A stretch of 64,000 nucleotides of DNA, from the NCBI GenBank assembly GCA_949289265.1, contig CASENE010000042.1, positions 859 to 64,858 of the forward strand. The letters are read 5' to 3'. The notes under the pieces are model-generated. The model did not search any database. It had not been told where the DNA came from and saw nothing but the letters and a program-made list of their open reading frames with translations. This document shows, in pieces, positions 1-64,000 of the stretch (its first letter is position 1; each line of letters begins with the position of its first letter). The translations under genes and the position numbers were made by a program. The stretch is from an uncultured Bacteroides sp. Lineage in GTDB: Bacteria > Bacteroidota > Bacteroidia > Bacteroidales > Bacteroidaceae.

Positions 1-1272
1 AAGGCATGCCCCAAGTGCCAGCAGCGCATGAAGGAAGAAGGCTTGGAGAATGAAAGTCAGCTGCAAAGCTACATGATAGCCCGCATAGAGCGTTACCTTA
101 ACGAAAGGGGGCGCGACATCATAGGGTGGGACGAGATTCTGGAAGGCGGGCTGGCGCCTAATGCCACCGTGATGTCGTGGCGCAGCACCGAGGCCGGCAT
201 ACGGGCGGCCGGTATGGGACACGATGCCATCATGACGCCGGAGGATTACTTCTACCTCGACCGCTATCAGGATGATCCTGAGACGCAGCCTTTGGCCTTT
301 GGCAGTACGATTCCCTTGGCCACGGTTTACTCGTATGACTTGCCGGACACCCTTTCGCCCGCAGTGGCCAAGCATGTCATCGGGGTGCAGGGCAACACGT
401 GGGCGGAATACATCCCCACGCCCGAGCATGCGGAGTACATGATATATCCGCGCGCCATGGCCATTGCCGAGGTGGGCTGGACACAGCCTGCGCATAAGGA
501 TGCCGAAAGCTTCCGCCGGCGGGTGAACCGGGAGGTGAGGTACATTGAGAATCTGGGCTATCATCCCTTCCCGCTGTCCGAACAGGTGCAGCATGCGCAA
601 CAGGTGGACTATGCCAACCGCTGCATTCGCCTGTCGCTTACCTCGGAGCGTTATCCTATAGACATCCGCTACACCACCGATGGCAGTGAGCCTACTGCCG
701 CTTCGGCTTTATACGGAGAGCCGTTTGTGGTAAAGGATTCCCTGCTGCTGGCTGCCCGCCTGTTTGACGGGGACAAGCCGCTGGGCAAGACGCTGCACCT
801 GCGCACCGACTACCATAAGGCGATAGGCAAGCCTGTGACTTATGCCTCAGGCGGCAGCTATTACACAGCTAAGGAGGCATACAAAGGAGGGGGCGACACC
901 GGGCTGGTGGATGGCAAGCGGGGAGGAAAAAGCTATGCCGACGGCTATTGGCAAGGTTTCTGTCCCAATGACTTGGATGCTACCATCGACTTGGGCGAGG
1001 TGACCGACATCCATCGCGTCATGGCATGCTTTATGCAGGTGAAGAGTCCCAATGTGTTTTTGCCCGCCCGGGTAGATGTGTATGCCTCGGTGGACGGCAA
1101 GGACTTTACCCTGCTGGGCAGTGATATCTGCACTCCGGAAGAGGCAGCCAAAGAGGTGGCCTATGTGGATATGGGATGGACGGGGGCACCTGTCCCGGTA
1201 AGATTCGTGCGCTTCCATGCCAAGCAAGACAAAGGACAATTCCTGTTTACGGACGAGGTGGTGGTGCAGTGA
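1..1272 (+). CDS. Beta-N-acetylhexosaminidase (GH20) with CHB_HEX_C/Fn3-like and F5/8-type C domains; 5' end lies before the window
   Basis: GH20 motifs IGWDEIL, VMSWR, GVQGNTWAEY, YPRAMAIAE; IRYTTDGSEP domain; C-terminal discoidin-like domain; frame open from base 1. Confidence 0.9.
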   Translation, partial: KACPKCQQRMKEEGLENESQLQSYMIARIERYLNERGRDIIGWDEILEGGLAPNATVMSWRSTEAGIRAAGMGHDAIMTPEDYFYLDRYQDDPETQPLAFGSTIPLATVYSYDLPDTLSPAVAKHVIGVQGNTWAEYIPTPEHAEYMIYPRAMAIAEVGWTQPAHKDAESFRRRVNREVRYIENLGYHPFPLSEQVQHAQQVDYANRCIRLSLTSERYPIDIRYTTDGSEPTAASALYGEPFVVKDSLLLAARLFDGDKPLGKTLHLRTDYHKAIGKPVTYASGGSYYTAKEAYKGGGDTGLVDGKRGGKSYADGYWQGFCPNDLDATIDLGEVTDIHRVMACFMQVKSPNVFLPARVDVYASVDGKDFTLLGSDICTPEEAAKEVAYVDMGWTGAPVPVRFVRFHAKQDKGQFLFTDEVVVQ

Positions 1273-1299
1273 AATGGGAATTTAACTATGTGTTTACGA

Positions 1300-1483
1300 T
1301 GGCACGCAGATGACGCAGACGGGCGCAGATGACCGCAGATTCTTAAGGGCTGCGCCATGTATCTGTCATTCTGAGCGCAAGCGAAGAATCTCCTATTATG
1401 TGAGAGATGCTTCACTAACGTTCAGCATGACGAAAAGAAAAAATCTGCGTAAATCTGCGCTCGTCTGCGTCATCTGCGTGCCA
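1300..1483. repeat. Nested inverted-repeat element: 42-bp outer arms of GCAGAT-type units around an inner 67-bp imperfect palindrome
   Basis: 1300-1341 tggcacgcagatgacgcagacgggcgcagatgaccgcagatt is the near reverse complement of 1442-1483; inner arms gtcattctgagcgcaagcgaagaatctc (1365-1392) and gagatgcttcactaacgttcagcatgac (1404-1431). Confidence 0.85.
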
Positions 1484-1560
1484 ACAAAATGCACAACGCA
1501 GCCCGATAACTTATCATTTAATATTGTACACTTACTTAATGGAATTACAAACTAACTGAT

Positions 1561-3864
1561 ATGAACCGAATTATCCGCAAAGAGCATTTCTCCGAGAAGG
1601 TCTTCAAGCTCGTGGTTGAAGCACCGCTCATCGCCCGGTCGCGCAAGGCCGGGCACTTCGTCATCGTCCGCGTGGGCGAGAAGGGCGAACGCATGCCCCT
1701 CACCATTGCCGAAGCCGACCCCGTGGCCGGAACCATCACCCTCGTGGTGCAGGAAGTGGGCCTGTCGTCCACCCGCCTGTGCGAGTTGCAGGAGGGCGAC
1801 TACATTACCGACGTCGTGGGCCCGCTGGGCCAGGCCACCCATATTGAGAACTTCGGCACCGTGGTGTGCGCCGGCGGCGGCGTGGGCGTGGCCCCCATGC
1901 TGCCCATTGTCCAGGCCCTGAAGGCGGCGGGCAACCGCGTCATCACCGTCTTGGCCGGGCGCACCAAGGAACTGATTATCCTGGAGAAGGAAATGCGCGC
2001 AAGCTCTGACGAGGTCATCATCATGACGGACGACGGCTCGTACGGACAGAAAGGCCTGGTGACGCAAGGCGTGGAGCAGGTCATCCAGCGCGAGAAGGTA
2101 GACAAGTGTTTCGCCATCGGCCCCGCCATCATGATGAAGTTCGTCTGCCTGCTCACCAAGAAGTATGGCATCCCCACCGACGTGTCGCTCAACACCATCA
2201 TGGTGGACGGCACGGGCATGTGCGGCGCCTGCCGCATCACCGTGGGCGGCAAGACCAAGTTCGTCTGCGTGGACGGCCCCGAGTTCGACGGACACCAGGT
2301 GGACTTCGACGAGATGCTGAAGCGCATGGGCGCCTTCAAGCCCTACGAGCAGGAGGAGATGCACAAGCTGGACCATCCCGACACCTGCCAGGCCACGGGC
2401 GAACCCCTCCAGGAAGAAGACAAGACCCGCAACGCCCCCTGGCGCGTGGAGCTACGCAAAGCCATGAAGCCCAAGGAGCGCACCGCCATCCCCCGCGTCA
2501 AGATGCCCGAGCTCGACCCTGAATACCGCAGCCACAGCCGCCGCGAGGAGGTGAACCTCGGACTGAACGAAGAACAGGCCCTGACCGAAGCCAAGCGCTG
2601 CCTGGACTGCGCCAACCCGGGCTGCATGACGGGTTGCCCCGTAGGCATCGACATCCCCCGCTTCATCAAGCACATCGAGAAGGGCGAGTTCCTCCAGGCC
2701 GCCAAGACCTTGAAAGAGACCAGCGCCCTACCCGCCGTCTGCGGCCGCGTGTGCCCGCAGGAGAAGCAGTGCGAGAGCCGGTGCATCCACCTGAAGATGA
2801 ACGAGCCCGCCGTGGCCATCGGCTACCTGGAACGCTTCGCCGCCGACTATGAGCGCGACAGCGGCCAAATCTCCGTGCCGGAAATCAAGGAGAAGAACGG
2901 CATCAAGGTGGCCGTCGTAGGAAGCGGTCCCGCCGGACTGTCCTTCGCGGGCGACATGGCGAAACTGGGCTACGACGTCACCGTCTTCGAGGCCCTGCAC
3001 GAGATTGGCGGCGTGCTGAAGTACGGCATCCCCGAGTTCCGCCTGCCCAACAAGATTGTAGACGTAGAGATAGACAACCTGGCCAAGATGGGCGTGCGCT
3101 TCGAGAAAGACTGCATCATCGGCAAGACGCTGAGCATCGCCCAGCTGAAAGAAGACGGCTTCCGGGGCGTGTTCGTGGCCAGCGGCGCGGGCCTGCCCAA
3201 CTTCATGAACATCCCCGGCGAGAACAGCATCAACATCCTCTCGTCCAACGAATACCTGACGCGCGTCAACCTGATGGACGCTGCCAGCGAAGACTCGGAC
3301 ACCCCCGTACCCTTCGGCAAGCGCGTGGTGGTCATCGGCGGCGGAAACACGGCCATGGACTCCGTGCGCACCGCCCGTCGCCTGGGTGCCGAACGGGCCA
3401 TCATCGTCTACCGCCGCTCGGAGGCCGAGATGCCCGCAAGAATAGAGGAAGTGAAGCACGCCAAGGAAGAGGGCGTGGAGTTCCTCACCCTGCACAACCC
3501 CATCGAGTACCTGGCCGACGAGCAGGGCCGCGTGAAGCAAGTCGTCCTGCAGAAGATGGAGCTGGGCGAACCCGATGCCTCTGGACGCCGCAGCCCCGTG
3601 CCCATCCCCGGCGCCACGGAGACCTTGGACATCGACCTGGCCATCGTCAGCGTGGGCGTCAGCCCCAACCCCATCGTGCCCCACTCCGTCGAGGGACTGG
3701 AGCTGGGCCGCAAGGGCACCATCGCGGTGAACGACGACATGCAGTCGTCCATCCCCTTCATCTTTGCCGGCGGCGACATCGTGCGCGGCGGGGCCACGGT
3801 CATCCTGGCCATGGGCGACGGACGGCGCGCGGCTGCGGCCATGGACAAGCAGTTGCGCGGATAA
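1561..3864 (+). CDS. Fused NfnA-NfnB-type flavoprotein (usually annotated dihydroorotate dehydrogenase B NAD-binding subunit/NADPH-dependent glutamate synthase)
   Basis: N-half GGGVGVAP and DGTGMCGACR...VCVDGP [2Fe-2S] motif; C-half RCLDC..C..GCP, CGRVCPQEKQCE, GSGPAG, GGGNTAMD, AGGDIVRG. Confidence 0.9.
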   Translation: MNRIIRKEHFSEKVFKLVVEAPLIARSRKAGHFVIVRVGEKGERMPLTIAEADPVAGTITLVVQEVGLSSTRLCELQEGDYITDVVGPLGQATHIENFGTVVCAGGGVGVAPMLPIVQALKAAGNRVITVLAGRTKELIILEKEMRASSDEVIIMTDDGSYGQKGLVTQGVEQVIQREKVDKCFAIGPAIMMKFVCLLTKKYGIPTDVSLNTIMVDGTGMCGACRITVGGKTKFVCVDGPEFDGHQVDFDEMLKRMGAFKPYEQEEMHKLDHPDTCQATGEPLQEEDKTRNAPWRVELRKAMKPKERTAIPRVKMPELDPEYRSHSRREEVNLGLNEEQALTEAKRCLDCANPGCMTGCPVGIDIPRFIKHIEKGEFLQAAKTLKETSALPAVCGRVCPQEKQCESRCIHLKMNEPAVAIGYLERFAADYERDSGQISVPEIKEKNGIKVAVVGSGPAGLSFAGDMAKLGYDVTVFEALHEIGGVLKYGIPEFRLPNKIVDVEIDNLAKMGVRFEKDCIIGKTLSIAQLKEDGFRGVFVASGAGLPNFMNIPGENSINILSSNEYLTRVNLMDAASEDSDTPVPFGKRVVVIGGGNTAMDSVRTARRLGAERAIIVYRRSEAEMPARIEEVKHAKEEGVEFLTLHNPIEYLADEQGRVKQVVLQKMELGEPDASGRRSPVPIPGATETLDIDLAIVSVGVSPNPIVPHSVEGLELGRKGTIAVNDDMQSSIPFIFAGGDIVRGGATVILAMGDGRRAAAAMDKQLRG

Positions 3865-3893
3865 GGCAACAAGATTAACCCATTGACAACGAC

Positions 3894-3933
3894 AAAGGCT
3901 TGCGTGCTTCTCCCGCAGAAGACGCAAGCCTTT
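3894..3933 (+). terminator. Intrinsic terminator-like hairpin after the nfnAB-like gene
   Basis: aaaggcttgcgt ... acgcaagccttt, 12-bp stem. Confidence 0.7.
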
Positions 3934-3972
3934 CTTAGTAAGCAGATATACAAAATTAAATGATAATTTATT

Positions 3973-4081
3973 AGCTACGAGCTACAAGCTACGAGCTACG
4001 AGTCAAGTGACTTTAGTTCTTAGTGCACAGCCACTTGTAGCTCGTAGCTCGTCACTTGTAGCTGCGGGGCCTCGCCCCGCT
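3973..4081. repeat. GCTACGA/GCTACAA heptamer inverted-arm hairpin plus a small GC hairpin
   Basis: agctacgagctacaagctacgagctacgag ... cttgtagctcgtagctcgtcacttgtagct, then gcggggcctcgccccgc. Confidence 0.85.
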
Positions 4082-4133
4082 AAATTCCTTTTTATAGCAT
4101 AACCTAAAATGTGAACAGCTACTTATTATTATT

Positions 4134-4733
4134 ATGGCAAAGATTATCTGGAGAGGCTTCACCCGCCACGTCGTCTCCGCGCCGCGCCAACCATTGCCGC
4201 CCGACGCCCGCCCGCTCCACGTCCCCCGGCGGCACTATTGGCTGAAAGCCATCCTGCTGGCCGCGCCTGTCTACCTGCCCGTCCTGGCCTCGCTCTATCT
4301 GAAGGACTACTTGCTGCAAACCGACATGCGGGACAAGCCCTGGATACTGGCAGGCATGTTGCTTGCCCTGCTGCTGGGCCCGCTGCACGAGTGCCTGCAC
4401 GCCTGGGCGTACCCTCGGAACGCAACGGCACACATCGGCATGCTTTATCGACGGTTACTCTTCTACATGGATTGCGGAGCGCCCATCCGCCGGGAATGTT
4501 ACTTCGCGATGTGCCTGCTGCCCGTGCTGCTCTGCCTCGTCCCTTGGACGGTCTTCCTGCTTTGCCCGGCCGATGCCAAGGCGTTGGCCTCGCTGTGCTG
4601 GGGATGCGCCATCATGTGCGCCGTGGGGCCTGCGCCGGACTACATGAACGCCCTCTGCGCCTGGCGGCAAGTGCCGCGCGGAGGTGTTTTGCAGGAAGGG
4701 GCAGACGGAAGGGATTACTGGTACCTGTCGTAG
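4134..4733 (+). CDS. DUF3267-like membrane zinc metalloprotease (zincin)
   Basis: 199 aa, several hydrophobic helices, HECLH (HExxH) motif, downstream GPAPDY segment. Confidence 0.65.
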   Translation: MAKIIWRGFTRHVVSAPRQPLPPDARPLHVPRRHYWLKAILLAAPVYLPVLASLYLKDYLLQTDMRDKPWILAGMLLALLLGPLHECLHAWAYPRNATAHIGMLYRRLLFYMDCGAPIRRECYFAMCLLPVLLCLVPWTVFLLCPADAKALASLCWGCAIMCAVGPAPDYMNALCAWRQVPRGGVLQEGADGRDYWYLS

Positions 4734-4738
4734 AAGCA

Positions 4739-4809
4739 GGCGCGGATGACGCGGATTCCACGGATTCTTTCGAGAGAGAAATATCCGCACAGTCCGCGTC
4801 ATCCGCGCC
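4739..4809. repeat. GCGGATGAC-type inverted repeat between convergent genes
   Basis: ggcgcggatgacgcggat ... gtccgcgtcatccgcgcc; unit related to the 1300-1483 arms. Confidence 0.75.
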
Positions 4810-4834
4810 CAATTCATTATGCATCAGCACACGC

Positions 4835-5185
4835 TTACACCAGCCGGTTCGTCGCCGGGTCGGGGAAGACCACCTTGGGGCGGAACGTCTTGGCCTCCTC
4901 GAAGTCCATCAGGGCGTAGGACATGATGATGACGATGTCATCCGGCTGCACCTTGCGGGCAGCGGCGCCGTTGAGGCAGATGCACCCGCTTCCGCGCTCG
5001 CCCTTGATGATGTAGGTCTCGAAGCGCTCGCCGTTGTTGTTGTCCACGATGGCCACCTTCTCGCCGGCTATCATGCCTGCGGCGTCCAGCAGGTCTTCGT
5101 CGATGGTGATGCTGCCCATGTAGTTGAGGTTGGCCTCGGTGACGCGGGCGCAGTGAATCTTGGATTTCAGTACTTCTATCAGCAT
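4835..5185 (-). CDS. panD: Aspartate 1-decarboxylase
   Basis: [11 protein letters not shown]..., YMGSITID self-cleavage site, CLNGAAAR; ATG at 5185 chosen over TTG at 5194. Confidence 0.97.
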
Positions 5186-5192
5186 CTTGTTC

Positions 5193-5299
5193 AATGAAGA
5201 ATTATGAATGAAGAATGAAGAATTGGCAGCGAATGAGAAAAACGTGCACGGCTTCGGTATCCACGCGATTCTTCATTCATCGATTCTTCATTCTTCATT
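5193..5299. repeat. AATGAAG heptamer inverted-arm hairpin between panC and panD
   Basis: aatgaagaattatgaatgaagaatgaagaatt ... attcttcattcatcgattcttcattcttcatt. Confidence 0.85.
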
Positions 5300-5306
5300 A
5301 AAAAGG

Positions 5307-6146
5307 TTAGTATTTTATGTTGTCAATCAGGCGCACCTCCCCGCAGAAGACGGTGATGCAGCCCACGGGATAGGCCGTGTCCTTCCAGTCGGCAATGCTT
5401 TGCAGCGTGTTGCCGTCCACCAGCTCGAAGTACTCCAGGCGCAGACCGGGGGCTGCCGCAATGCGGTCTTCCACGAACTGCTTCGTCTCGGGCACGGTGT
5501 GCGTCTTGGCATAGTCCACGCTGGCGAAGAGCGTCTGCGAGATTTGCAGGGCCTCGGCGCGCTGCTCGTCGGAGAGGCGCTTGTTGCGGCTGCTCAAGGC
5601 CAGGCCGTCGGCTTCGCGCACGATGGGGCAGCCCACTATCTGGAGGGGGAAACGCATCTGGCGCACCATCTCGCGGACGATGGCCAGCTGCTGAAAGTCC
5701 TTCTCGCCGAAGTAGGCGCGGTCGGGCTTCACCATGTCGAACAACTTGCTCACCACCTGGCAGACGCCGTCGAAGTGTCCCGGGCGGAACTTGCCCTCCA
5801 TCACCGTGTCCAGCGGCGCGTAGCTGAAGCGGCGCGTGTCCGGCTCGGGATAGACCTCGTCCACCGACGGGGCGAAGGCGATGGCGGCGCCGTGCCGCTC
5901 GAGCAGGGCGCAGTCGGCCTCCAGCGTGCGCGGATACTTCAGCAAATCGTTCTGGTCATTGAACTGGGTGGGGTTGACGAAGACGCTGACCACCGTCACG
6001 TCGTTCTCGCGCACGCTGCGGTCCACCAACGAGGCGTGACCGGCGTGCAAGGCGCCCATCGTGGGCACCAGGCCCACGCTCTTGCCTGCGGCCCGCACGG
6101 CCGACAACTCGGCCTGCAAGGCTGCCACTGTATGAATCACTTTCAT
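5307..6146 (-). CDS. panC: Pantoate--beta-alanine ligase
   Basis: [46 protein letters not shown]. Confidence 0.97.
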
Positions 6147-6194
6147 TGCACAGTATAATTAAATAACCAATCCTATTTAGTTTATACTATATTC

Positions 6195-6360
6195 AGGAGT
6201 CAGAAGGAGTTAAAAGGAGTTATCGCTTCGCTCAAGGAGTTAGATGCCAATACCTTTTGTATATCAGTGGGGCAACTATCGGCCTATAACTCCTTTTAAC
6301 TACCTGTAACTCCCTCCTACTACTAAAGATAGTATCAATTCATTTTGAACATCTACTTAT
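6195..6360. repeat. Dispersed GGAGTTA element, copy 1
   Basis: (aaggagtta)n, atcgcttcgctc, core gccaataccttttgtatatc..ggggcaactatcggcct, (taactcc)n; also at 29016 and 53324. Confidence 0.85.
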
Positions 6361-6418
6361 AAAAAATATAGCTACGTTCCGTGCGCCCGCGCCGCGCCCC
6401 CGCAAGGGGCGTTTCCTA

Positions 6419-6506
6419 GGACTATAATGCCAGCCGGCCGGGACAGTATCGCCAGCTTGCCGGGACTATAACGCCAGCCGGCCGGGACAGTATCGCCCGC
6501 TCCCGG
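6419..6506. repeat. 22-bp tandem array, 4 units in ABAB order
   Basis: ggactataatgccagccggccg / ggacagtatcgccagcttgccg / ggactataacgccagccggccg / ggacagtatcgcccgctcccgg. Confidence 0.8.
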
Positions 6507-6702
6507 CGGCAAGCCCCCCGGCTAAGCGGGTGCAAAATAAGTCATTATTTGCCACATAACGAAGAAATCGCGCGAATTTATGCCCCGCGCGCCCCCGAAA
6601 AGTCCCCGCACGCCCGCGCTTAGACCACTGAAAAGCAGGGGCTTAACAAATTATATGGAATAATAGCGTCGCGCACCGTGCACGCGCAAGCGTTTTTTTT
6701 CG

Positions 6703-6710
6703 TATCTTTG
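6703..6710 (+). promoter_or_regulatory. Bacteroidota -7 promoter box for the GT5-like/DUF4270 genes
   Basis: TATCTTTG matches TAnnTTTG, 26 nt before the ATG. Confidence 0.65.
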
Positions 6711-6736
6711 CCCCAAGAAATGAGAATATTGTGACT

Positions 6737-7570
6737 ATGACAAAGGTGAACAAGGTTTTATTCATTACGCAAGAAATCAATCCTTATGTATCTGAATCCG
6801 AGCTGGCGCTGATGGGGCGCAACCTGCCATCGGCCATCCAAGACCGCGGACGCGAAATCCGGACGTTCATGCCCAAGTGGGGCAACATCAACGAGCGCCG
6901 CAACCAGCTGCACGAGGTCATCCGTCTGTCTGGCATGAACCTCATTATTGACGACACCGACCACCCGCTCATCATCAAGGTGGCCTCCATACAGTCCTCG
7001 CGCATGCAGGTCTACTTCATCGACAACGACGACTACTTCCAGAACCGCCTGCAGACCTGCGACGAAGACGGCAACGAATATCCGGACAACGACGAGAGAG
7101 CCGTGTTCTACGCCCGCGGCGTGCTGGAGACGGTGAAGAAGCTGCGCTGGTGTCCCGACATCGTCCACTGCCACGGCTGGATGACCGCCCTGGCCCCGCT
7201 CTACCTGAAGCGCGCCTACCGCGAAGAGCCCTCGTACCGCGACAGCAAGGTCGTCTACTCACTCTACGAGACCGGCTTCAGCCAGCCCTTCCAGTCGGAC
7301 TTCGCCGCCAAGGTGGCCATGAAAGGCGTGAGCAAGAAAGACCTGGCCAACGTGCCCCAGCCCGTGGACTTCATCGCCCTCAACAAGCTGGCCATCGACT
7401 ATGCCGACGGCATCGTGCAGCAGAGCGAGCACGTCGCCCCCGAACTGCTGGACTACGCCCGCCAGAGCGGGAAGCCCTTCCTGGAGTATGCGGGCGACAA
7501 CTATGCCGACGCCTGCAACAGCTTCTACAACCTGGTGGGAGGCGCCACCGACGACGACGAGGACGAATAA
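6737..7570 (+). CDS. Glycogen/starch synthase N-terminal (GT5 catalytic-domain-like) protein; single domain, lacks KxGG
   Basis: KVLFITQEINPY, RTFMPKWG, VYFIDNDDYF, PDIVHCHGW; only 277 aa. Confidence 0.8.
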   Translation: MTKVNKVLFITQEINPYVSESELALMGRNLPSAIQDRGREIRTFMPKWGNINERRNQLHEVIRLSGMNLIIDDTDHPLIIKVASIQSSRMQVYFIDNDDYFQNRLQTCDEDGNEYPDNDERAVFYARGVLETVKKLRWCPDIVHCHGWMTALAPLYLKRAYREEPSYRDSKVVYSLYETGFSQPFQSDFAAKVAMKGVSKKDLANVPQPVDFIALNKLAIDYADGIVQQSEHVAPELLDYARQSGKPFLEYAGDNYADACNSFYNLVGGATDDDEDE

Positions 7571-7651
7571 GCGCAAGCCCCCACGCCCCGTCTATCACCC
7601 CTAACACAGAGACCCGCTCTCACATACACACAACTACACACACTGAGAACT

Positions 7652-9208
7652 ATGAAATGGAAGTTTCTTGGAGCCCTGCTGGCCGCCACGGCCCTCTTTG
7701 CCGCGTGCGACGAAGACACCGGCTCGCTGGGCCTGGACATGCTGCCCGAATCCGACGGCATGTCGGCACACACCGTCTCGTTTGACGTCATGACCGAATC
7801 CTTCTTGGCCGACTCCGTCTTTGCCAAGAGCAGCACCGGATACGTGGGCCGATACACCGACCCCGACTTTGGCTACTACGAAGCCGGATTCCTCACCGCC
7901 CTGGCCAGCACCGAATATTTCGCGCTGCCCGAAGTCTACCGGGAAACCGACTGGGACGACAAACACAACGCCACCCAGGCCACCGGCTTCATGGTAGAAG
8001 ACAAGGTGACGGACGTGCAGCTCGTCGTCTTCTACAGCAGCTGGTTCGGCGACTCGCTCAACGCCTGCCGCATGAGCGCCTACGAGCTGAACACCGCCCT
8101 CGACTACGACCGCCGGTACACCGACTTCGACCCCACGGCCTACTACGACCCGAGCACCCGGCTGGGCCAGCCGGTGACCTACTCGGCCTACAACACCACC
8201 GTGCCCGACTCCGTGCGCAACGCCACCGACTCGAACGGCAACCCGACGTACTACCCCAGCATCGTCTTCAAGCTCGACCCCGAAGAGTTCGGGCAGAAGC
8301 GCATCCTCGCCCCCTACCGGGAGAACCCCGAACGCTTCCGCGGACCGAACGCGCTGGCCGAGAACGGCATCTTCAACGGCGTCTACCTCACCACCGACCA
8401 AGGCGACGGCACCATCCTCTACGTGGACCGCGTGGACCTGCAGATACAGTTCAAGTTCTACCACGTAAACGACAGCACGGGCGTGAAGTTGAAGAAGAAA
8501 GACGGGACGGACTCCACCTACTACAGCATGCAGTCCATCTTCTCCTCCACCAAAGAGGTGGCGCAGGTCAACCACTTCACCAACCGCGAGCAACTGGCCG
8601 CCAAAGCCGCCGAAAAGGGATGGACCTACCTGAAGTCGCCCGCCGGCATCTTCACCCAGGCCACCCTGCCCTACGACGAAATCTACAGCCAGCTGGCCAA
8701 CGACACGCTGAACGCCGCGCGCCTCACCTTCACCAACTACCGGCAGGACGACACGCACGACTTCGCCATGTCGCCCTCCAGCCAGGTGCTGCTGGTGCGC
8801 AAGCAGGACTACGTGCGCTTCTTCGAGAACAACGAACTGCCGGACGACGTGACCTCCTACATCGCCACGCTCAGCAGCGGCAGCAACCGCCAATACACCT
8901 TCGGCAACATCGCCCGCCTGGTGTCCAACTGCATCAACGAGAAACGGCAGGCGCTGAAGGCCACCGGCCTGAGCGAAGAAGCCTGGGAGGCCGCCAACCC
9001 CGACTGGGACAAGGTGCTGCTCATCCCCGTAAGCGTCACCTACGACTCCGGCAGCTCCACCTCGACACGCGTCATCGGCATCCGGCACAACCTGGAGCCG
9101 AGCTATGCCAAGCTGCAGGGCGGCCCCGAGCGCGACAGCAACGGCAAGCTGAAGAGCCCGCTGAAGCTGGAAGTGACCTACACGCACTTTGCCGGGGAGG
9201 ACGACTGA
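7652..9208 (+). CDS. DUF4270 family lipoprotein
   Basis: Lipobox LFAA-C followed by acidic DED; YVGRYTDP, LKSPAGIFT motifs; position next to the glycogen synthase-like gene typical of Bacteroidota. Confidence 0.8.
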   Translation: MKWKFLGALLAATALFAACDEDTGSLGLDMLPESDGMSAHTVSFDVMTESFLADSVFAKSSTGYVGRYTDPDFGYYEAGFLTALASTEYFALPEVYRETDWDDKHNATQATGFMVEDKVTDVQLVVFYSSWFGDSLNACRMSAYELNTALDYDRRYTDFDPTAYYDPSTRLGQPVTYSAYNTTVPDSVRNATDSNGNPTYYPSIVFKLDPEEFGQKRILAPYRENPERFRGPNALAENGIFNGVYLTTDQGDGTILYVDRVDLQIQFKFYHVNDSTGVKLKKKDGTDSTYYSMQSIFSSTKEVAQVNHFTNREQLAAKAAEKGWTYLKSPAGIFTQATLPYDEIYSQLANDTLNAARLTFTNYRQDDTHDFAMSPSSQVLLVRKQDYVRFFENNELPDDVTSYIATLSSGSNRQYTFGNIARLVSNCINEKRQALKATGLSEEAWEAANPDWDKVLLIPVSVTYDSGSSTSTRVIGIRHNLEPSYAKLQGGPERDSNGKLKSPLKLEVTYTHFAGEDD

Positions 9209-9255
9209 GGCCGCGTCCGCCCCTCGCCCGCAATCATTTCATCTCTTCCTATACC

Positions 9256-9292
9256 AAAGCGCCCCGGACCTTCCGTTGGTCCGGGGCGCTTT
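9256..9292. terminator. Bidirectional terminator between convergent DUF4270 and GH57 genes
   Basis: aaagcgccccggacc-ttccgtt-ggtccggggcgcttt, perfect 15-bp stem. Confidence 0.85.
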
Positions 9293-9333
9293 CTCTTTCC
9301 GGGCGCGTCCTTTGCAGGCGCGACGTCCGGGCT

Positions 9334-10695
9334 TTAGGCCTGTTCCTCGGCAGCCTTCTTGGCCGCCGTCTTGCGCTTGGCGGGAGCAGCCGCCTTGGCC
9401 TCTTCCTTCTTCAGCTTGGCCTGCGCCTTGTCCAGCTCCTTGCGCAGCTCTTCAATCTCGATGCCCTGGTTGCGGATGGTGGTCAGCAGCGGGTTCAGCT
9501 CCTCGTTGTCCACATCCACGGGATAGAGCGAGTTGACGCGGCCGATGAAGTCGCCCAGGATGTTCATGTAGTTGGTGAAGGCGTCGAAGGGCGACTCGTA
9601 GATGCCGCGGTTCAGGCCCACGCCGCTGTTCTTCGTCGTCATGAAGCGGAAATTATTGCTGGCCTGCAGATAGTCCCAGTCCTGCTTGATGCGGCGGTCG
9701 TCACACAGGTGCACGCGCTCGGCCACGCTATACAGCTTGTCGAAAGCCTCGCGCTGCATCACGTTGCCCAGCAGGCAGCTGGTGTCGCGCTCCTCGTCCA
9801 GCCACGACAGCGGATAGGGCACGTCGAGCTGCGACACCGATTTCAGCTTGGCGATGACCTCGCTCGGCGTGGAGAAGGTGATGCCTTTCTCCTTGGCGCA
9901 GGCGGGCAACGCCTTGATGAACTCCAGGATGTTGGACGACAAGGGCTGCGCGATGCCCAGCGCGTTCAGTTCCATGAAGATGTTGATAACCTGCTCCTCC
10001 TGCGGCATGGAGTCTATCCAGCCGATGTAGCGGTCGGCAAAGAGGGGGAACTCGTTCCACTCCGAGTTGGAGAAGCGCAGGCTGATGTCGTCGGACAGCT
10101 TGAAGTCGCGCAACAGCAGTTTCAGGTTGGGATTCATGTTGCAGTGGTACACGTAGTGCGGGCTCTTCCATCCCAGCACGTGCTTGGCTCCCTCGGTCAG
10201 CATACCCTTGAAGCCCATCGAGGCCACCATGGCGCCGATTTCGTCGGAGTAGATCAGGCTGGAGTTGCGGAACACCTTGGGCGTCTTGCCGAACATCTCT
10301 TTCATCTTGGCGGCCTGGCGCGTCACTTCTTCCTTGAAGCAGTCTTCGTTGGCCAGCGAGGAGAGTCCGTGCGAATAGGGTTCGGCCAGGAACTCGCAGC
10401 AGCCGGTCTCGTTCAGCTGGTGCAGCAGGTCGATGACGGCAGGCGCATGGATTTCCAGCTGTTCCAGGGCCACGCCCGAGATGGACAGGGCCACCTTGAA
10501 GGCGCCTTCCGACTTCTTGGCCATCTCGATGAGGGTGGTCAGCGCGGGGATGTAGGAACGCTCGGCGACATCGGTCATGCCCGTTTCGTTGGCATAGTCG
10601 TCATAGTAGTAGTGGTCATTACCGATGTCGAAGAAACGGTAACGCTTCAGATGAATAATCTGGTGTATCTCGAAGTAAAGACAAATCGTTCTCAT
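9334..10695 (-). CDS. GH57 alpha-amylase-like protein with degenerate catalytic motifs
   Basis: YFEIHQ, SISG.ALEQLE, EFLAEPYSHG, FRNSSLIY, SDDISLRFS, SPFDAFTNYMNIL; Lys/Ala-rich C-terminal tail. Confidence 0.85.
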   Translation of the reverse strand: MRTICLYFEIHQIIHLKRYRFFDIGNDHYYYDDYANETGMTDVAERSYIPALTTLIEMAKKSEGAFKVALSISGVALEQLEIHAPAVIDLLHQLNETGCCEFLAEPYSHGLSSLANEDCFKEEVTRQAAKMKEMFGKTPKVFRNSSLIYSDEIGAMVASMGFKGMLTEGAKHVLGWKSPHYVYHCNMNPNLKLLLRDFKLSDDISLRFSNSEWNEFPLFADRYIGWIDSMPQEEQVINIFMELNALGIAQPLSSNILEFIKALPACAKEKGITFSTPSEVIAKLKSVSQLDVPYPLSWLDEERDTSCLLGNVMQREAFDKLYSVAERVHLCDDRRIKQDWDYLQASNNFRFMTTKNSGVGLNRGIYESPFDAFTNYMNILGDFIGRVNSLYPVDVDNEELNPLLTTIRNQGIEIEELRKELDKAQAKLKKEEAKAAAPAKRKTAAKKAAEEQA

Positions 10696-10723
10696 TGTTG
10701 ACTAAGTGTTTTTGATGGGTTTG

Positions 10724-11989
10724 TTACCTATAGTTCTTTAATACGTTCTCATAGAGGCCGCGCACCTTCAGGGCCACTTTCTCCCAGGTGATGGCGTCCA
10801 CTTCCTTCTTGCCCTCTTCCTGCAGGTACTTGAACAGGGCGGGGTTGGTGCAGATGGAGTGGATGTAGTCGGCCATGGCGTGGATGTCCCAGTAGTCGGT
10901 CTTGATGACGTTGGTCAGGATTTCGCCGCAGCCGGACTGCTTGGAGATGATGGAGGGCGTGCCGCACTGCATGGCCTCCAGCGGCGCGATGCCGAAGGGC
11001 TCGGACACGGAGGGCATCACGAAGACGTCGCTGTTCTTGTAGACCTCATACACCTGCTTGCCCTTCATGAAGCCTGGGAAGTGGAAGCGGTCGGCAATGC
11101 CGCGTTCGGCGGCCAGGTTGATCATGGCGTTCATCATGTCGCCCGAGCCGGCCATGACGAAGCGGATGTTGCGCGTGCGCTTCAGCACCATGGCGGCCGC
11201 CTCGACGAAGTATTCGGGGCCTTTCTGCATGGTGATGCGTCCCAGGAAGGTGACCACCTTCTCCTTGTCGTGCGGGGGGCGCGGGATGTCCTGGTATTCC
11301 TGCGGCAGGGGGTAGACGGCGTTGTGCACGGCGAATACCTTGCGCGGGTCTTGGTGATACTCGTTGATGACGGTGCGGCGCGTCAGCTCGGACACGCACA
11401 TGATGCAGTCGGCATAGTCCATGCCGTTCTTCTCGATGCCGTAGACCGTGGGGTTGACCTTGCCGCGCGAGCGGTCGAAGTCGGTGGCATGCACGTGGAT
11501 GCACAGCGGTTTGCCGCTCACCATCTTGGCGTGCACGCCGGCGGGATAGGTCAGCCAGTCGTGCGCGTGGATGATGTCGAACTGCTGCTGCCGGGCCACC
11601 ACGCCTGCGATGATGGAGAAGTTGTTGATTTCGTCGTTCAGGTTCGAGGGATAGCCCCCGGCAAACTCCATGCAGCCGATGTCGTTGACGTGCATGTAGG
11701 AGAAGTCGGCGTAGATGTGGTTGCGCAGGTCGTAGTAGAGCTCGGGCGTCATGCCCGGCGTGAGGCGTCCTTTCAGCCAGTTGTAGTCCACGTCGCGCCA
11801 GACGATGGGCACCTGGTTCATGCCGATGATGTTCAAGAACTTTTCTTCGTCGCCGCAGGGTTTGGGCATGCAGAACGTGGTCTCCACGTCGCCCTGGATG
11901 CTCAGGCCTTTGGTGATTCCGTACGTGGCGACAGCCAGGCCGCCGTATATTTTGGGAGGAAATTCCCATCCGAACATTAATACTTTCAT
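10724..11989 (-). CDS. GT4 glycosyltransferase (glycogen-associated)
   Basis: MFGWEFPP..GGL, HAHDWLT, FLGRIT.QKGP, PSVSEPFGIAPLEA. Confidence 0.92.
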   Translation of the reverse strand: MKVLMFGWEFPPKIYGGLAVATYGITKGLSIQGDVETTFCMPKPCGDEEKFLNIIGMNQVPIVWRDVDYNWLKGRLTPGMTPELYYDLRNHIYADFSYMHVNDIGCMEFAGGYPSNLNDEINNFSIIAGVVARQQQFDIIHAHDWLTYPAGVHAKMVSGKPLCIHVHATDFDRSRGKVNPTVYGIEKNGMDYADCIMCVSELTRRTVINEYHQDPRKVFAVHNAVYPLPQEYQDIPRPPHDKEKVVTFLGRITMQKGPEYFVEAAAMVLKRTRNIRFVMAGSGDMMNAMINLAAERGIADRFHFPGFMKGKQVYEVYKNSDVFVMPSVSEPFGIAPLEAMQCGTPSIISKQSGCGEILTNVIKTDYWDIHAMADYIHSICTNPALFKYLQEEGKKEVDAITWEKVALKVRGLYENVLKNYR

Positions 11990-12007
11990 ATGTTGCTTCC
12001 TCCTGTG

Positions 12008-13957
12008 TTATTGTGCGTTGTTGTTATACATGGACAATAGTCTCAGTGCGCGCAGGATTTCGGCCACGTTCATGGCGAAGGACACTGCGCCGCGCCCGGT
12101 GAAGGGCGGGTTGCCGTCGAACAGCTCGGGCAGGGTGCCGATGCAGTGGCAGGTCATCTCGTCTTCCATGCCGATGAGGGCGCGTTCCAGGAAGGAGAGG
12201 CCGCTGTTCTTGTAGATGCGCAGGTAGGCCTCGGCGTAGAAGCCCAGCAGCCACGGCCAGGCCGTGCCCTGGTGGTAGGCATAGTCGCGCTGCGTCTGCG
12301 GGCCCACGTAGTTGGGGTTGTAGCCTCCGCTCTTGGGGCTGAGGCTGCGCAGGCCCTTGGGGGTGAGCAGCTCTTTGGTGACGATATCCAGCACCTGCTT
12401 CTTCTGCATGCGGTCCAGGGGCGAATAGTCCAGGGCCACGGCGAATATCATGTTGGGGCGCACGCTCCAGTCCATCATGTAGCCGTCGACGTAGTCGAAG
12501 AGGTAGCCGTATTCGTTGCGGAAGACTTCGACGAAGGACTTGCCGGTCTCTTCGGCCTGGGTGTCCAGCGTGTGGGCGCCCACCTCGTCGCCGTTCTCGC
12601 GGGCCATGTCGGCGCCGAAGCGCAGGGCGTTATACCAGAGGGCGTTGACCTCGACCACGTAGCCCGTGCGCGGGATGACGGGGCGGCCGTTGGCCGTGGA
12701 GTTCATCCAGGTGACGGCGCGGTCGGTGCCGTTGGTATAGAGCAGGCCGTTGTCGTGCAGGAAGAGGTTGTCGTGCTTGCGGCTCAGCAGGTAGCGCAGG
12801 ATGTCGCGCAGCAGGTCGCCGTACATCTCGATGCAGCGGCGGCGCGAGGTGAACTTGGCATACTGCTGCAGCGTCCAGACGGCCCACAGGAGGACGTCGG
12901 GGTGCTCCATCTCGTAAATCTTGTAGGTGGACGGCTCACCGGCCATGAACTGGCGGAGGGCTTTCGCGGCGGTCTTCATGGCGTCCTCGAACTCGTCCTG
13001 CTCGTCGATGGCCAGGGTGAGGCCGGGCAGGGAGACGAAGAGGTCGCGCGCGCGGCATTTGAACCAGGGGTAGCCGGCCAGGACGTAGTGCTCGTCGCCC
13101 TGCTTGTTGTGGAACTGGTGGGCGGAGTTGGTGAGGCAGTGCAGGAAGCTGTCGCGCGGCGTGCGGTCGGCCACCTCGGCCTCGAAGGTCTGCTTCAGCC
13201 TGCGGGTGGACACCTCGGAGATGCCGGCCGAGAAGACGATGCTCTCGCCCTTCTTGATGTCCACCTCGAAGTAGCCGGGCACGTAGAGGTCTTCGTTGAA
13301 GTCGTAGCCGCGCTCCTGCTCCTTGGTATAGACGATGCCCCGGTACCAGTCGGGCTGGAAATGGAAGTCGTTCTTCTTGTTCAGCTGCATGTAGAGCTCG
13401 GGATAGCCGGGATACATGCAGGTCTTGATGCCGTTCTCCACCAGCTGGTATTCGCGGCTGGCCTGGGCGTTCTCGTGCGTGTATTCGCGCACGCTGCGGA
13501 AGGCCAGGAAGGGGCGGAAGCGGAGCGTGGTGGCCGAATGGGCGTCGACCAGGGTGTAGCGGATGAGGATGCGGTTCTCGTGGTGGACGAAGATTTTCTC
13601 CTTGCGCAGGACGACGCCTCCCACGCGGTAGGTGGTGGCGGGGATGTGCTCGCAGTCGAACTCGCGGATGTACTTGTGTCCGTTGGGGCTGAAGTGCCCG
13701 TTGCCGTAATAGTGCAGGCCCAGGTTGAACTCGGCTCCGTGCTGGATCACCGTCTCGTCCAGCGAGGAGAGCAGCACGTGGTTCTCGTCGTCCAGGTTGG
13801 GGACGGGAATCACCAGCAAGCCGTGATACTTGCGCGTGTTGCAATCCACGATAGACGTACAATGATAAGCACCCGACTTGTTCGTCCGGAGGATTTCCCG
13901 CGGCAGCGACTCCTGAAGGTTGGTCATCAGGGTCTTGTCAAATCGTAAATAACTCAT
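12008..13957 (-). CDS. Glycogen debranching enzyme (amylo-alpha-1,6-glucosidase, GH133-like)
   Basis: NTRKYHGLL N-terminal domain, AGYPWF, TWMNS, RPN, GLRSLSP, YHQGTAWPW, ELFDG. Confidence 0.92.
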   Translation of the reverse strand: MSYLRFDKTLMTNLQESLPREILRTNKSGAYHCTSIVDCNTRKYHGLLVIPVPNLDDENHVLLSSLDETVIQHGAEFNLGLHYYGNGHFSPNGHKYIREFDCEHIPATTYRVGGVVLRKEKIFVHHENRILIRYTLVDAHSATTLRFRPFLAFRSVREYTHENAQASREYQLVENGIKTCMYPGYPELYMQLNKKNDFHFQPDWYRGIVYTKEQERGYDFNEDLYVPGYFEVDIKKGESIVFSAGISEVSTRRLKQTFEAEVADRTPRDSFLHCLTNSAHQFHNKQGDEHYVLAGYPWFKCRARDLFVSLPGLTLAIDEQDEFEDAMKTAAKALRQFMAGEPSTYKIYEMEHPDVLLWAVWTLQQYAKFTSRRRCIEMYGDLLRDILRYLLSRKHDNLFLHDNGLLYTNGTDRAVTWMNSTANGRPVIPRTGYVVEVNALWYNALRFGADMARENGDEVGAHTLDTQAEETGKSFVEVFRNEYGYLFDYVDGYMMDWSVRPNMIFAVALDYSPLDRMQKKQVLDIVTKELLTPKGLRSLSPKSGGYNPNYVGPQTQRDYAYHQGTAWPWLLGFYAEAYLRIYKNSGLSFLERALIGMEDEMTCHCIGTLPELFDGNPPFTGRGAVSFAMNVAEILRALRLLSMYNNNAQ

Positions 13958-14029
13958 GGTTGTACATATATTTAAAGGTTAATTATTCAGGTATTCCGTG
14001 CCGCGAAGCCCGTAGCACGTCCAAAAGTA

Positions 14030-14037
14030 CAAATTTA
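14030..14037 (-). promoter_or_regulatory. -7 promoter box for the debranching enzyme-GT4-GH57 operon
   Basis: Minus strand reads TAAATTTG. Confidence 0.6.
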
Positions 14038-14131
14038 TACCCACACACAAAATAAAAAAGGTGTTTTTTTTTCAGTTTTCCGAGGAATTGTCGTAGTATT
14101 GCACCGCCAAAACGGCCCGCCGCCCCCGAAT

Positions 14132-14219
14132 CGGGGATTATAACCCCAGCCTGCTGAGACTATAGCCCCAGCCAGCGGGGACTATAGCCCCTGCGAGCGG
14201 GGACTATGGCCCCGGCAGG
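14132..14219. repeat. 22-bp tandem array, 4 units, near-palindromic GGGG-ACTATA-GCCCC core
   Basis: cggggattataaccccagcctg / ctgagactatagccccagccag / cggggactatagcccctgcgag / cggggactatggccccggcagg. Confidence 0.85.
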
Positions 14220-14269
14220 CGAAGATTCCGCCGCGGCGACGGGCGCAAACGAATACAAGGGAAATCAGT

Positions 14270-15778
14270 ATGGAAGGATACATTTCGGACAGTCTGTATA
14301 ACTCCGGACGCAAGCGCAACAGCCTCATCAACCGCCGCATCATCATGCGCGTGCTGAGCGTGCTGCTGCTGGTGGAGGTGTGCATGTTGCTCAGTTGCGT
14401 GGGCGTGGCCTGGTTCTACCGCGAGGCGGACGGCTGGGCCTTCCTGCTCTCGGCCGGCATCACGGCCGCCGCCGCGGGCCTGCTGGCGCTGGCGGGGCGC
14501 GGGGCCGAGCGGCGCATGAGCAAGCGCGACGGCTATTGCGTGGCGGCGCTGACGTGGGTGTTGTTCAGCGCCTTCGGCATGCTGCCGTTCCTCTTCAGCC
14601 AGAGCGTGCCCACCGTGGGCAGCGCGTTCTTCGAGACGATGTCGGGCTTCACCACCACGGGGGCCACCATCATGGACGACATCGACACGCAGTCGCACGC
14701 CATCCTCTTCTGGCGCGCGCTGACCCACTGGATAGGCGGCCTGGGCATCGTGTTCTTCGCCATCGCCATCCTGCCGGCCTTCAGCGACGGGGGCAACCTG
14801 CAGCTGTTTTCGGCCGAGGCGGTGGGCGTGACGCACGACAAAATCCACCCCAAGGTCAGCACCATGGCCCGCTGGCTGTGGACCATCTACCTCATCCTGA
14901 CCGTCAGCCAGACCCTCCTGCTGCGACTGGGCGGCATGGGCTGGTTCGACTCCGTGTGCCACACCTTCGCCACCGTGGCCACGGGCGGCTTCAGCACGCG
15001 GCAGGCCAGCATCGCCTATTGGGACTCGGCCTACATCGAATACGTCACGGCCCTCTTCATGATTCTGGCGGGCATCAACTTCTCGCTCTACTTCTCGTGC
15101 CTCAAGGGCCGCTTCGGCAAGATATGGCGCGACGAGGAGACGCGCTACTTCCTGGGCTCCATCCTCGCGACGACGCTCGTCATCGCCGCCGCCCTGGCGT
15201 GGCAGAAAGGCTACGGGCTGGAGGAGGCCTTCCGCAAGGCGCTGTTCCAGGTGGTGACGCTGCACACGTCCACCGGCTTCGCCACGGACGACTACATGCT
15301 GTGGCCCCCGTTCACGTGGCTGCTGCTGGTCTACGCCATGCTGGCGGGCGGATGCACGGGCTCCACCAGCGGCGGCATCAAGAACCTGCGCCTGCTCATC
15401 ATGTCCAAGGGCATCCGCAACCACTTCCGCAAGCTGCTGCACCCCAACGCCGTGATGCAGATACGCGTCAACCGCCAGGCCGTCCCCTCCAGCGTGGTGC
15501 TGACGGTGGGCATCTTCATCTGCCTCTACCTGGCGTGCGTGTTCGTGGGCTGGATACTGCTGATGCTGATGGGCGTGGGCTTCATGGACGCCTTCGGGGT
15601 CTGCGTCTCCAGCATGGGCAACGCGGGCCTGGGCCTGGGCCTGTTCGGCCCCGCCTATTCGTGGAGCGCCCTGCCCGAGGCGGGCAAGTGGCTCAGCTCG
15701 TTCCTCATGCTGCTGGGCCGTCTGGAGATGTTCGCCGTGATGCTGATGTTCTATTCGGCCTTCTGGAAAAGCCGCTGA
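14270..15778 (+). CDS. trkH: Trk-system potassium uptake permease
   Basis: FFETMSGFTTTGAT, WRALTHWIGGLG, ATGGFS, TSTGF, GSTSGGIK, GNAGLG, LGRLE pore-loop repeats; exact start uncertain. Confidence 0.93.
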   Translation: MEGYISDSLYNSGRKRNSLINRRIIMRVLSVLLLVEVCMLLSCVGVAWFYREADGWAFLLSAGITAAAAGLLALAGRGAERRMSKRDGYCVAALTWVLFSAFGMLPFLFSQSVPTVGSAFFETMSGFTTTGATIMDDIDTQSHAILFWRALTHWIGGLGIVFFAIAILPAFSDGGNLQLFSAEAVGVTHDKIHPKVSTMARWLWTIYLILTVSQTLLLRLGGMGWFDSVCHTFATVATGGFSTRQASIAYWDSAYIEYVTALFMILAGINFSLYFSCLKGRFGKIWRDEETRYFLGSILATTLVIAAALAWQKGYGLEEAFRKALFQVVTLHTSTGFATDDYMLWPPFTWLLLVYAMLAGGCTGSTSGGIKNLRLLIMSKGIRNHFRKLLHPNAVMQIRVNRQAVPSSVVLTVGIFICLYLACVFVGWILLMLMGVGFMDAFGVCVSSMGNAGLGLGLFGPAYSWSALPEAGKWLSSFLMLLGRLEMFAVMLMFYSAFWKSR

Positions 15779-15911
15779 GGCCCGCCGGCCCCGCGGATGC
15801 CGGACGCGACGGGAGAATGATTAAGAAATGATAAAAAACTGACGCAGACAACGTCCGCCCGCCCGATATTGACTACTTTTGTCGGCAAAAAACCGACAAG
15901 CACAGACGTAT

Positions 15912-16595
15912 ATGGACAGCATGTTTGACACAATGCTACAACTGCCCCTCTTCCAAGGCCTGGCGAAGGAGGACTTCACCAACATCCTGGCGAAGGTAAA
16001 GCTGCACTTCGTCCGCCACAAGAAGGGCGAGGTGCTGGCCCGCGAGGGCGACCCGTGCGACCGGCTCGTCTTCGTCCTGCAAGGGGCCGTCAACGTCGCC
16101 ACCCCCGCGGCCGACCGCGTCTACCTCTTCAGCGAGCGGTGCGAGGCGCCCCTGCTGGTGGAGCCCTACTCGCTGTTCGGCATGACCACCACCTACGTAT
16201 CCACCTACACCGCCCTGGACAACGCCACCAGCACCGTCAGCATCAGCAAGTCGTTCGTGCTGGACGAGCTGGCCCGGTATGAAATCTTCCGCCTGAACTA
16301 CACCAACATCCTCTGCAACCGCGCCCAAATCCTGCAACGGCGGCTGTGGCACGTCAACGGCGGAGACCTGAAGGAGCGCATCGTGCGCTTCATCGCCAGC
16401 CGGGCCGAACGCCCCGCCGGGCCCAAGACGCTGAAGATAAAGATGGAAGACCTGGCACGCATCGTCAACGACACCCGGCTCAACGTCTCGAAGGTGCTCA
16501 ACGCCCTGCAAGACAAAGACCTGCTGGAACTGCGCCGGGGCGAAATCACGGTGCACCGCCTGGAAGACCTCCTGGGCCGCCATCCGCAAGCATAA
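15912..16595 (+). CDS. Crp/Fnr family transcriptional regulator
   Basis: LPLFQG, cNMP-binding-like fold, C-terminal HTH (KMEDLARIVNDTRLNVSKVLN); -7 box TACTTTTG at 15874-15881 favours ATG 15912. Confidence 0.85.
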   Translation: MDSMFDTMLQLPLFQGLAKEDFTNILAKVKLHFVRHKKGEVLAREGDPCDRLVFVLQGAVNVATPAADRVYLFSERCEAPLLVEPYSLFGMTTTYVSTYTALDNATSTVSISKSFVLDELARYEIFRLNYTNILCNRAQILQRRLWHVNGGDLKERIVRFIASRAERPAGPKTLKIKMEDLARIVNDTRLNVSKVLNALQDKDLLELRRGEITVHRLEDLLGRHPQA

Positions 16596-16646
16596 CCGCC
16601 CGGGCCGCCCCCGCCCGCCGGCCCGCGCCATCCTAAACATATCCTT

Positions 16647-17585
16647 ATGAACGAAAAAGCCAAAGGCTATCTGCTGGCCGTCATCGCCGCCACCACGTAT
16701 GGCATGAACCCGCTGTTTGCCCTGCCGCTCTATGCGGACGGCATGAACCCGGACTCCGTCCTCTTCTTCCGCTACCTGTTTGCCATCCCCCTGGTGGGGG
16801 CCATGCTCAAGACACGCCGCGGCGGCGACTTCCGCATAGGCCGCGCCACGCTGCTGCCGCTCTTCGTGCTGGGCATCCTGATGGCCGCCTCGTCGCTCAC
16901 CCTGTTCGAGGCCTACAACTACATGGACGCGGGCATCGCCTCCACCATCCTCTTCGTCTACCCCATCCTGGTGGCCGTCATCATGGCGGCCGCCTACAAG
17001 GAGCGGGTCACCCTCCAGACGGCCCTGTGCATCCTGCTGGCCCTGAGCGGCATCGCCATGCTCTACCAGGGCGGCGACGGCGCCACGCTGAGCCTGACGG
17101 GCACGCTGCTGGTCTTTGCCTCGGCCCTGTCGTATGCCATCTACATCGTGGGCGTCAACCGCCCGTCGCTGAAGGAGATGCCTACGCTGAAGGTGACGTT
17201 CTACGTGCTGCTGTTCGGCGTGTTGCTGTTCGTCGGGCAACTGTGGGCGGACGGCGCGGTCTGCCTGCCCACCCGCTGGTGGCTGTGGGGCAACCTGCTG
17301 GCCCTGGCCGTCTTCCCCACTGCCATCTCCTTCCTCTGCACCACCAGCGCCATACAGCGCATCGGCTCCACCCCCACGGCCATCCTGGGCGCCCTGGAGC
17401 CGGTGACGGCCATCTTCTTCGGCCTCACCGTCTTCGGCGAAAGGCTGACCGCGCGCGACTGCATGGGCATCACGCTCATCCTGGTGGCGGTGACGGTGGT
17501 GGTGGCCGGGGGCAGCATCACGCATCAGCTGGTGCGCCTGCGCAAGCTGTTTCCCCGCCTGCCGCTGAAAAGGCGGAGGGATTGA
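16647..17585 (+). CDS. EamA/DMT family transporter
   Basis: About 10 TM helices, duplicated EamA pattern, LGALEPVTA. Confidence 0.88.
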   Translation: MNEKAKGYLLAVIAATTYGMNPLFALPLYADGMNPDSVLFFRYLFAIPLVGAMLKTRRGGDFRIGRATLLPLFVLGILMAASSLTLFEAYNYMDAGIASTILFVYPILVAVIMAAAYKERVTLQTALCILLALSGIAMLYQGGDGATLSLTGTLLVFASALSYAIYIVGVNRPSLKEMPTLKVTFYVLLFGVLLFVGQLWADGAVCLPTRWWLWGNLLALAVFPTAISFLCTTSAIQRIGSTPTAILGALEPVTAIFFGLTVFGERLTARDCMGITLILVAVTVVVAGGSITHQLVRLRKLFPRLPLKRRRD

Positions 17586-17629
17586 ACCGCTCCCTGCCCG
17601 CGCGCCTTGCATTTCCTACCGAAATGCCC

Positions 17630-17637
17630 TACCTTTG
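17630..17637 (+). promoter_or_regulatory. -7 promoter box for the DUF1349 gene
   Basis: TACCTTTG. Confidence 0.6.
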
Positions 17638-17680
17638 CAAAAGCAACGAACAACTTGACAACTTAACAAAACGCATCGCA

Positions 17681-18337
17681 ATGAAAGCAAAAAAGATTCT
17701 CTTCGCCCTGCTGGCAGCCGTCGCCGGTCCCGCCCTGCAGGCGCAGACGCTGGAGAAGATGACGTGGTTCAACGAACCGCAAGCATGGAACATCCAAGAC
17801 AACGCCCTCACGATGTCCGTCACCCCGAAGAGCGACTACTGGCGCATCTCGCACTACGGCTTCACGGTGGACGACGCGCCTTTCTACTACGCCACCTACG
17901 GCGGCGAGTTCGAGGCCAAGGTGAAGGTGTCCGGCGACTACCGCACCCGCTTCGACCAGGCGGGCCTGATGCTGCGCGTCGACCACGAGAACTACATCAA
18001 GGCCGGCATCGAATACGTGGACGGCAAGTACAACCTGAGCGTCGTCGTCACGCACCACACGTCCGACTGGAGCGTCATCACCCTGGACCGCCCCGTGGAG
18101 CACGTCTGGATCAAGGCCGTGCGCCGCCTGGACGCCGTGGAGATATTCTACTCGTTCGACGACCGGAACTACACGATGATGCGCAACGCCTGGCTGCAGG
18201 ACAACACGCCCGTGCGCGTCGGCCTCATGGCCGCCTGCCCCGACGGCGACGGCTTCGTGGCCCGCTTCGAGCACTTCAGTGTGAAGCACCTGCCCGACCT
18301 GCGCCGCACGGAATGGCTGAAGAAAAACGCGGAGTGA
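17681..18337 (+). CDS. DUF1349 domain secreted protein (ConA-like beta-sandwich)
   Basis: Signal peptide MKAKKILFALLAA..LQA; WFNEP, SDYWR.SHYGF, FDQAGLM, IKAGIEY. Confidence 0.85.
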   Translation: MKAKKILFALLAAVAGPALQAQTLEKMTWFNEPQAWNIQDNALTMSVTPKSDYWRISHYGFTVDDAPFYYATYGGEFEAKVKVSGDYRTRFDQAGLMLRVDHENYIKAGIEYVDGKYNLSVVVTHHTSDWSVITLDRPVEHVWIKAVRRLDAVEIFYSFDDRNYTMMRNAWLQDNTPVRVGLMAACPDGDGFVARFEHFSVKHLPDLRRTEWLKKNAE

Positions 18338-18343
18338 GAGCGG

Positions 18344-18538
18344 GCTGCGAGTGACAGACTACGAGCTGCAAGCTACGAGCTACAAGCTACGAGCTACGAG
18401 AAAGGCAGATAAGAGAAGAAGAGCTGCAAACGTGTGGGATTCCCACTCTTTGCAGCTCTTCTTCTTTCTCCCTTATTTTATTCCTGCTAAACTCGTAGCT
18501 TGTAGCTCGTAGCTCGTCACTCGTAGCTCACAGCTCGC
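18344..18538. repeat. GCTACGA heptamer inverted-arm element enclosing a terminator hairpin
   Basis: Left arm 18344-18400 (ctacgagctgcaagctacgagctacaagctacgagctacgag); right arm 18492-18538 (ctcgtagcttgtagctcgtagctcgtcactcgtagctc). Confidence 0.85.
18413..18470. terminator. Bidirectional terminator between DUF1349 and guaA
   Basis: gagaagaagagctgcaaa ... tttgcagctcttcttctttctc. Confidence 0.75.
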
Positions 18539-18550
18539 ATAGCCAGTCGC

Positions 18551-20104
18551 TTACTCCCACTCGATGGTCGAAGGCGGTTTGGACGAGATGTCGTAGGCCA
18601 CGCGGTTCACGCCCTTCACCTTATTGATGATGTCGTTGGACACCTGCGCCAGGAAGTCGTAAGGCAGGTGGGCCCAGTCGGCGGTCATGGCGTCGGTGCT
18701 GGTGACGGCACGCAGGGCCACGGCACGCTCGTAGGTGCGCTCGTCGCCCATCACGCCCACGCTGCGCACGGGCAGCAGGATGACGCCGGCCTGCCATACC
18801 TGGTCGTACAAGGAAACCTCCTTACCGTCGGCATCCTTCACCTTCCAGTCGCGCAGGCCGCGGATGAAGATGTCGTCGGCGTCCTGCAGGATGCGCACCT
18901 TCTCGCGGGTGATGTCGCCCAGGATGCGCACGGCCAGACCGGGGCCGGGGAAGGGATGGCGGCCGATGAGGTGCTCCGGTATGCCCAGCTCGCGGCCCAC
19001 GCGGCGCACTTCGTCCTTGAAGAGCCACTTCAACGGCTCGCACAGCCGGAGGTTCATCTCCTTGGGCAGGCCGCCCACGTTGTGGTGGCTCTTGATGACC
19101 TTGCCCGTGATGTTGAGGCTCTCGATACGGTCGGGATAGATGGTGCCCTGCGCCAGCCAGCGGGCGTCGGTAATCTTGCGGGCCTCAGCGTTGAACACCT
19201 CCACGAAGTCGCGGCCTATGATTTTGCGTTTCTGCTCGGGGTCGCTCACGCCTTCCAAGTCCTTGAAGAACTTCTCCGAGGCATCCACGCCGATGACGTT
19301 CAGGCCCAGGCATTCGTAGTCGTGCAGCACGTCGTGGAACTCATTCTTGCGCAGCAGGCCGTGGTCCACGAAGATGCAGGTCAGGTTCCGGCCAATGGCT
19401 CGGTTCAGCAGCACGGCGGCCACGGACGAGTCCACGCCCCCGCTCAGGCCCAGGATGACGCGGTCGTTGCCAATCTGCTCTTTCAGCTCGGCCACGGTGC
19501 TGTCCACGAACGAGGCCGAACTCCACGTCTGGCGGCATCCGCAGATGTCCACCACGAAGTTCTTCAGCATCAGTGTGCCGTCTACGCTGTGATAGACCTC
19601 CGGATGGAACTGCACGCCCCACACCTGCTCGTCCTCCACCTGGTAGGCGGCGACGGCCACCTCGTCGGTCGAGGCGATGACGCGGAAGTTGTCCGGGACG
19701 GCGGTGATGGTGTCGCCGTGGCTCATCCACACCTGCGAGTGTTCGCGCACGCCCTTCAGCAGGGGATTGTCGTGCTCGAAGCGGCCCAGGCGGGCACGTC
19801 CGTACTCGCGGCTGCCGGCGGGTTCCACCTTGCCCCCGTTGGTGTAGGCAATGAACTGCGCGCCGTAGCAGATGCCCAGGATGGGCAGCTTGCCGCGGAT
19901 GCCGCTCAAATCGACCTTGAACGCCTCCCGGTCGTACACCGAGAAGGGGCTGCCGGACAGGATGACGCCCTTGACGCTCTCGTCGCCGTGCGGGAACTTG
20001 TTGTAAGGCACGATTTCGCAATAGACGTTCAGTTCGCGGATGCGGCGGCCGATGAGCTGCGTGGTCTGCGAGCCGAAGTCGAGAATGATAATCTTTTCCT
20101 CCAT
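18551..20104 (-). CDS. guaA: GMP synthase (glutamine-hydrolysing)
   Basis: [59 protein letters not shown]; -7 box TACATTTG at 20146-20153. Confidence 0.98.
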
Positions 20105-20229
20105 ATCAATCTGTTGGTGAATAATGTTTATACCGAATGAAAGTGCAAATGTAAGAAAAAGCGGGAACATTTCGGGCATCCGGGCGGAAAAATAATCATC
20201 CCTGCCGTTCCGCGTGCCGGCGCCGCGTG

Positions 20230-20295
20230 CCGGGGACTATAATCCCCGCCGCCTGGCGCTTCAACCCCAGGCGGCGGGAACTATGGTGCCAGCGT
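20230..20295. repeat. 22-bp tandem array, 3 degenerate units
   Basis: ccggggactataatccccgccg / cctggcgcttcaaccccaggcg / gcgggaactatggtgccagcgt. Confidence 0.6.
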
Positions 20296-20386
20296 GCTGG
20301 AATTGGGACGCCAAGCCGGCCTCTCCGCAGGCCCGGACAAGGGCGGGAAGGCGGGCCGCGCAGACGGCAAAATCGCCCGTTTTTGT

Positions 20387-20406
20387 GCAAGAATGCGCAT
20401 TCTTGC
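20387..20406. other. Perfect 20-bp palindrome
   Basis: gcaagaatgcgcattcttgc is its own reverse complement. Confidence 0.9.
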
Positions 20407-20581
20407 TGCATTTATGGCCAATAAACGCCGTTTTTCTGCACTTTGGTACACATAGCATAGTATAGCATAGAATAGCATATCCTCCTTCCTTAAGGTTTCC
20501 CCCTCCGGGAAACCGGGCGGCGCGGGCCGGCGCCCGCTGCCGGAGGGAGGAGGAAGACGGAGAGGATATTTTTTCTTTCGC

Positions 20582-21043
20582 TCAAGCCTTCCGTTCCGGC
20601 TCGCGGGCACGCTGTTCGCGCAGCAGGTCGCGTATCTCCGTCAGCAGCAGCTCTTCCTTGCTGGGGGCAGGCGGCGCGGGAGGCGCGGCGGGGGCGGCAG
20701 GCTTCTTGCGGCTCAGCCGGGAGAGCAGGCGCACGAAGAGGAAGACGGAGAAGGCGATGATGAGGAAGTCGAACGTCACCTGCAGGAAGTTGCCGTAGTT
20801 CAGCGTCACGGCCGCCGCCACCTCCTCGCCGTCCTTCACCACGGCAGGCTTCATCACCCACTTCAGGTCGGTGAAGTTCACCCCGCCCACCAGCAGCCCG
20901 ATGGGCGGCATGATGACGTCGGCCACCACCGACGAGACAATCTTTCCGAACGCGCCGCCTATAATCACGCCGACGGCCATGTCTATCACGTTGCCCTTCA
21001 TGGCAAACGCCTTGAAATCTTGCAGAAAAGTTGATTTTCCCAT
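20582..21043 (-). CDS. mscL: Large-conductance mechanosensitive channel
   Basis: [43 protein letters not shown]. Confidence 0.97.
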
Positions 21044-21071
21044 ATCCGAATATCTGTTTGTTGTCTGATAC

Positions 21072-22106
21072 TTACAGCGTTTCTATCTCGTCACGGCCCA
21101 GCTGGGTGACCCGCGCGATTTCTTCCACCGGAATGCCCAGGCTCTTCATCCCGGCGGCCATTTGCAGGCGGGCAGCTTTCAGGCCTTCTTCGCGACCTTT
21201 CTCGATGCCTTCCTGCAGGCCTTTCTCGTGTCCTTCCTGCAGGCCTTTCTCGCGACCTTCTTGCAGGCCTTTCTCGCGACCTTCCTGCAGGCCTTTCTCG
21301 CGGCCTTCTTTCAAGCCTTCAGCCCGACCTTCTTTCAAGCCTTCAGCCCGGCCTTTCGCACGGCCTTCTTTCGCCGCTATCATTTTGGCGGTGTTGATGG
21401 TGTTCACCCAGTCGCGATAGACCTTCAGGCTTTCTTCGTAGTTGTCATATTCCACCTTGGTGAACTTGGCTATCTCGGCCGCCTCGAACAGTTTGTTGAA
21501 GATGCGCTCTTGCAGGGCCTTGGGCCGCTCCATCAGGCGGGAGAGGTTGCGCAGGACGAAGAGCCATTTCTCGAACATGCCGTCCAGTTCGTCTTCCTGC
21601 TTGTTGAACTTGGGCATCTCCAGGTAGATGAAGGTCAGCTTGTCGTAGAACACCTCGTGGGTATGCTTGTCCATCAGCTGCACCTCGTGGTGGAAATACC
21701 GGTCGTCCCGCTCGTCGAAAGTGAAGTTGAGGATGCCGATGACGTAGACCGCCTTCAGCCGGTAGTCCCAGTCGCCCCGCTGGCCCTGCTCGCGGATGGG
21801 GAAGGTGGCGTAGTAGAGGCTGCGGTCCTTGAAGTACTGCTGCACGCCGCGCTGCATCTCCACCAGGATTTTCTCGCCCCGCTCGTTTTCGCAATAGACG
21901 TCGAACACCGCCTTGCGGTCGGCCTCGCCGGTGCCGATGTGCTCGGTGTTGAGGTAGGTCAGGTCTTTCACCACCTCCCTGCCGTGCAGCAGGCTGTTGA
22001 TGAAACTGATGAGCAAATCCTTGTTCATTTCCGTGCCGAACAGCTTCTTGAAGCCGAAGTCGGTGTAGGGGTTCACGTATCTGTCGCCGAAGTTTCTGCG
22101 GTTCAT
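21072..22106 (-). CDS. Rpn family PD-(D/E)XK nuclease (recombination-promoting nuclease/putative transposase) with C-terminal EGxx repeats
   Basis: [50 protein letters not shown]; own -7 box TAAGTTTG at 22135-22142. Confidence 0.92.
21177..21372 (-). repeat. Coding 12/24-bp tandem repeat in the rpn 3' end
   Basis: Encodes [28 protein letters not shown](EGREKGLQ)x2 [20 protein letters not shown]. Confidence 0.9.
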
Positions 22107-22295
22107 AAACAATGCTTTTTTTAAAACAACCATGCAAACTTAGCGAAAAAAATCGGTATCCCGCCCCCGCAGGGCAAAAAAACGGGCAGTTTTTGTTGGA
22201 CGGACGGCGACAGCGGGCGCAGGTTTTTCCGCCCCTCGCCCATTTTTTTAAATTATTTAATCATCAAACAGCACACGAATATAAAAACAATTTCT

Positions 22296-22303
22296 TATTT
22301 TTG
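22296..22303 (+). promoter_or_regulatory. -7 promoter box for gap
   Basis: TATTTTTG. Confidence 0.6.
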
Positions 22304-22367
22304 CAGCGCGATTGGGAGAGTAAAGTCCCCGACGTCGCAAGGAAGAAACTAATAAACAACACTATAA

Positions 22368-23399
<1,032 letters not shown>

Positions 23400-23422
23400 T
23401 CATCAGTTAGAAAATATTAAAG

Positions 23423-23456
23423 AAAGGACGGCTCCCGCTGGAGTCGTCCTTTTTTT
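23423..23456 (+). terminator. Intrinsic terminator after gap
   Basis: aaaggacggctcc-cgct-ggagtcgtcc followed by a T run. Confidence 0.85.
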
Positions 23457-23492
23457 GTATATTTGCGGGTTGAATAAACGAAGAGAAATTGT

Positions 23493-25562
23493 ATGACACA
23501 CACCGATACCAACCCCTTCTTCAGCCCCTTCGACACGCCCCACGGCACCATGCCCTTCGACCGCATCCGCCCGGAACACTACGAGCCCGCCCTGCGCGAA
23601 GGCATCCGCCGGCAGCTGGCCGAGATAGACGCCATCACCGGCAACCCCGAAACGCCCGACTTCGCCAACACCATCGAGGCCTTTGAACACTCGGGCAGGC
23701 TGCTAAACCTGGTGAGCGCCGTCTTCAGCAACCTGCACAGCGCCGAAACCAGCGACGAGATGGAACGCCTGGCCCAGGTGCTGATGCCCCTGATGAGCGA
23801 ACACAGCAACAACATCACGCTGAACGAACGCCTCTTCGCGCGCATCAAGCACGTCTACGACCATACGGACAAGTCCCTGCTCAGCCCCGAACAGCAGACC
23901 CTGCTGGAAGAAACCTACCAGGGCTTCGTGCGCAACGGAGCCAACCTGCAGGGCGACGCGCGCGACGGCTACCGCGAACTCTGCAAGGAACTGAGCCTGC
24001 TGACCCTGCAATTCAGCGAGCACTGCCTGAAGGAGACCAACGACTACCTGCTGGTGCTGACCGACCGCGCCCAACTGGCCGGCCTGCCCGACACCGCCGT
24101 CGAAGCCGCCGCCGAGACCGCCCGCGAGAAGGGCTTGCCCGAAGGCCAATGGGCCATCACCCTGCATGCCCCCAGCTACGTCCCCTTCATGCAATACGCC
24201 GCCAGCCGCGACCTGCGCCGCCGCCTCTACCTGGCCTACAACACCAAGTGCACCCACCCGGACAACGGCTGCTGCAACCTGGACATCGTGAAGCAGATTG
24301 TCAACGACCACCTGGAACTGGCCCGCCTGATGGGCTACGGCAACTATGCGGAATACGTCCTTCGCCACCGCATGGCGCAAGACACCGCCCACGTCTACCA
24401 CCTGCTCGACCAACTGCTCGAAGCCTACGCCCCCACCGCCCATCAGGAGGTGGCCGAAGTGCAGGCCCTGGCCCGCGAGACGGAGGGAGACGACTTCGTG
24501 CTGATGCCCTGGGACTGGAGCTATTATTCGCAGAAGCTGAAAGACCGCAAATACAGCCTGGACGACGAGCTGCTGCGCCCCTACTTCGAGTTGAGCCGCG
24601 TCAAAGAAGGAGTCTTCGGCCTGGCCACGCGCCTCTACGGCATCACCTTCCGCCCCAACCCCGACATCCCGGTCTATCATCCGGACGTGGACGCCTACGA
24701 GGTGTACGACCGCGACGGCTCGTTCCTGGCCGTGCTCTACGCCGACTTCCACCCCCGCGCGGGCAAACGGGCCGGCGCCTGGATGACGTCCTACAAGGGG
24801 CAATGGCGCGACCCGCAGACCGGCGCGGACAGCCGCCCGCACGTGTCCATCGTGATGAACTTCAGCAAGCCCACGCAAGGCAAGCCCGCCCTGCTGACCT
24901 TCAGCGAGATGGAAACCTTCCTGCACGAGTTCGGCCACAGCCTGCACGGCATGATGGCCAACACCACCTACGAAAGCCTGAGCGGCACCAACGTCTACTG
25001 GGACTTCGTGGAGCTGCCCTCGCAGTTCATGGAGAACTTTGCCAGGCAGAAGGAATTCCTCCACACCTTTGCCCGCCACTACCAGACGGGCGAGCTTATC
25101 CCCGACACACTGGTGCAGCGCATCAAGGACTCGGCCAACTTCAACGCTGCCTACGCCTGCCTGCGCCAGGTCAGCTTCGGGCTGCTGGACATGGCTTGGT
25201 ACACCCGCACCACGCCCTTCGGCGGCGACGTGGAAGAGTATGAGAAGCAAGCCTGGGCCCGCGCGCAAGTCCTGCCCTCCGTGCCCGGCACGTGCATGAG
25301 CGTGCAGTTCTCCCACATCTTCGCAGGAGGGTATTCGGCGGGATACTACAGCTACAAATGGGCCGAGGTGCTGGACGCCGACGCCTTCGCCCTGTTCAAA
25401 GAGAAAGGCATCTTCAACCCCGAAGTGGCCGCATCCTTCCGCCACAACATCCTGGAGAAAGGCGGCACCGAACACCCCATGACGCTCTACCGCCGCTTCC
25501 GCGGACAAGAGCCCACCATCGACGCATTATTAATCAGAAACGGCATAAAGAAAGAATCATGA
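23493..25562 (+). CDS. dcp: M3 family metallopeptidase (peptidyl-dipeptidase Dcp/oligopeptidase A)
   Basis: HEFGHSLH zinc motif, FVELPSQFME, HIFAGGYSAGYYSYKWAEVLDAD; -7 box TATATTTG at 23458-23465. Confidence 0.93.
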   Translation: MTHTDTNPFFSPFDTPHGTMPFDRIRPEHYEPALREGIRRQLAEIDAITGNPETPDFANTIEAFEHSGRLLNLVSAVFSNLHSAETSDEMERLAQVLMPLMSEHSNNITLNERLFARIKHVYDHTDKSLLSPEQQTLLEETYQGFVRNGANLQGDARDGYRELCKELSLLTLQFSEHCLKETNDYLLVLTDRAQLAGLPDTAVEAAAETAREKGLPEGQWAITLHAPSYVPFMQYAASRDLRRRLYLAYNTKCTHPDNGCCNLDIVKQIVNDHLELARLMGYGNYAEYVLRHRMAQDTAHVYHLLDQLLEAYAPTAHQEVAEVQALARETEGDDFVLMPWDWSYYSQKLKDRKYSLDDELLRPYFELSRVKEGVFGLATRLYGITFRPNPDIPVYHPDVDAYEVYDRDGSFLAVLYADFHPRAGKRAGAWMTSYKGQWRDPQTGADSRPHVSIVMNFSKPTQGKPALLTFSEMETFLHEFGHSLHGMMANTTYESLSGTNVYWDFVELPSQFMENFARQKEFLHTFARHYQTGELIPDTLVQRIKDSANFNAAYACLRQVSFGLLDMAWYTRTTPFGGDVEEYEKQAWARAQVLPSVPGTCMSVQFSHIFAGGYSAGYYSYKWAEVLDADAFALFKEKGIFNPEVAASFRHNILEKGGTEHPMTLYRRFRGQEPTIDALLIRNGIKKES

Positions 25563-26083
25563 ACCAGAGAAAGCCATCCGCCGGAACACTGCCGGTCGTC
25601 CTGCTGCTCTTCGTCCTGCTCCCGCTGCTGGGCGCCTGCGACGAGGGCGACGACGTGAACGAAATCTTCGCCAGCGGCACATGGAAACTGACCAACATCA
25701 CCACGGAGAAAAGCAACCAGATGATTGACCTCTGGGGCGCGGACGAGGCAGCCCGCCAGAGAAGCCTCAACCTGATGAACCAGCCGGGCACCTTCACGCT
25801 CACGTTCTACGAAGGAGAAGGCGACGGGCAGGCCAGCGGCGAGTTCGACGTGACAAGCTCCAACCGCCACGGGACAGGCCGGTGGACAGCCGAGGGCTCC
25901 TCGCGCGCGCTCCGCCTGAGCAACCTGCAACTGACCGGGGCAGGCGAAACGGACATCGTGGCCAAGACCTTCCTCAACGGCCTGCAAAACGCAACGCGCT
26001 ACAGCGGCGACTCCAATTTCCTGTACATCTACTACGAAGAAGAGGGACAGCCCGTCAGACGCCTCTGGTTTATACACCCCTAA
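25559..26083 (+). CDS. DUF4847-like lipoprotein
   Basis: Lipobox LLGA-C then DEGDD; WKL, FLNGLQNATRYSGD; ATGA overlap with the dcp stop. Confidence 0.7.
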   Translation: MNQRKPSAGTLPVVLLLFVLLPLLGACDEGDDVNEIFASGTWKLTNITTEKSNQMIDLWGADEAARQRSLNLMNQPGTFTLTFYEGEGDGQASGEFDVTSSNRHGTGRWTAEGSSRALRLSNLQLTGAGETDIVAKTFLNGLQNATRYSGDSNFLYIYYEEEGQPVRRLWFIHP

Positions 26084-26100
26084 CCCACAAGAACCGAACC

Positions 26101-26541
26101 ATGGACAACGAATCAGCCAAAGCCAAACAGCACGCCCTGGACCTGCGCTACATCCGCATGGCAGGCATCTGGGCCGAAAACTCCTACTGCAAGCGGCGCC
26201 AGGTGGGCGCCCTCATCGTGAAGGACAAGATGATTATCTCCGACGGATACAACGGCACGCCCTCGGGCTTCGAGAACGTCTGCGAGGACGAGCACAACCT
26301 GACCAAGCCCTACGTGTTGCACGCCGAAGCCAACGCCATCACCAAAATCGCCCGCTCCAACAACAGCAGCGACGGCGCCACCATGTACGTCACCGCCTCG
26401 CCCTGCATCGAATGCTCCAAACTCATCATACAAGCCGGCATCAAGCGCGTGGTCTATTCCGAGAAATACCGCCTGGAAGACGGCATCGAACTGCTGAAGC
26501 GCGCCGGCATCGAAGTCGTGTATATTCCGATTAGTGATTAG
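26101..26541 (+). CDS. dCMP deaminase family protein
   Basis: GYNGTPSG, LHAEANAI, PCIECSK zinc motifs. Confidence 0.93.
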   Translation: MDNESAKAKQHALDLRYIRMAGIWAENSYCKRRQVGALIVKDKMIISDGYNGTPSGFENVCEDEHNLTKPYVLHAEANAITKIARSNNSSDGATMYVTASPCIECSKLIIQAGIKRVVYSEKYRLEDGIELLKRAGIEVVYIPISD

Positions 26542-26720
26542 TGATTAATGGGCCAATGAGTCATAAAAGGGAGAATACAAAACGCCTGCGCACTTATCAC
26601 TAATCACTTATCACTTATCACTAATCACTTATCACTAACCATTAATCACTTATCACTAAACACTAAACACTAAACACTAACCACTAACCGCTAAACACTA
26701 ACCACTAACCGCTAAACACT
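26530..26720. repeat. TTAGTGA/CACTAAW heptamer inverted-arm element, asymmetric (~3 vs ~18 units)
   Basis: attagtgattagtgattaatggg, 40-nt spacer, then cacttat/cactaat/cactaaa/cactaac tandem run at 26591-26720. Confidence 0.9.
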
Positions 26721-26727
26721 CCCTATC

Positions 26728-28470
26728 ATGAGCAACAAGAATACCTTCCGCTTCACCCCGCTCATCATTGCCGGCAGCGTGGTGCTGGGCATCCTCATCG
26801 GGACGTTCTACGCCAAGCACTACGGCGGCAACAAGCTGGGCATCATCAACGCGTCGTCCAACAAGCTGAACGCCCTGCTGCACGTCATCGAAAACCAGTA
26901 CGTCGACACCGTCAACATGGCCGACCTGGTGGAGAAAACCATGCCGCAGATACTGGCCGAGCTGGACCCCCACTCCACCTACATCCCCGCGCAAGACCTG
27001 GAAGAGGTGAACTCCGAACTGGAGGGCAGCTTCAGCGGCGTGGGCATACAGTTCACCATCATGCAAGACACCATCCACGTCAACAGCATCGTGCCCGGCG
27101 GCCCTGCCGAGAAGGTGGGCATGCTGGCGGGCGACCGCATCGTGACCGTGGACGACAGCCTCTTCGTGGGCAAAGACCTGACCAACGAACGCGCCCTGCG
27201 CACCCTCAAGGGGCCCAAGGGCAGCCTGGTGAAGCTGGGCGTGAAGCGCATGACGGAAAAAGAACTGCTGCACTTCACCATCGAACGCGGCGACATCCCG
27301 CAGAACACCATCGACGCCGCCTACATGCTGAACGACGACTACGGCTACATACAAGTCAGCAAGTTCGGGCGCACCACCCACGTCGAACTGCTCAACGCCA
27401 TCGCCCAGCTGAACCACCGGGGATGCCGGGGCTACATCATCGACCTGCGCGACAACACGGGCGGATACATGGACGCCGCCACCCGCATGGTCAACGAGTT
27501 CCTCCCGGCCCACAAGCTCATCGTCTACGCCGAAGGACGCAAATATCCCCGCTGGGAAGACTATGCCGACGGCACGGGCAGCTGCCAGCAGACGCCGCTG
27601 GTGGTGCTCATCAACGAAGGCTCGGCCTCGGCCAGCGAAATCTTCGCCGGAGCCATCCAGGACAACGACCGCGGCACCATCGTGGGCCGGCGCTCTTTCG
27701 GCAAGGGACTGGTGCAGCAACCCATCGACTTCAGCGACGGCTCGGGCATCCGCCTGACCATCGCCCGCTACTACACCCCCTCCGGACGCTGCATCCAGCG
27801 GCCCTACGACAGCGGCGACAACATGGCCTACGAGATGGACTGGCTGCGCCGATACGAACACGGCGAGTTCTTCTCCGAGGACAGCATCAAGCTGAACACC
27901 GACCAGCAGTACTTCACCGCCCTGGGCCGGCCCGTCTACGGCGGCGGGGGCATCATGCCCGACATCTTCGTGCCGCAAGACACCACCGGCGTCACCTCGT
28001 GGCTCATCGAGGTGAACAACAAGGGCGTCATCCTGCAATACAGCTTTGAATACACCGACCGCCACCGCGCCCGCCTGTCCGAATACACCCGCCAGGAAGA
28101 CCTGCTGAAATACCTGCAACGCCAGAACCTGGTGACCCAGTTCGTGCGCTATGCCGACCGGAAAGGCGTGAAGCGGCGCAACCTGCTCATCCAGAAGTCG
28201 CGCAAGCTGCTCGAACGCAACCTCTACGCCTCCATCATCTACAACATGCTGGGGCGCGAGGAATACATCCGCTACATCAACGAGAGCGATGCCACCGTGA
28301 AGCGCGCGCTGGACATCCTGGAGAAGGGCGAAGCCTTCCCCCGGGCCCCGCAGAACAACCAAGAAGAGGAGGGAACGAACGATGCTGAGCAAAAAAGAAT
28401 GGCGCAAGGAGATATCCCGACGGAAGACCCTGGCGCAATCTTCCGGCTGGCGCGCGCGGCAAGCTGCTGA
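26728..28470 (+). CDS. S41 family C-terminal processing peptidase
   Basis: LDPHS, FSGVGI, PDZ domain, DLRDNTGG, SASASEIFAGAIQD, FGKGLVQ, YYTPSGRCIQ. Confidence 0.93.
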   Translation: MSNKNTFRFTPLIIAGSVVLGILIGTFYAKHYGGNKLGIINASSNKLNALLHVIENQYVDTVNMADLVEKTMPQILAELDPHSTYIPAQDLEEVNSELEGSFSGVGIQFTIMQDTIHVNSIVPGGPAEKVGMLAGDRIVTVDDSLFVGKDLTNERALRTLKGPKGSLVKLGVKRMTEKELLHFTIERGDIPQNTIDAAYMLNDDYGYIQVSKFGRTTHVELLNAIAQLNHRGCRGYIIDLRDNTGGYMDAATRMVNEFLPAHKLIVYAEGRKYPRWEDYADGTGSCQQTPLVVLINEGSASASEIFAGAIQDNDRGTIVGRRSFGKGLVQQPIDFSDGSGIRLTIARYYTPSGRCIQRPYDSGDNMAYEMDWLRRYEHGEFFSEDSIKLNTDQQYFTALGRPVYGGGGIMPDIFVPQDTTGVTSWLIEVNNKGVILQYSFEYTDRHRARLSEYTRQEDLLKYLQRQNLVTQFVRYADRKGVKRRNLLIQKSRKLLERNLYASIIYNMLGREEYIRYINESDATVKRALDILEKGEAFPRAPQNNQEEEGTNDAEQKRMAQGDIPTEDPGAIFRLARAASC

Positions 28471-28942
28471 CGACGCCCTGGCCGCCCTCGAAGGACACCC
28501 ACGCTGGCAGGCGGCGCGCACCGTGCTGCTCTACCACTCGCTGCCCGACGAGGTGGACACCCACGCCCTCATCCGCCGCTGGGCGGGACGGAAACGCATC
28601 CTGCTCCCCGTGGTCGTGGGCGACGACCTGGAGCTGCGCCTCTATGCCGGCGACGACCGCCTGGCCCCTGGCGCCTTCCACATCGAGGAGCCCCGGGGAG
28701 AGCCCTTCACGGACTACGCCGGGATAGACCTGGCCGTCATCCCCGGCGTGGCCTTCGACCGCGCGGGCAACCGCCTGGGCCGGGGCAAGGGATACTACGA
28801 CCGGCTGCTGCCCCGCCTGGCGGACACGTACAAGATAGGGCTCTGCTACCCCTTCCAGCTGGCCGACAGCCTGCCCGCCGAGGCGCACGACGTACGGATG
28901 GACGAGGTGGTGTGCGGCCCGCCCCTCCCGCCTGGCCTTTAA
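28382..28942 (+). CDS. 5-formyltetrahydrofolate cyclo-ligase
   Basis: DEVDT, IPGVAFDRAGNRLGRGKGYYDR, EAHDVRMD. Confidence 0.93.
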   Translation: MLSKKEWRKEISRRKTLAQSSGWRARQAADDALAALEGHPRWQAARTVLLYHSLPDEVDTHALIRRWAGRKRILLPVVVGDDLELRLYAGDDRLAPGAFHIEEPRGEPFTDYAGIDLAVIPGVAFDRAGNRLGRGKGYYDRLLPRLADTYKIGLCYPFQLADSLPAEAHDVRMDEVVCGPPLPPGL

Positions 28943-28951
28943 CTCCTACCG

Positions 28952-29017
28952 ACCGGGCATTACTATCCCAGCCCACTGGCGTTATTATGCCAGCCAGGGA
29001 GAACTACTGTGCCAGGG
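28952..29017. repeat. 22-bp tandem array, 3 degenerate units
   Basis: accgggcattactatcccagcc / cactggcgttattatgccagcc / agggagaactactgtgccaggg. Confidence 0.55.
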
Positions 29018-29165
29018 AGGGAGTTAGAGGAAGGAGTTAGAGGAAGGAGTTAGAGGGAGTTATAGGGAGTTATCGCTTCGCTCAAGGAGTTAGAGGCCAA
29101 TACCTTTGTCATATCGCCGGACAACTATTGTCCTCTAACTCCCTATAACTCCCTATAACTTCTGA
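29016..29165. repeat. Dispersed GGAGTTA element, copy 2
   Basis: (ggagttag)n, atcgcttcgctcaaggagttag, gccaatacctttgtcatatc..caactat, (taactccc)n. Confidence 0.85.
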
Positions 29166-29205
29166 TACAGTATAAAACTAAATGATTACCGAAAAGGAAA
29201 CGACA

Positions 29206-29994
29206 ATGAAAACCAACTATCACACCCATACCACCCGGTGCCTGCACGCCGTAGGCACCGACGAGGCCTACGTCAAGAGCGCCCTGAAGGGCGGATACCA
29301 GGTGCTGGGCTTCTCCGACCACACGCCGTGGAAATACCGCACCGACTACGTGGCCGACATGCGCATGACGCCCGACCAGCTGCCCGGCTACGTGGAGAGC
29401 CTCCGCGCCCTGCGCGACCAGTACCGCGGGCAGATTGACATCCGCATAGGCCTGGAATGCGAATACTTCCCCGACTACCTGCACTGGCTGAAGGAGCAAA
29501 TCAAGGAGTACCGCCTGGACTACGTCATCCTCGGCAACCACTTCTACCACACGGACGAGAAGTTCCCCTACTTCGGCCACCACTGCGACACGCGCGACAT
29601 GCTCGACCTCTACGAGGAAAGCGCCATCGAGGGCATGGAGACCGGCCTGTTCTGCTGCCTGGCGCATCCCGACCTGTTCATGCGCTCCTACCCCCAGTGG
29701 GACCACCACTGCTCCCTCATCAGCCGCCACATCTGCCGCACCGCCGCCCGGCTGGACATCCCGCTGGAGTATAACATCGGCTACGTGGCCTACAACGAGG
29801 CCCACGGGCTGGAGACCTATCCCTGCCCCCGCTTCTGGCACATCGCCGCCGCCGAGGGCTGCACCGCCATCGTCGGCCTGGACGCCCACAACAACGCCGA
29901 CCTGGAAGACTCCACCTACTACGACCGCGCCTGCCGGGAACTGAAGGAACTGGGCATCCGCACGACGGATACCCTGCGGATGAACACGTGGTGA
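29206..29994 (+). CDS. PHP-family histidinol-phosphatase-like protein (HisJ family)
   Basis: YHTHT.RC.HA, LGFSDH, GLECEY, LGNH, LAHPD, LDAH; an alternative start at 29182 is possible. Confidence 0.85.
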   Translation: MKTNYHTHTTRCLHAVGTDEAYVKSALKGGYQVLGFSDHTPWKYRTDYVADMRMTPDQLPGYVESLRALRDQYRGQIDIRIGLECEYFPDYLHWLKEQIKEYRLDYVILGNHFYHTDEKFPYFGHHCDTRDMLDLYEESAIEGMETGLFCCLAHPDLFMRSYPQWDHHCSLISRHICRTAARLDIPLEYNIGYVAYNEAHGLETYPCPRFWHIAAAEGCTAIVGLDAHNNADLEDSTYYDRACRELKELGIRTTDTLRMNTW

Positions 29995-30123
29995 ACGCCT
30001 GAGGCGATACGGTATTTCCTCGAATACTTAGCCACGTACTTCTTTACCCATGTGTTCCAAAATGGAACACGCGCTATCCCGAGACAACGCGCCGTTGCCA
30101 TAAAAGGGACATCCGCCCCGCGC

Positions 30124-30414
30124 TCAGCGGAACACGATGTCCGTAATCACCTGCGCCCCCACGTGGCGGTTGAGGTTGCGCACCAGCAGTTCGCGCCCCA
30201 TCATCAGTTCCTGCCGGAGCACGGCCGAGGTGAGGTGCACGTAGAGCGTCTGGTTGCGGACAAAGAGCCCGTCGGTGTATCCCGCAATGGCGGGCCCCAC
30301 CACCTCGGGCCAGGCGTTGACCAGGCGGCGCTCGTTCAGGGGCGATTCCAGGGACTCCTGCCGCAGGTAGGCACGGATGAGCTGGCCGATGGACTGGGCA
30401 TCCTTGCGCTTCAT
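30124..30414 (-). CDS. DUF721/DciA family protein
   Basis: 96 aa; W.EVVG..IA.YT, LYV.LTSAVLRQEL; ATGA overlap with the recF stop. Confidence 0.85.
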   Translation of the reverse strand: MKRKDAQSIGQLIRAYLRQESLESPLNERRLVNAWPEVVGPAIAGYTDGLFVRNQTLYVHLTSAVLRQELMMGRELLVRNLNRHVGAQVITDIVFR

Positions 30415-31532
30415 GCCTCCGTTCCTCCTTCCCCGGCAGCCTCGGCCACGTGCCCGCTGTCCACGCGGAAGATGCGGTAGTCGCCCCCCACGCGGCGCAG
30501 GATGCGGTCCAGGTGGCTGCGGTTGGTGTCCGTGATGAAGATTTGCCCGAAGCCGTCGCCCGACACCAGCTTGACAATCTGCTCCACGCGCCCGGCATCC
30601 AGCTTGTCGAACAGGTCGTCCAGCAAGAGCAGGGGCGCCGTGCCCGCCGCGCGCTTCAGGAAGTCGAACTGCGCCAGCTTCAACGCCACCAGATAGGTCT
30701 TGTTCTGCCCCTGCGAGCCTTCCTTCTTGATGGGGAAGTCGCCCAGCAGCATGTTCAGCTCGTCCTTGTGGATGCCGCGGAGGGAATAGCCCATGATGCG
30801 GTCGCGCTCGCGGCTGTCGCGCAGGATGTCCAGCAGGGGGCCCCGGGCGGCGTGCGACTCGTAGGCCAGTCCCACCTGCTCGCTGTCTTGCGAAATGAAG
30901 GAGTAGAACGACTGGAAGATGGGGATGAACTCGCGGATGAAGGCCTCGCGCTTGCGGTAGACCACTTCGCCGCACTGCGCCATCATCTCTTCCCACACCA
31001 GAAACAGCTCGTCCTCCACGGGCTGCTCGCTCTTCAGCAAGACGTTGCGCTGGGTCAGGGCCTTGTTGTAGCGGATGAGGGCGTTGAGATACTCCTTGTC
31101 GTACTGCGAAATCACCACGTCCATGAAGCGGCGGCGCCCGTCGCTGCCCCCCGCAATCAGTTCGGAGTCTGCCGGCGACACCATCACCAGGGGCACGAAG
31201 CCGATGTGGTCGGCCAGGCGCGTGTATTCCTTCTTGTTGCGGCGGAACTGCTTCTTCTGCCTGCGCTTCATGCCGCAATAGATTTCCTCGGGCGTGCCGT
31301 CCGCCGCCTCGTAGAAGCCCTGTATCATGAAGAAGTCGGCCCCGTGCAGGATGTTCTGCGAGTCGATGGGATTGCCCGCGCTCTTGCAGAACGACAGGTA
31401 GTAGACGGCATCCAGCAGGTTGGTCTTGCCCATGCCGTTGCGGCCGAAGAAGCAGTTGAGCTTGGGCGAAAAGGCCAGCTCCACCTGCTCCAGGTTCTTG
31501 TAGTTGAGGATGGAAATGCGGTTCAGTATCAT
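30411..31532 (-). CDS. recF: DNA replication/repair protein RecF
   Basis: GRNGMGKTN Walker A, RRRFMD, GSQGQ, LLLLDD; -7 box at 31577-31584. Confidence 0.97.
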   Translation of the reverse strand: MILNRISILNYKNLEQVELAFSPKLNCFFGRNGMGKTNLLDAVYYLSFCKSAGNPIDSQNILHGADFFMIQGFYEAADGTPEEIYCGMKRRQKKQFRRNKKEYTRLADHIGFVPLVMVSPADSELIAGGSDGRRRFMDVVISQYDKEYLNALIRYNKALTQRNVLLKSEQPVEDELFLVWEEMMAQCGEVVYRKREAFIREFIPIFQSFYSFISQDSEQVGLAYESHAARGPLLDILRDSRERDRIMGYSLRGIHKDELNMLLGDFPIKKEGSQGQNKTYLVALKLAQFDFLKRAAGTAPLLLLDDLFDKLDAGRVEQIVKLVSGDGFGQIFITDTNRSHLDRILRRVGGDYRIFRVDSGHVAEAAGEGGTEA

Positions 31533-31721
31533 AACGACGGGTGGTTTACGAAAGATTGGCGGGCAGTTTTCCCGCGCAAAAGTAACAAGAAATTCGTGGT
31601 TTTCATCCCCGGCTGCGAAAAAAGATGCCCGCAGATTTCGCTGAAACAGAGAAAAGCACTACTTTTGCGGGTCGAAATCCCTACCAGAAAGAAAATAAAA
31701 ACAAAAAACAATACATTCATC

Positions 31722-32405
31722 ATGGCAGAACAAAAGAAGACCAACGAAGGCCTCAACGTGGAAGAAGCAGTGACCCAGTCGGAGGCATTTCTCATCAAAA
31801 ACAAAAAGAGCATCATCGGCGTCGTAGTGGCCGTGATTGTCATCATCGCCGGCGTCACGATGTACAAGCATCTCTATGCCGCCCCGCGCGAGGCGAAAGC
31901 GCAGGCCGCCCTCTTCAAAGGCCAGGAATACTTCGAGGCAGGCGCCTTCGAGCAGGCCCTGAACGGCGACAGCATCGGCTATGCGGGCTTCGCCAGCGTG
32001 GCCGACCAATACAGCGGCACGAAGGCCGCCAACCTGGCCCAGGCCTACATGGGCATCTGCTACGCCAAGCTGGGCAAGAACGAAGAAGCCATCCAGGCGC
32101 TGAGCGACTTCGACGGCAACGACCAGATGGTGTCGCCAGCCGTGAAGGGCGCGCTGGGCAACTGCTACGCGCAACTGGGACAGCTGGACAAAGCCGCCTC
32201 CACCCTGCTGGACGCCGCCAACGAGGCCGACAACAACACGCTGAGCCCCATCTTCCTGATGCAGGCCGGACAAATCCTGGCGCAGCAAGGCAAGTATGAC
32301 GACGCCATCAACGCCTACACCGCCATCAAAGAAAAGTACTTCAACTCTTACCAGGCCCTGAACATCGACGCCTACATCGAGCAGGCCAAGCTGATGAAGA
32401 AATAA
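31722..32405 (+). CDS. Tetratricopeptide-repeat membrane-anchored protein (YfgM-like)
   Basis: One N-terminal TM helix followed by TPR helices; -7 box TACTTTTG at 31660-31667. Confidence 0.8.
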
Positions 32406-32406
32406 C

Positions 32407-32901
32407 ATGGCAACCGCTTACCACAACCTGTCGGAATACGACTTCCAGTCCGTGCCCGACGCCTCGCAGATGAAGTTCGGCATCGTGGTGTCCGAATGGA
32501 ACTACAACATCACCGGCGCCCTGCTGCGCGGAGCCCTGGACACGCTGCAGAAGCACGGCGCGCGCGAAGAGAACATACGCGTCATGACCGTGCCCGGCAG
32601 TTTCGAGCTGACCTTCGGCTCGGCCCAACTCATCAAACACACCGACGTGGACGCCGTCATCGCCCTGGGCTGCGTCGTACGCGGCGAAACGCCCCACTTC
32701 GACTACGTGTGCCAGGGAGCCACCGAAGGCATCACCCGCCTGAACGCCGAGGGCGACGTGCCCGTCATCTACGGCCTGGTGACCACCAACAACATGCAGC
32801 AGGCAGAAGACCGCGCCGGGGGCCGGCTGGGCAACAAAGGCGACGAATGTGCAGTGACAGCAATAAAAATGATAGATTTTGCTTGCAGATTAAAAAAATA
32901 G
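32407..32901 (+). CDS. ribH: 6,7-dimethyl-8-ribityllumazine synthase
   Basis: [36 protein letters not shown]. Confidence 0.96.
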
Positions 32902-32904
32902 TCG

Positions 32905-32912
32905 TACCTTTG
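32905..32912 (+). promoter_or_regulatory. -7 promoter box for the tRNA pair
   Basis: TACCTTTG, with a TTG-type -33 element about 19 nt upstream. Confidence 0.7.
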
Positions 32913-32966
32913 CACCGCAATTGAGAGAAACGAAGCACATACATCGCTCGCTCCCTCAAACGCAAT

Positions 32967-33052
32967 GGGCAAATACCAGAGTGGCCAAATGGGGCAGACT
33001 GTAAATCTGCTGGCTTACGCCTTCGGTGGTTCGAATCCATCTTTGCCCACCA
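32967..33052 (+). tRNA. tRNA-Tyr(GTA), encoded CCA
   Basis: Acceptor stem GGGCAAA/TTTGCCC, anticodon arm gcaga-ctGTAaa-tctgc, long variable arm, GGTTCGAATCC. Confidence 0.97.
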
Positions 33053-33058
33053 GATTCT

Positions 33059-33131
33059 GCGGAAGTAGCTCAGTTGATAGAGCATTAGCCTTCCAAGCTG
33101 AGGGTCGCGGGTTTGAGTCCCGTCTTCCGCT
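33059..33131 (+). tRNA. tRNA-Gly(TCC)
   Basis: Acceptor stem GCGGAAG/CTTCCGC, D arm AGCTCAG..AGAGC, anticodon loop ctTCCaa, T arm gcgggtttgagtcccgt. Confidence 0.95.
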
Positions 33132-33141
33132 CTACACAGCC

Positions 33142-33179
33142 GAAACCCGGACAGCACGCCGCTGTCCGGGTTTCCTTTT
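33142..33179 (+). terminator. Terminator after the tRNA pair
   Basis: gaaacccggacagc-acgcc-gctgtccgggtttc then cttttg. Confidence 0.8.
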
Positions 33180-33251
33180 GCCCGGACAATCACCCAGACC
33201 CGCGCCCCGACGCGAACCCCGCGCATATCCTAACTAAAACAGCATACAACA

Positions 33252-34145
33252 ATGAGAACAAACCATGTCATTCGCCCGTTGCCCACGAAGGCCGCCCGCG
33301 AGATTAAGGATTACCTGATGATTGCTATCGGCATGATTCTCTACGGCATCGGGTGGACGCTCTTCCTCCTGCCGCAGGACATCACAGCCAGCGGAGTGCC
33401 CGGCATCGCCTCCATAGTCTACTTCGCCACGGGCCTGCCTGTGCAATACGTCTACCTCGGCGTCAACGTGGCGCTGCTCCTGGTGGCTGTCTGGCAGCTG
33501 GGCTGGAGATTCAGCCTGAAGACTATCTGGGCCGTGTTCACCCTATCCGCCTTTCTGGCCGTCATCCAGGAGCTGACCAAGGACGTACACCTTCTCCACG
33601 ACCAGCCGTTCATGGCCTGCGTTCTGGGCGCCACCTTTTGCGGGAGCGGCATCGGCATAGCCTTCAGTAACAACGGCAGCACAGGCGGGACAGACATCAT
33701 CGCCGCAGTGGTGCACAAGTACCGCGAAGTCACCCTTGGACAAGTGATGCGCATCATGGACTTGATCATCATCACATCGAGTTATCTGGTGCTGCATGAC
33801 TGGGAGAAGGTCGTCTACGGATACGTGACGCTGTTCATCTCGAGCTTCGTCCTGGACCAGGTCGTCAACAGCGCGCGGCAGTCCGTACAGTTCTTTATCA
33901 TCAGCGACAAGTACGAGGAGATAGGGCGGCACATCAACCAGTATCCCCACCGCGGAGTCACCGTCATAAACGCCTCCGGATTCTATACCGGGCGGGACAT
34001 ACACATGCTTTTCGTCCTGGCCAAACGCAGCGAGTCGACGGTCATCTTCCGCCTTATCAAGGACATCGACCCCGGGGCGTTCGTATCGCAAAGTGCGGTG
34101 ATCGGGGTGTACGGAGAAGGGTTTGACCGCATCAAGGTAAAGTAA
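33252..34145 (+). CDS. YitT family membrane protein
   Basis: GSTGGTDIIA, C-terminal DUF2179 (RGVT.INASGFYTG, IDPGAFVS). Confidence 0.9.
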   Translation: MRTNHVIRPLPTKAAREIKDYLMIAIGMILYGIGWTLFLLPQDITASGVPGIASIVYFATGLPVQYVYLGVNVALLLVAVWQLGWRFSLKTIWAVFTLSAFLAVIQELTKDVHLLHDQPFMACVLGATFCGSGIGIAFSNNGSTGGTDIIAAVVHKYREVTLGQVMRIMDLIIITSSYLVLHDWEKVVYGYVTLFISSFVLDQVVNSARQSVQFFIISDKYEEIGRHINQYPHRGVTVINASGFYTGRDIHMLFVLAKRSESTVIFRLIKDIDPGAFVSQSAVIGVYGEGFDRIKVK

Positions 34146-34240
34146 GTCCCGGCGATGCCGGCGGCGGGGTTTGGCCGCTGCCGGGGCCGGGACAGGAGAG
34201 ATGAAAAGAACATGATATCAAGTTCGGTCGCGCCGGGGAC

Positions 34241-34885
34241 TCACTCCAGGCGGAACCCGCGGGGCGACCAGGCGCACACGAGGCGGCGGCGAACGTAAGA
34301 CTTGAGTTCGCTGGCCGCCTCTTTCGGCATATAGCGGGGCGTGTCAAGCGTGAAGCGCAGGCTGTCGTTCCCCTCGGCGAAGTCCGCGCGAACAAAGGAG
34401 ATGTCGGCAGCGCGGCGGGCGTCCAGCTGGCGGTAAGTCCGGGCGGAGTCGGGCAGCGGCAGCAGGAAGTCACGGACGGCGGGGACGTGGGGCAGGAACC
34501 GCTCACGTGGGAGAGGGTGCCAGGCGGCGTCGTAGAAGCAGAGGCGGCTGTCCGCGGCAGGGGCGGAGACCGTGGCGATGGTGCAGACGACGATGCCTGC
34601 CGTGTCTTGCGGGGAGGGCAACACCTTCATCTGCCACTCCGACTTGGGGGAGAGCTGGATGCGCACGTAGGTGTCTGACAGGTGCGTCATCTGGGACTGC
34701 CCGCCCAGCCTGTTGGTGACCACGGCCTTCATCCCGCTGGCGAGAAAGTCCAGGCAGTCCAGGCGGTTGTTCTTCGTCAGAGTGGGGAGAAGGGAGTCGG
34801 GCATAGCGATGAAGAGGTCGCGCGCGGTCTGGGCATTCAGGCCCAGGGATATGAGGGAAAAGAGAATGATTAGAACGGGTTTCAT
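34241..34885 (-). CDS. DUF3256 family secreted protein
   Basis: Signal peptide ..GLNA-Q; F.AMPDSLLP.L...RLD, V.NRLGG.S, DSRL.FYD..W. Confidence 0.8.
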   Translation of the reverse strand: MKPVLIILFSLISLGLNAQTARDLFIAMPDSLLPTLTKNNRLDCLDFLASGMKAVVTNRLGGQSQMTHLSDTYVRIQLSPKSEWQMKVLPSPQDTAGIVVCTIATVSAPAADSRLCFYDAAWHPLPRERFLPHVPAVRDFLLPLPDSARTYRQLDARRAADISFVRADFAEGNDSLRFTLDTPRYMPKEAASELKSYVRRRLVCAWSPRGFRLE

Positions 34886-34967
34886 AAGCTTGTTATCTTG
34901 GGATATATCTGTCTGCAAATATGGGAAATAAGCGGGAATAAAACAAGGATTTTATCATTTTTTATAT

Positions 34968-35066
34968 GAGGGACGAGGGGACGGGTTAACGAGGGGACGA
35001 GGCTGGGTTATATTGGGGACGAGGAGACGAGGGGACGAGGGTATGAGGCAGGGTTATATTGGGGAA
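34968..35066. repeat. G-rich GACGAGGG tandem units with a duplicated gggttatattgggga block
   Basis: gagggacgaggggacgggttaacgaggggacgaggctgggttatattggggacgaggagacgaggggacgagg...gggttatattgggga. Confidence 0.7.
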
Positions 35067-35093
35067 TGAGTCTTTTTTATACCGGGAAATCAT

Positions 35094-35139
35094 ATTTTAT
35101 CATCACGGGGAATAAGATTTTATCGTCACGGGGAATAAG
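35094..35139. repeat. Two 23-bp direct repeats upstream of the HU-like gene promoter
   Basis: attttatcatcacggggaataag / attttatcgtcacggggaataag. Confidence 0.8.
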
Positions 35140-35177
35140 TTTTTGCCGTAACGGCTTGCAGATGTCGGGCAAATACC

Positions 35178-35185
35178 TATCTTTG
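35178..35185 (+). promoter_or_regulatory. -7 promoter box for the HU-like gene
   Basis: TATCTTTG. Confidence 0.65.
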
Positions 35186-35191
35186 CAGGTG

Positions 35192-35246
35192 AAAGGTGTA
35201 CGGCTTTGCGGGGTAAAGGTGTACAGGTTTAGGGTGTAAAGGTGTA
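35192..35246. repeat. Three AAAGGTGTA direct repeats at 23-bp spacing
   Basis: aaaggtgta at 35192, 35215 and 35238. Confidence 0.85.
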
Positions 35247-35371
35247 TACCTTATTATCATCTATAACGGGGAGCGGGCGAAGGTCGTCACGAGGGAGGAG
35301 GAAGAGCAAGAACGGGGAACAGGCGAATGTGATAACAGAGTATATGTATCATCAAAACAAGGAGGAAGGAT

Positions 35372-35875
35372 ATGGCTAACAGGTATCGGCTAAAGAAGAA
35401 GTCCAATAAGATAAATGATGAGAAGGATGGGATGTGGCATGCGGAACCTTGCCCGTCTGTGCGGCTGGCGGGACGGGAACTGGCCCGTGAGGTAACCCGG
35501 CATACGACGATGTCTCCGCTGGAGATGGAGATGGCCTTGGGACAGCTGGGCGAGGCCCTGCCCTTCCTGCTGGCGAAGGGATATACTATCGAGCTTCCGG
35601 GGCTGGGCACACTGAGGATGGAGTATGGCAGCGACGGGGTGCAGGAGCCGGAGATGTTCGGGGCGCACCTCATCCGCAGCCCGCGTATCGCCTTCCGCCC
35701 TCTGAGGAAGTTGACGGAGGCCATGCGGGGATTGGCGCGCTTCGAGCCCGGGGGACTGACGGCGGACGGGATGGAGTTTGCGTCGGTGGCGGACTACCGG
35801 AAGTGGCAGGAGCGCACGCGGGGGGCTGACCAGGCCAAAGATGGGGAAATGGCTGGTCAGCGCGACCCGATGTAG
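35372..35875 (+). CDS. Bacteroidales HU/IHF-like DNA-binding protein
   Basis: RYRLKKK, LAREV...TTMS, LAKGYTIELPGLGTLR, RIAFRP. Confidence 0.8.
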   Translation: MANRYRLKKKSNKINDEKDGMWHAEPCPSVRLAGRELAREVTRHTTMSPLEMEMALGQLGEALPFLLAKGYTIELPGLGTLRMEYGSDGVQEPEMFGAHLIRSPRIAFRPLRKLTEAMRGLARFEPGGLTADGMEFASVADYRKWQERTRGADQAKDGEMAGQRDPM

Positions 35876-36753
35876 AGGCAAATCATGCCAAGGAGGACGA
35901 GGAGGAGGTCTACGGCTTTGGAGCGCAGGTTCTTCTCGTGGAAGGCGATGGCGCCAAACAGGAAGGAGACGATGACGCTCCCGCGACGGACCATTGACAC
36001 TACCGAGACCAGGGCGCCGTCTTGACTGAGGGCGAGGAAGTAGGCGTAATCTGCCGCAGAGAGGAACAGGGACACGCCGAGGATGCACCACGTCCACCGG
36101 AAGGGGGACTGCCTGCGACGGGGCCACCAGAGGGCCAAAAGCAGGGGACACATGAGGAGGACTTGGTAGACATTATACCAGGCCTGCACCAGCATGGGGG
36201 GGAACTGCTTCATGAGGTACTTGTCATACAGTCCGGAGAGTGCGCCCAGCAGGGCCGCCAGAATGATGCAGCCTATCCACCGGTTGTGGGCGAAGTCTAT
36301 TCCCTCGCGGCGGCCGCTGCGGCTCAGGAGAAAGAACGATACTATTGCCAGGGTGACGCCGGTCCACTGCCATGGATTGAGCCGCTCGCCGAACAGGAGC
36401 AGGGCGCCCAGCAGTACGAGGACGGGACGGGTGGCGTTGATGGGGCCTACGAGCGTCAGCGGCAGGTGTTTCATGCCCACGTATCCGAAGACCCAGGAGC
36501 CGAGCACAATGAGGGACTTGAGAAGGACGAAACGGTGGACGGCCCATCCGGCCTCGGGGACGTAGAAGCCGGTGCCTTCGAGGAGCGAGGGATTCCAACA
36601 TGAGAGAAGGATGAACGGCAGGAACACGAGGCTGCAGAACACGGTGTTGAGGAACAGCATGGGCAGCACCGCGTTGCCGCTGACGGCTTTCTTCTTGAAG
36701 GCGTCGTAGCAGCCCAGGAGTGCGGCGGAGAGGAAAGACAGGAGTAACCACAT
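35857..36753 (-). CDS. EamA/DMT family transporter
   Basis: MWLLLSFLSA.LLG.YD..KK, KHLPLT, PINATRP, YDKYL, RRGSVIVSF. Confidence 0.88.
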   Translation of the reverse strand: MWLLLSFLSAALLGCYDAFKKKAVSGNAVLPMLFLNTVFCSLVFLPFILLSCWNPSLLEGTGFYVPEAGWAVHRFVLLKSLIVLGSWVFGYVGMKHLPLTLVGPINATRPVLVLLGALLLFGERLNPWQWTGVTLAIVSFFLLSRSGRREGIDFAHNRWIGCIILAALLGALSGLYDKYLMKQFPPMLVQAWYNVYQVLLMCPLLLALWWPRRRQSPFRWTWCILGVSLFLSAADYAYFLALSQDGALVSVVSMVRRGSVIVSFLFGAIAFHEKNLRSKAVDLLLVLLGMICLYIGSR

Positions 36754-36829
36754 GGTCTATACGGGGTTTAAGGGGTTTTCGGGCCGCAAAGTTACGGAAA
36801 ATTCCGGCAGGGTGTGCCCCCTACCCCCT

Positions 36830-38023
36830 TCAGACTTTCAGGCGGACGCGTATCCGGACCAAGAGGCCGGTGACGGCGGTGAGCAGGGCGGCCACGCACA
36901 GGGAGCGCAGCAGTCCCGGCACGCTGGCGCAGACGAGGGCGGGATAGCGAAGCGGCAGGAGCTCGAACAGGGCATACCAGAGGTAGGACAACACGTAGCA
37001 GGTGAGGGTCGCAGTCCCGGCCGGGCGGAGCAGGCGCAGGAGTCCGCCGAAGCCCCGCACGTCGACACAGTAATAGAGCAGGGCGAAGAGCGGCAGGAAG
37101 GCGGACAGGGAATAGAAGAGCCACGTGGGCGTGGCCTGTATCTTGGAGATAATCCAGTGCGGGTGGCAGGCCTCGCCCAGGGCGAACATTACGACTCCCG
37201 TGAGGCAGAGGAGGGCGATGAAGGGGAGCGGGCGACGCGGGTCTGCCAGTCGTTGCATCAGCAGCATCATGGCTACGCCGCTCATCCCCAGGGCATGTAG
37301 TGTCCAGTCGCTCGGGATGAAGGGCAGCAGGAGGAAGCGGAGCGGGGAATCGGCCGGAACGAGGTCTGAGTGGCTGAATAACGAGAGAAGAATCATCACC
37401 GCCCACGCGACGAGCGTGCCCCACAGTCTCTGACCCGCCAGCAGGTAGGCCCCGGCACAGATGGCGTATGTCCACCCGATAAGGCCGAGGATGCCCCACC
37501 AGCCTATGGTCGGCGGCAAGCCGTGGGCGTACCTATATATAATAAGGAATAGGAGCAGCGCGGCGCCCAGCGTCTTCATCGCCCGGAACAGGGTCTGGCG
37601 CCGGCTCTCCCGAGGATATACCCCCCAGACAAGAAAGAATCCGATGACCATCAGGACGAGGAACCAGCCGTGGCTCAGTCCCCCGGGCACGCTGCTGCTG
37701 TTCATGGAGAAGAGTCCCATCAAGACCAGGGCGAGGCTGCGCGCAGACAGGTGAGCGAGTATCTGCCACACCGTGTCGCCGCGGCGGGCGCGCGCCTGTA
37801 TGGCCAGGGGTATGGACAGGCCCATGCAGAAGAGGAAAGCGGGGAATATGAGGTCGGAAAAGCCCATCATGTCTTCGGTTGCTTCGGCGTGCAGCAGCCA
37901 GTGGGGCACGTGACGGAGGCCGGGTATGTCGTTGACAAAGAGCATGAGGAAAAGGGTGAGCGCGCGGAAGGTGTCTACCGACGCGAGCCGACGCGCGGCA
38001 GGGATAGAGGGGGAGGTGGTCAT
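36830..38023 (-). CDS. DUF5009 / HGSNAT-like membrane acyltransferase
   Basis: RLASVDTFRALTLFLMLFVND, DLIFPAFLFCMGLSIP, WWGILGLIG, ISKIQATP. Confidence 0.8.
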   Translation of the reverse strand: MTTSPSIPAARRLASVDTFRALTLFLMLFVNDIPGLRHVPHWLLHAEATEDMMGFSDLIFPAFLFCMGLSIPLAIQARARRGDTVWQILAHLSARSLALVLMGLFSMNSSSVPGGLSHGWFLVLMVIGFFLVWGVYPRESRRQTLFRAMKTLGAALLLFLIIYRYAHGLPPTIGWWGILGLIGWTYAICAGAYLLAGQRLWGTLVAWAVMILLSLFSHSDLVPADSPLRFLLLPFIPSDWTLHALGMSGVAMMLLMQRLADPRRPLPFIALLCLTGVVMFALGEACHPHWIISKIQATPTWLFYSLSAFLPLFALLYYCVDVRGFGGLLRLLRPAGTATLTCYVLSYLWYALFELLPLRYPALVCASVPGLLRSLCVAALLTAVTGLLVRIRVRLKV

Positions 38024-38033
38024 GGAAAACGAA

Positions 38034-38143
38034 GGGTTAGGGATTAGGGGTTAGGGATTAGTGATTAATGGGGAACGAAGATTAATTATATAGGGGTTAG
38101 GGATTAGTGATTAATGGGGTTAGGGGTTAGTGATTAATGGGGG
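38034..38143. repeat. G-rich TTAG(G/T)G heptamer tandem array
   Basis: gggttagggattaggggttagggattagtgattaatgggg, partly duplicated at 38092-38143. Confidence 0.85.
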
Positions 38144-40653
38144 ACGGGTCGGCCTTCCAGCGCGGTGAGGAGGGGGACTATCTCGTAGCCGCGGCGGCGG
38201 AGCTGACGGAGGAGGCGGTCGAGGGGCTTGCCGTAGAACTTGTCGGTGCGGGCGGGGTCTGTGCCGAGGTGGATGAGGAGGAGGTGGCCGTTCAGTCCCT
38301 TGGTCTGCTCGATGCTGAGAACCCGGCGCAGGATGTCGCGGCTGCTGCGATAGGCGGGCATGGAGGGCGTGGTGTAGTCGGCGTTGGTCCCCGTGCCGGG
38401 GGTGAAGTTAATCAGTTGGAGGCCCATGGCTCGTGCCCAGGAGGAGACGAGGCGGTTGTAGTGTTCGTAGGGGGGGATGAAATAGGGTGCGGACTGGGGC
38501 GTGATGCCGAAGGGGCGCATCGTGGCATAGGCTTGGCGGAGGTCGTCTTCAAACTGAGTGCGGGTCACCAGGAGCGAGTCGCGGTCGTCCCACGAAGCGT
38601 AGAGCAGGTGGCCGTCGCTGTGGGTGCTGACGTAGTGTCCCTCGCGGAGGAGGCTGCGCACGACGTCGGGATAGAGGCGGAAGAAACGCCCGGTGAGGAA
38701 GAAGGCGCCTTTCACGCCCTGGCGGCGGAGGGTCTGGAGAATGGCCTGGGCTCCGTCCGCCTTGTCGTCGGCGGTGAAGACGAGGGAGAGCTGGCGGCGC
38801 GAGGGGTTTGTGCGCGTGATGCAGCCTTGGGTGTAGACGTTGGCGTTTTCGCGGCCGGAGCTGCGCATGGACTCGGCTTGGAGGGCGGAGAGGTAATAGG
38901 TCAGGCTGGCTGTCCCGTCCATGGTGGGCTCGTTGGTGGAATAGTCTCCGATGGCGTCGTGATACACCATGAGGCCGCCGTTGAAACGCTCGTAGTCCTG
39001 GCCGGGCACATTGGGAATGCCGGTCATGTTCGCCCCGCGCAGGCTCTCGAAGATAGTCCGGTACACGGGCCCGTCCACCAGGCCTCCCGTCGTGTTGCCC
39101 GCGCTGGCATGGAGCAGCGACGAATGCGGTTGCGAGGGATAGTCGCCATGAAGGGGCAGTTCCACAATCATCGAAGTCCCCCAGGGATTGCAACCCAAGA
39201 GCCAGTCCAGCAACGCGCCTTCCATCTCGCGGTATGTCTCGTCGCCTGTCAGCTCGCGATACAGGCGACACTGCGTCAGCATAGCCACGGTGAGGTTGTT
39301 GGAGCACCAGGTGTATGGGATGCCGTGGAGAAAGGGACTGTCTTGCGCCTTGTCCCAGGTGCGGGCGATGCCGGTGCGCAGGTTGCGGATGAACTCGCGA
39401 CGGACACGGGCGTCTCCTTCCTTCGCCAGCCAGTAATGGCCCAGGTTGAGGAAGGGGTACCACTGGTAATGGCGGGCGCTGTCGGCTCCCATCCAGGGTG
39501 TGACGGGCTCACGACGGCCGTATTCCAGCGCCTCGCCGAGGTAGCGGGCGTCGCCAGTCTGGCGGAAGAGCTCCATCGCGCCCAGTTCCATGTCGTCGGT
39601 CCAGTTGTCTTCTTCGTAGATGTAGGGCGAGAGGACGGAGGCGGTCTGACACACACCCGGATGTTTCTGTCCCTCGGCGTAGGCATCGGCGGCCTTGCGT
39701 CCAATCTCTTCGGCAAATTCGGGATAGAAGTCCTTCAGAATCCGGGATCCCAGGGCGAAACACGAGGCGAACTTCCCTGCCGTACTGGCTACTCCGGTGG
39801 TGGCGTTGCGGAACTTGCCTCGTTGCTGTGGCTCGCCGCTGCAGTAGTATACAGGCCGTCCGTTGCCCGGGCCGTAGCCGTAGTCCACTTGGTCATGGTT
39901 GGGCAGACGCATGCCGGCATGGTCGCGGTCGTCGGCTATCTGATTATACAACTCGCCTTTGGCAGGATTCATGCGGTTCAGCCAGTCCATCCCCCACTTG
40001 ATCTCGTCCACAATGTCGGGGATGCCGTTGGCACCGGGCCGCCCGTCGGCACCATAAGCATCGGCAAACGATTCGGGATTTTGCTGGTAGGCAAACATCA
40101 TCTGATAGATGGCATTGGCCGAGGTGGTCGTATATTGCAGGTAGTCAGTCGCATCGTGCCACCCTCCGCGCACGTCGATATGCTGGCCGGTCTTGGTAGG
40201 ATGATAAACGATGTAGCCGTCGTGCACGTGGCAGCTGTCCTTCAAAAAGGGATTGTAGCCGCAACGCTGCTGCCTCATGTAGTTGAGCAGGAAATCGGCT
40301 GTGCCGTCATACACGCGGCCGTTGATGGGGAAGCTGGGCGAGAGCGCGCCTCCGGCCTTCAGGCGGTACGTGCCCGGGCGGGTGACCGAGCTGAAGTCCA
40401 GGCGGTAGGTGGATTGCATGCCTCCGTAGCTTCCGGTGGACTTGGGCGCGCGGAAGGTCTCCACCACCTGACCGGTGAAATCGTCTATCAGACTAAATTC
40501 GCTCAATTCTTCAGTTTCCTCACTCATAAAGACAGCCACTTTGACCGACTGGGGCAGGTAGCCCAACTGGTTGATACGTATCCATTGGCCGGCCCGAAGC
40601 GCGCCAGTGAGGCAAAGGGCCAGGCAGAGTGAGAAGATTCTTGCTTTTTTCAT
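38134..40653 (-). CDS. Secreted GH9 glycoside hydrolase fused to a C-terminal NodB/CE4 deacetylase domain
   Basis: Signal peptide; WIRINQLGY, GGWHDATDYLQY, YSTNEPTMDGTA (GH9); FTADD, HSDGH, PPYE, LLIH (CE4). Confidence 0.88.
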   Translation of the reverse strand: MKKARIFSLCLALCLTGALRAGQWIRINQLGYLPQSVKVAVFMSEETEELSEFSLIDDFTGQVVETFRAPKSTGSYGGMQSTYRLDFSSVTRPGTYRLKAGGALSPSFPINGRVYDGTADFLLNYMRQQRCGYNPFLKDSCHVHDGYIVYHPTKTGQHIDVRGGWHDATDYLQYTTTSANAIYQMMFAYQQNPESFADAYGADGRPGANGIPDIVDEIKWGMDWLNRMNPAKGELYNQIADDRDHAGMRLPNHDQVDYGYGPGNGRPVYYCSGEPQQRGKFRNATTGVASTAGKFASCFALGSRILKDFYPEFAEEIGRKAADAYAEGQKHPGVCQTASVLSPYIYEEDNWTDDMELGAMELFRQTGDARYLGEALEYGRREPVTPWMGADSARHYQWYPFLNLGHYWLAKEGDARVRREFIRNLRTGIARTWDKAQDSPFLHGIPYTWCSNNLTVAMLTQCRLYRELTGDETYREMEGALLDWLLGCNPWGTSMIVELPLHGDYPSQPHSSLLHASAGNTTGGLVDGPVYRTIFESLRGANMTGIPNVPGQDYERFNGGLMVYHDAIGDYSTNEPTMDGTASLTYYLSALQAESMRSSGRENANVYTQGCITRTNPSRRQLSLVFTADDKADGAQAILQTLRRQGVKGAFFLTGRFFRLYPDVVRSLLREGHYVSTHSDGHLLYASWDDRDSLLVTRTQFEDDLRQAYATMRPFGITPQSAPYFIPPYEHYNRLVSSWARAMGLQLINFTPGTGTNADYTTPSMPAYRSSRDILRRVLSIEQTKGLNGHLLLIHLGTDPARTDKFYGKPLDRLLRQLRRRGYEIVPLLTALEGRPVPH

Positions 40654-40666
40654 ATCGTATTATGTG

Positions 40667-41905
40667 TTATTTTTGTTTGAGTTCGTCTGTTTCTGCGTCG
40701 CATCCTGTGCCGCACACGTCCGGGGACAGGCTTTTCCGGCACATCCTGCCTTCCACGAAGGTGGCCTGCATCTCGAACCGGGGCGTGAACAAGATGACGT
40801 CCGCATCCTTTCCGGCTGCTAAAGTACCTTTTTTTTCTGCAATTCCCATGAGGCGGGCCGGAGTTTCTGCTGCCATTCTCATCACGTCCGCCAGCGGGAT
40901 TTCCGCCTGCTCGGCCATGACGCGTATCAAGCGGATGCCCGTGGCTATGCTGCCGGCCAGGGCCGAGCGGTCGGCAAGCTTGCACACGCCGTCTTCCACC
41001 ACCAGGCCCTCGCCCAGGACGCGGGCATAGTCGCCCTCGCAGGCAGCCGCGGCGATGGCATCGGTCACCAGCGCGGTCTGCTCCGGCCCCTTTATCTGAT
41101 AGACCAGGCGCAGGATGGGGGGAGGCACGTGTATGCCGTCCGCGATGACCTCCACGCTCAGGCCGCGCATCAGGTAGACGGCCTCCACGGTGCCTTCGTG
41201 CTTGAACTCGCGCTCCTTGTGCACCGAGGTCATGGCGTTGTAGAAGTGGGTGACGTGACTGAAGCCGGCGCGGCAGGCCTCTTTCAGCTGGGCATAGCCG
41301 GCCGTGGTGTGGGCCAGCGACACCAGCACGCCGCGCGCGGACGCATAGCGGGCAAACTCGCAGGCGCCCGGCAGTTCGGGAGAGGCGCTCCAACGCTTGA
41401 TGCACGTGGTGTCGGACAGTAGGGCTTCGTATTCCTCCGGGTCGGGCGCGTGCAGGAAGGCGCCGTCCAGCCCGCCCTTCATGGCCGGATTGATGTAGTT
41501 TCCCTCCAGGTGGAGCCCCAAGATGGCGGCGCCCTGCCCCGCGGGATGGCTCATCGCGTGCTCGCAGCAGCGGATGGCCTGCCGGAAGACCTGCCCGTCG
41601 GCCGCGGCCACCGTGGGACAGAGGGCGGTGACGCCGCACAGGGCGTGCGCCTGCGCGATGCGGCGGAAGGCTTCGGGCGTGGCTTCCGAAAAGTCGTGCC
41701 CTCCCCCGCCGTGCACGTGCAGGTCGATGCACCCGGGGGCCACATACCCGCCCCCGGCATCGACCACCTGCGCCTGGGGGATGTCCACGTTGGCGCGCCC
41801 CACTTCGGCTATCCGGCCGTTGCGGATGACCACTTGTCCGTCTTTGATGATGCCCGAGGGCGTCACCACCCGGCCATTGATGATTTTATACAGGATGTCT
41901 GCCAT
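40667..41905 (-). CDS. nagA: N-acetylglucosamine-6-phosphate deacetylase
   Basis: PGCIDLHVHGGGG, GLHLEGNYIN, AHT.A, THFYNAM, IADGIH, LVTDA, LAGS. Confidence 0.92.
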   Translation of the reverse strand: MADILYKIINGRVVTPSGIIKDGQVVIRNGRIAEVGRANVDIPQAQVVDAGGGYVAPGCIDLHVHGGGGHDFSEATPEAFRRIAQAHALCGVTALCPTVAAADGQVFRQAIRCCEHAMSHPAGQGAAILGLHLEGNYINPAMKGGLDGAFLHAPDPEEYEALLSDTTCIKRWSASPELPGACEFARYASARGVLVSLAHTTAGYAQLKEACRAGFSHVTHFYNAMTSVHKEREFKHEGTVEAVYLMRGLSVEVIADGIHVPPPILRLVYQIKGPEQTALVTDAIAAAACEGDYARVLGEGLVVEDGVCKLADRSALAGSIATGIRLIRVMAEQAEIPLADVMRMAAETPARLMGIAEKKGTLAAGKDADVILFTPRFEMQATFVEGRMCRKSLSPDVCGTGCDAETDELKQK

Positions 41906-42002
41906 AGCTGTGTCTGATGATGATGATTGTCTGATGCCGGACTTCGCGCCGGCCCGTTCTGTTTACGAATATATCCTCTAACTGCCTGCCTTTCAGCGTC
42001 CG

Positions 42003-42090
42003 GCAGCGTTATAATCCCCGGCCGGTGGAAGTATAGTTCCCAGTCGGTGGGAGTATAGCCCCCGGTCGGTGGAGATATAGCCCCACCGGC
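42003..42090. repeat. 22-bp tandem array, 4 units
   Basis: gcagcgttataatccccggccg / gtggaagtatagttcccagtcg / gtgggagtatagcccccggtcg / gtggagatatagccccaccggc. Confidence 0.75.
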
Positions 42091-42121
42091 CGGGGATGCT
42101 TAGGGACGAAAAGCCGAAGGG

Positions 42122-43015
42122 TCAGTCCACTGCCTCGAAGAAGGCTATCCACGCATCGTCTTCCCATTCCACGCCTCCTTCAAACTTGCGGGGCACTGCC
42201 AGGGTGAGGTGCTGCTCGTCCAACTCCAGTATCCAGTACGTCCCCCCGTTGTCCAGGTTCACCTCGTTGAACTCGAAGCCGATGACGGGCACCGTCAGCA
42301 GCAGTTCGCCGATGACGCCTGTGTCGGGCGTGCTGTGCACGAAGTTGTATTCGCCCTCGTTGTTCAGCGAGCCGTCCGGATGGAACGTCCGGAAGGCGTT
42401 CTGGTCGAAGGCGAACTCCATCGTCTGGTTGCCGGCCGTCTCCAGCGAGGTCTGCCCCCACCAGGCATTTCCGGTCACCTGGTCGACCGGCGTATAGTTC
42501 CAGAAGCCGTAGGCGCCGTTGTAGCACACCACGTCTTCGCACGCGCGGAATCGCCAGGTCTTCCGGGCTCCTTTGTCGGATTTGTCCTTGGCGCCTGTCA
42601 GGCAGGTAGACCAGGCGTCGAAAACGTTGGTCACGGTCAGCTCGACGGGCGTGCTCCGCACGCTCTTTCCCTGCGAGATGGTTTCAAAATACACCGTCCA
42701 GACGCCGTTGCCCGTGCAGACAAGGGTGTCGTGGTCGCTTCCGGAGCGCAGTTCCAGTTCTCCCTTCCTGACGTGCCAGCAGCCGGCGATGGCCGGATTC
42801 GAGTTTCTGACCACGACGTACTGGTCGCCCTCCACGGCGTCTTCCGTGTTGGGGAAAGGTTGGGTTACTGTCACCACGGCGTCCAGGTCGGCCTGCGTGA
42901 CGGGCGTTTCTGCAGCAAAAGCCTCGCGCAAGTCTTCGTCTTCAATAGGGTCGCAAGCCAGCATCGCGCCTACGATGCTGCACAACAATACGGGCCAATA
43001 TCTTACTTTCTTCAT
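42122..43015 (-). CDS. PUL surface lipoprotein (candidate glycan-binding protein)
   Basis: Lipobox MLA-C then acidic DPIEDED; directly downstream of susD; Trp-rich. Confidence 0.75.
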   Translation of the reverse strand: MKKVRYWPVLLCSIVGAMLACDPIEDEDLREAFAAETPVTQADLDAVVTVTQPFPNTEDAVEGDQYVVVRNSNPAIAGCWHVRKGELELRSGSDHDTLVCTGNGVWTVYFETISQGKSVRSTPVELTVTNVFDAWSTCLTGAKDKSDKGARKTWRFRACEDVVCYNGAYGFWNYTPVDQVTGNAWWGQTSLETAGNQTMEFAFDQNAFRTFHPDGSLNNEGEYNFVHSTPDTGVIGELLLTVPVIGFEFNEVNLDNGGTYWILELDEQHLTLAVPRKFEGGVEWEDDAWIAFFEAVD

Positions 43016-43045
43016 GATTCGTCGGTTATAAAATGGTTATCGTAC

Positions 43046-44839
43046 TTACAGGTTGTTCCAATCGGTAAACTGCGCCGAGGGTTCCCATCCGGGATTCTGC
43101 TCGATGACGCCGTTTGTCAGGTCGACCTCGGTCTGCGGGATGGGCCAATAGCCTTGGGTCTCCTGCAGGCGTTTCTTGTAGTCGAACTGCACCATCGGCT
43201 TCACCTCGGCTGCATTGATGACGTCGAAACCGGCCTGCTTGTTCAGCAAGTCGCCGGCCTCTTCCAGGCTCGGGCCCGACCAGCGGAGCATGTCCCACCA
43301 GCGGATGGCCTCGAAACAGAGTTCCCAACGCCGCTCGTTCTTGATGGCCTCCAGCGAATAGGCCACCGGAGCCAGGTGCGAGCGCGCACGCACGCGGTTC
43401 AGCCCCTCGGCGTCTTCCTTCAGCTCGGACTGCATCAGGAGCACGTCGGCAAAACGGATGTGTATCAAATCGGCTATCTGCAACAGCTGCTGGCTGGTCT
43501 GCGTCGTGATGCCCGGATAGAGCACCTTGCCGAAGGCTTCGATATTGCCGCTCGCGTTGCAGGCATTGATGTTGATGTACTTCTTCTGGTGGTAGCCGGT
43601 CTGCTCGTAGTAGCGGTAAGAGACCGTATAGGTGGGTTCGCTCTCGTCCAGCGAGCAGTCCATCAGAACGTTCCCCTCGTTGTTGGGATCCAGCGCCTTG
43701 TACGACCAGACGGAACCTGTGAGGCGGGGGTCTTCGGTAAACCCGTCGGTGAAGGTCTGCTTGGCGCTCCAGTCCTGCCACTCGCTAATCATGGCCGGCG
43801 ACACGGGGCCTGCGCCCCAACCGGTGCCGAAGGGATAGCTCTCCACCTGGTCGTAGTTGTCGGCCGAGGGAGAGAAGAACTGGGCGCACGTGTTCGACCA
43901 CCACGTGTATGTCCAGTTGCTCTTCAGGTTGTGCTTGTTGGCGAAAAGCGTCTCCACGCTGCTGTTGCCCACCCACTTCAGGCCGTTGTCGATGACATAC
44001 TGGTAGCGCAGGTCGCGCGCGTTTTCCTCCGTCGTCTGGTTGGTATAGGCCCACAAGTTGCGCTGGTCGTCCACCAGGTCGTGACCGGAGTTATACACGC
44101 AGTCGTCAATCCACCCGATGACGTCGTCCTTGCTGGTGCCGTCGGGCAAGGCGTCCTGGGCATAACGCCCCGTATAGAAGAGGAATACCCGGGCCATCAG
44201 GGCTTCGGCCGCATACTTCGTGGCATGTCCGGCCAGGCTCGACCCTTCGGTATAGATCTGTGCGGGCATCAGGCCGATGGCCTGCCTCAGGTCGGAAGCT
44301 ATCTGGGCATAGACCTCGTCCACGCTGGCACGCGGCAGCGTGTTGGTGCTCATGGCCTCCGTGCGCAAAGGCACTCCGCCGAACACCTGGACCAACTCAT
44401 AGTAGGCCATGGCCCGCAAGAAATGGGCTTCGCCCATCAGCCTGTCGCGCTCGGCCTGGGCAGACCAGGAGGCCACGTTGTCTATGTTCGAGATGGCGCT
44501 GTTGGCCCGGTTGATCAGTTTGTAGCATCTGCTCCACAGCCCGGACAGGCCGTTCAGGTTGTCTTTATACATCAGGAAGTTGGTGGCGCAGTTGTTGGAA
44601 TACGACAGGTTCCCGCCCAGGCAGTCGTCGCTGGCCAGCTGGGCTATGAAGAAACTGGACGAAGTCTCCGGACTCTCGAACAACAACTGCGAATAAATGG
44701 CCGTCACCATCTCCTGCGCCTCTGTTTCCGTGGCGGGGAAGTTCTCGGTCGTCTTGTTGGTCAGCAGGTCGCTGTCCAAAAAGCTCTCGCAACCGGCACA
44801 GAGCCATGCCAGCGCCAAGCCTATCAATATCTTTTTCAT
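43046..44839 (-). CDS. SusD/RagB family lipoprotein
   Basis: Lipobox CAG-C; GEAHFLRAMAYYELV..FGGVP, KYAAEALMARVFL, IRFADVLLM..E, ERRWELCFEA.RWWD, PIPQTE. Confidence 0.95.
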   Translation of the reverse strand: MKKILIGLALAWLCAGCESFLDSDLLTNKTTENFPATETEAQEMVTAIYSQLLFESPETSSSFFIAQLASDDCLGGNLSYSNNCATNFLMYKDNLNGLSGLWSRCYKLINRANSAISNIDNVASWSAQAERDRLMGEAHFLRAMAYYELVQVFGGVPLRTEAMSTNTLPRASVDEVYAQIASDLRQAIGLMPAQIYTEGSSLAGHATKYAAEALMARVFLFYTGRYAQDALPDGTSKDDVIGWIDDCVYNSGHDLVDDQRNLWAYTNQTTEENARDLRYQYVIDNGLKWVGNSSVETLFANKHNLKSNWTYTWWSNTCAQFFSPSADNYDQVESYPFGTGWGAGPVSPAMISEWQDWSAKQTFTDGFTEDPRLTGSVWSYKALDPNNEGNVLMDCSLDESEPTYTVSYRYYEQTGYHQKKYININACNASGNIEAFGKVLYPGITTQTSQQLLQIADLIHIRFADVLLMQSELKEDAEGLNRVRARSHLAPVAYSLEAIKNERRWELCFEAIRWWDMLRWSGPSLEEAGDLLNKQAGFDVINAAEVKPMVQFDYKKRLQETQGYWPIPQTEVDLTNGVIEQNPGWEPSAQFTDWNNL

Positions 44840-44851
44840 TGTACTCTTGTT

Positions 44852-47800
44852 TTAGAATTTAACGTTTAATCCAACCATGTAAGTGCGCGCGCTCGGATAG
44901 AATCCCAGGTCGATGCCAGAAGACCAGGAATAGCTGTCGCCGCTATAGCCGATTTCCGGGTCCATGCCCGAATAGCCGGTAAAGGTAAACACGTTCTGAG
45001 CGGTAAAATACAGGCGCAACTGCTGCATGGGCAACTGCTTGAAGAACTTCTTGAAGTCTACCCCGACGGTGATGTTCTTAATCTTCAGGTAATCGCCGTT
45101 CTCGATGTAGATATCCGATATCTTGTTCCAGTTCGTGCTGGAGGCGCTGGATATCCGGGGAAACTTGTTGCTGGTGCCCTCTCCGTGCCAACGCTCGAAG
45201 ATATCCGTGGTATAGTTGTTCAGCGGCGAGCTGACGAAATCGCGGTAACACTTCAGAATCTGATGGCCGAAGGCGCCGTAGGTCGTGATGGCAACGTCGA
45301 ACGCCTTCCAGCTGGCATTCAGCGAGAACCCCATCGTAAAGTCCGGGTGGGGATTGCCTATCTCGGTACGGTCGTTCTCGTCTATCTTGTTGTCATGATT
45401 GATGTCGCACCAAATCACGTCGCCGGGCTGCGTGGCATCGCCGTTGACCTTGACGCCTTGATAGTTGTCTATCTGCTCTTGGGTCTGGAAAATGCCCTGG
45501 CTCTTGTAGCCGTAGAAGAAGCCGATGGGTTTCCCCACCTCGGCCCGGAAACATTCGTCGGCGCCTTCCCACAGGATGCTGCCGTTCCCGTGCAGGATGC
45601 CGTCGCTGTTTTCAATCTTGGTCACCTTGTTCTTGTTGTAAGCCAGGTTCAGGTTGGCCCCGTAACTAAAGTCCTCCCCCACCTGGTCGTTCCAATGGAA
45701 GGCAGCCTCAAAGCCCGTGTTCTTGATGGCGCCCCCGTTGATGGAGCAGGCGTCGGCGCCAAAGTTCATCTGCACAGGCGCCGTCACCAGCCAGTCTTTG
45801 GTCGTCTTCCGATACCAGTCCAGTTCCACTCCCAGCCGGTAGTCAAAAAAGCGGGCGTCCACACCGATATCAATCGTTTCCTGGGTCTCCCACGTCAGGT
45901 CTTTGTTTATCAGCTGGTAGGCATACGAGCCGGTGTGCACCGTGTCCATCAGGTCGCCGAAGGTATAGCCTCCATACGTGGTGTTCGAGGTCACTTTCGA
46001 CAGATATTGGAACGGGCTGATCGAGCAGTTGCCGTTCTGTCCCCACGAAGCACGAAGTTTCAAGAAGTTCAGCCATTTGCCCACATGCTGCATGAAGCGT
46101 TCGTTGCTAACCACCCATCCGGCAGACAGCGAAGGGAAGTAACCCCAGCGATGGCCGCGGGCAAAGTTGGAAGACCCGTCGGCACGCATCACCACGGAAG
46201 CCATGTACTTTTCCTTGAAATTATAGTTCACGCGCCCAAAGAACGAAGCTATGGCTCCTTCGGTATTGGGAGAACCGCCCAGGGAACTGATATTGGCATT
46301 CACGAAAGGCACGTTGGACAGGTAGGCATGCTCGAAGTCGTAGAAACTCGAGTTGTAAGCAGACGCATTCATGGACAGGCCAAAGCCCCACTTCTCCAGG
46401 CTCTGCCCCACCAACACATCCAAATGGTGTTCCTTCACATCAAACAAGTAGTTCACCGTGTTCTCCCACGACCAGCGGTGCGACTCGCTCATCGACTGCG
46501 TCACCTGGTCTTTCTCCTGCTGCAGGCTTTCCGTCAGTTTCTCATACCGTGGGACATAACTCCTATAGCTGCTGTGCGACATGATGTAGCCGAACTGGCT
46601 TTTGATGCGAAGGTCTTTGATGGGCTGCAGTTCGGCATAGAAGCTGCTCTGCATGTAATGTCCGGCGCTCTCATTCTGATTCATCATGTAGTCCAGGTAG
46701 GCTATCGGGTTCTTATTGGCGCCGTTGGACACGTCCCACTTATACCCGTCTCTCACCTGGTCTGCATACAGGTAATAGCTGCCGTCGCTATTGTAAGCGG
46801 GCATCAGCGGACTCATGATCAACATGTTATGCACTCCGTTCCAATAGATGCCGCCCGTGCCGAACGAACCGTCCGTCTGTTGATACTTATAATTGATGGT
46901 TTCGCCCACCTTCAAGAAGTCCAGGCCATTCTTCCGGATGACCACATGGTCGGAATTGATGCGCGCATTATAACGTCTCGTATCCGGCGCCTCGTTCGGC
47001 ACGCCCATCGTAGCCTCCTGATAGGTATAAGAACCGCCTATCGAATAGCGCGAACGCTCGGTGCCGCCCGTGATGTTGACCGAATGGTTCTGCACCAGCG
47101 CGTTCTTATTCAGGATTTTCTTCAACCAGTTCGTGCCTTGCCAGGAGCCGTCTTCTATGGCCTGTAACGAAGCCTCGGGGATATAAGTCCCCCAGTCCCA
47201 CGGCGCCAGGCCATCCATAATCCGCCCTTCGTCCTGAATGGCCATGTATTCCTGGGCGGTCAGCACCGCAGGAATCTTATACAGGTTCTGCCAGCCCACA
47301 TATCCGTCATACGTGATTTCGGAAACGCCGGCCTTGCCTTTCTTGGTCGTTATCAATACGACACCATTGGCAGCACGAGCTCCATAGATAGCGGCAGAAG
47401 CAGCATCCTTCAGGATGTCGACCGACTCGATGTCATTCGGGTTCAAGCCATCCAAGCTACCATTGGCCACCCCGTCGATGACAAACAAAGGAGAAGAATC
47501 GCCGTTCGTGCCCAGGCCTCGGATGGTCATCTTATAGCCCGAATTCAGGAAGCCGCTGTTCTGCACCAGATTCACCCCCGGGGCCTGGCTTTGCAACGCC
47601 TCCAACGGGTTCACTGTGTTCAGCTTGGCAATGTTCTCGCCTTTCACCTGGACCGTAGCGCCCGTTATCAGTTTCTTCTTTTGGACTCCATAGCCCACGA
47701 CCACCACCTCGTCAAGCATTTCATTGTTTTCTTCCAGAACAATCTCCATGTCCGACGATGCTTTGACTTCTTGAGTCACGTATCCCACATAAGAAATGAC

Positions 47801-48088
47801 CAAGACGGCGTCTGCGTGCACATTCAGCACAAACTCTCCCGTCAAGTCAGTAATGATGCCGTTGGAAGTTCCCTTCTCCCATACGCTGGCTCCAATCACC
47901 GGCTCACCATCCGACGTGAGCACTTTTCCCTTCACCTTCAGCAGAGAAACCTGGCCCACCCGGCAAACCATGTTTTCATCAGAAACGTCCACACCTGATG
48001 CCTTTGCACAGACAAAGGCAAAAGATAATAGAATAATAGTTGTGAGGATTCTGAACAGATGTTTTCCTCGTTTGTGATTTTCAGGCAT
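44852..48088 (-). CDS. SusC/RagA family TonB-dependent transporter
   Basis: GEPVIGASV, EVVVVGYG, PLFVIDG, ILKDAASAAIYGARAANGV.ITTKKG, RADGSSNF, WET, DPE, YPSARTY..G.NVKF; ATG at 48088. Confidence 0.96.
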   Translation of the reverse strand: MPENHKRGKHLFRILTTIILLSFAFVCAKASGVDVSDENMVCRVGQVSLLKVKGKVLTSDGEPVIGASVWEKGTSNGIITDLTGEFVLNVHADAVLVISYVGYVTQEVKASSDMEIVLEENNEMLDEVVVVGYGVQKKKLITGATVQVKGENIAKLNTVNPLEALQSQAPGVNLVQNSGFLNSGYKMTIRGLGTNGDSSPLFVIDGVANGSLDGLNPNDIESVDILKDAASAAIYGARAANGVVLITTKKGKAGVSEITYDGYVGWQNLYKIPAVLTAQEYMAIQDEGRIMDGLAPWDWGTYIPEASLQAIEDGSWQGTNWLKKILNKNALVQNHSVNITGGTERSRYSIGGSYTYQEATMGVPNEAPDTRRYNARINSDHVVIRKNGLDFLKVGETINYKYQQTDGSFGTGGIYWNGVHNMLIMSPLMPAYNSDGSYYLYADQVRDGYKWDVSNGANKNPIAYLDYMMNQNESAGHYMQSSFYAELQPIKDLRIKSQFGYIMSHSSYRSYVPRYEKLTESLQQEKDQVTQSMSESHRWSWENTVNYLFDVKEHHLDVLVGQSLEKWGFGLSMNASAYNSSFYDFEHAYLSNVPFVNANISSLGGSPNTEGAIASFFGRVNYNFKEKYMASVVMRADGSSNFARGHRWGYFPSLSAGWVVSNERFMQHVGKWLNFLKLRASWGQNGNCSISPFQYLSKVTSNTTYGGYTFGDLMDTVHTGSYAYQLINKDLTWETQETIDIGVDARFFDYRLGVELDWYRKTTKDWLVTAPVQMNFGADACSINGGAIKNTGFEAAFHWNDQVGEDFSYGANLNLAYNKNKVTKIENSDGILHGNGSILWEGADECFRAEVGKPIGFFYGYKSQGIFQTQEQIDNYQGVKVNGDATQPGDVIWCDINHDNKIDENDRTEIGNPHPDFTMGFSLNASWKAFDVAITTYGAFGHQILKCYRDFVSSPLNNYTTDIFERWHGEGTSNKFPRISSASSTNWNKISDIYIENGDYLKIKNITVGVDFKKFFKQLPMQQLRLYFTAQNVFTFTGYSGMDPEIGYSGDSYSWSSGIDLGFYPSARTYMVGLNVKF

Positions 48089-48283
48089 AAATAAAAACTT
48101 AATGTTAAACAAATCAATAAGAGAACAGAAAAAAAACAATTACCGAATACGGTTACGAACCATGCACACTTGCCTTTCCCGCATTATCGACCTCTCAGAG
48201 GGGCTCGCCACGGCCGCACTACAAGGCCGGGCGAACCGCTCTACGTTCCAAAGAAAGAACTTATCTATATAGAACTAATACCT

Positions 48284-49045
48284 CTACAGGTTTTTCACCC
48301 TACGCTGATATTCCGCAATGGCAGCATCCAGGCGTTCGTGGGCAGTGGTATCTCCCGGCACATTGTGCGACGGGTGGATATAGAGGTGCACGCCACGCTC
48401 CGCCAGAATTTCGGCCACGGTGGTGATGGTCATCCATACCATGGTGACAAAACTCAGCGTCGACAGGGGGCCGACCTTGTCGAAATGGTTCTTCAAAGGA
48501 ACCGAGGCGTCTACCAAAGGAACACAAGAGTCGACAACGATGTCGGCAATCTGGAACAGGTTCTTTCCTCCCGAATGGCGGCTGGGCTTATCGCCCGTTT
48601 CGCCGGCAGAGCCATAGACAATGACCTTCATCCCCCTCTTTTTGGCCTCCAACGCCACGTCGATATTGACGGCATTGATGCCCGTATGCGAGAATAGCCA
48701 GAGGCAATCCTTGGAATCAAAATCATAGTTCTTCATGATTTCGACGCCATAGCCTTCGGCCCGCTCCAGGAACAGGAACTGATGAATGCCCATCTGACCA
48801 ATAATCTGCGTGAAGAAGGTCAAAGGCAATTCGCACAGCGGATGAAACCCGACAAAACTTCCGATGCGGGGATACATTTCCTCAACGGGAATCGTGGCGT
48901 GTCCGCAGCCGAAGGTATGCACCCAACGGCCGGCTTCAATCGAATCCGCCATCACCGTGGCCGCCTTCCTAATGTTTTCCAACTGGGTAGCTTCCAGCTT
49001 CTCCATAATGCCATGGGCATTCTTTAACCATTCTAATGCTAACAT
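48284..49045 (-). CDS. UPF0309-like single-SIS-domain sugar-phosphate enzyme (resembles NagS)
   Basis: FGCGH, YPR, LERAEG, FSHTG.N, SRHSGG, DIVVDS..PLVDA, GP.ST, SHNVPG. Confidence 0.82.
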   Translation of the reverse strand: MLALEWLKNAHGIMEKLEATQLENIRKAATVMADSIEAGRWVHTFGCGHATIPVEEMYPRIGSFVGFHPLCELPLTFFTQIIGQMGIHQFLFLERAEGYGVEIMKNYDFDSKDCLWLFSHTGINAVNIDVALEAKKRGMKVIVYGSAGETGDKPSRHSGGKNLFQIADIVVDSCVPLVDASVPLKNHFDKVGPLSTLSFVTMVWMTITTVAEILAERGVHLYIHPSHNVPGDTTAHERLDAAIAEYQRRVKNL

Positions 49046-49065
49046 ACTGCTTTGATTTTAAAAGA

Positions 49066-50223
49066 TTAATTATGAGGTTTGAGTGAACGTCTATACATCA
49101 AGAACATGGCCACCAGCGAGCCCATCATCAGATAAGGGTAGGCGCAGATCCCGCTTTCATGATGAGACAACAGCCCCATCAGCGCATTCATCGCCGTCTG
49201 CCCCACCAGAGCGATGGCAAGCGCTATGCTAAAAGCAGTGCCCGAGAAGTCGGGATACCTGTTCCCGATGATGCTCAGGACGACAGGATAAGTAGAAGAC
49301 AGACCGGCGCCTATCAGCACCATCCCCACGGCAGCCCTGACGAAGCCGGGAGAAAAAGTCAGCAGGCAAAAGCCCAGCCCGCATACCAACAGGCTATATG
49401 GCAAGACGGATGTGGGATTGACCTTCTTGAACAAGACGACCTGAAGCAAACGGGCCGCGCTCATGGCAGCCACCATGCAGGTCAGTGCCAACAACGAATG
49501 TTCCAACGAGATGTCCGTCGTCCGGCCGAAGTAACTGGTCGTCCAGTTGTTGCACACGCCTTCTATGCCGCTCTGGAAAAACAAGATGAAACACAGCAGC
49601 ACAAAGCTCCCCTTCAAAATGCGCAGGCCGTCTTTGATAGGAAAATGCTGCGCCTGCTTAGGGGCCGGAAACCGCACGAAGAAGCAATAGAGTATGGCGA
49701 CAAGCATCAAGGCGCCTATCCCGTTCAAGATAACCTCGAAAGAGAAATACCGCAACAACGAAGCCAGCAACACAGGTATGCACAAGGCACCAACGCCATA
49801 GAAAACGCCCAACAAGCTGAGCAGAGAGCCTCGCTCCGACTCTTGGGAGATGTCTACCACCAAGGCATTGGTCTCGCCGTTCAGGGCTCCGCCGCCAAAG
49901 CCTACAGCCACAATGGAAATCTGCAACAAATGGATGTTGCTAAAGAAACTGATTCCCTCCAGGCCCAGCAGAATAACGATGCAACCCGGCAGCAAGACCG
50001 CCTTATGGCCATAATGGTCCACGAAGGGGCCAAACACCAGCGACCCCAGCAGCACGCCTATCGGCAGGAACGTCACCAACGACGTGGCCTGCAACGGGCT
50101 GAGTCCGTATTTCTCGGTCAACGACGGCAAGACAGACCCCAGCACTATCATCGAAACGCCGAAAAAGCACATTCCGATGCAGGCAGCAACAAAAACCTTC
50201 CTTTTCTTATATCTATTTTCCAT
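49066..50223 (-). CDS. MFS sugar transporter
   Basis: About 12 TM helices; GPFVDHYGHK loop, FFQSGIEG, LSSTYP. Confidence 0.88.
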   Translation of the reverse strand: MENRYKKRKVFVAACIGMCFFGVSMIVLGSVLPSLTEKYGLSPLQATSLVTFLPIGVLLGSLVFGPFVDHYGHKAVLLPGCIVILLGLEGISFFSNIHLLQISIVAVGFGGGALNGETNALVVDISQESERGSLLSLLGVFYGVGALCIPVLLASLLRYFSFEVILNGIGALMLVAILYCFFVRFPAPKQAQHFPIKDGLRILKGSFVLLCFILFFQSGIEGVCNNWTTSYFGRTTDISLEHSLLALTCMVAAMSAARLLQVVLFKKVNPTSVLPYSLLVCGLGFCLLTFSPGFVRAAVGMVLIGAGLSSTYPVVLSIIGNRYPDFSGTAFSIALAIALVGQTAMNALMGLLSHHESGICAYPYLMMGSLVAMFLMYRRSLKPHN

Positions 50224-51175
50224 GTTCCCGATTTTTAACGACCAAATAAGCTGCCCCTATCAGGCCCGCGTTGCCCGACAACTGCGAGGGCAGGAACTGC
50301 ACCTGCTTGATAGCCAAAGGCTGAGCCCACTTGCAGGCCTCCTGATAGATATCATGGATAAAGATATGAGCCGGGCCAAACACTCCGCCGCCCCAGATGA
50401 TTTTCTGGGGGTTTATCAGGCTCACGATATTGGCCGAAGCCATGCCCCACATCTCTACCGCCTGCTTCAACACGGCGACGGCTATGGGGTCGCGTTCCTC
50501 GTAAGCCTGGAAGACGTCATGCGCCGTAATCCGCGAGATGGGCTTCTGCCGGAGCTTGCCCCTGTATGTCTTGTCGCGGCGCACGGCATCGCGGGCTCTG
50601 GCTCCTATCCCGTTGCCCGAGGCATAATATTCAAAGCAACCGCATTCGTCATAGGCTTCCGTATAAGGAGGCTTCAGCGCCATCCAACCGGTGGCCCCGA
50701 TGATGTCGCTGGCACCATGCAACACACGCCCGTCGATGATAATCCCCGCGCCGATGCCCGTGCCCACCGCCACGAACACGGCGCTGTGGCAATCCCGAGC
50801 CGCCCCCTGCCACATCTCGCCATACATGAAGCACGCCCTGTCGCTCTCGATGAAGATGCCGATGTCTTTCGGAGTCACCATCCGTAACTCTTCGTAAAGC
50901 GGATAATTCTCCCAACCGGGAATGTTAGGAGCCCACACCCTGTTGGTCTGAGAGAAGACAATGCCCGGAATGCACACGCCCACGCCTTCTATGGGAATGC
51001 GTTTCTTCTGGGCCACATCCAGCAGTTTGGCAAGCACCTCCATCGCGAGCTTTCCCACTTCGTGCCCGGTTCTGCCCTGCAACAAGCGTCTCCGGATGCA
51101 CATCATTTCTCCGTCCGAAAGGAAAATAGCACTGGCTATCTTTGTTCCGCCTATGTCTAGCGTGATTACTGCCAT
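50213..51175 (-). CDS. ROK family sugar kinase (no HTH)
   Basis: N-terminal LDIGGTKI, GVCIPG, VAVGTGIGAGII, GCFEYYASG, GGGV, NAGLIGAA. Confidence 0.88.
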   Translation of the reverse strand: MAVITLDIGGTKIASAIFLSDGEMMCIRRRLLQGRTGHEVGKLAMEVLAKLLDVAQKKRIPIEGVGVCIPGIVFSQTNRVWAPNIPGWENYPLYEELRMVTPKDIGIFIESDRACFMYGEMWQGAARDCHSAVFVAVGTGIGAGIIIDGRVLHGASDIIGATGWMALKPPYTEAYDECGCFEYYASGNGIGARARDAVRRDKTYRGKLRQKPISRITAHDVFQAYEERDPIAVAVLKQAVEMWGMASANIVSLINPQKIIWGGGVFGPAHIFIHDIYQEACKWAQPLAIKQVQFLPSQLSGNAGLIGAAYLVVKNREHGK

Positions 51176-51570
51176 GTCGATAGGTTTGAATGGGTATTAC
51201 ATAAAAGGTTCTGTGCGAAGTTAGCCGTTTCGGCCTGTAACGCCAATCCATTCACCCTCTATTTATGGCCAAATAATGCAACGATTCACTAATTTTTGTT
51301 TAAGAACATACAGTTCAGGGGTCAGCGAAAGAATAACGACAGATGTTAATCAAGCAATTAAACATATATTAAGCCACCTAAAACGGCGTTCCATTTATGT
51401 TTATTAACAAACAGAGGTTCCGGTCAGGACAACAGAAGTAAAGGACAATACCGGTTTATGTCAAGACACTTGCGGGCAAAGCCAACCTTCCCCTGCCGCC
51501 AGAATGCCGCCGCACCGCCGGTCAAGGCTACGCCTGCAAGGCCTGCAAGCAGGCCTCACGAATGGTTAGA

Positions 51571-52335
51571 TTACCCTCCGTCCCCGTCCAGGAACAGGTC
51601 TTCCGGATAGGTCACGTCGGCCAGGAACAGCGCATGGCCCGGCGCCGAGGTGCCCGCCCGGCAGCGGTCGCGCTGCTCGACGATGCGGCGGAAGCCCTCC
51701 ACCGTCAGCTTGCCGCGGCCCACGTCGAGAAGGGTGCCCACGATGGCGCGCACCATGTTGCGCAAGAAGCGGTCGGCACGGATGGTGAAGACCCAGGTCA
51801 CGTCGTCCACCTGCGTCCAGGCGGCGTGCAGGATGCGGCAGTTGTTGGTCTTCACGTCGGTGTGCAGCTTGCTGAAGCTGGTGAAGTCCTCGTAGTCGAA
51901 GAGGGTGGCGGCGGCTTGGTTCATCCGCGCGAAGTCCGGCACGTGGAACAGGCGGCAGCGGTATTGGCGCAGGTAGGGCGTCTTGGCCGTAGTGACGTAA
52001 TAACGGTAGAGGCGCGAGGTGGCGCTGAAGCGGGCATGCGCCTCCGGCTTCACGGGACGGATGCGGCTCACGGCGATGTCGGGCGGCAGCAGGCGGTTCA
52101 GCTTGTCCGCCAGCAGGACGGCGTCCAGCGGCGCGTCGGCGTCGAAGTGGGCCACCATGAGCGAAGCGTGCACGCCGGCATCGGTGCGTCCGGCGCCGGT
52201 GACGGCCACCGGGCGGCGCAGCAGGGTGGACAGCGCGCGCTCCAGGCACTCCTGCACGCTCAGGCCGTTGGGCTGCACCTGCCAGCCGTGGTAGGCCGCG
52301 CCGTCGTAGGATAGGTAGATGAAATATCGTTGCAC
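51571..52335 (-). CDS. truA: tRNA pseudouridine(38-40) synthase
   Basis: [28 protein letters not shown]-like [20 protein letters not shown]; -7 box at 52381-52388. Confidence 0.96.
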
Positions 52336-52409
52336 AGTGTCCAGCGGGGGCTAAGGATTGGTGTTTACAGAATCTGGAGACAAAGGTAAAGAAAAAAACG
52401 GAAAAGTTG

Positions 52410-52501
52410 TAACTTTGCGCGGCCCAAGAGGCGTGCCGACGCAAGGGAACCGGCAGGACGAAAGCCCTGCGGCCGTCCGAGCCACGCCTCCCGCAAGGGC
52501 C
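52410..52501 (+). promoter_or_regulatory. -7 box followed by a GC-rich structured 5' leader
   Basis: TAACTTTG at 52410-52417; pairings ggccc/gggcc, gaggcgtg/cacgcctc, gcagg/cctgc with a GAAA loop. Confidence 0.5.
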
Positions 52502-52529
52502 GAACCACTCATTAACACACTGACTGAAC

Positions 52530-53219
52530 ATGCACAACCAAAGACAAATCCTCCCCCTGGCGCTCATCGCCTGCCTGTGCGGCCTGCTGGCCATGGCGGC
52601 CTGCAAGAAGAAAGAAGACCTAAGCATGAAGATGAACCAGCCGCGCAACATCCGCGGCGTCAGCAACTTCGGCCGCACCTTCGGCGACCTGAACAGCAAA
52701 CAGCTGGCCGTGGCCCAGGCCATCGGCATCCCGCCCCTCGCCTCGCGCCGGGAAGCCGAAGAGATGGCGGACGACCGCCTGACGCAAATCGGCGCCAACG
52801 AACGCTACGCCGTGGACTCGCTCACCCACTCCATCCCCTACCTCATCCCCGGCGCGGCGGCCCTGCTGGACACCATCGGGCAAAACTTCCTGGACTCGCT
52901 GGCCAGCAAGGGACTGAACCCCAACAAAATCATCGTGACCTCCGTCTTGCGCACCGAGGGCGACGTGAAGCGTCTGCGCCGCCGGAACTCCAATGCCAGC
53001 CAGCACTCGACGCACGCCTACGGCACGACGTTCGACATCAGCTGGAAGCGGTTTGAGAAGGTGGAAGACCCGGACGGGCGACCCATGCAGGACGTGGGGG
53101 CCGACACGCTGAAGCTGGTGCTGGCCGAAGTGTTGCGCGACTTGAAGCAAGACGGGCGATGCTACGTGAAGTATGAAATCCGCCAGGCCTGCTTCCACAT
53201 CACCACCCGACGCCCCTGA
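52530..53219 (+). CDS. DUF5715 family lipoprotein (peptidase M15-like fold)
   Basis: Lipobox MAA-C; HSIPYL, TSVLRT, NAS..STHAYGTTFDISW, EIRQACFHIT. Confidence 0.8.
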   Translation: MHNQRQILPLALIACLCGLLAMAACKKKEDLSMKMNQPRNIRGVSNFGRTFGDLNSKQLAVAQAIGIPPLASRREAEEMADDRLTQIGANERYAVDSLTHSIPYLIPGAAALLDTIGQNFLDSLASKGLNPNKIIVTSVLRTEGDVKRLRRRNSNASQHSTHAYGTTFDISWKRFEKVEDPDGRPMQDVGADTLKLVLAEVLRDLKQDGRCYVKYEIRQACFHITTRRP

Positions 53220-53238
53220 GCCCCGCCCCGAAACGCTG

Positions 53239-53310
53239 GCGACCTGGCACTTAAGTCCCCGCCGGCTGGCATTGGAACGCCAGCTTGGTGGGACTTAAGT
53301 GCCAGGTCGC
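53239..53310. repeat. Perfect 21-bp inverted repeat with an inner 6-bp hairpin
   Basis: gcgacctggcacttaagtccc ... gggacttaagtgccaggtcgc; inner gctggc/gccagc. Confidence 0.85.
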
Positions 53311-53323
53311 TACGTTTATGTCA

Positions 53324-53502
53324 GAGGGAGTTAGAAGGAGTTAGAGGGGGGTAGAAGGAGTTAGAGGGAGTTAGAAGGAGTTAGAAGGAGTTATAAGCCA
53401 ATACCTTTTGTATATCAACGGGGCAACTATCGGCCTCTAACTCCCTATAACTCCCTCTGACTCCCTCCTACTACTAATAATTCATTTGGCACATCTACTT
53501 AT
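53324..53502. repeat. Dispersed GGAGTTA element, copy 3
   Basis: (gaaggagtta)x7, core gccaataccttttgtatatcaacggggcaactatcggcct, (taactccc)n, tail ctactactaa..aattcattt..acatctacttat shared with copy 1. Confidence 0.88.
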
Positions 53503-53517
53503 CTTCTCCAGAAAGCC

Positions 53518-55044
53518 TCATTTCCCGCTGCCGCCCAGTTGCATCCAGGCCTGCGGCAATGCCTCCACGATGTCGCCGGCGGTGAGGGCCACCATGCCCA
53601 GCCGAGCAGCCGCCAGGTCGCCGGCCAATCCGTGGGCATAGACGCCCAACAGGGCCGCGTCGCCCGGTGCGTATCCCTGGGCCAGGAGGGCCAAGAGGAT
53701 GCCCGTCAGCACGTCGCCGCTGCCCGCGGTGGCCATGCCGGGATTGCCCGTGGGGTTGAAGCGGCACTGCCCGTCGGGCGAAATCACCGCCGTGTAGGCT
53801 CCCTTCAGCACCACGTGCGCCTGGGTCGAACGGGCCAGTTCGCAGGCACGCTCCAGCCGCTCGAACGAACTGCGGCACTTGCCCACCAGCCTCTCCAGCT
53901 CCGCCGGGTGCGGCGTCAGGATGCTGCCCTTGGGCAGGCGCGACAGCAGGGAGCGGTTCTCGCCCAGGATGTTCAACGCGTCGGCGTCCAGCACCATCGG
54001 CGTGTCCGACGTCTCCACCTGCTCGACGAGGGCAGCCACGGTCTCGGGCGCGCGTCCCAGTCCGGGCCCCACGCCCACGGCCTGGCAGGCGTCCACGTCC
54101 GTGGCCGTGGCAAAGCACGTGTCGCTCAAGTCGGTCTCCGTCATGGCTTCGGGCACGGCGGTCTGCACGATGACGTTGTTGCAGAAGGGCACGTGCACCG
54201 TCAGCAGGCCCACGCCCGACCGCAGGCAGGCCTTGGCCGCCAGCACCGAGGCGCCCGCCATGCCCTGCGCGCCGGCAATGAGCATCGCCCGCCCGAAACG
54301 GCCCTTGTGGGCAAAGCGGTCGCGGGGCTTGAGCAGGCGCTTCACGTCGGCCGCCTCCGTCAGGGCGTAGGGAGTGGGCAGGGCGTCCATCCCCTCGCGG
54401 CTCAGCCCGATGTCCAGCAGTCGCCAGCGGCCCACGTAGGGCGCGCATTCGGCAAAGAGGAAGGCCAGCTTGGGCAACTGCAGGCTCAGGGTGAGGTCGG
54501 CCCGCACGATGCCCGACGGCGCGTTGAACGAATTGTCCTCGCCCATCAGCCCCGAGGGGATGTCGATGGACACCACTTGCGCCGGCGAGGCGTTGATGCA
54601 CTTCACCACCGCCGCGAAGCCTCCGGCCAAGGGCTTGTTGAGCCCGCTGCCGAACAGGCCGTCGACGATAACGTCGTCTGCCGTCAGCTTGGGGAAGACG
54701 AACTGCGAGGTGACCTCGTGGAACTCCACGCCGGGCGCGCCGTCCAGCAGCCGGTCGCGGTTGGCGGCGCAGTCGGGCGAGAGCTGCCCCTTGGTGTTGA
54801 ACAGGAACGCCTCCACGCGGCATCCCAGCCCGCCCAGCAGCCGGGCCAGGGCCAGGGCGTCGCCGCCGTTGTTGCCCGGGCCGGCAAAGACGGCATAGCG
54901 GGGGGCCGTCCCCCACTGCCCGGCAATGGCCTCGGCCAGCGCGCAGGCGGCCCGCTCCATCAGGTCGACGGAGGCCACCGGTTCGTGTTCTATCGTATAG
55001 GCATCCAGCTGCTTGATGTCGCTGGTAGGAAATATCTTCATCAT
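53518..55044 (-). CDS. nnr: Bifunctional NAD(P)H-hydrate epimerase/dehydratase
   Basis: LMERAA, GPGNNGGD, DGLFGSG, IDIPSG, HKGRFG, GPGLG, DADAL, TPHPAE, GMATAGSGDVL. Confidence 0.95.
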   Translation of the reverse strand: MMKIFPTSDIKQLDAYTIEHEPVASVDLMERAACALAEAIAGQWGTAPRYAVFAGPGNNGGDALALARLLGGLGCRVEAFLFNTKGQLSPDCAANRDRLLDGAPGVEFHEVTSQFVFPKLTADDVIVDGLFGSGLNKPLAGGFAAVVKCINASPAQVVSIDIPSGLMGEDNSFNAPSGIVRADLTLSLQLPKLAFLFAECAPYVGRWRLLDIGLSREGMDALPTPYALTEAADVKRLLKPRDRFAHKGRFGRAMLIAGAQGMAGASVLAAKACLRSGVGLLTVHVPFCNNVIVQTAVPEAMTETDLSDTCFATATDVDACQAVGVGPGLGRAPETVAALVEQVETSDTPMVLDADALNILGENRSLLSRLPKGSILTPHPAELERLVGKCRSSFERLERACELARSTQAHVVLKGAYTAVISPDGQCRFNPTGNPGMATAGSGDVLTGILLALLAQGYAPGDAALLGVYAHGLAGDLAAARLGMVALTAGDIVEALPQAWMQLGGSGK

Positions 55045-55130
55045 AAGCGTCAGTTATTGGTGTTAAAACGAGGGCAAAAGTACGAATTTACTTCCAAATG
55101 TCGTGCAGCTTTGCGCCCAATGTTGCGCGG

Positions 55131-56501
55131 TCAGTATGCCGGGCAGTGCTTCTTCTCCCGGTGGTTGTGCCCGAAGGAGAAGGCCAGGCCGACGTAACCG
55201 TTGACGCTGCGCGAGTTCTTGCCCAGGTACATGTAGTCCGTGCCCAGCATCAGCGGCCCCAGCTTGAGCCCCAGGCCGAACGACTGGCCCGCGCTCTGCA
55301 GCATCGAGTAGCTCAACGCCAGGTTGAACCATCCCTTGGGGCGGTACGTGCCGATGACGGTGAGCTCGCTCAGCGTGTTCAGCTGCCCCCAGCGCGTGGT
55401 GGAGAGGATGCCCGCCGAGAGCTTGTCGCCGAAAAAGGCATACTCGGCGCCCAGCGTCAGCGTGGTGGGCAGACGGGTGGAGCGCGCCTTCCGCTCGTTG
55501 CTCTTCTCCAGGGCCAAGAGGTCGAAGTCGATGACCTCGCCGCCCGACACGCGGTCGTAGAAGTCTTGCGAATGGGCGGCGTCGAAGCGCTCGTTGGCCC
55601 GGCCCTCCACTACGTTGGACGAGCTCTTGTTCCACTTGATAAAGCCCAGGTCGGTGACTGCGGCCGACAGGGTCAGGTTGTCCAGCAGGCGGTAGGTGGC
55701 GCCCAGGTCGATGCCGGCCCCATAGCCCCCGAAGCCGAACTTGTTGTATTCCATTTCGTCCACGTATCCGTCTCCCGACATCTGCAGATCCAGCCCCAGG
55801 ATGTTGGCCTCGGCGCGGGCGTCCACGTCTATCTCGGCCGTGCCCCCGCCCTGCCCGTCGAAGTCGGAAGCAATCTCAATGCTGTTGACCTGCAGGTTCA
55901 GGTTGCCGGCTCCCAACAGGAAGTTGAACTTTCCGCCCACGGTCAGCCGATCGCCCACGGTGCGGGCATAGCCCACGCCCACCTCGATGTAAGAGTTGAG
56001 CGACAGGGCCTGGTCGCGGATGCTGAACCGGCTGTTGTTCCATCCCTCGTTGTCCCGGGGCATGTCGCGCAGGTAGTCGAAAAGGCTCCGGGGGAAGCGT
56101 CCCTCCGTGTCGGTGCGCACGCCCAGGTTGACCGACCAGAAGCCCCGGCCCTTCCACCAGCCCATGGAGAGAATGTCGATAGCGGCGGAGAGGGTGGCCT
56201 TGTTCATGTCCTTCAGCTTGTTGTGGAACGAGGGGTTGCCCCACAGCTCGTCGCCCGAGTCGAAGATGTCTATCAGGTCTTGCGTGCCCAGCGAATTGGT
56301 GTAGGCCGACGCATTAATCATGCCCAAGGCGGGGAAGATGACGAAACCCTTGTCCGGCACATACGCCGGATTGAGTTGCAGGCGGCTGCTGCCGTCCATG
56401 AAGTAGGAGGTACGCAGATACTGGGCATGGCCCGCGGCCGCCATCCACGACAGCGCTACAGCCAGCGCCCACTGTTTGACGCGAAAGCGCATTTTTCTCA
56501 T
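55131..56501 (-). CDS. DUF5723 family outer-membrane beta-barrel protein
   Basis: Signal peptide ..GHA-QYLRTSYFM, LNPA, GIDLGATY, TDLGFI.W, LGAEY; -7 box at 56632-56639. Confidence 0.8.
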   Translation of the reverse strand: MRKMRFRVKQWALAVALSWMAAAGHAQYLRTSYFMDGSSRLQLNPAYVPDKGFVIFPALGMINASAYTNSLGTQDLIDIFDSGDELWGNPSFHNKLKDMNKATLSAAIDILSMGWWKGRGFWSVNLGVRTDTEGRFPRSLFDYLRDMPRDNEGWNNSRFSIRDQALSLNSYIEVGVGYARTVGDRLTVGGKFNFLLGAGNLNLQVNSIEIASDFDGQGGGTAEIDVDARAEANILGLDLQMSGDGYVDEMEYNKFGFGGYGAGIDLGATYRLLDNLTLSAAVTDLGFIKWNKSSSNVVEGRANERFDAAHSQDFYDRVSGGEVIDFDLLALEKSNERKARSTRLPTTLTLGAEYAFFGDKLSAGILSTTRWGQLNTLSELTVIGTYRPKGWFNLALSYSMLQSAGQSFGLGLKLGPLMLGTDYMYLGKNSRSVNGYVGLAFSFGHNHREKKHCPAY

Positions 56502-56750
56502 AACTATTACTTGTGTATTAACGCCGGAGCTCCCTTTCCCGGCTGGTGAATCATCAAGACAGGACGCGGAAGCCCGCAAGAGGCCGGCACGCAAGCCGCA
56601 CCCGCCGCGGCGTCCCTCGGCATATCACGGGCAAAGGTAAGGCATTCTGCCGAAAAAAGAAACAAGTATCAGGGAAATAATGGACAGAATCTTAATCCTC
56701 CTGCCTGCCGGCCGAAGGGGCGCGACAGACAGGCGGCGGAAAAGAGCAGG

Positions 56751-56859
56751 GCGTATCTATGCCGGACATAGTGCGTATCTATGTCGGACATTGTAACACA
56801 TAAGGTCGGACATTGTAACGCATAAGGTCAGACCTTATAACGCATAAGGTCCGGACAGG
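56751..56859. repeat. 22-bp tandem array, 5 units with a gradually changing consensus
   Basis: gcgtatctatgccggacatagt / gcgtatctatgtcggacattgt / aacacataaggtcggacattgt / aacgcataaggtcagaccttat / aacgcataaggtccggacagg. Confidence 0.85.
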
Positions 56860-56866
56860 CAGTGCG

Positions 56867-57030
56867 TCAGAAGTTCCAGCCCAAGGTGATGGAAGCGGTC
56901 TTAATCTTAGAGGCCGACAGGATGTCATTAAAGTCCGTCCCATAGTCCACGCCAAAGTGCAGGGCGCGGTAGTCGAAGCCCACGCCGATGTGCCAGCCGG
57001 CCTGGAAACGCTTGGCGCCCCCGTCGCATT
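56867..57030 (-). pseudogene. 3' remnant of an outer-membrane beta-barrel (PorT-like) gene
   Basis: KRFQAGWHIGVGFDYRALHFGVDYGTDFNDI...ITLGWNF*: alternating beta-strand pattern and terminal Phe, but no signal peptide or N-terminal part. Confidence 0.65.
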
Positions 57031-57123
57031 CACGCCACGGCCGGCAACTCCCAAGAAAATGCCGCGAAAAGAGGGGAGAAAAGAAAGAAAATCCGTACTT
57101 TTGCACCCAAATCGCAACGACCT

Positions 57124-57663
57124 ATGAACGTCATACAGATAAAAGACAAGCAGTTTGCCGTCTCCATCCCCGAGGCACGCATCCTGCAGGAGGTAGACCG
57201 AGTGGCCGCTGAAATCAACCGCGACCTGGCCGGAAAGAACCCGCTGTTTCTCAGCGTGCTGAACGGCTCGTTCATGTTCACCGCCGACCTCATGAAGCGC
57301 ATCGAGATACCCTGCGAAATCTCTTTCGTCAAACTGGCATCCTATCAGGGCACAGCCTCGACAGGCCGGGTGAAAGAAGTCATCGGCCTCAACGAAGACC
57401 TGGCGGGGCGCACCGTGGTCATCGTGGAAGACATCGTGGACACGGGACTGACCATGCGGCAACTGCTCGACCAGCTGGCCGCACACCGCCCGCAAGAGGT
57501 GCGCATCGCCACGCTGCTGCTCAAGCCCGACAAACTGCAGGTAGACCTGCACATAGATTACGTGGCCATGCAGATTCCCAACGACTTCATCGTGGGCTAC
57601 GGGCTGGACTACGACGGACTGGGGCGGAACTACAAGGACATTTATACAGTGGTTAGTGATTAG
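57124..57663 (+). CDS. hpt: Hypoxanthine phosphoribosyltransferase
   Basis: VLNGSFMF..DL, VIVEDIVDTGLT, FIVGYGLDY; -7 box TACTTTTG at 57096-57103. Confidence 0.96.
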   Translation: MNVIQIKDKQFAVSIPEARILQEVDRVAAEINRDLAGKNPLFLSVLNGSFMFTADLMKRIEIPCEISFVKLASYQGTASTGRVKEVIGLNEDLAGRTVVIVEDIVDTGLTMRQLLDQLAAHRPQEVRIATLLLKPDKLQVDLHIDYVAMQIPNDFIVGYGLDYDGLGRNYKDIYTVVSD

Positions 57664-57839
57664 TGGTTAGTGATTAGTGATTAATACGTGCCGACTTCCC
57701 TTGCGAATCGCCGAGCACTAATCACTAAACACTAATCACTAAACACTAAACGCCAATCACTAATCACTAATCACTAAACGCTAATCACTAAACGCTAAAC
57801 GCCAATCACTAAACACTAATCACTAATCACTAAACACTA
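57649..57839. repeat. TTAGTGA/CACTAAW heptamer inverted-arm element (~5 vs ~17 units)
   Basis: gtggttagtgattagtggttagtgattagtgattaat, 31-nt spacer, cactaat/cactaaa/cgctaaa run at 57716-57839. Confidence 0.9.
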
Positions 57840-57849
57840 TACACATATT

Positions 57850-58422
57850 ATGCTGAACATCGTAATTTTCGGTGCTCCCGGCTCAGGCAAGGGAACACAG
57901 AGTGAGAGAATCGTAGAAAAGTATGGCATCAACCACATCTCCACCGGAGACGTGCTGCGTGCCGAAATCAAGAACGGCACCGAACTGGGCAAGACAGCCA
58001 AGGGATACATCGACCAAGGCCAGCTCATCCCCGACTCGCTGATGATAGACATCCTGGCCAGCGTGTTGGACGGCTTCAAGGACTCGAAGGGCGTCATCTT
58101 CGACGGTTTCCCCCGCACCATCGCCCAGGCCGAAGCGCTGAAGAAGATGCTGGCCGAACGGGGCCAGGAGGTCAGCATCATGCTGGACCTCGAAGTGCCC
58201 GAAGACGAACTGATGACGCGCCTCATCCTGCGCGGCCAGCAGAGCGGACGCGCCGACGACAACGAGGAGACCATCCGCAAGCGCCTCACCGTCTACCACA
58301 GCCAGACGGCTCCCCTCATCGACTGGTACAAGCAGGAAGGCAAATACTGCCACATCAACGGCCTGGGCGAACTGGAGCGCATCACCAGCGATATCTGCGC
58401 GGCTATCGACCAGGTAAAGTAA
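57850..58422 (+). CDS. adk: Adenylate kinase (short LID)
   Basis: FGAPGSGKGTQ, HISTGDVLR, FDGFPRT, GRADDNEETIRKRL. Confidence 0.97.
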   Translation: MLNIVIFGAPGSGKGTQSERIVEKYGINHISTGDVLRAEIKNGTELGKTAKGYIDQGQLIPDSLMIDILASVLDGFKDSKGVIFDGFPRTIAQAEALKKMLAERGQEVSIMLDLEVPEDELMTRLILRGQQSGRADDNEETIRKRLTVYHSQTAPLIDWYKQEGKYCHINGLGELERITSDICAAIDQVK

Positions 58423-58437
58423 AAAAACCGAAGCGCC

Positions 58438-58752
58438 ATGTCTAAAGAAGAATGCACCAACCGGCTATCGTCTGTCCTGTTCTGGGACGTTGACCGCGAC
58501 CAGTTTGACATGGACATACATTCTGCCTTTCTCATCCAACGCGTGCTGGAATACGGCACGCGGGATGACTGGCGCATCATACGCGATTATTATGGCTTGA
58601 ACAAAATAGTGGAATGCTGCAAGCAGATGCGCACGCTCGACCCCATGGCCTTGTCTTTCATCTGTTGCATATCCCATACCAAAGAAGAGGAATACAGATG
58701 TTATCATTTCAGACGGTTGAACCCGGAACTTTGCTTCTTCTCCGAAAGATAA
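58438..58752 (+). CDS. DUF6922-like protein, predicted antitoxin partner of AbiEii
   Basis: LFWDVD, IQRVLEYGT..DW...DYYG; overlaps the downstream NTase gene by 55 nt. Confidence 0.75.
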   Translation: MSKEECTNRLSSVLFWDVDRDQFDMDIHSAFLIQRVLEYGTRDDWRIIRDYYGLNKIVECCKQMRTLDPMALSFICCISHTKEEEYRCYHFRRLNPELCFFSER

Positions 58753-59318
58753 TGCAAGCCGACTGTCTGTCGGAGACGCGACTGGTGGGTGGCACAGCAT
58801 TAGCCTTGCAATACGGTCACCGCACCTCGGTAGATCTCGACCTATTCGGCCACGTGGCCGAAGGAAGCGAGGAAGCCATTGCAGAGATCTTGCAGCAGGC
58901 CGGACGACTGACTATCGGCAAGGTATCCCGGAACATCAAAATGTATAAGGTGGATAATGTCAAGATAGACATCGTGAATTACAACTATCCATGGATAGAC
59001 CACTGCGTGCAAGAGGACAAACTCCGCTTGGCCTCACCCAAGGATATTGCCGCCATGAAGATTAACGCCATTGAAGGACGTGGCTCCAAGAAGGACTTTA
59101 TCGACCTCTATATCCTGCTACAACATTACACATTGGACGAGATACTCGACTTCTACCAACAAAAATACCCTGAACACTCTCTATTCCGTGCCGTGCTAAG
59201 TCTCACCTACTTCAATGACGCAGATGCTAATCCCATGCCACGCATGTTCCTCCCTACGTCGTGGGAAGAGATGAAGATGGCCATTCAAAGGGAAGTGGAG
59301 ATGTATTCCAACAGGTGA
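58698..59318 (+). CDS. AbiEii/AbiGii family nucleotidyltransferase toxin
   Basis: RLVGGTALALQYGHRTSVDLDLF, DIAAMKINAI.GRGSKKDFIDLY, LTYF.DA. Confidence 0.88.
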   Translation: MLSFQTVEPGTLLLLRKIMQADCLSETRLVGGTALALQYGHRTSVDLDLFGHVAEGSEEAIAEILQQAGRLTIGKVSRNIKMYKVDNVKIDIVNYNYPWIDHCVQEDKLRLASPKDIAAMKINAIEGRGSKKDFIDLYILLQHYTLDEILDFYQQKYPEHSLFRAVLSLTYFNDADANPMPRMFLPTSWEEMKMAIQREVEMYSNR

Positions 59319-59359
59319 AAAACGCGCATCTGCACTGCAAAAAGTGCAAATTCCACACA

Positions 59360-59396
59360 AAAGTGCACTGAATTCAGTGCACTTTATCTATCTTTG
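59360..59396 (+). promoter_or_regulatory. Perfect 26-bp palindrome next to a -7 box
   Basis: aaagtgcactgaattcagtgcacttt (59360-59385), then TATCTTTG (59389-59396). Confidence 0.7.
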
Positions 59397-59417
59397 TATA
59401 TAATTCATTTATATGGT

Positions 59418-60407
59418 ATGGTTCAAATAATTTGTGATACTTGGAAAGAAGCAAAAGGATTTATTTTGCAACATCCTGAACTTATCGGGCAAGTTATGCT
59501 TAAGTCCGAAGGAAAGAATATTACAGACATATATGATCCGAATCATACAAGAGATTGGACTAGCCAAATATCACAAGAAGAACTCATTCAGATAATAGAT
59601 AGTATAGAAAATATATTAGAGCCGTCTATCAAGACTGGTTCCAATGGTGTTTATAAAGAGTTATTATCTGATCAGAGATGGATAGACAAAAGCAATAAGA
59701 TTAAGAGAAGAGATTTTGATACTTGCACAAGATGTTATAATAGTGTTGTATTAAACAATATCTCAGAGTTAAGAGCTTATCTAAGTAATGAAAGAGATTT
59801 TGAAAAAATAAAAAGTCTATTCCCGTATAAGCCAACTGATTTAGAGTTAAAAGAGTGCGATAGAACCAACTCCATAGTAACACATGGATACATCCCCTCT
59901 ATCGGACTTTGGATTTATGATATAGTACATACGCCAAAATGTTTGGGGGATACAAATTATAAAGGTATCATATTTTCAAATAAAGAAATCCAAACTGATA
60001 ATTGTAAGTGGGCCTCTAGCATTTATAATTCTATCAACCCTACAATATCTGATTACAAAGGAATAAACAGACATCTGTATTGGCAATATTGCGAATCGGG
60101 AAATACTGATAACAAACTCATATTATCGCATAGCGTTAGCGTGGACAAAGTACCTTATTTCCCTAGGGACTATAGAGGAATAGGCATACTTACTTACAAC
60201 CAATACAGCATCATCTTTCCGCTATTCCAACTGAATACGGTTAATTTATTAGAAGTACACCATAAAGTGTACAAAAAGATAAATGGAGAATTTATAAAGC
60301 CGTGGGAATATGAAGATGGGGAATTAGAAACACTTTGCCATTCTTGTCACCAACAACAGCACAAAGAAGAGAACATAAAGATAATTCATCGCAACACTTT
60401 CAAATAA
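59418..60407 (+). CDS. AT-rich HNH endonuclease-like protein with a large internal insert
   Basis: Y.ELL.D.RW..K...IK.RD..TCTRC, ~170 aa, then LEVHHKVY...[18 protein letters not shown]; in-frame ATG at 59418 (track start TTG 59394). Confidence 0.7.
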
Positions 60408-60417
60408 CAATCATACT

Positions 60418-61605
60418 ATGCCAGAATCCAACTTCGTAGACTACGTGAAGATATACTGCCGCTCGGGCAAGGGCGGACGAGGTTCCACCCACATGCACCG
60501 CGCCAAATACATGCCCAAGGGAGGCCCCGACGGCGGCGACGGCGGACGCGGCGGAAACATCATCCTGCGCGGCAACCGCAACTACTGGACGTTGCTGCAC
60601 CTGAAGTACGAACGACACATCCTGGCCGGACACGGCGAGAACGGCTCGAAAAACCGCAGTTTCGGCAAAGACGGCGAGGACAAAGTCATAGAAGTGCCCT
60701 GCGGCACCGTGGCCTACAACGCCGAGACGGGTGAATACCTATGCGACGTCACCGAACACGGGCAGGAAGTCGTCTTGCTGAAAGGCGGACGAGGCGGACT
60801 GGGCAACTGGCACTTCCGCACCGCCACCCGGCAAGCCCCGCGCTTCGCCCAACCCGGCGAACCGATGCAGGAAATGACCGTCATCCTGGAACTGAAACTG
60901 CTGGCCGACGTGGGCCTGGTGGGCTTCCCCAACGCAGGCAAATCCACCCTGCTCAGCACCGTGTCGGCCGCCAAGCCCAAGATAGCCAACTACCCCTTCA
61001 CCACGCTGGAGCCCAACCTGGGCATCGTGTCCTACCGCGACGGCAAGTCGTTCGTCATGGCAGACATCCCCGGCATCATCGAGGGGGCCAGCCAGGGCAA
61101 GGGCCTGGGACTGCGCTTCCTGCGGCACATCGAGCGCAACTCCCTGCTGCTGTTCATGGTGCCAGCCGATGCCGACGACATCGCCCGGGAATACGAAATC
61201 CTGCTGAACGAACTGCGCACCTTCAACCCCGAGATGCTGGACAAGCAGCGCGTACTGGCCGTCACCAAGTGCGACATGCTGGACCAGGAACTGATGGACG
61301 AAATAGAGCCGACGCTGCCCGCCGGCATCCCGCACGTGTTCATCTCCTCCGTCACCGGACTGGGCATCGACACCCTGAAAGACATCCTTTGGACGGAACT
61401 GAACAAGGAAAGCAACCGCCTGGAGGGACACATCGAAAGCATCGCCCACCGTCCCAAAGACATGAGCCACCTGCAGGAAGAACTGAAGGAAGAAGGGGCG
61501 GACGAAGACCTCACAGTGGAATACATCGACGAGGACGACATCGAAGACCTGGAGAACTTTGAATACGAAGAAGACTGGGACGAGGAGACCGACGAACAGA
61601 AATAG
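60418..61605 (+). CDS. obgE: GTPase Obg/CgtA
   Basis: [52 protein letters not shown], acidic C-terminal tail. Confidence 0.98.
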
Positions 61606-61609
61606 GGGT

Positions 61610-62905
61610 ATGAAGAACATCCTGGAAACCCAACGGCTCTGGCTGCGCGAGCTTCGGCCGGAAGACTTTGACGACGCCTGCCTGCTGCTGCAAGACCCCG
61701 ACGTGATGTATGCCTACGAAGGGCCTTTCAGCCGCGAGGAGGTGCAGGATTGGCTGGACAGGCAACTGTGCCGCTACCGGGAAGACGGCTTCGGACTGTG
61801 GGGCGTGATAGAAAAGGAGAGCGGCACCCTGATAGGGCAATGCGGCATCACCCGGCAACCGTGCGGCGGCTCCCTGGTTGCCGAAGTGGGCTACCTGCTC
61901 CGGCGGGCATATTGGCACCAGGGCTATGCCACCGAGGCGGCCCGCGCCTGCAAAGCATATGCGTTTCAGACACTGGGTTTCCAAGAAGTCTATTCCATCA
62001 TACGCGACACCAACCTGCCCTCGCAACGGGTGGCCCTGCGCAACGGCATGCACCTGGTGGGACAAATCGTGAAGCATTATAAAGGAGTGGACATGCCGCA
62101 TCGGGTCTTCAAGGTGGAGAAAGATGCCCGCCTGCTGCGCCACCTGCCACACCGTCCCGAAGTCTGCGCCTTCAGCACCACCCGCCACGGCGGCGTCAGC
62201 ACAGGCGCCTATGCCTCGTTGAACTGCACGCCCTACACGGGCGATGACCCGGCCTGCGTGCAGCGCAACCGGGAAATCCTGCTCGATGCCCTGCCCCAAC
62301 GTCCGCGCGAACTCATCATCCCCTGGCAGACGCACGACACACGGGTGCTCCCCATCGACGACGCCTTTCTCTCGGCCGATGCCGACCAACGCCACGCCTT
62401 GCTGCAAGGCATTGACGCCCTCACGACCGACCGGCCCGGCATCTGCCTCTGCATCTCCACCGCCGACTGCATTCCCCTCCTGTTATACGACCGCCGCCAC
62501 CGAGCCATCGCCGCCATACACGCCGGCTGGCGCGGCACGGTGAACTTCATCGTGGGCCACACGCTGGAGCTCATGCACAGCCTCTACGGGACAGAGGGAA
62601 CTGACATCGAGGCCGTCATCGGCCCCGGCATTTCGCTCCAAGCCTTCGAGGTGGGCGACGAAGTGTACGACGCCTTCCGCCGGGCGGGCTTCCCCACCCA
62701 TCGCATCGCCTGCCGGAAGGAGAAATGGCACATCGACCTGCCCGAAGCCAACCGCCTGCAACTGCTGGACTTCGGCGTACCCTCTTCGGCCATCGAATCG
62801 TGCGGCATCTGCACCTACACGCAGTGCGAAGACTTCTTTTCGGCCCGCCGCCTGGGCATAAAGTCCGGACGAATACTGACGGGAATCCTGCTAAACCATC
62901 TATAA
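61610..62905 (+). CDS. pgeF: GNAT (RimJ/RimL-like) acetyltransferase fused to peptidoglycan editing factor PgeF (YfiH)
   Basis: N-half ETQRL.LR, EVGYLL...YWHQGYATEAA, N..SQRVA.RNGM; C-half FSTTRHGGVS, QTH, DALTT, TADCIP, HAGWRG, FFSARR; one uninterrupted frame. Confidence 0.85.
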   Translation: MKNILETQRLWLRELRPEDFDDACLLLQDPDVMYAYEGPFSREEVQDWLDRQLCRYREDGFGLWGVIEKESGTLIGQCGITRQPCGGSLVAEVGYLLRRAYWHQGYATEAARACKAYAFQTLGFQEVYSIIRDTNLPSQRVALRNGMHLVGQIVKHYKGVDMPHRVFKVEKDARLLRHLPHRPEVCAFSTTRHGGVSTGAYASLNCTPYTGDDPACVQRNREILLDALPQRPRELIIPWQTHDTRVLPIDDAFLSADADQRHALLQGIDALTTDRPGICLCISTADCIPLLLYDRRHRAIAAIHAGWRGTVNFIVGHTLELMHSLYGTEGTDIEAVIGPGISLQAFEVGDEVYDAFRRAGFPTHRIACRKEKWHIDLPEANRLQLLDFGVPSSAIESCGICTYTQCEDFFSARRLGIKSGRILTGILLNHL

Positions 62906-62926
62906 CTTTTCACATCACTCATCATT

Positions 62927-63598
62927 ATGGAATTTCACCTCACCCTTTCCCCCGAAATCCGGCAGCACTGCCCCGAATACCGCGGCGCGGCCGTCCTGGC
63001 CACCGTGACCAACACGCCCCATTGCGAAGCCCTCTGGCAGGAAATCGACGCCTTCACGCAGACGCTGCGCGCCACGCAGACGGCAGACAGCATCAAGCAA
63101 CAACCCGCCATTGCCGCCACGCGCGAGGCCTACCGCCGCCTGGGCAAAGACCCCAGCCGCTACCGCCCCAGCGCCGAAGCATTGCGACGCCGGTTGCTGC
63201 GCGGACTGGAACTGTATCGGATTGACACGCTGGTGGACTTGATAAACCTGGTGTCCCTGCGCACGGGCTACAGCATCGGCGGATTCGACGCGGACAAGAT
63301 TCAGGGCACGGAGCTTTGCCTGGGCGTGGGCCGGGCGGGCGAAGCGTTTGAAGGCATCGGCCGCGGCCCGCTCAACATCGAGGGGCTGCCTGTCTACCGC
63401 GACCTGACAGGCGGCATCGGCACGCCCACCAGCGACCACGAGCGCACCAAGATGGACGTGGGCACGCGGCGCATCCTGGCCCTCATCAACGGCTACGACG
63501 GGGATGAGCAGCGGTTGCACGAGGCTGCGGAGATGACGCAGGAACTGCTCAGAAAATATGCGGAGAGCGACGGCGGAGAGGTGACGTATTACGGGTAA
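62927..63598 (+). CDS. B3/B4 (PheT editing-like) domain protein
   Basis: R.AYRRLGKDPSRYRPSAEAL.RR, I.TLVDLINLVS, GGFDAD, GIGTPTSD. Confidence 0.88.
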   Translation: MEFHLTLSPEIRQHCPEYRGAAVLATVTNTPHCEALWQEIDAFTQTLRATQTADSIKQQPAIAATREAYRRLGKDPSRYRPSAEALRRRLLRGLELYRIDTLVDLINLVSLRTGYSIGGFDADKIQGTELCLGVGRAGEAFEGIGRGPLNIEGLPVYRDLTGGIGTPTSDHERTKMDVGTRRILALINGYDGDEQRLHEAAEMTQELLRKYAESDGGEVTYYG

Positions 63599-63601
63599 AG
63601 C

Positions 63602-63946
63602 TCATAAACCTATACCGTTACGGCGCAGAATATCCATCAGTTCGGCATCGCTGATGTTTTCCCGCTCCGACTTGTCGTAGATGGTAATCAACTTGACTTC
63701 AGTTTCGATTTGGGCAAAAACGACCGTGTAGGTTATCACCCGCGCGCCGCCGCTCTTCCCCTTGCCTTTGGAAGCAATGGGCATCCGGACTTTGCGCAAA
63801 TGATGTCCCAGGCTTGTCCCCAGCAAAGGGTTTTCGTGCAAATCCTCACCTAACTTAGCCAAGTCAGCCCGCAAAGATTTATACCGCTTTGCCAGCCTTT
63901 TCATCTCCTTGAGGAAATCAGGGGTAACGGTAATCTTACAATTCAT
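63602..63946 (-). CDS. RelE/ParE-superfamily type II toxin
   Basis: F.KEMKRLAKRY.SL, NP.LG..LG..LRKVRM, KGKSGGARVI, IYDKSE.ENI. Confidence 0.85.
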   Translation of the reverse strand: MNCKITVTPDFLKEMKRLAKRYKSLRADLAKLGEDLHENPLLGTSLGHHLRKVRMPIASKGKGKSGGARVITYTVVFAQIETEVKLITIYDKSERENISDAELMDILRRNGIGL

Positions 63947-64000
63947 TGAGCGCCTCCTCCAAAGTCTTAAATTCCAACTTGCCCTCCAAGTTCAGCTTCA
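63936..64000 (-). CDS. C-terminal end of the probable cognate antitoxin (partial)
   Basis: Reads ...KLNLEGKLEFKTLEEALNEL*, overlapping the toxin start by 11 nt (ATGAATTGTAA). Confidence 0.55.
   Translation of the reverse strand, partial: KLNLEGKLEFKTLEEALNEL

Follow-up and report, generated by a model that had tools for sequence, protein, structure and literature searches.

Which amino sugar is taken up and converted by a Bacteroides locus that joins an enzyme of NagS-like fold to a sugar kinase, a deacetylase and a SusC/SusD pair? The locus lies in a window of 64,000 nucleotides (the whole stretch of DNA analysed) from an uncultured gut Bacteroides sp., and the initial annotation had read it as a candidate undescribed pathway built around a GlcNAc-6P dehydratase. 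Its account of the gene content, nine co-oriented genes plus a terminal EamA gene and no regulator, was confirmed by the open reading frames, by the Pfam and NCBIfam profile matches on which our family assignments are based, and by the flanking genes. The dehydratase was not supported, and our results tentatively suggest a PUL for chitosan or glucosamine.

Gene content and surroundings

The ten genes are co-oriented on the minus strand, with verified open reading frames, in the order ROK, MFS, UPF0309 SIS, SusC, SusD, lipoprotein, NagA, GH9-CE4, DUF5009 and EamA, and are separated in this order by -11, 20, 144, 12, 30, 216, 13, 110 and 76 nt. An AT-rich spacer of 395 nt (51176..51570) separates the ROK gene from its upstream neighbour truA (51571-52335). 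It probably carries the promoter of the cassette, and no strict -7 TAnnTTTG box could be recognised in it. Downstream lies a convergent HU-HIG gene, and no regulator gene was found flanking the locus. GC3 is 0.67-0.71 in the ROK-MFS-SIS-SusC part versus 0.80-0.84 from SusD to EamA.

The kinase (50213..51175, minus strand) matches Pfam ROK (PF00480, 165.5 bits) over residues 4-313, which leaves no room for an HTH domain, as first annotated. It is atypical: in alignment to the glucokinases 2qm1, 3vov and 3vgk it has GATGW in place of ExGH and SDR in place of NDAN, and has lost the zinc Cys motif. These features are kept in 113 orthologs and in the ROKs paired with distant SIS homologs, and in every SIS-linked ROK the catalytic Asp is followed by an Arg. 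The NCBIfam matches to NanK models are sizeable, but fall well short of their cut-offs and score lower than the match to the glucokinase family. The gene overlaps by 11 nt that of an MFS inner-membrane transporter (49066..50223, minus strand; Pfam MFS_1, 138.3 bits), whose best full-length NCBIfam match, TsgA, is far under its cut-off.

The outer-membrane components, all on the minus strand, are a SusC/RagA TonB-dependent transporter (44852..48139; TIGR04056, 886.7 bits), a SusD-family lipoprotein (43046..44839; Pfam SusD-like_3 and SusD_RagB) and a surface lipoprotein of 297 aa (42122..43015; lipobox LAC/D). The latter matches no Pfam or NCBIfam family, but its homologs (37-41%) come after orthologous SusC/SusD pairs in 7 loci, and it is a candidate glycan-binding protein. 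The secreted CelD_N-GH9-CE4 fusion (38134..40653, minus strand; Pfam, signal peptide) keeps the catalytic residues of its GH9 domain (DATD, with D167 and D170, and NE575) and the catalytic motifs of its CE4 domain (ADD 628-630, HSDGH 678-682, LLIH). The nearest solved structures of the GH9 domain are endoglucanases (1e-36) and BoGH9A, whereas its similarity to Vibrio/Photobacterium glucosaminidases (4e-9) is confined to the N-terminal domain. CE4 has its best NCBIfam matches in PdaB and PdaA, which deacetylate peptidoglycan. By its domains the fusion is a beta-1,4-glycanase, and a candidate glucosaminidase/chitosanase, joined to a polysaccharide deacetylase.

The DUF5009/HGSNAT-like membrane protein (36830..38023, minus strand; PF16401, 40.2 bits) matches human HGSNAT (8vkj) at 1.8e-10 over residues 266-367, with WLLHA opposite WYFKH297A. 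It is a candidate NagX-like glucosamine N-acetyltransferase, a role assigned to NagX by Price et al. 2022 (PMC9007349), who also describe a distant relationship of NagX to TfMurT, a MurNAc transporter. The membership of the EamA/DMT transporter (35857..36753, minus strand; Pfam EamA) is doubtful, as EamA adjoins the module in none of 80 related loci. Without this conservation, the earlier suggestion of a modified metabolite exported by EamA is unsupported.

The SIS enzyme and its relation to NagS

The product of the SIS gene (48284..49045, minus strand) has a single SIS domain of the SIS_2/PRK02947 (UPF0309) family, well above the cut-off (NF002805, 221.7 bits versus 135), and matches none of the MurQ or GlmS families in NCBIfam, TIGR00274 included, in agreement with its annotation as UPF0309-like. 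It is 75-97% identical across Bacteroidales. By phmmer it matches the solved structures 3cvj (8.9e-22) and NagS (9eol, 6.7e-20). The structural superposition that the initial annotation had suggested gave the same picture: Foldseek matched the AF2 model (pLDDT 89.5) to NagS (TM 0.88/0.90, rmsd 2.2 A) and to BH3325 (TM 0.87/0.91), and only distantly to MurQ (TM 0.55-0.59). Profile and model together indicate a true member of the NagS/UPF0309 structural family.

Membership in this family does not make the enzyme a dehydratase. The active-site residues listed by the annotation are all present, and H49, R60, E94, D179, N228, SRH and SHNVPG align with H53, R64, E94, D179, N228, SRH and SGNVDG of NagS. 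Yet H, R, E, S119 and D hardly vary throughout UPF0309 (63-69 of 71 sequences), so that they reflect family membership and are uninformative on function. The identity to NagS is 25.4%, and the substitutions include S54->A, A65->I, S91->L, S121->T, R123->I and G227->H. Two of them, A50 and L91, occupy the positions of S54 and S91, whose mutants S54A and S91A have kcat/Km reduced 17- and 40-fold, and I61 and H227 fall on two other substrate-contact positions. NagS is confined to Streptomycetaceae; its orthologs share at least 58.7% identity, and homologs at 25.7-35.7% have no or negligible activity on GlcNAc-6P (PMC12680351). The SIS enzyme is a distant relative of NagS and probably catalyses a different reaction.

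A conserved triad and its amidohydrolase partner

What is conserved in the locus is the triad of ROK, MFS and SIS genes, which about 70 of 80 Bacteroidales loci share. GH9, CE4, GH20, NagX-like DUF5009 and SusC/SusD are its recurrent neighbours. The initial annotation had proposed a survey of SIS, nagA, ROK and MFS together; in other lineages a creatininase-family enzyme takes the place of NagA. In at least 11 loci, whose labels name several different families, the triad is followed by GH9 with or without CE4, and one sampled genome of another family has the order SusC-SusD-ROK-MFS-SIS-creatininase-GH20 chitobiase-GH9-CE4-NagX; B. intestinalis has the triad on its own. Neither a sialate lyase nor any other gene for ManNAc production is a recurrent neighbour of the triad, and the Bacteroidales loci and their surroundings contain no oxidoreductase, lactonase or aldolase. 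A ROK of the same atypical type also accompanies distant SIS homologs (37-46% identical). One such pair adjoins an enzyme that resembles GH42/GH35 and weakly matches GLMA_2nd, and another an SGSH-type sulfatase, both of them enzymes that would free unsubstituted GlcN. Other distant homologs lie in an operon of SIS-SDR-FAD oxidoreductase-PTE-KDPG aldolase-amidohydrolase, or with an FGGY kinase, an ABC transporter, an FAD oxidoreductase and a creatininase.

The annotated link between the SIS enzyme and an amidohydrolase was borne out. The NagA paralog of the locus (40667..41905, minus strand; TIGR00221, 269.9 bits, above cut-off) is the third copy in its genome, the other two (about 50% identity) being on another contig, and occupies the place that the creatininase-family amidohydrolase has in other lineages; no creatininase homolog was found in the source genome. 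All 5 sampled SIS carriers encode the creatininase-family enzyme, which 24 of the 200 genomes encode in total (hypergeometric 1.7e-5), and in at least 16 of 80 loci its gene lies next to the SIS gene. NagA is absent from three of these five carriers, which fits a route independent of canonical NagA. Canonical NagB is found above cut-off in the source genome and in 3/5 other carriers, one of which (G146) has NagA, NagB, creatininase and SIS.

Candidate routes and known systems

From these gene identities, families, synteny and co-occurrences we infer all the substrates and the SIS reaction. The reading that we tentatively prefer is a PUL for chitosan/glucosamine, with the SIS enzyme and the amidohydrolase acting together and the former most likely being a hexosamine-6-phosphate isomerase/deaminase. 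Oligomers of beta-1,4-linked glucosamine/N-acetylglucosamine, from chitosan or partly deacetylated chitin for example, would be captured and imported by SusC/SusD and the lipoprotein, and deacetylated and cleaved to GlcN by the secreted GH9-CE4; GlcN in the periplasm may be acetylated again by the DUF5009 protein, following the published NagX route. The monosaccharide would be imported by the MFS carrier and phosphorylated by the atypical ROK, leaving the dedicated amidohydrolase (the third NagA here, creatininase-family elsewhere) and the SIS enzyme to complete the conversion. The latter would use the family-wide C2-deprotonation machinery (His, Arg, Glu and Asp at the dimer interface) to yield fructose-6-phosphate and ammonia from hexosamine-6-phosphate, much as the Thermococcus deacetylate-first chitin route ends in the SIS-type deaminase GlmD.

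This proposal is consistent with the conserved triad and its recurrent neighbours, the distant SIS-ROK pairs beside GlcN-freeing enzymes, the amidohydrolase co-occurrence with frequent absence of NagA, and the intact GH9 and CE4 residues. Genetic evidence supports the NagX/NagP/NagK/NagA glucosamine route (PMC9007349), which is accepted for B. thetaiotaomicron, and the Flavobacterium johnsoniae chitin PUL includes a GlcN-6P deaminase gene (PMC5127042). However, an extra deaminase looks redundant because canonical NagB is present, G146 has NagA, NagB, creatininase and SIS together, and NagS itself does not bind GlcN-6P. The rebuilt sugar site of the ROK, co-evolving with SIS, hints at a substrate other than plain GlcN/GlcNAc, the GH9 domain is closer to endoglucanases than to glucosaminidases, and deacetylation by CE4 and re-acetylation by NagX seem opposed in one compartment.

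The main rival, possible if less probable, is that the ROK-MFS-SIS-amidohydrolase set handles a non-canonical amino sugar, with SIS as a modified-sugar eliminase (a beta-eliminase, etherase or hydratase with NagS/MurQ-type chemistry) and the amidohydrolase acting on its product or substrate. The sugar might be N-acetylglucosaminate-6-P, dehydrated and deacetylated to KDPG, a 3-O-substituted or 2,3-dehydro hexosamine, or muramic acid or its delta-lactam, opened by a lactam-hydrolase-like partner. Such a role would fit the retention of SIS and a dedicated amidohydrolase even where NagA and NagB exist, the third NagA added beside the SIS gene, the altered site and Arg of every SIS-linked ROK, the tight binding of linear 6-phosphogluconate by NagS, the oxidoreductase-containing operons of distant homologs, the PdaB and PdaA matches and the distant kinship of NagX and TfMurT. 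It is weakened by the absence of oxidoreductase, lactonase or aldolase at the Bacteroidales loci, by neighbours (GH9, CE4, GH20 chitobiase, NagX) that give plain GlcN and GlcNAc, by a canonical MurQ encoded elsewhere in the genome, and by the role of the ROK Arg being deduced from sequence.

The original reading, a true NagS converting GlcNAc-6P into 6P-chromogen I for deacetylation by the adjacent NagA, seems improbable. Its fold match, the alignment of H49, R60, E94, D179 and N228 with essential NagS residues, and the NagA paralog, which recalls the sequential action of NagS and NagA in Streptomyces, have to be set against the family-wide residues, the low identity and the altered contact positions; moreover, in Streptomyces the product is toxic and is not known to enter any catabolic route, and the locus lacks dmdR1 synteny. 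We give as little credence to a C2 epimerase of ManNAc-6P to GlcNAc-6P (a NanE analog), with ROK as ManNAc kinase, MFS as ManNAc carrier, and the amidohydrolase yielding GlcN-6P for NagB. Every gene would be used without redundancy, the required NagB is held by most carriers, and a shared C2-deprotonated intermediate seems implied, but the ROK matches to NanK are below cut-off, ManNAc-producing genes do not recur and the neighbours indicate GlcN and GlcNAc polymers. A chance juxtaposition of the cassette with an unrelated PUL, whose GH9-CE4 acts on acetylated plant or microbial beta-glucan, is very unlikely: the endoglucanase-like GH9, the GC3 shift and the lone triad of B. intestinalis would agree with it, but GH9 follows the triad across several labelled families, a genome of another family repeats the association with GH20 chitobiase and NagX, and NagA and NagX sit here among PUL genes.

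Among known systems, the proposed order of deacetylase, exo-glucosaminidase, GlcN kinase and SIS-type deaminase resembles the deacetylate-first pathways of Thermococcus (Dac, GlmA, GlcN kinase, GlmD) and Vibrio (COD, GH9 glucosaminidase, GlcN kinase), and one distant SIS-ROK pair lies beside a GlmA-like enzyme. The proteins are nonetheless not orthologous, and the GH9 bears only a remote resemblance to the Vibrio/Photobacterium enzymes; GlmD and NagB-II each contain two GlmS-type SIS domains. MurQ, the MurNAc-6P etherase, which acts by C2-deprotonation and beta-elimination, shares the SIS superfamily but neither close fold nor TIGR00274. NagS (SCO4393 of Streptomyces coelicolor; PDB 9eol, 9f7o, 9f7v), a GlcNAc-6P dehydratase that has been placed near MurQ (PMC12680351), has the same family, fold and H, R, E, D and N228 residues and is likewise tied to an amidohydrolase; its gene lies beside dmdR1, however, whereas the SIS gene is in a catabolic kinase/transporter operon with a PUL, at an identity where published homologs lack NagS activity. 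Equally close is BH3325 of Bacillus halodurans (PDB 3cvj, 27% identity), from another phylum, deposited as a putative phosphoheptose isomerase; we found no published function for it in the literature. The F. johnsoniae ChiUL (PMC5127042) is also a SusC/SusD PUL for a GlcNAc polymer with a cytoplasmic hexosamine-phosphate enzyme, but has GH18 chitinases, GH20 and classical NagB where our locus lacks GH18 and has GH9-CE4, NagX and UPF0309. We found no description of the ROK-MFS-SIS cassette in Bacteroidales, in line with the annotated novelty, which does not extend to DUF5009, MFS, ROK and NagA: the published NagX-NagP-NagK-NagA route (PMC9007349), which groups an HGSNAT-like protein, an MFS carrier, a sugar kinase and NagA, would account for them, with the MFS carrier as a candidate counterpart of NagP. 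Unlike in that route, the kinase here is an atypical ROK, UPF0309 SIS and GH9-CE4 are added, and other lineages swap NagA for a creatininase-family enzyme.

Architecture and composition of the locus

The initial annotation had drawn ten genes on the minus strand of the window, and its gene boundaries and assignments hold up against Pfam and NCBIfam. From ROK to EamA, they encode a ROK kinase (50213-51175), an MFS carrier (49066-50223), a protein with a single SIS_2 domain (48284-49045), SusC (44852-48139; TIGR04056, 886.7 bits), SusD (43046-44839; SusD domains), a lipoprotein of 297 aa matching no family in Pfam or NCBIfam (42122-43015), NagA (40667-41905; TIGR00221, 269.9 bits, above cut-off), and three proteins recognised by Pfam: a secreted CelD_N-GH9-CE4 fusion (38134-40653; GH9 233 bits), a DUF5009 protein (36830-38023) and an EamA protein (35857-36753). 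The genes are tightly spaced (-11, 20, 144, 12, 30, 216, 13, 110 and 76 nt), and the adjacent SusC/SusD pair with a CAZyme gene (GH9-CE4) downstream on the same strand identifies the locus as a PUL. The kinase carries no HTH, its ROK domain filling residues 4-313, and neither flank holds a regulator gene, both as first proposed: truA lies upstream of ROK, beyond a 395-nt AT-rich spacer, and on the other side an HU-HIG domain gene (35372-35875, plus strand) is convergent with EamA and shares 19 nt with its 3' end. Neither ROK nor SusC is preceded by a strict Bacteroides -7 box, and promoter and terminator scans across the locus gave nothing informative.

Base composition gives the locus the look of a mosaic. 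The host, a Bacteroidaceae MAG of 3.0 Mb and 56% GC, has an adenylate kinase that groups with 'Candidatus Bacteroides intestinavium' at 90% identity. GC3 is 0.67-0.71 in ROK, MFS, SIS and SusC (44852-51175), 0.80-0.84 from SusD through EamA (35857-44839), and rises to about 0.9 in truA and DUF5715 on the flanks. Because the first four genes have the lower GC3, and because the SIS protein shares 95-97% identity with Bacteroides proteins, the ROK-MFS-SIS cassette may be a more recent arrival from a lower-GC Bacteroides. The host itself belongs to the Bacteroidaceae, though, and identities are only 78% for ROK and 64% for MFS.

The SIS protein and its relation to NagS

The SIS protein was first described as UPF0309-like and distinct from GlmS and MurQ. 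This is borne out by its score of 221.7 bits against NF002805/PRK02947 (UPF0309; cut-off 135, residues 3-252) and by the lack of any match to the MurQ (TIGR00274) or GlmS families; it has a single SIS_2 domain, not the two-SIS-domain architecture of NagB-II and GlmS-type enzymes. It matches the Bacillus halodurans protein BH3325 (3cvj, 8.9e-22), which was deposited under the name of a putative phosphoheptose isomerase, and NagS, the SCO4393 protein of Streptomyces coelicolor (9eol, 6.7e-20). The superposition suggested by the initial annotation came out clearly: the AlphaFold2 model (pLDDT 89.5) aligns in Foldseek to 9eol with TM 0.88/0.90 and to 3cvj with TM 0.87/0.91 (rmsd 2.1-2.2 A for both), and the next structural matches, MurQ and GmhA, reach TM of about 0.5-0.6. 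The score above cut-off, the matches and the superposition of the predicted structure on NagS and BH3325 thus establish its membership of the UPF0309/NagS family. The window protein has more than 5,000 database homologs, and those from Bacteroidales are 75-97% identical to it.

NagS, described in 2025, is to our knowledge the sole characterised relative of the Bacteroidales SIS protein. It had been correctly described as a GlcNAc-6P dehydratase whose product, 6P-chromogen I, is deacetylated by NagA (PMC12680351). The residues first named as its active site do have counterparts in the window protein, where H49, R60, E94, D179 and N228 align with H53, R64, E94, D179 and N228 of NagS, but they cannot tell NagS from other members: in a family alignment built from 68 full-length representatives of 50%-identity clusters, retrieved by an exhaustive HMMER search, the H, R, E and D positions and S119 are near-invariant (63-69 of 71 sequences). 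These residues define the common catalytic core of the fold and do not mark dehydratase activity.

The catalytic H, R, E and D are thus kept, whereas the residues that contact the substrate in NagS are not: S54, A65, S91 and G227 are replaced by A50, I61, L91 and H227, and in the phosphate loop S121 becomes T and R123 becomes I. In NagS, the S54A and S91A mutations lower kcat/Km 17- and 40-fold, respectively (PMC12680351). Orthologs of NagS are at least 58.7% identical, are restricted to Streptomycetaceae and share synteny with dmdR1 (PMC12680351); the window protein is 25.4% identical, comes from a Bacteroidaceae host and has MFS and SusC neighbours. Three homologs from outside Streptomycetaceae, with 25.7-35.7% identity to NagS, had no or negligible activity (PMC12680351). 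The altered contacts, the low identity and the inactivity of these homologs make it very unlikely that the SIS protein is a true NagS dehydrating GlcNAc-6P, as had been proposed. The Bacteroidales SIS clade has invariant residues of its own (C47, H88, H120, H224 and H227), and its phosphate loop reads SHTGIN, against S(L/N)SGRN in NagS and BH3325, with loss of the Arg.

A recurrent cassette and its amidohydrolase partners

We surveyed synteny in 80 loci from species-representative genomes and found the contiguous ROK-MFS-SIS triad in about 70 of them. It occurs in many Bacteroidales of the gut and of the termite gut, among them B. intestinalis, B. oleiciplenus, Dysgonomonas, Muribaculaceae, Alistipes and Prevotellaceae. 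Across these loci ROK (48-81%) and MFS (33-67%) are far more divergent than SIS, and in B. intestinalis the triad stands alone. Within the 80 loci, NagA adjoins the triad only in the window's lineage and EamA never does. In one lineage labelled Muribaculaceae/Rikenellaceae (L033, L037, L039, L046, L049, L050, L055, L062 and L068, about 5.3-14 kb each) the triad belongs to a fixed block, pncB-pncA-ROK-MFS-SIS-Porin_10-SLT transglycosylase-FtsX, which places NAD-salvage genes directly 5' of ROK; common descent, and not a common function, may explain this.

When all flanking ORFs were clustered without bias, a creatininase-family (PF02633) amidohydrolase gene emerged directly 3' of SIS in 16 or more loci, which carry the labels Bacteroidaceae, Dysgonomonas, Rikenellaceae/Alistipes, Prevotellaceae and Proteiniphilum. 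This gene is followed by GH9, often then by CE4 and sometimes by DUF5009. The arrangement in a genome of another family reads GHL10-SusC-SusD-ROK-MFS-SIS-creatininase-GH20 chitobiase-GH9-CE4-DUF5009, with a second HGSNAT_cat gene. We considered whether the creatininase-family enzyme and CE4 were mutually exclusive deacetylases, and rejected this since at least six loci have both. One such partner (L053:5666-6430) is nearly identical in family terms to PDB 3lub (7.6e-99), a 'putative creatinine amidohydrolase' by its deposition title, so a structure of the partner enzyme is already available; we found no assigned function for 3lub or for the creatininase-family partner.

The kinase of the cassette is atypical. 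It keeps the DxGGT and GTGIG motifs, and departs from canonical ROK sugar kinases in lacking the ExGH sugar/zinc motif, replaced by GATGW, and the zinc motif CxCGxxGCxE, of which a single zinc-binding cysteine out of three can be aligned; it also has SDR where other ROKs have NDAN. This signature is kept in 113 orthologs. Since it recurs in ROKs next to SIS homologs that share no more than 37-46% identity with the window protein, the SIS protein and this zinc-less ROK subtype have co-evolved as a pair. In a Boba-seq screen, ROK kinases from B. uniformis and B. caccae raised growth on D-glucosamine; these are probably a different ROK, because neither species is among the closest homologs of the ROK or of the SIS protein.

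The phyletic pattern also points to an amidohydrolase. Among 200 evenly drawn genomes of the order, only five have a true UPF0309 gene, which is absent from the sampled genome of the same genus and from B. thetaiotaomicron. All five carriers have a creatininase-family gene, against 24 of the 200 genomes overall (hypergeometric P 1.7e-5, not corrected for phylogeny). The window's genome lacks a creatininase homolog and encodes three NagA paralogs, the copy in the locus (40667-41905) being about 50% identical to two tandem copies on another contig (C28:45331-47661). Because of the co-occurrence in all five carriers, and of the third NagA in a locus whose genome has no creatininase, the SIS enzyme seems to depend on an amidohydrolase partner, whose place a NagA paralog appears to fill in this genome. 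A creatininase-family enzyme replacing NagA would have been expected to be anticorrelated with it; instead, NagA is found in 7 of 24 creatininase-gene carriers and in none of 25 control genomes of the order, which led us to discard this idea. The other 17 carriers nevertheless have no NagA, and the window's genome conversely has NagA without creatininase. NagA is missing from all 25 controls and from the sampled same-genus genome, although NagB is common.

Distant homologs show SIS genes in other company. One distant SIS-ROK pair adjoins a GH42/GH35-like enzyme that weakly matches a GlmA-type domain, and another an SGSH-type sulfatase, both of which would liberate unsubstituted glucosamine. 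A homolog 36% identical to the window protein heads an operon (L090:8001-15265) of SIS, SDR, FAD oxidoreductase, PTE, KDPG aldolase, NagA-like amidohydrolase, cupin and DeoC genes, which has the appearance of an oxidative pathway from an amino sugar to a 2-keto-3-deoxy acid. Another homolog, at 38% identity, shares its operon (L104:5247-15950) with genes for a GntR/UTRA regulator, an SDR accompanying a second SIS_2 paralog, FGGY kinase, ABC sugar transporter, FAD oxidoreductase and a creatininase-family enzyme. The SIS gene is thus again coupled to an amide hydrolase in both operons, in the second by the creatininase link in a setting very unlike the Bacteroidales loci.

Candidate reactions and comparison with known routes

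We infer that the locus is probably a PUL for GlcN- or GlcNAc-type oligomers joined to a widespread cytoplasmic cassette. SusC/SusD/lipoprotein sets orthologous to those of the window occur in seven of the surveyed loci. That PUL and cassette were juxtaposed by chance is highly improbable. The secreted enzyme keeps the catalytic Asp pair (DAGD-type) and Glu of GH9 (WHDATD with D167 and D170, and NE575) and the Asp-His-His metal triad and catalytic Asp/His of CE4 (ADD 628-630, HSDGH 678-682, LLIH 795), with RxPY altered to IPPY. Its GH9 domain is nearer to endoglucanases (3x17, 1.3e-36 over 21-533) than to the exo-beta-D-glucosaminidases of Photobacterium and Vibrio (5dgq, 3.9e-9; 3h7l, 1.9e-7), whose matches cover residues 27-243 only; the catalytic domain is not closely similar to these characterised enzymes. 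Its substrate is therefore suggested by context only.

For the SIS step, we tentatively favour isomerisation and deamination of a hexosamine-6-phosphate after deacetylation. Carrier, kinase, deacetylase and SIS deaminase would then form a complete and self-contained set, parallel to the deacetylate-first chitin routes that end in a SIS-type deaminase; such a step also fits the carriers without NagA (three of the five UPF0309 genomes) and the contexts that free GlcN. The enzyme does not simply substitute for an absent NagB or MurQ, because canonical NagB scores above cut-off in the window's genome and in three of the five other carriers, and a canonical MurQ is encoded on contig C76 of the same genome. 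Classical NagB needs GlcNAc-6P as an activator in E. coli, and such a requirement could explain the redundancy with NagB. The main alternative, in which SIS and its amidohydrolase combine beta-elimination with amide hydrolysis to process a modified or acidic amino sugar, is possible though doubtful. It draws on the rebuilt kinase site of ROK, the persistence of SIS and partner even where a genome already encodes NagA and NagB, the distant homologs in oxidoreductase/KDPG-aldolase operons, and the tight binding of the linear ligand 6-phosphogluconate by NagS (PMC12680351). A ManNAc-6P epimerase is improbable.

On a further reading, which is somewhat unlikely, atypical ROK, MFS, UPF0309 protein and dedicated amidohydrolase would together break down a non-canonical amino sugar by an undescribed route, in which a NagS-type beta-elimination precedes amide hydrolysis; candidates would be the conversion of N-acetylglucosaminate-6-P to KDPG, or of spore-cortex muramic delta-lactam or muramic acid to GlcN-6P and lactate. 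In that case the 'toxicity' enzyme of Streptomyces, NagS, would have branched off from a catabolic eliminase family that is widespread among gut Bacteroidales. We found no publication on the ROK-MFS-UPF0309 cassette, its amidohydrolase partner or the zinc-less ROK subtype, no published function for the unusually conserved Bacteroidales SIS protein, and nothing relevant in the literature on UPF0309, Bacteroidales GH9/CE4 chitosan PULs or creatininase-type sugar deacetylases. With the SIS reaction solved, a large family that lacks annotation, and perhaps the creatininase-family partner too, would gain a function; the answer would also clarify the use of chitosan- or glucosamine-type glycans of fungi, insects or bacteria by gut Bacteroidales, and reveal what NagS-fold enzymes catalyse outside Streptomyces. 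The presence of the triad in cultured B. intestinalis strains makes testing practical.

The PUL architecture and the NagX route for glucosamine are already known. NagX proteins act in glucosamine use according to mutant fitness in five bacteria, doing so jointly with NagA and with NagP or another sugar carrier in most of these, and were proposed to acetylate periplasmic GlcN (Price et al. 2022, PMC9007349); Huang et al. (2024) adopted this route for B. thetaiotaomicron. The DUF5009 protein resembles human HGSNAT (8vkj, 1.8e-10) over the region of the catalytic His297, where phmmer sets WLLHA opposite WYFKH297A, one residue out of register, and its Pfam match is to DUF5009 and not to HGSNAT_cat. 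Compared as families, NagA, sugar carrier and kinase of the NagX route are all present in the window locus. By this analogy, the route would account for DUF5009, MFS, ROK and NagA, and also for the seemingly opposed chemistries of CE4 and an acetyltransferase.

Follow-up and report, generated by a model that had tools for sequence, protein, structure and literature searches.

What does a protein do whose HNH nuclease motif is taken apart by a second, unfamiliar domain? The question is raised by an intact open reading frame (P0001, 59418-60407, plus strand; 329 amino acids and a stop codon) in a stretch of 64,000 nucleotides from an uncultured Bacteroides species, here called the window. The frame starts with an ATG that is kept in homologues, whereas an in-frame TTG at 59394 is not, and is predicted to encode a split HNH nuclease. 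The initial annotation had proposed that the intervening residues form a specificity or sensor domain, for modified DNA or a phage protein, and that the protein could represent a new effector architecture. We prefer to read P0001, with about an even chance of being right, as an accessory nuclease that was acquired horizontally and carries a nested module for specificity or sensing; it most likely acts as a single protein in defence or abortive infection. The features on which the discussion draws are collected in Table 1.

Table 1. Features of the HNH gene, its product and its surroundings in the window.
Feature	Residues	Position	Strand	Basis or remark
adk, upstream border of the variable slot		57850..58422	+	
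DUF6922 and AbiEii-type nucleotidyltransferase gene pair, second independent cargo		58438..59318	+	
Short hairpin TGCACT-n6-AGTGCA upstream of the HNH gene		59331..59348	+	conserved in L001, L012, L016 and L017
Palindrome AAAAGTGCACTGAATTCAGTGCACTTT, 11 bp arms, 4-nt loop		59359..59385	+	11 pairs, T-rich tail, conserved
Putative -7 box TATCTTTG		59389..59396	+	21 nt upstream of the HNH ATG; invariant in 5/5 aligned loci
N-terminal extension	1-75	59418..59642	+	no family match; acidic, alpha/beta
HNH half 1	76-108	59643..59741	+	invariant columns; alignment with DotN/IcmJ and the 5h0m HNH region
Nested insert domain	109-276	59742..60245	+	length conservation, stand-alone model
Variable, exchangeable insert core	113-250	59754..60167	+	allele comparison, dS
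HNH half 2	277-329	60246..60404	+	Pfam match, AF2 secondary structure, invariant columns
obg (GTPase)		60418..61605	+	starts 10 nt past the HNH stop

Both halves of the motif are found where they had first been noticed. The first reads Y79-K80-E-L-L83...W88...R98-D99...C103-x-x-C106, with the helix Y79..L83..W88..R98-D99 leading into the first zinc knuckle at C103-x-x-C106. The second, 174 residues further on, reads L278-E-V-H281-H282...Y285...P295-W296-E-Y298...L303-x-T-L-C307-x-x-C310-H311...H315, and comprises a strand (L278-E-V-H281-H282), the P295-W-E-Y motif, another strand (T305-L-C307) and a helix that carries C310-H311...H315. The claim that such halves normally lie close together was correct as well, since the spacing from CxxC to HH is less than 20 residues in 56 of 151 relatives (those with both halves locatable). 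Native P0001 matches the Pfam HNH model with its C-terminal half only, and at 10.7 bits (E 0.61) stays below the gathering score of 21.4 bits. When residues 113-272 are removed in silico, the match covers PF01844 completely (1-47/47, 25.8 bits), and the insert-free sequence also matches phrog_119 across both halves (E 1.2e-11). On this measure, P0001 appears to belong to PF01844 only once the intervening residues are treated as an insertion.

Conservation agrees with an HNH assignment. Among 32 diverse family members (22-50% identity, mean identity 22%), C103, C106, H281, H282, C307, C310 and H311 are invariant, and at least 90% of the members keep H315. In the same set the residue that precedes L303 varies: the motif's structural Asn is not conserved. 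The AF2 model has strands at 279-281 and 304-306 and a helix at 308-316 (pLDDT 64-66 over residues 271-290 and 78-80 over residues 291-310), and a Foldseek search of the PDB with the whole-protein model returned no match, HNH folds included. Sequence comparison thus points to a split but canonical HNH. Its core would be an ordinary zinc-stabilised (CCCC) beta-beta-alpha-metal domain of the phage-type subfamily, for which the consensus is Y..YL.S..W...R..VL.RD...C..C / L.VHH..Y....PWEY..L.TLC..CH...H. Nuclease activity is predicted, and the metal site may assemble in three dimensions across the insert. The frame (Y..L....W...R..I..RD helix, CxxC, L.VHH, PWEY, L.TLC..CH...H) is the one seen in phage-type zinc-finger HNH proteins (PF01844; PHROG 119, 144 and 589; 5h0m, the solved HNH endonuclease of Geobacillus virus E2). 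P0001 differs from these in that the residues between CxxC and HH, fewer than 20 in the phage-type proteins, form a separate folded domain, and in that it is chromosomal, with insert-bearing copies not found in viral collections.

Among PDB sequences, the N-terminal half of the frame, with its RD..C..C knuckle, is matched best by a different protein, DotN/IcmJ (5x42, 5x1h; E 0.014-0.04). DotN/IcmJ is a component of the Legionella Dot/Icm coupling complex and an HNH-like zinc protein that is not a nuclease. Together with the non-conserved motif Asn and the occurrence of the gene without an immunity partner, this match would suit a catalytically silent zinc-binding scaffold in which the insert serves as a protein-interaction domain. 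We consider such a scaffold improbable, as H281, H282 and H311 remain invariant, and H315 nearly so, despite the low mean identity of the family, and as the matches of the C-terminal half are to phage HNH families that are active. The matches to DotN are weak, and DotN has no nested domain.

The insert consists of one strand and two helices followed by approximately ten antiparallel strands, so that its original description as beta-rich is true for most of its length. It measures 163-204 amino acids in every relative and, modelled alone, reaches a pLDDT of 86.4 and a pTM of 0.85. Because of the constant length and the confident stand-alone model, we regard it as a domain, one that by its model is real and folds autonomously. 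This beta-rich domain of about 170 residues sits in the loop that leads from the first zinc knuckle to the catalytic HH strand. Both ends of the domain are conserved (a strand and two helices at the N-terminal end, a Y.GQG.L..N..SIIFPLY hairpin at the C-terminal end) and would dock it onto the HNH frame. That the domain was unrecognised holds across the resources searched: it has no match in Pfam, NCBIfam, PHROG or PADLOC, no Foldseek hit of its model in the PDB or BFVD went below E 0.13, and its profile found only noise among PDB sequences. In a search of 5.8 billion sequences it was found solely within HNH proteins, and it has no occurrence in other genomes of the phylum (0 of the 400 searched). 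Most members have a neutral to acidic insert (median pI 6.0, net charge -8 to +4).

A catalytic core interrupted at a conserved site, by a beta-rich segment of mini-intein size and by different segments at the same position in different proteins, also brings to mind an intein or other mobile intervening sequence whose removal by splicing would leave a normal HNH. The junctions speak against this idea. No Cys, Ser or Thr occupies a conserved position at the upstream junction, and the downstream junction lacks a terminal His-Asn followed by Cys, Ser or Thr (..NTVN/LLEVHH in P0001, varying between members). There is no Hint or intein match in Pfam either, and no Hint-fold match in the PDB in spite of the confident model. 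With both the junction residues and the Hint fold missing, splicing is effectively refuted, and we regard it as extremely improbable.

The most informative evidence on the insert comes from closely related alleles. Two metagenome copies of the locus, L001 and L012, are 99.4-99.5% identical in hpt, adk and obg, and their HNH genes are 100% identical over the first ~300 nt, whereas residues 113-215 are only 26-37% identical, with 41 gap columns and many indels. Type A inserts are those of the window and L001, type B that of L012 and type C that of P0011; between insert types, dS is saturated (2.2-2.5), as against 0.2-0.4 in the frame. The tandem paralogues at L047, in another lineage, likewise have a common frame and different inserts. 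As near-identical flanks and an identical 5' part go together with a diverged, saturated centre, we conclude that the insert is an exchangeable module. The hypervariability for which a check had been proposed is therefore real, and resides in the insert centre, which is swapped between near-identical alleles and between the L047 paralogues. Insert diversity arises from the recombination of old cassettes; positive selection on point mutations was considered and rejected, since dN/dS in the insert (0.5-0.6) is raised and still below 1. The frame regions have dN/dS values of 0.1-0.3 and all copies are intact, from which it follows that the gene is under purifying selection and is functional.

Judged from the alleles, this exchange is what one would expect if the module conferred specificity or acted as a sensor. 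It recalls the swapping of target-recognition domains in Type I HsdS, where a conserved frame also flanks diverged variable domains that are reshuffled by inter-allele recombination, although protein, fold and chemistry differ and the variable domain of P0001 sits inside a nuclease. It would also suit a Type IV-like, or sequence- or structure-specific, restriction nuclease, in which the insert binds a modified base or a sequence and the cassettes are so many DNA specificities. The gene stands alone, four loci having neither a methyltransferase nor an immunity gene with it, its variable module is swapped as a cassette, and strict substrate selection would be one way to avoid the lethality of an active, unspecific DNase that has no partner. 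McrA, ScoMcrA, VcaM4I EVE-HNH and TagI are likewise encoded by solitary genes that pair a non-catalytic recognition domain with an HNH in the absence of a methyltransferase, and their readers are N-terminal, arranged in series, and of known folds (PUA/EVE, SRA, SBD) (PMC7897488, PMC6765204). The extra domain of P0001, in contrast, is nested in the HNH motif, has no known fold, is not basic and is exchanged as a cassette. A search of the insert and the N-terminal extension for modification-reader domains (SRA, PUA/EVE, YTH, SBD, DUF3427) found none, and the insert does not resemble winged helix or NUMOD modules either. Its neutral to acidic charge is weak evidence against DNA binding, and the membrane-anchored and HepT-fused forms described below would be unusual for restriction enzymes. 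A restriction nuclease is thus possible, though in our view rather unlikely. For the proposed specificity or sensor function this means that the autonomous orphan domain and its cassette-like variation speak in favour, but that the modified-DNA version has no direct support, because the insert is neutral to acidic and unlike any known modified-DNA reader.

The genomic position is the second line of evidence. As had been noticed at the outset, the gene is AT-rich, with a GC content of 0.331 (33%) compared to 0.59 in adk and 0.61 in obg (flanks ~59%). In this gut Bacteroidaceae genome the gene is foreign and lies between the housekeeping genes adk and obg, where it occupies a slot of the form terminator-promoter-cargo-obg. 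The short hairpin upstream of the gene belongs to a conserved intergenic module. The palindrome that follows it, which lies directly 3' of adk in relatives, looks like a terminator by its sequence, and the 70-nt stretch with both hairpins folds at -25 kcal/mol. The -7 promoter consensus of Bacteroidetes is TAnnTTTG. The putative -7 box of the HNH gene fits this consensus, from which we assume its promoter role, and is the sole box of its kind ahead of obg. As the gap between the HNH stop and obg contains neither a terminator nor a -7 box, the two genes are probably co-transcribed.

The gene order adk-HNH-obg recurs at L001, L012, L078 and L080, and the HNH gene is present at the adk-obg site in the window, L001/L002, L012, L078/L079 and L080; the 30 adk loci compared have either nothing or a different cargo at this site. 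P0001 had no further match among 36 genomes of the same genus, and occurs as one copy per genome. In the closest relatives, the slot cargo is an AAA_14/DUF4143 ATPase. The DUF6922 and AbiEii-type genes are the only other slot genes in the window; they were considered as partners of the HNH gene and rejected, the pair being missing at L001, L012, L078 and L080. No immunity or methylase gene adjoins the HNH gene at four independent loci.

Such a position could also be that of a selfish, free-standing homing endonuclease that cleaves adk-obg junctions lacking the gene, or some other conserved site, inserts a copy of itself there and uses the insert for DNA recognition. The AT-rich foreign gene sits precisely between promoter and obg start codon in several species, its presence is polymorphic within the genus, and its insert-free relatives are typical phage HNH genes. 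One relative adjoins a truncated PIN gene inside 69-bp direct repeats. A fixed target, however, would predict the opposite of what is seen at this site, namely very different cassettes. The slot also takes unrelated cargo (the AAA_14 ATPase, the AbiEii pair and others), so that it is the slot, and not the gene, that explains the position. The single copy per genome, the absence of any detected NUMOD, IENR1 or HTH module in P0001, and the occurrence of other members at unrelated loci, in TM-anchored or HepT-fused form, further argue against homing, which we therefore think has only a small chance of being correct.

These other members differ mainly at the N-terminal end. The extension of about 75 residues described initially is confirmed in P0001; it is acidic (pI 4.6), has no match in Pfam, NCBIfam or PADLOC, and its profile gave only noise against PDB sequences. 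Relatives either lack it or carry a TM helix or a HepT domain instead, and some relatives add a C-terminal zinc ribbon to the core of HNH and insert. The distant members P0016-P0019 (~35% identity) are of particular relevance to the MNT-HepT (type VII) systems, since they carry HepT ahead of the same core. PF01934 was found by scanning in P0019 (E 7e-17) and is assigned to all of P0016-P0019 by precomputed annotation; the HepT fusions have an intact R-x4-H motif (RDIIAHHY), and an MNT gene lies immediately upstream of each. An HNH is absent from classical HepT toxins. P0001 differs in having neither HepT (no PF01934) nor an MNT gene nearby. That its extension is a decayed HepT, as a MAFFT alignment that placed it under the HepT of relatives might have implied, was rejected at an hhalign probability of 2.4%. 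The N-terminal part would be a separate, replaceable module for localisation or regulation, which is soluble and acidic in P0001 and, in other members, anchors the protein in the membrane or adds a HepT toxin with MNT as its partner.

With respect to novelty, the family is indeed unannotated, but P0001 is not a one-off, as about 40 clusters at 50% identity exist among 1.84 billion representatives, a rare family. Its proteins are currently labelled "HNH endonuclease" or are unannotated in metagenomes. The same HNH loop holds other inserts, of 100-140 amino acids, in many further relatives. Among named genomes, an alignment-based locus search found the full architecture only in Bacteroides sp. 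ET71. Viral contigs in IMG/VR yielded canonical, insert-free HNH genes and no insert-bearing copy, and tblastn against sequenced phages and plasmids gave no match for the insert-bearing HNH; by these collections the insert-bearing family is not viral. We found no description of an insert-in-HNH architecture in the literature.

Together, these observations suggest how the accessory nuclease that we favour might work. The exchangeable module at the centre of the insert would determine the response of the enzyme to its cue, be it a DNA feature or a trigger, for example a phage protein, that releases a restrained active site. Since the module is not basic, a protein trigger is slightly favoured over a DNA feature. 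The position of the insert beside the catalytic histidine strand would be well suited to gating. We base the putative defence role on the setting: there are HepT-MNT fusions, the AbiEii pair and the AAA_14/DUF4143 ATPase use the same slot, and family members elsewhere have WYL, NERD-UvrD, Abi_2, reverse transcriptase and NOV_C neighbours. Neighbourhoods of the defence-island kind amount to a handful of loci, and the locus in the window is a housekeeping operon. PADLOC-DB v2 has no model for P0001; its only hit, to ZorE2, is marginal (E 0.061) and confined to the C-terminal half of the HNH.

A more far-reaching version, which we put forward as speculative and unlikely, is that the family constitutes a new class of single-protein immune sensor-effectors, in which an exchangeable sensor of novel fold gates the HNH allosterically via a phage trigger. 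Once the trigger is bound to the variable sheet, the HH strand could dock and DNA cleavage would start. The soluble, membrane-tethered and HepT/MNT-coupled forms would then be deployments of one and the same switch, and the exchange of cassettes would track evolving phages.

HNH nucleases are among the most-used effector modules in bacterial immunity and genome engineering, and in the cases known to us they recognize their targets via domains fused in series or via partner subunits. If our reading of P0001 as an accessory nuclease with a nested module holds, a recognition or regulatory domain sits within the catalytic motif itself, and natural alleles swap it while the frame is kept. The family would then offer a compact natural example of the control of a nuclease by domain insertion, and, in the different insert types carried by a near-identical frame, natural ready-made chimeras with which to find out what the module reads. 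At the level of the genome, the analysis documents a promoter-cargo-obg slot in gut Bacteroidaceae that exchanges accessory genes. It also provides a family name and a structural hypothesis for the metagenomic proteins that have so far gone under a generic label or none.

The gene for the split-HNH protein P0001 follows hpt, adk and a DUF6922/AbiEii-type nucleotidyltransferase pair in the window, and obg starts 10 nt past its stop. Its start codon is kept in homologues, and its GC content is 33%, compared to 59-61% in adk and obg and about 59% in the window overall. The initial annotation had proposed that the HNH motif is split by an insert, and this is borne out. Native P0001 matches the Pfam HNH profile with its C-terminal half alone (residues 276-317, 10.7 bits, E 0.61), and PHROG HNH families 119 and 144 likewise cover the C-terminal half (~3-5e-7). 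When residues 113-272 were deleted in silico, the 99-residue remainder gave a full-length canonical match to Pfam HNH (1-47 of 47, 25.8 bits against a gathering score of 21.4), and matched phrog_119 at 1.2e-11 with both halves covered. In P0001, 174 residues separate the first CxxC (C103-C106) from H281-H282; fewer than 20 do so in 56 of the 151 relatives with both halves locatable. In the frame alignment of 32 members, which share just 22-50% identity with P0001, Y79, L83, W88, C103, C106, H281, H282, Y285, W296, L303, L306, C307, C310 and H311 are invariant, and H315 is at least 90% conserved. The full-length AlphaFold2 model of P0001 (pLDDT 75.8, pTM 0.61) has strand 279-281, strand 304-306 and helix 308-316, in beta-beta-alpha order. 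Ligand conservation, rather than measured geometry, suggests a zinc site that closes across the insert. That P0001 is a silent zinc scaffold seems unlikely to us.

The insert is 163-204 aa long in all 32 aligned members. It is predicted to be a domain of its own, with a stand-alone model from 25 sequences (pLDDT 86.4, pTM 0.85) that consists of a short strand, two helices and about ten antiparallel strands. Family-wide conservation is restricted to one threonine (T230) and the two ends (n...L..i..l..y....e....i...F at the start, y.GQG.L..n..sIIFPLy.l at the end); the central sheet has kept its length, but not its sequence. There is no match to the insert in Pfam, PHROGs, PADLOC or PDB sequences, and none to its model in Foldseek searches of the PDB (best E 0.46, TM <0.25) or BFVD (best E 0.13). 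Searched with a profile of just the insert, 5.8 billion sequences yielded exclusively HNH-family proteins, and 400 other genomes of the phylum yielded nothing. An intein was rejected on junction residues and fold, and we consider it extremely improbable.

Hypervariability of the insert among homologues with the same HNH frame, a check proposed at the outset, was indeed found. The metagenome loci L001 (insert type A, as in the window) and L012 (type B) stem from the same species, since their hpt, adk and obg products are 99.4-99.5% identical; their HNH proteins share just 59% identity. Upstream of the gene and over its first ~300 nt, nucleotide identity is 100%; it then drops to 40-65%, with numerous indels, and recovers to 92-96% further on. 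By region, protein identity is 91% in the N-terminal extension, 86% in the first HNH half, 26%, 37% and 70% in insert residues 113-150, 151-215 and 216-272, and 85% in the second HNH half. P0004 and P0011 (type C) show the same mosaic. Between types, dS is saturated in the insert (2.2-2.5), but only 0.2-0.4 in the frame. It follows that the diversity is old and that recombination has carried it into a shared frame that is young. For the insert, compared within a type, dN/dS is 0.5-0.6, and for the frame 0.1-0.3; every copy is under purifying selection. In L047, from an unrelated Bacteroidetes MAG, the tandem paralogues have their first 25 and last ~85 residues in common, and their ~140-aa inserts are unalignable. 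The second paralogue has a Cx4C first knuckle instead of CxxC.

Coordinates of features in the window and compared loci
Locus	Positions	Strand	Feature
Window	57096		TAnnTTTG site ahead of hpt, probable promoter
Window	57640-57850		Heptamer arrays, hpt-adk spacer
Window	58438-59318		DUF6922 gene (E 6.6e-20) overlapping AbiEii-type nucleotidyltransferase toxin gene
Window	59331-59396		Slot segment
Window	59418-60407	+	P0001, intact split-HNH ORF (329 aa), start ATG 59418
Window	59726-60150		Equivalent of the low-identity stretch, L001 vs L012
Window	60408-60417		Slot segment
Window	63602-63946	-	114-aa ORF
L016	2074-2190		Slot segment
L017	1527-1643		Slot segment
L047	2488-4027		Split-HNH paralogues in tandem (250 aa, 230 aa), ends near-identical
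L075	4422-6142		Region of the P0013 unit

All copies at 60-82% identity are located in the adk-obg interval (L001/L002, L012, L078/L079, L080). None of these loci has the DUF6922/AbiEii pair, which makes the pair a separate, independent cargo of the same slot. In the window, the pair sits between the adk stop and a hairpin/promoter module; the AbiEii-type gene is supported by Pfam (E 2.1e-15) and PADLOC AbiEii (E 6e-9), and DUF6922 is probably an AbiEi-like partner. Across 61 related genomes, the split-HNH gene is present only in the window's own genome. The adk-obg spacer usually measures 3-180 bp (30 genomes of the genus); other spacers are occupied by various genes, among them those for an AAA_14/DUF4143 ATPase (the two closest relatives), a four-helix bundle and an HU-like protein. 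One upstream module, two hairpins and a TATCTTTG box, is placed ahead of either cargo, HNH or ATPase, and homology among slots stops just after this box and restarts at the obg ATG. Because hairpins and box are shared, the cargo differs and homology resumes at obg, we read the locus as terminator, promoter, exchangeable cargo and obg. The box agrees with the Bacteroidetes -7 promoter consensus, TAnnTTTG, and is the only TAnnTTTG ahead of obg. Cargo and obg are likely co-transcribed, and obg, an essential gene, seems to rely on read-through out of the cargo. No recombinase gene is found near the slot. The reading of P0001 as a homing endonuclease is weakened by the sharing of one site by different insert cassettes, and of the slot with unrelated cargo; we regard it as improbable.

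The whole window contains 27 TAnnTTTG sites (13.0 +/- 3.4 expected; 27 reached in none of 100 shuffles), which probably mark promoters. The hpt-adk spacer carries extended arrays of 7-nt units (TTAGTGA/TCACTAA and variants), which build up nested inverted repeats as long as 43 nt; heptamer-repeat palindromes with other units fill the adk-obg spacers of L022, L024, L040 and L042 (same genus). The 114-aa ORF resembles RelE/HigB-type toxins, its L001 orthologue has a weak Pfam RelE match and a 97-aa partner gene upstream, and this would be one more small, putative TA module near the slot.

When 1.84 billion representatives were searched with a profile, 4980 matched, of which only ~40 align unbroken through the insert; the remainder are ordinary HNH proteins, aligned as two stretches. 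According to the alignment and a survey of relatives, the HNH-plus-insert core occurs with differing ends: the 75-aa acidic N-terminal domain of P0001 (Bacteroides-like genomes), a HepT ribonuclease domain with intact RDIIAHHY motif (gene directly after an MNT nucleotidyltransferase gene), one N-terminal hydrophobic helix followed by Lys/Arg (18 members), or a C-terminal zinc ribbon (CxxCxGxG...GxCFxCxG) and no N-terminal extension. In the 18 helix-bearing members, the Lys/Arg residues would place the nuclease on the cytoplasmic side (positive-inside rule). The ribbon (C.RC.G.G.(L/F)P.Y.H...G.CF.C.G.G, with DnaJ/Anti-TRAP-like CxxCxGxG pairs) is common to many relatives (P0052, P0064, P0093, P0098, P0102, P0104, P0118 and the L047 ORFs); P0001 lacks it. 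Unrelated inserts, 100-140 aa in length, occupy this position in many more relatives, which marks the loop as a hot spot for insertions in the subfamily. In a weakly resolved tree of the HNH frame alone, the long-insert label changes 6 times, compared to 42 times with shuffled labels, so the long insert arose few times.

Genomic context, which covers about ten loci, places members next to WYL and NERD-UvrD genes (L008), surrounded by PD-(D/E)XK genes in a region resembling a mobile element (L009), and beside Abi_2 and truncated PIN toxin genes (L075). In L047, a 741-aa NOV_C-domain protein is encoded directly upstream of the paralogue pair, and a reverse transcriptase and a DnaB-like helicase ~2-3 kb downstream. 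The L075 member, P0013 (48% identity), lies in a 1652-bp unit between 69-bp direct repeats (99% identical), with the Abi_2 gene upstream. The same unit contains a gene for a putative antitoxin of 95 aa, and a VapC-like PIN gene reduced to 40 codons, ending where the AT-rich HNH segment starts. No insert-bearing copies were found in IMG/VR, sequenced phages or plasmids.

The HNH catalytic family is already known. As far as the libraries and literature searched show, what is new is that the HNH motif contains a nested domain, that this domain has an orphan fold and that it is exchanged as a cassette; the literature searched holds no description of an HNH with a nested orphan domain and cassette exchange. 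For the role of the insert, we lean slightly towards sensing or gating by a trigger over direct reading of DNA, as a preference and not a result, because the insert is not basic (neutral to acidic, pI 6.9 in P0001, median 6.0 over 25 members), because it resembles no DNA or modification reader, and because relatives are deployed as TA toxin fusion and membrane-tethered proteins. We consider a Type IV-like DNA-recognising enzyme rather unlikely. The data favour the reading that P0001 is a horizontally acquired, accessory putative nuclease, whose specificity or control would reside in the nested, exchangeable domain, and we give this general reading about an even chance.
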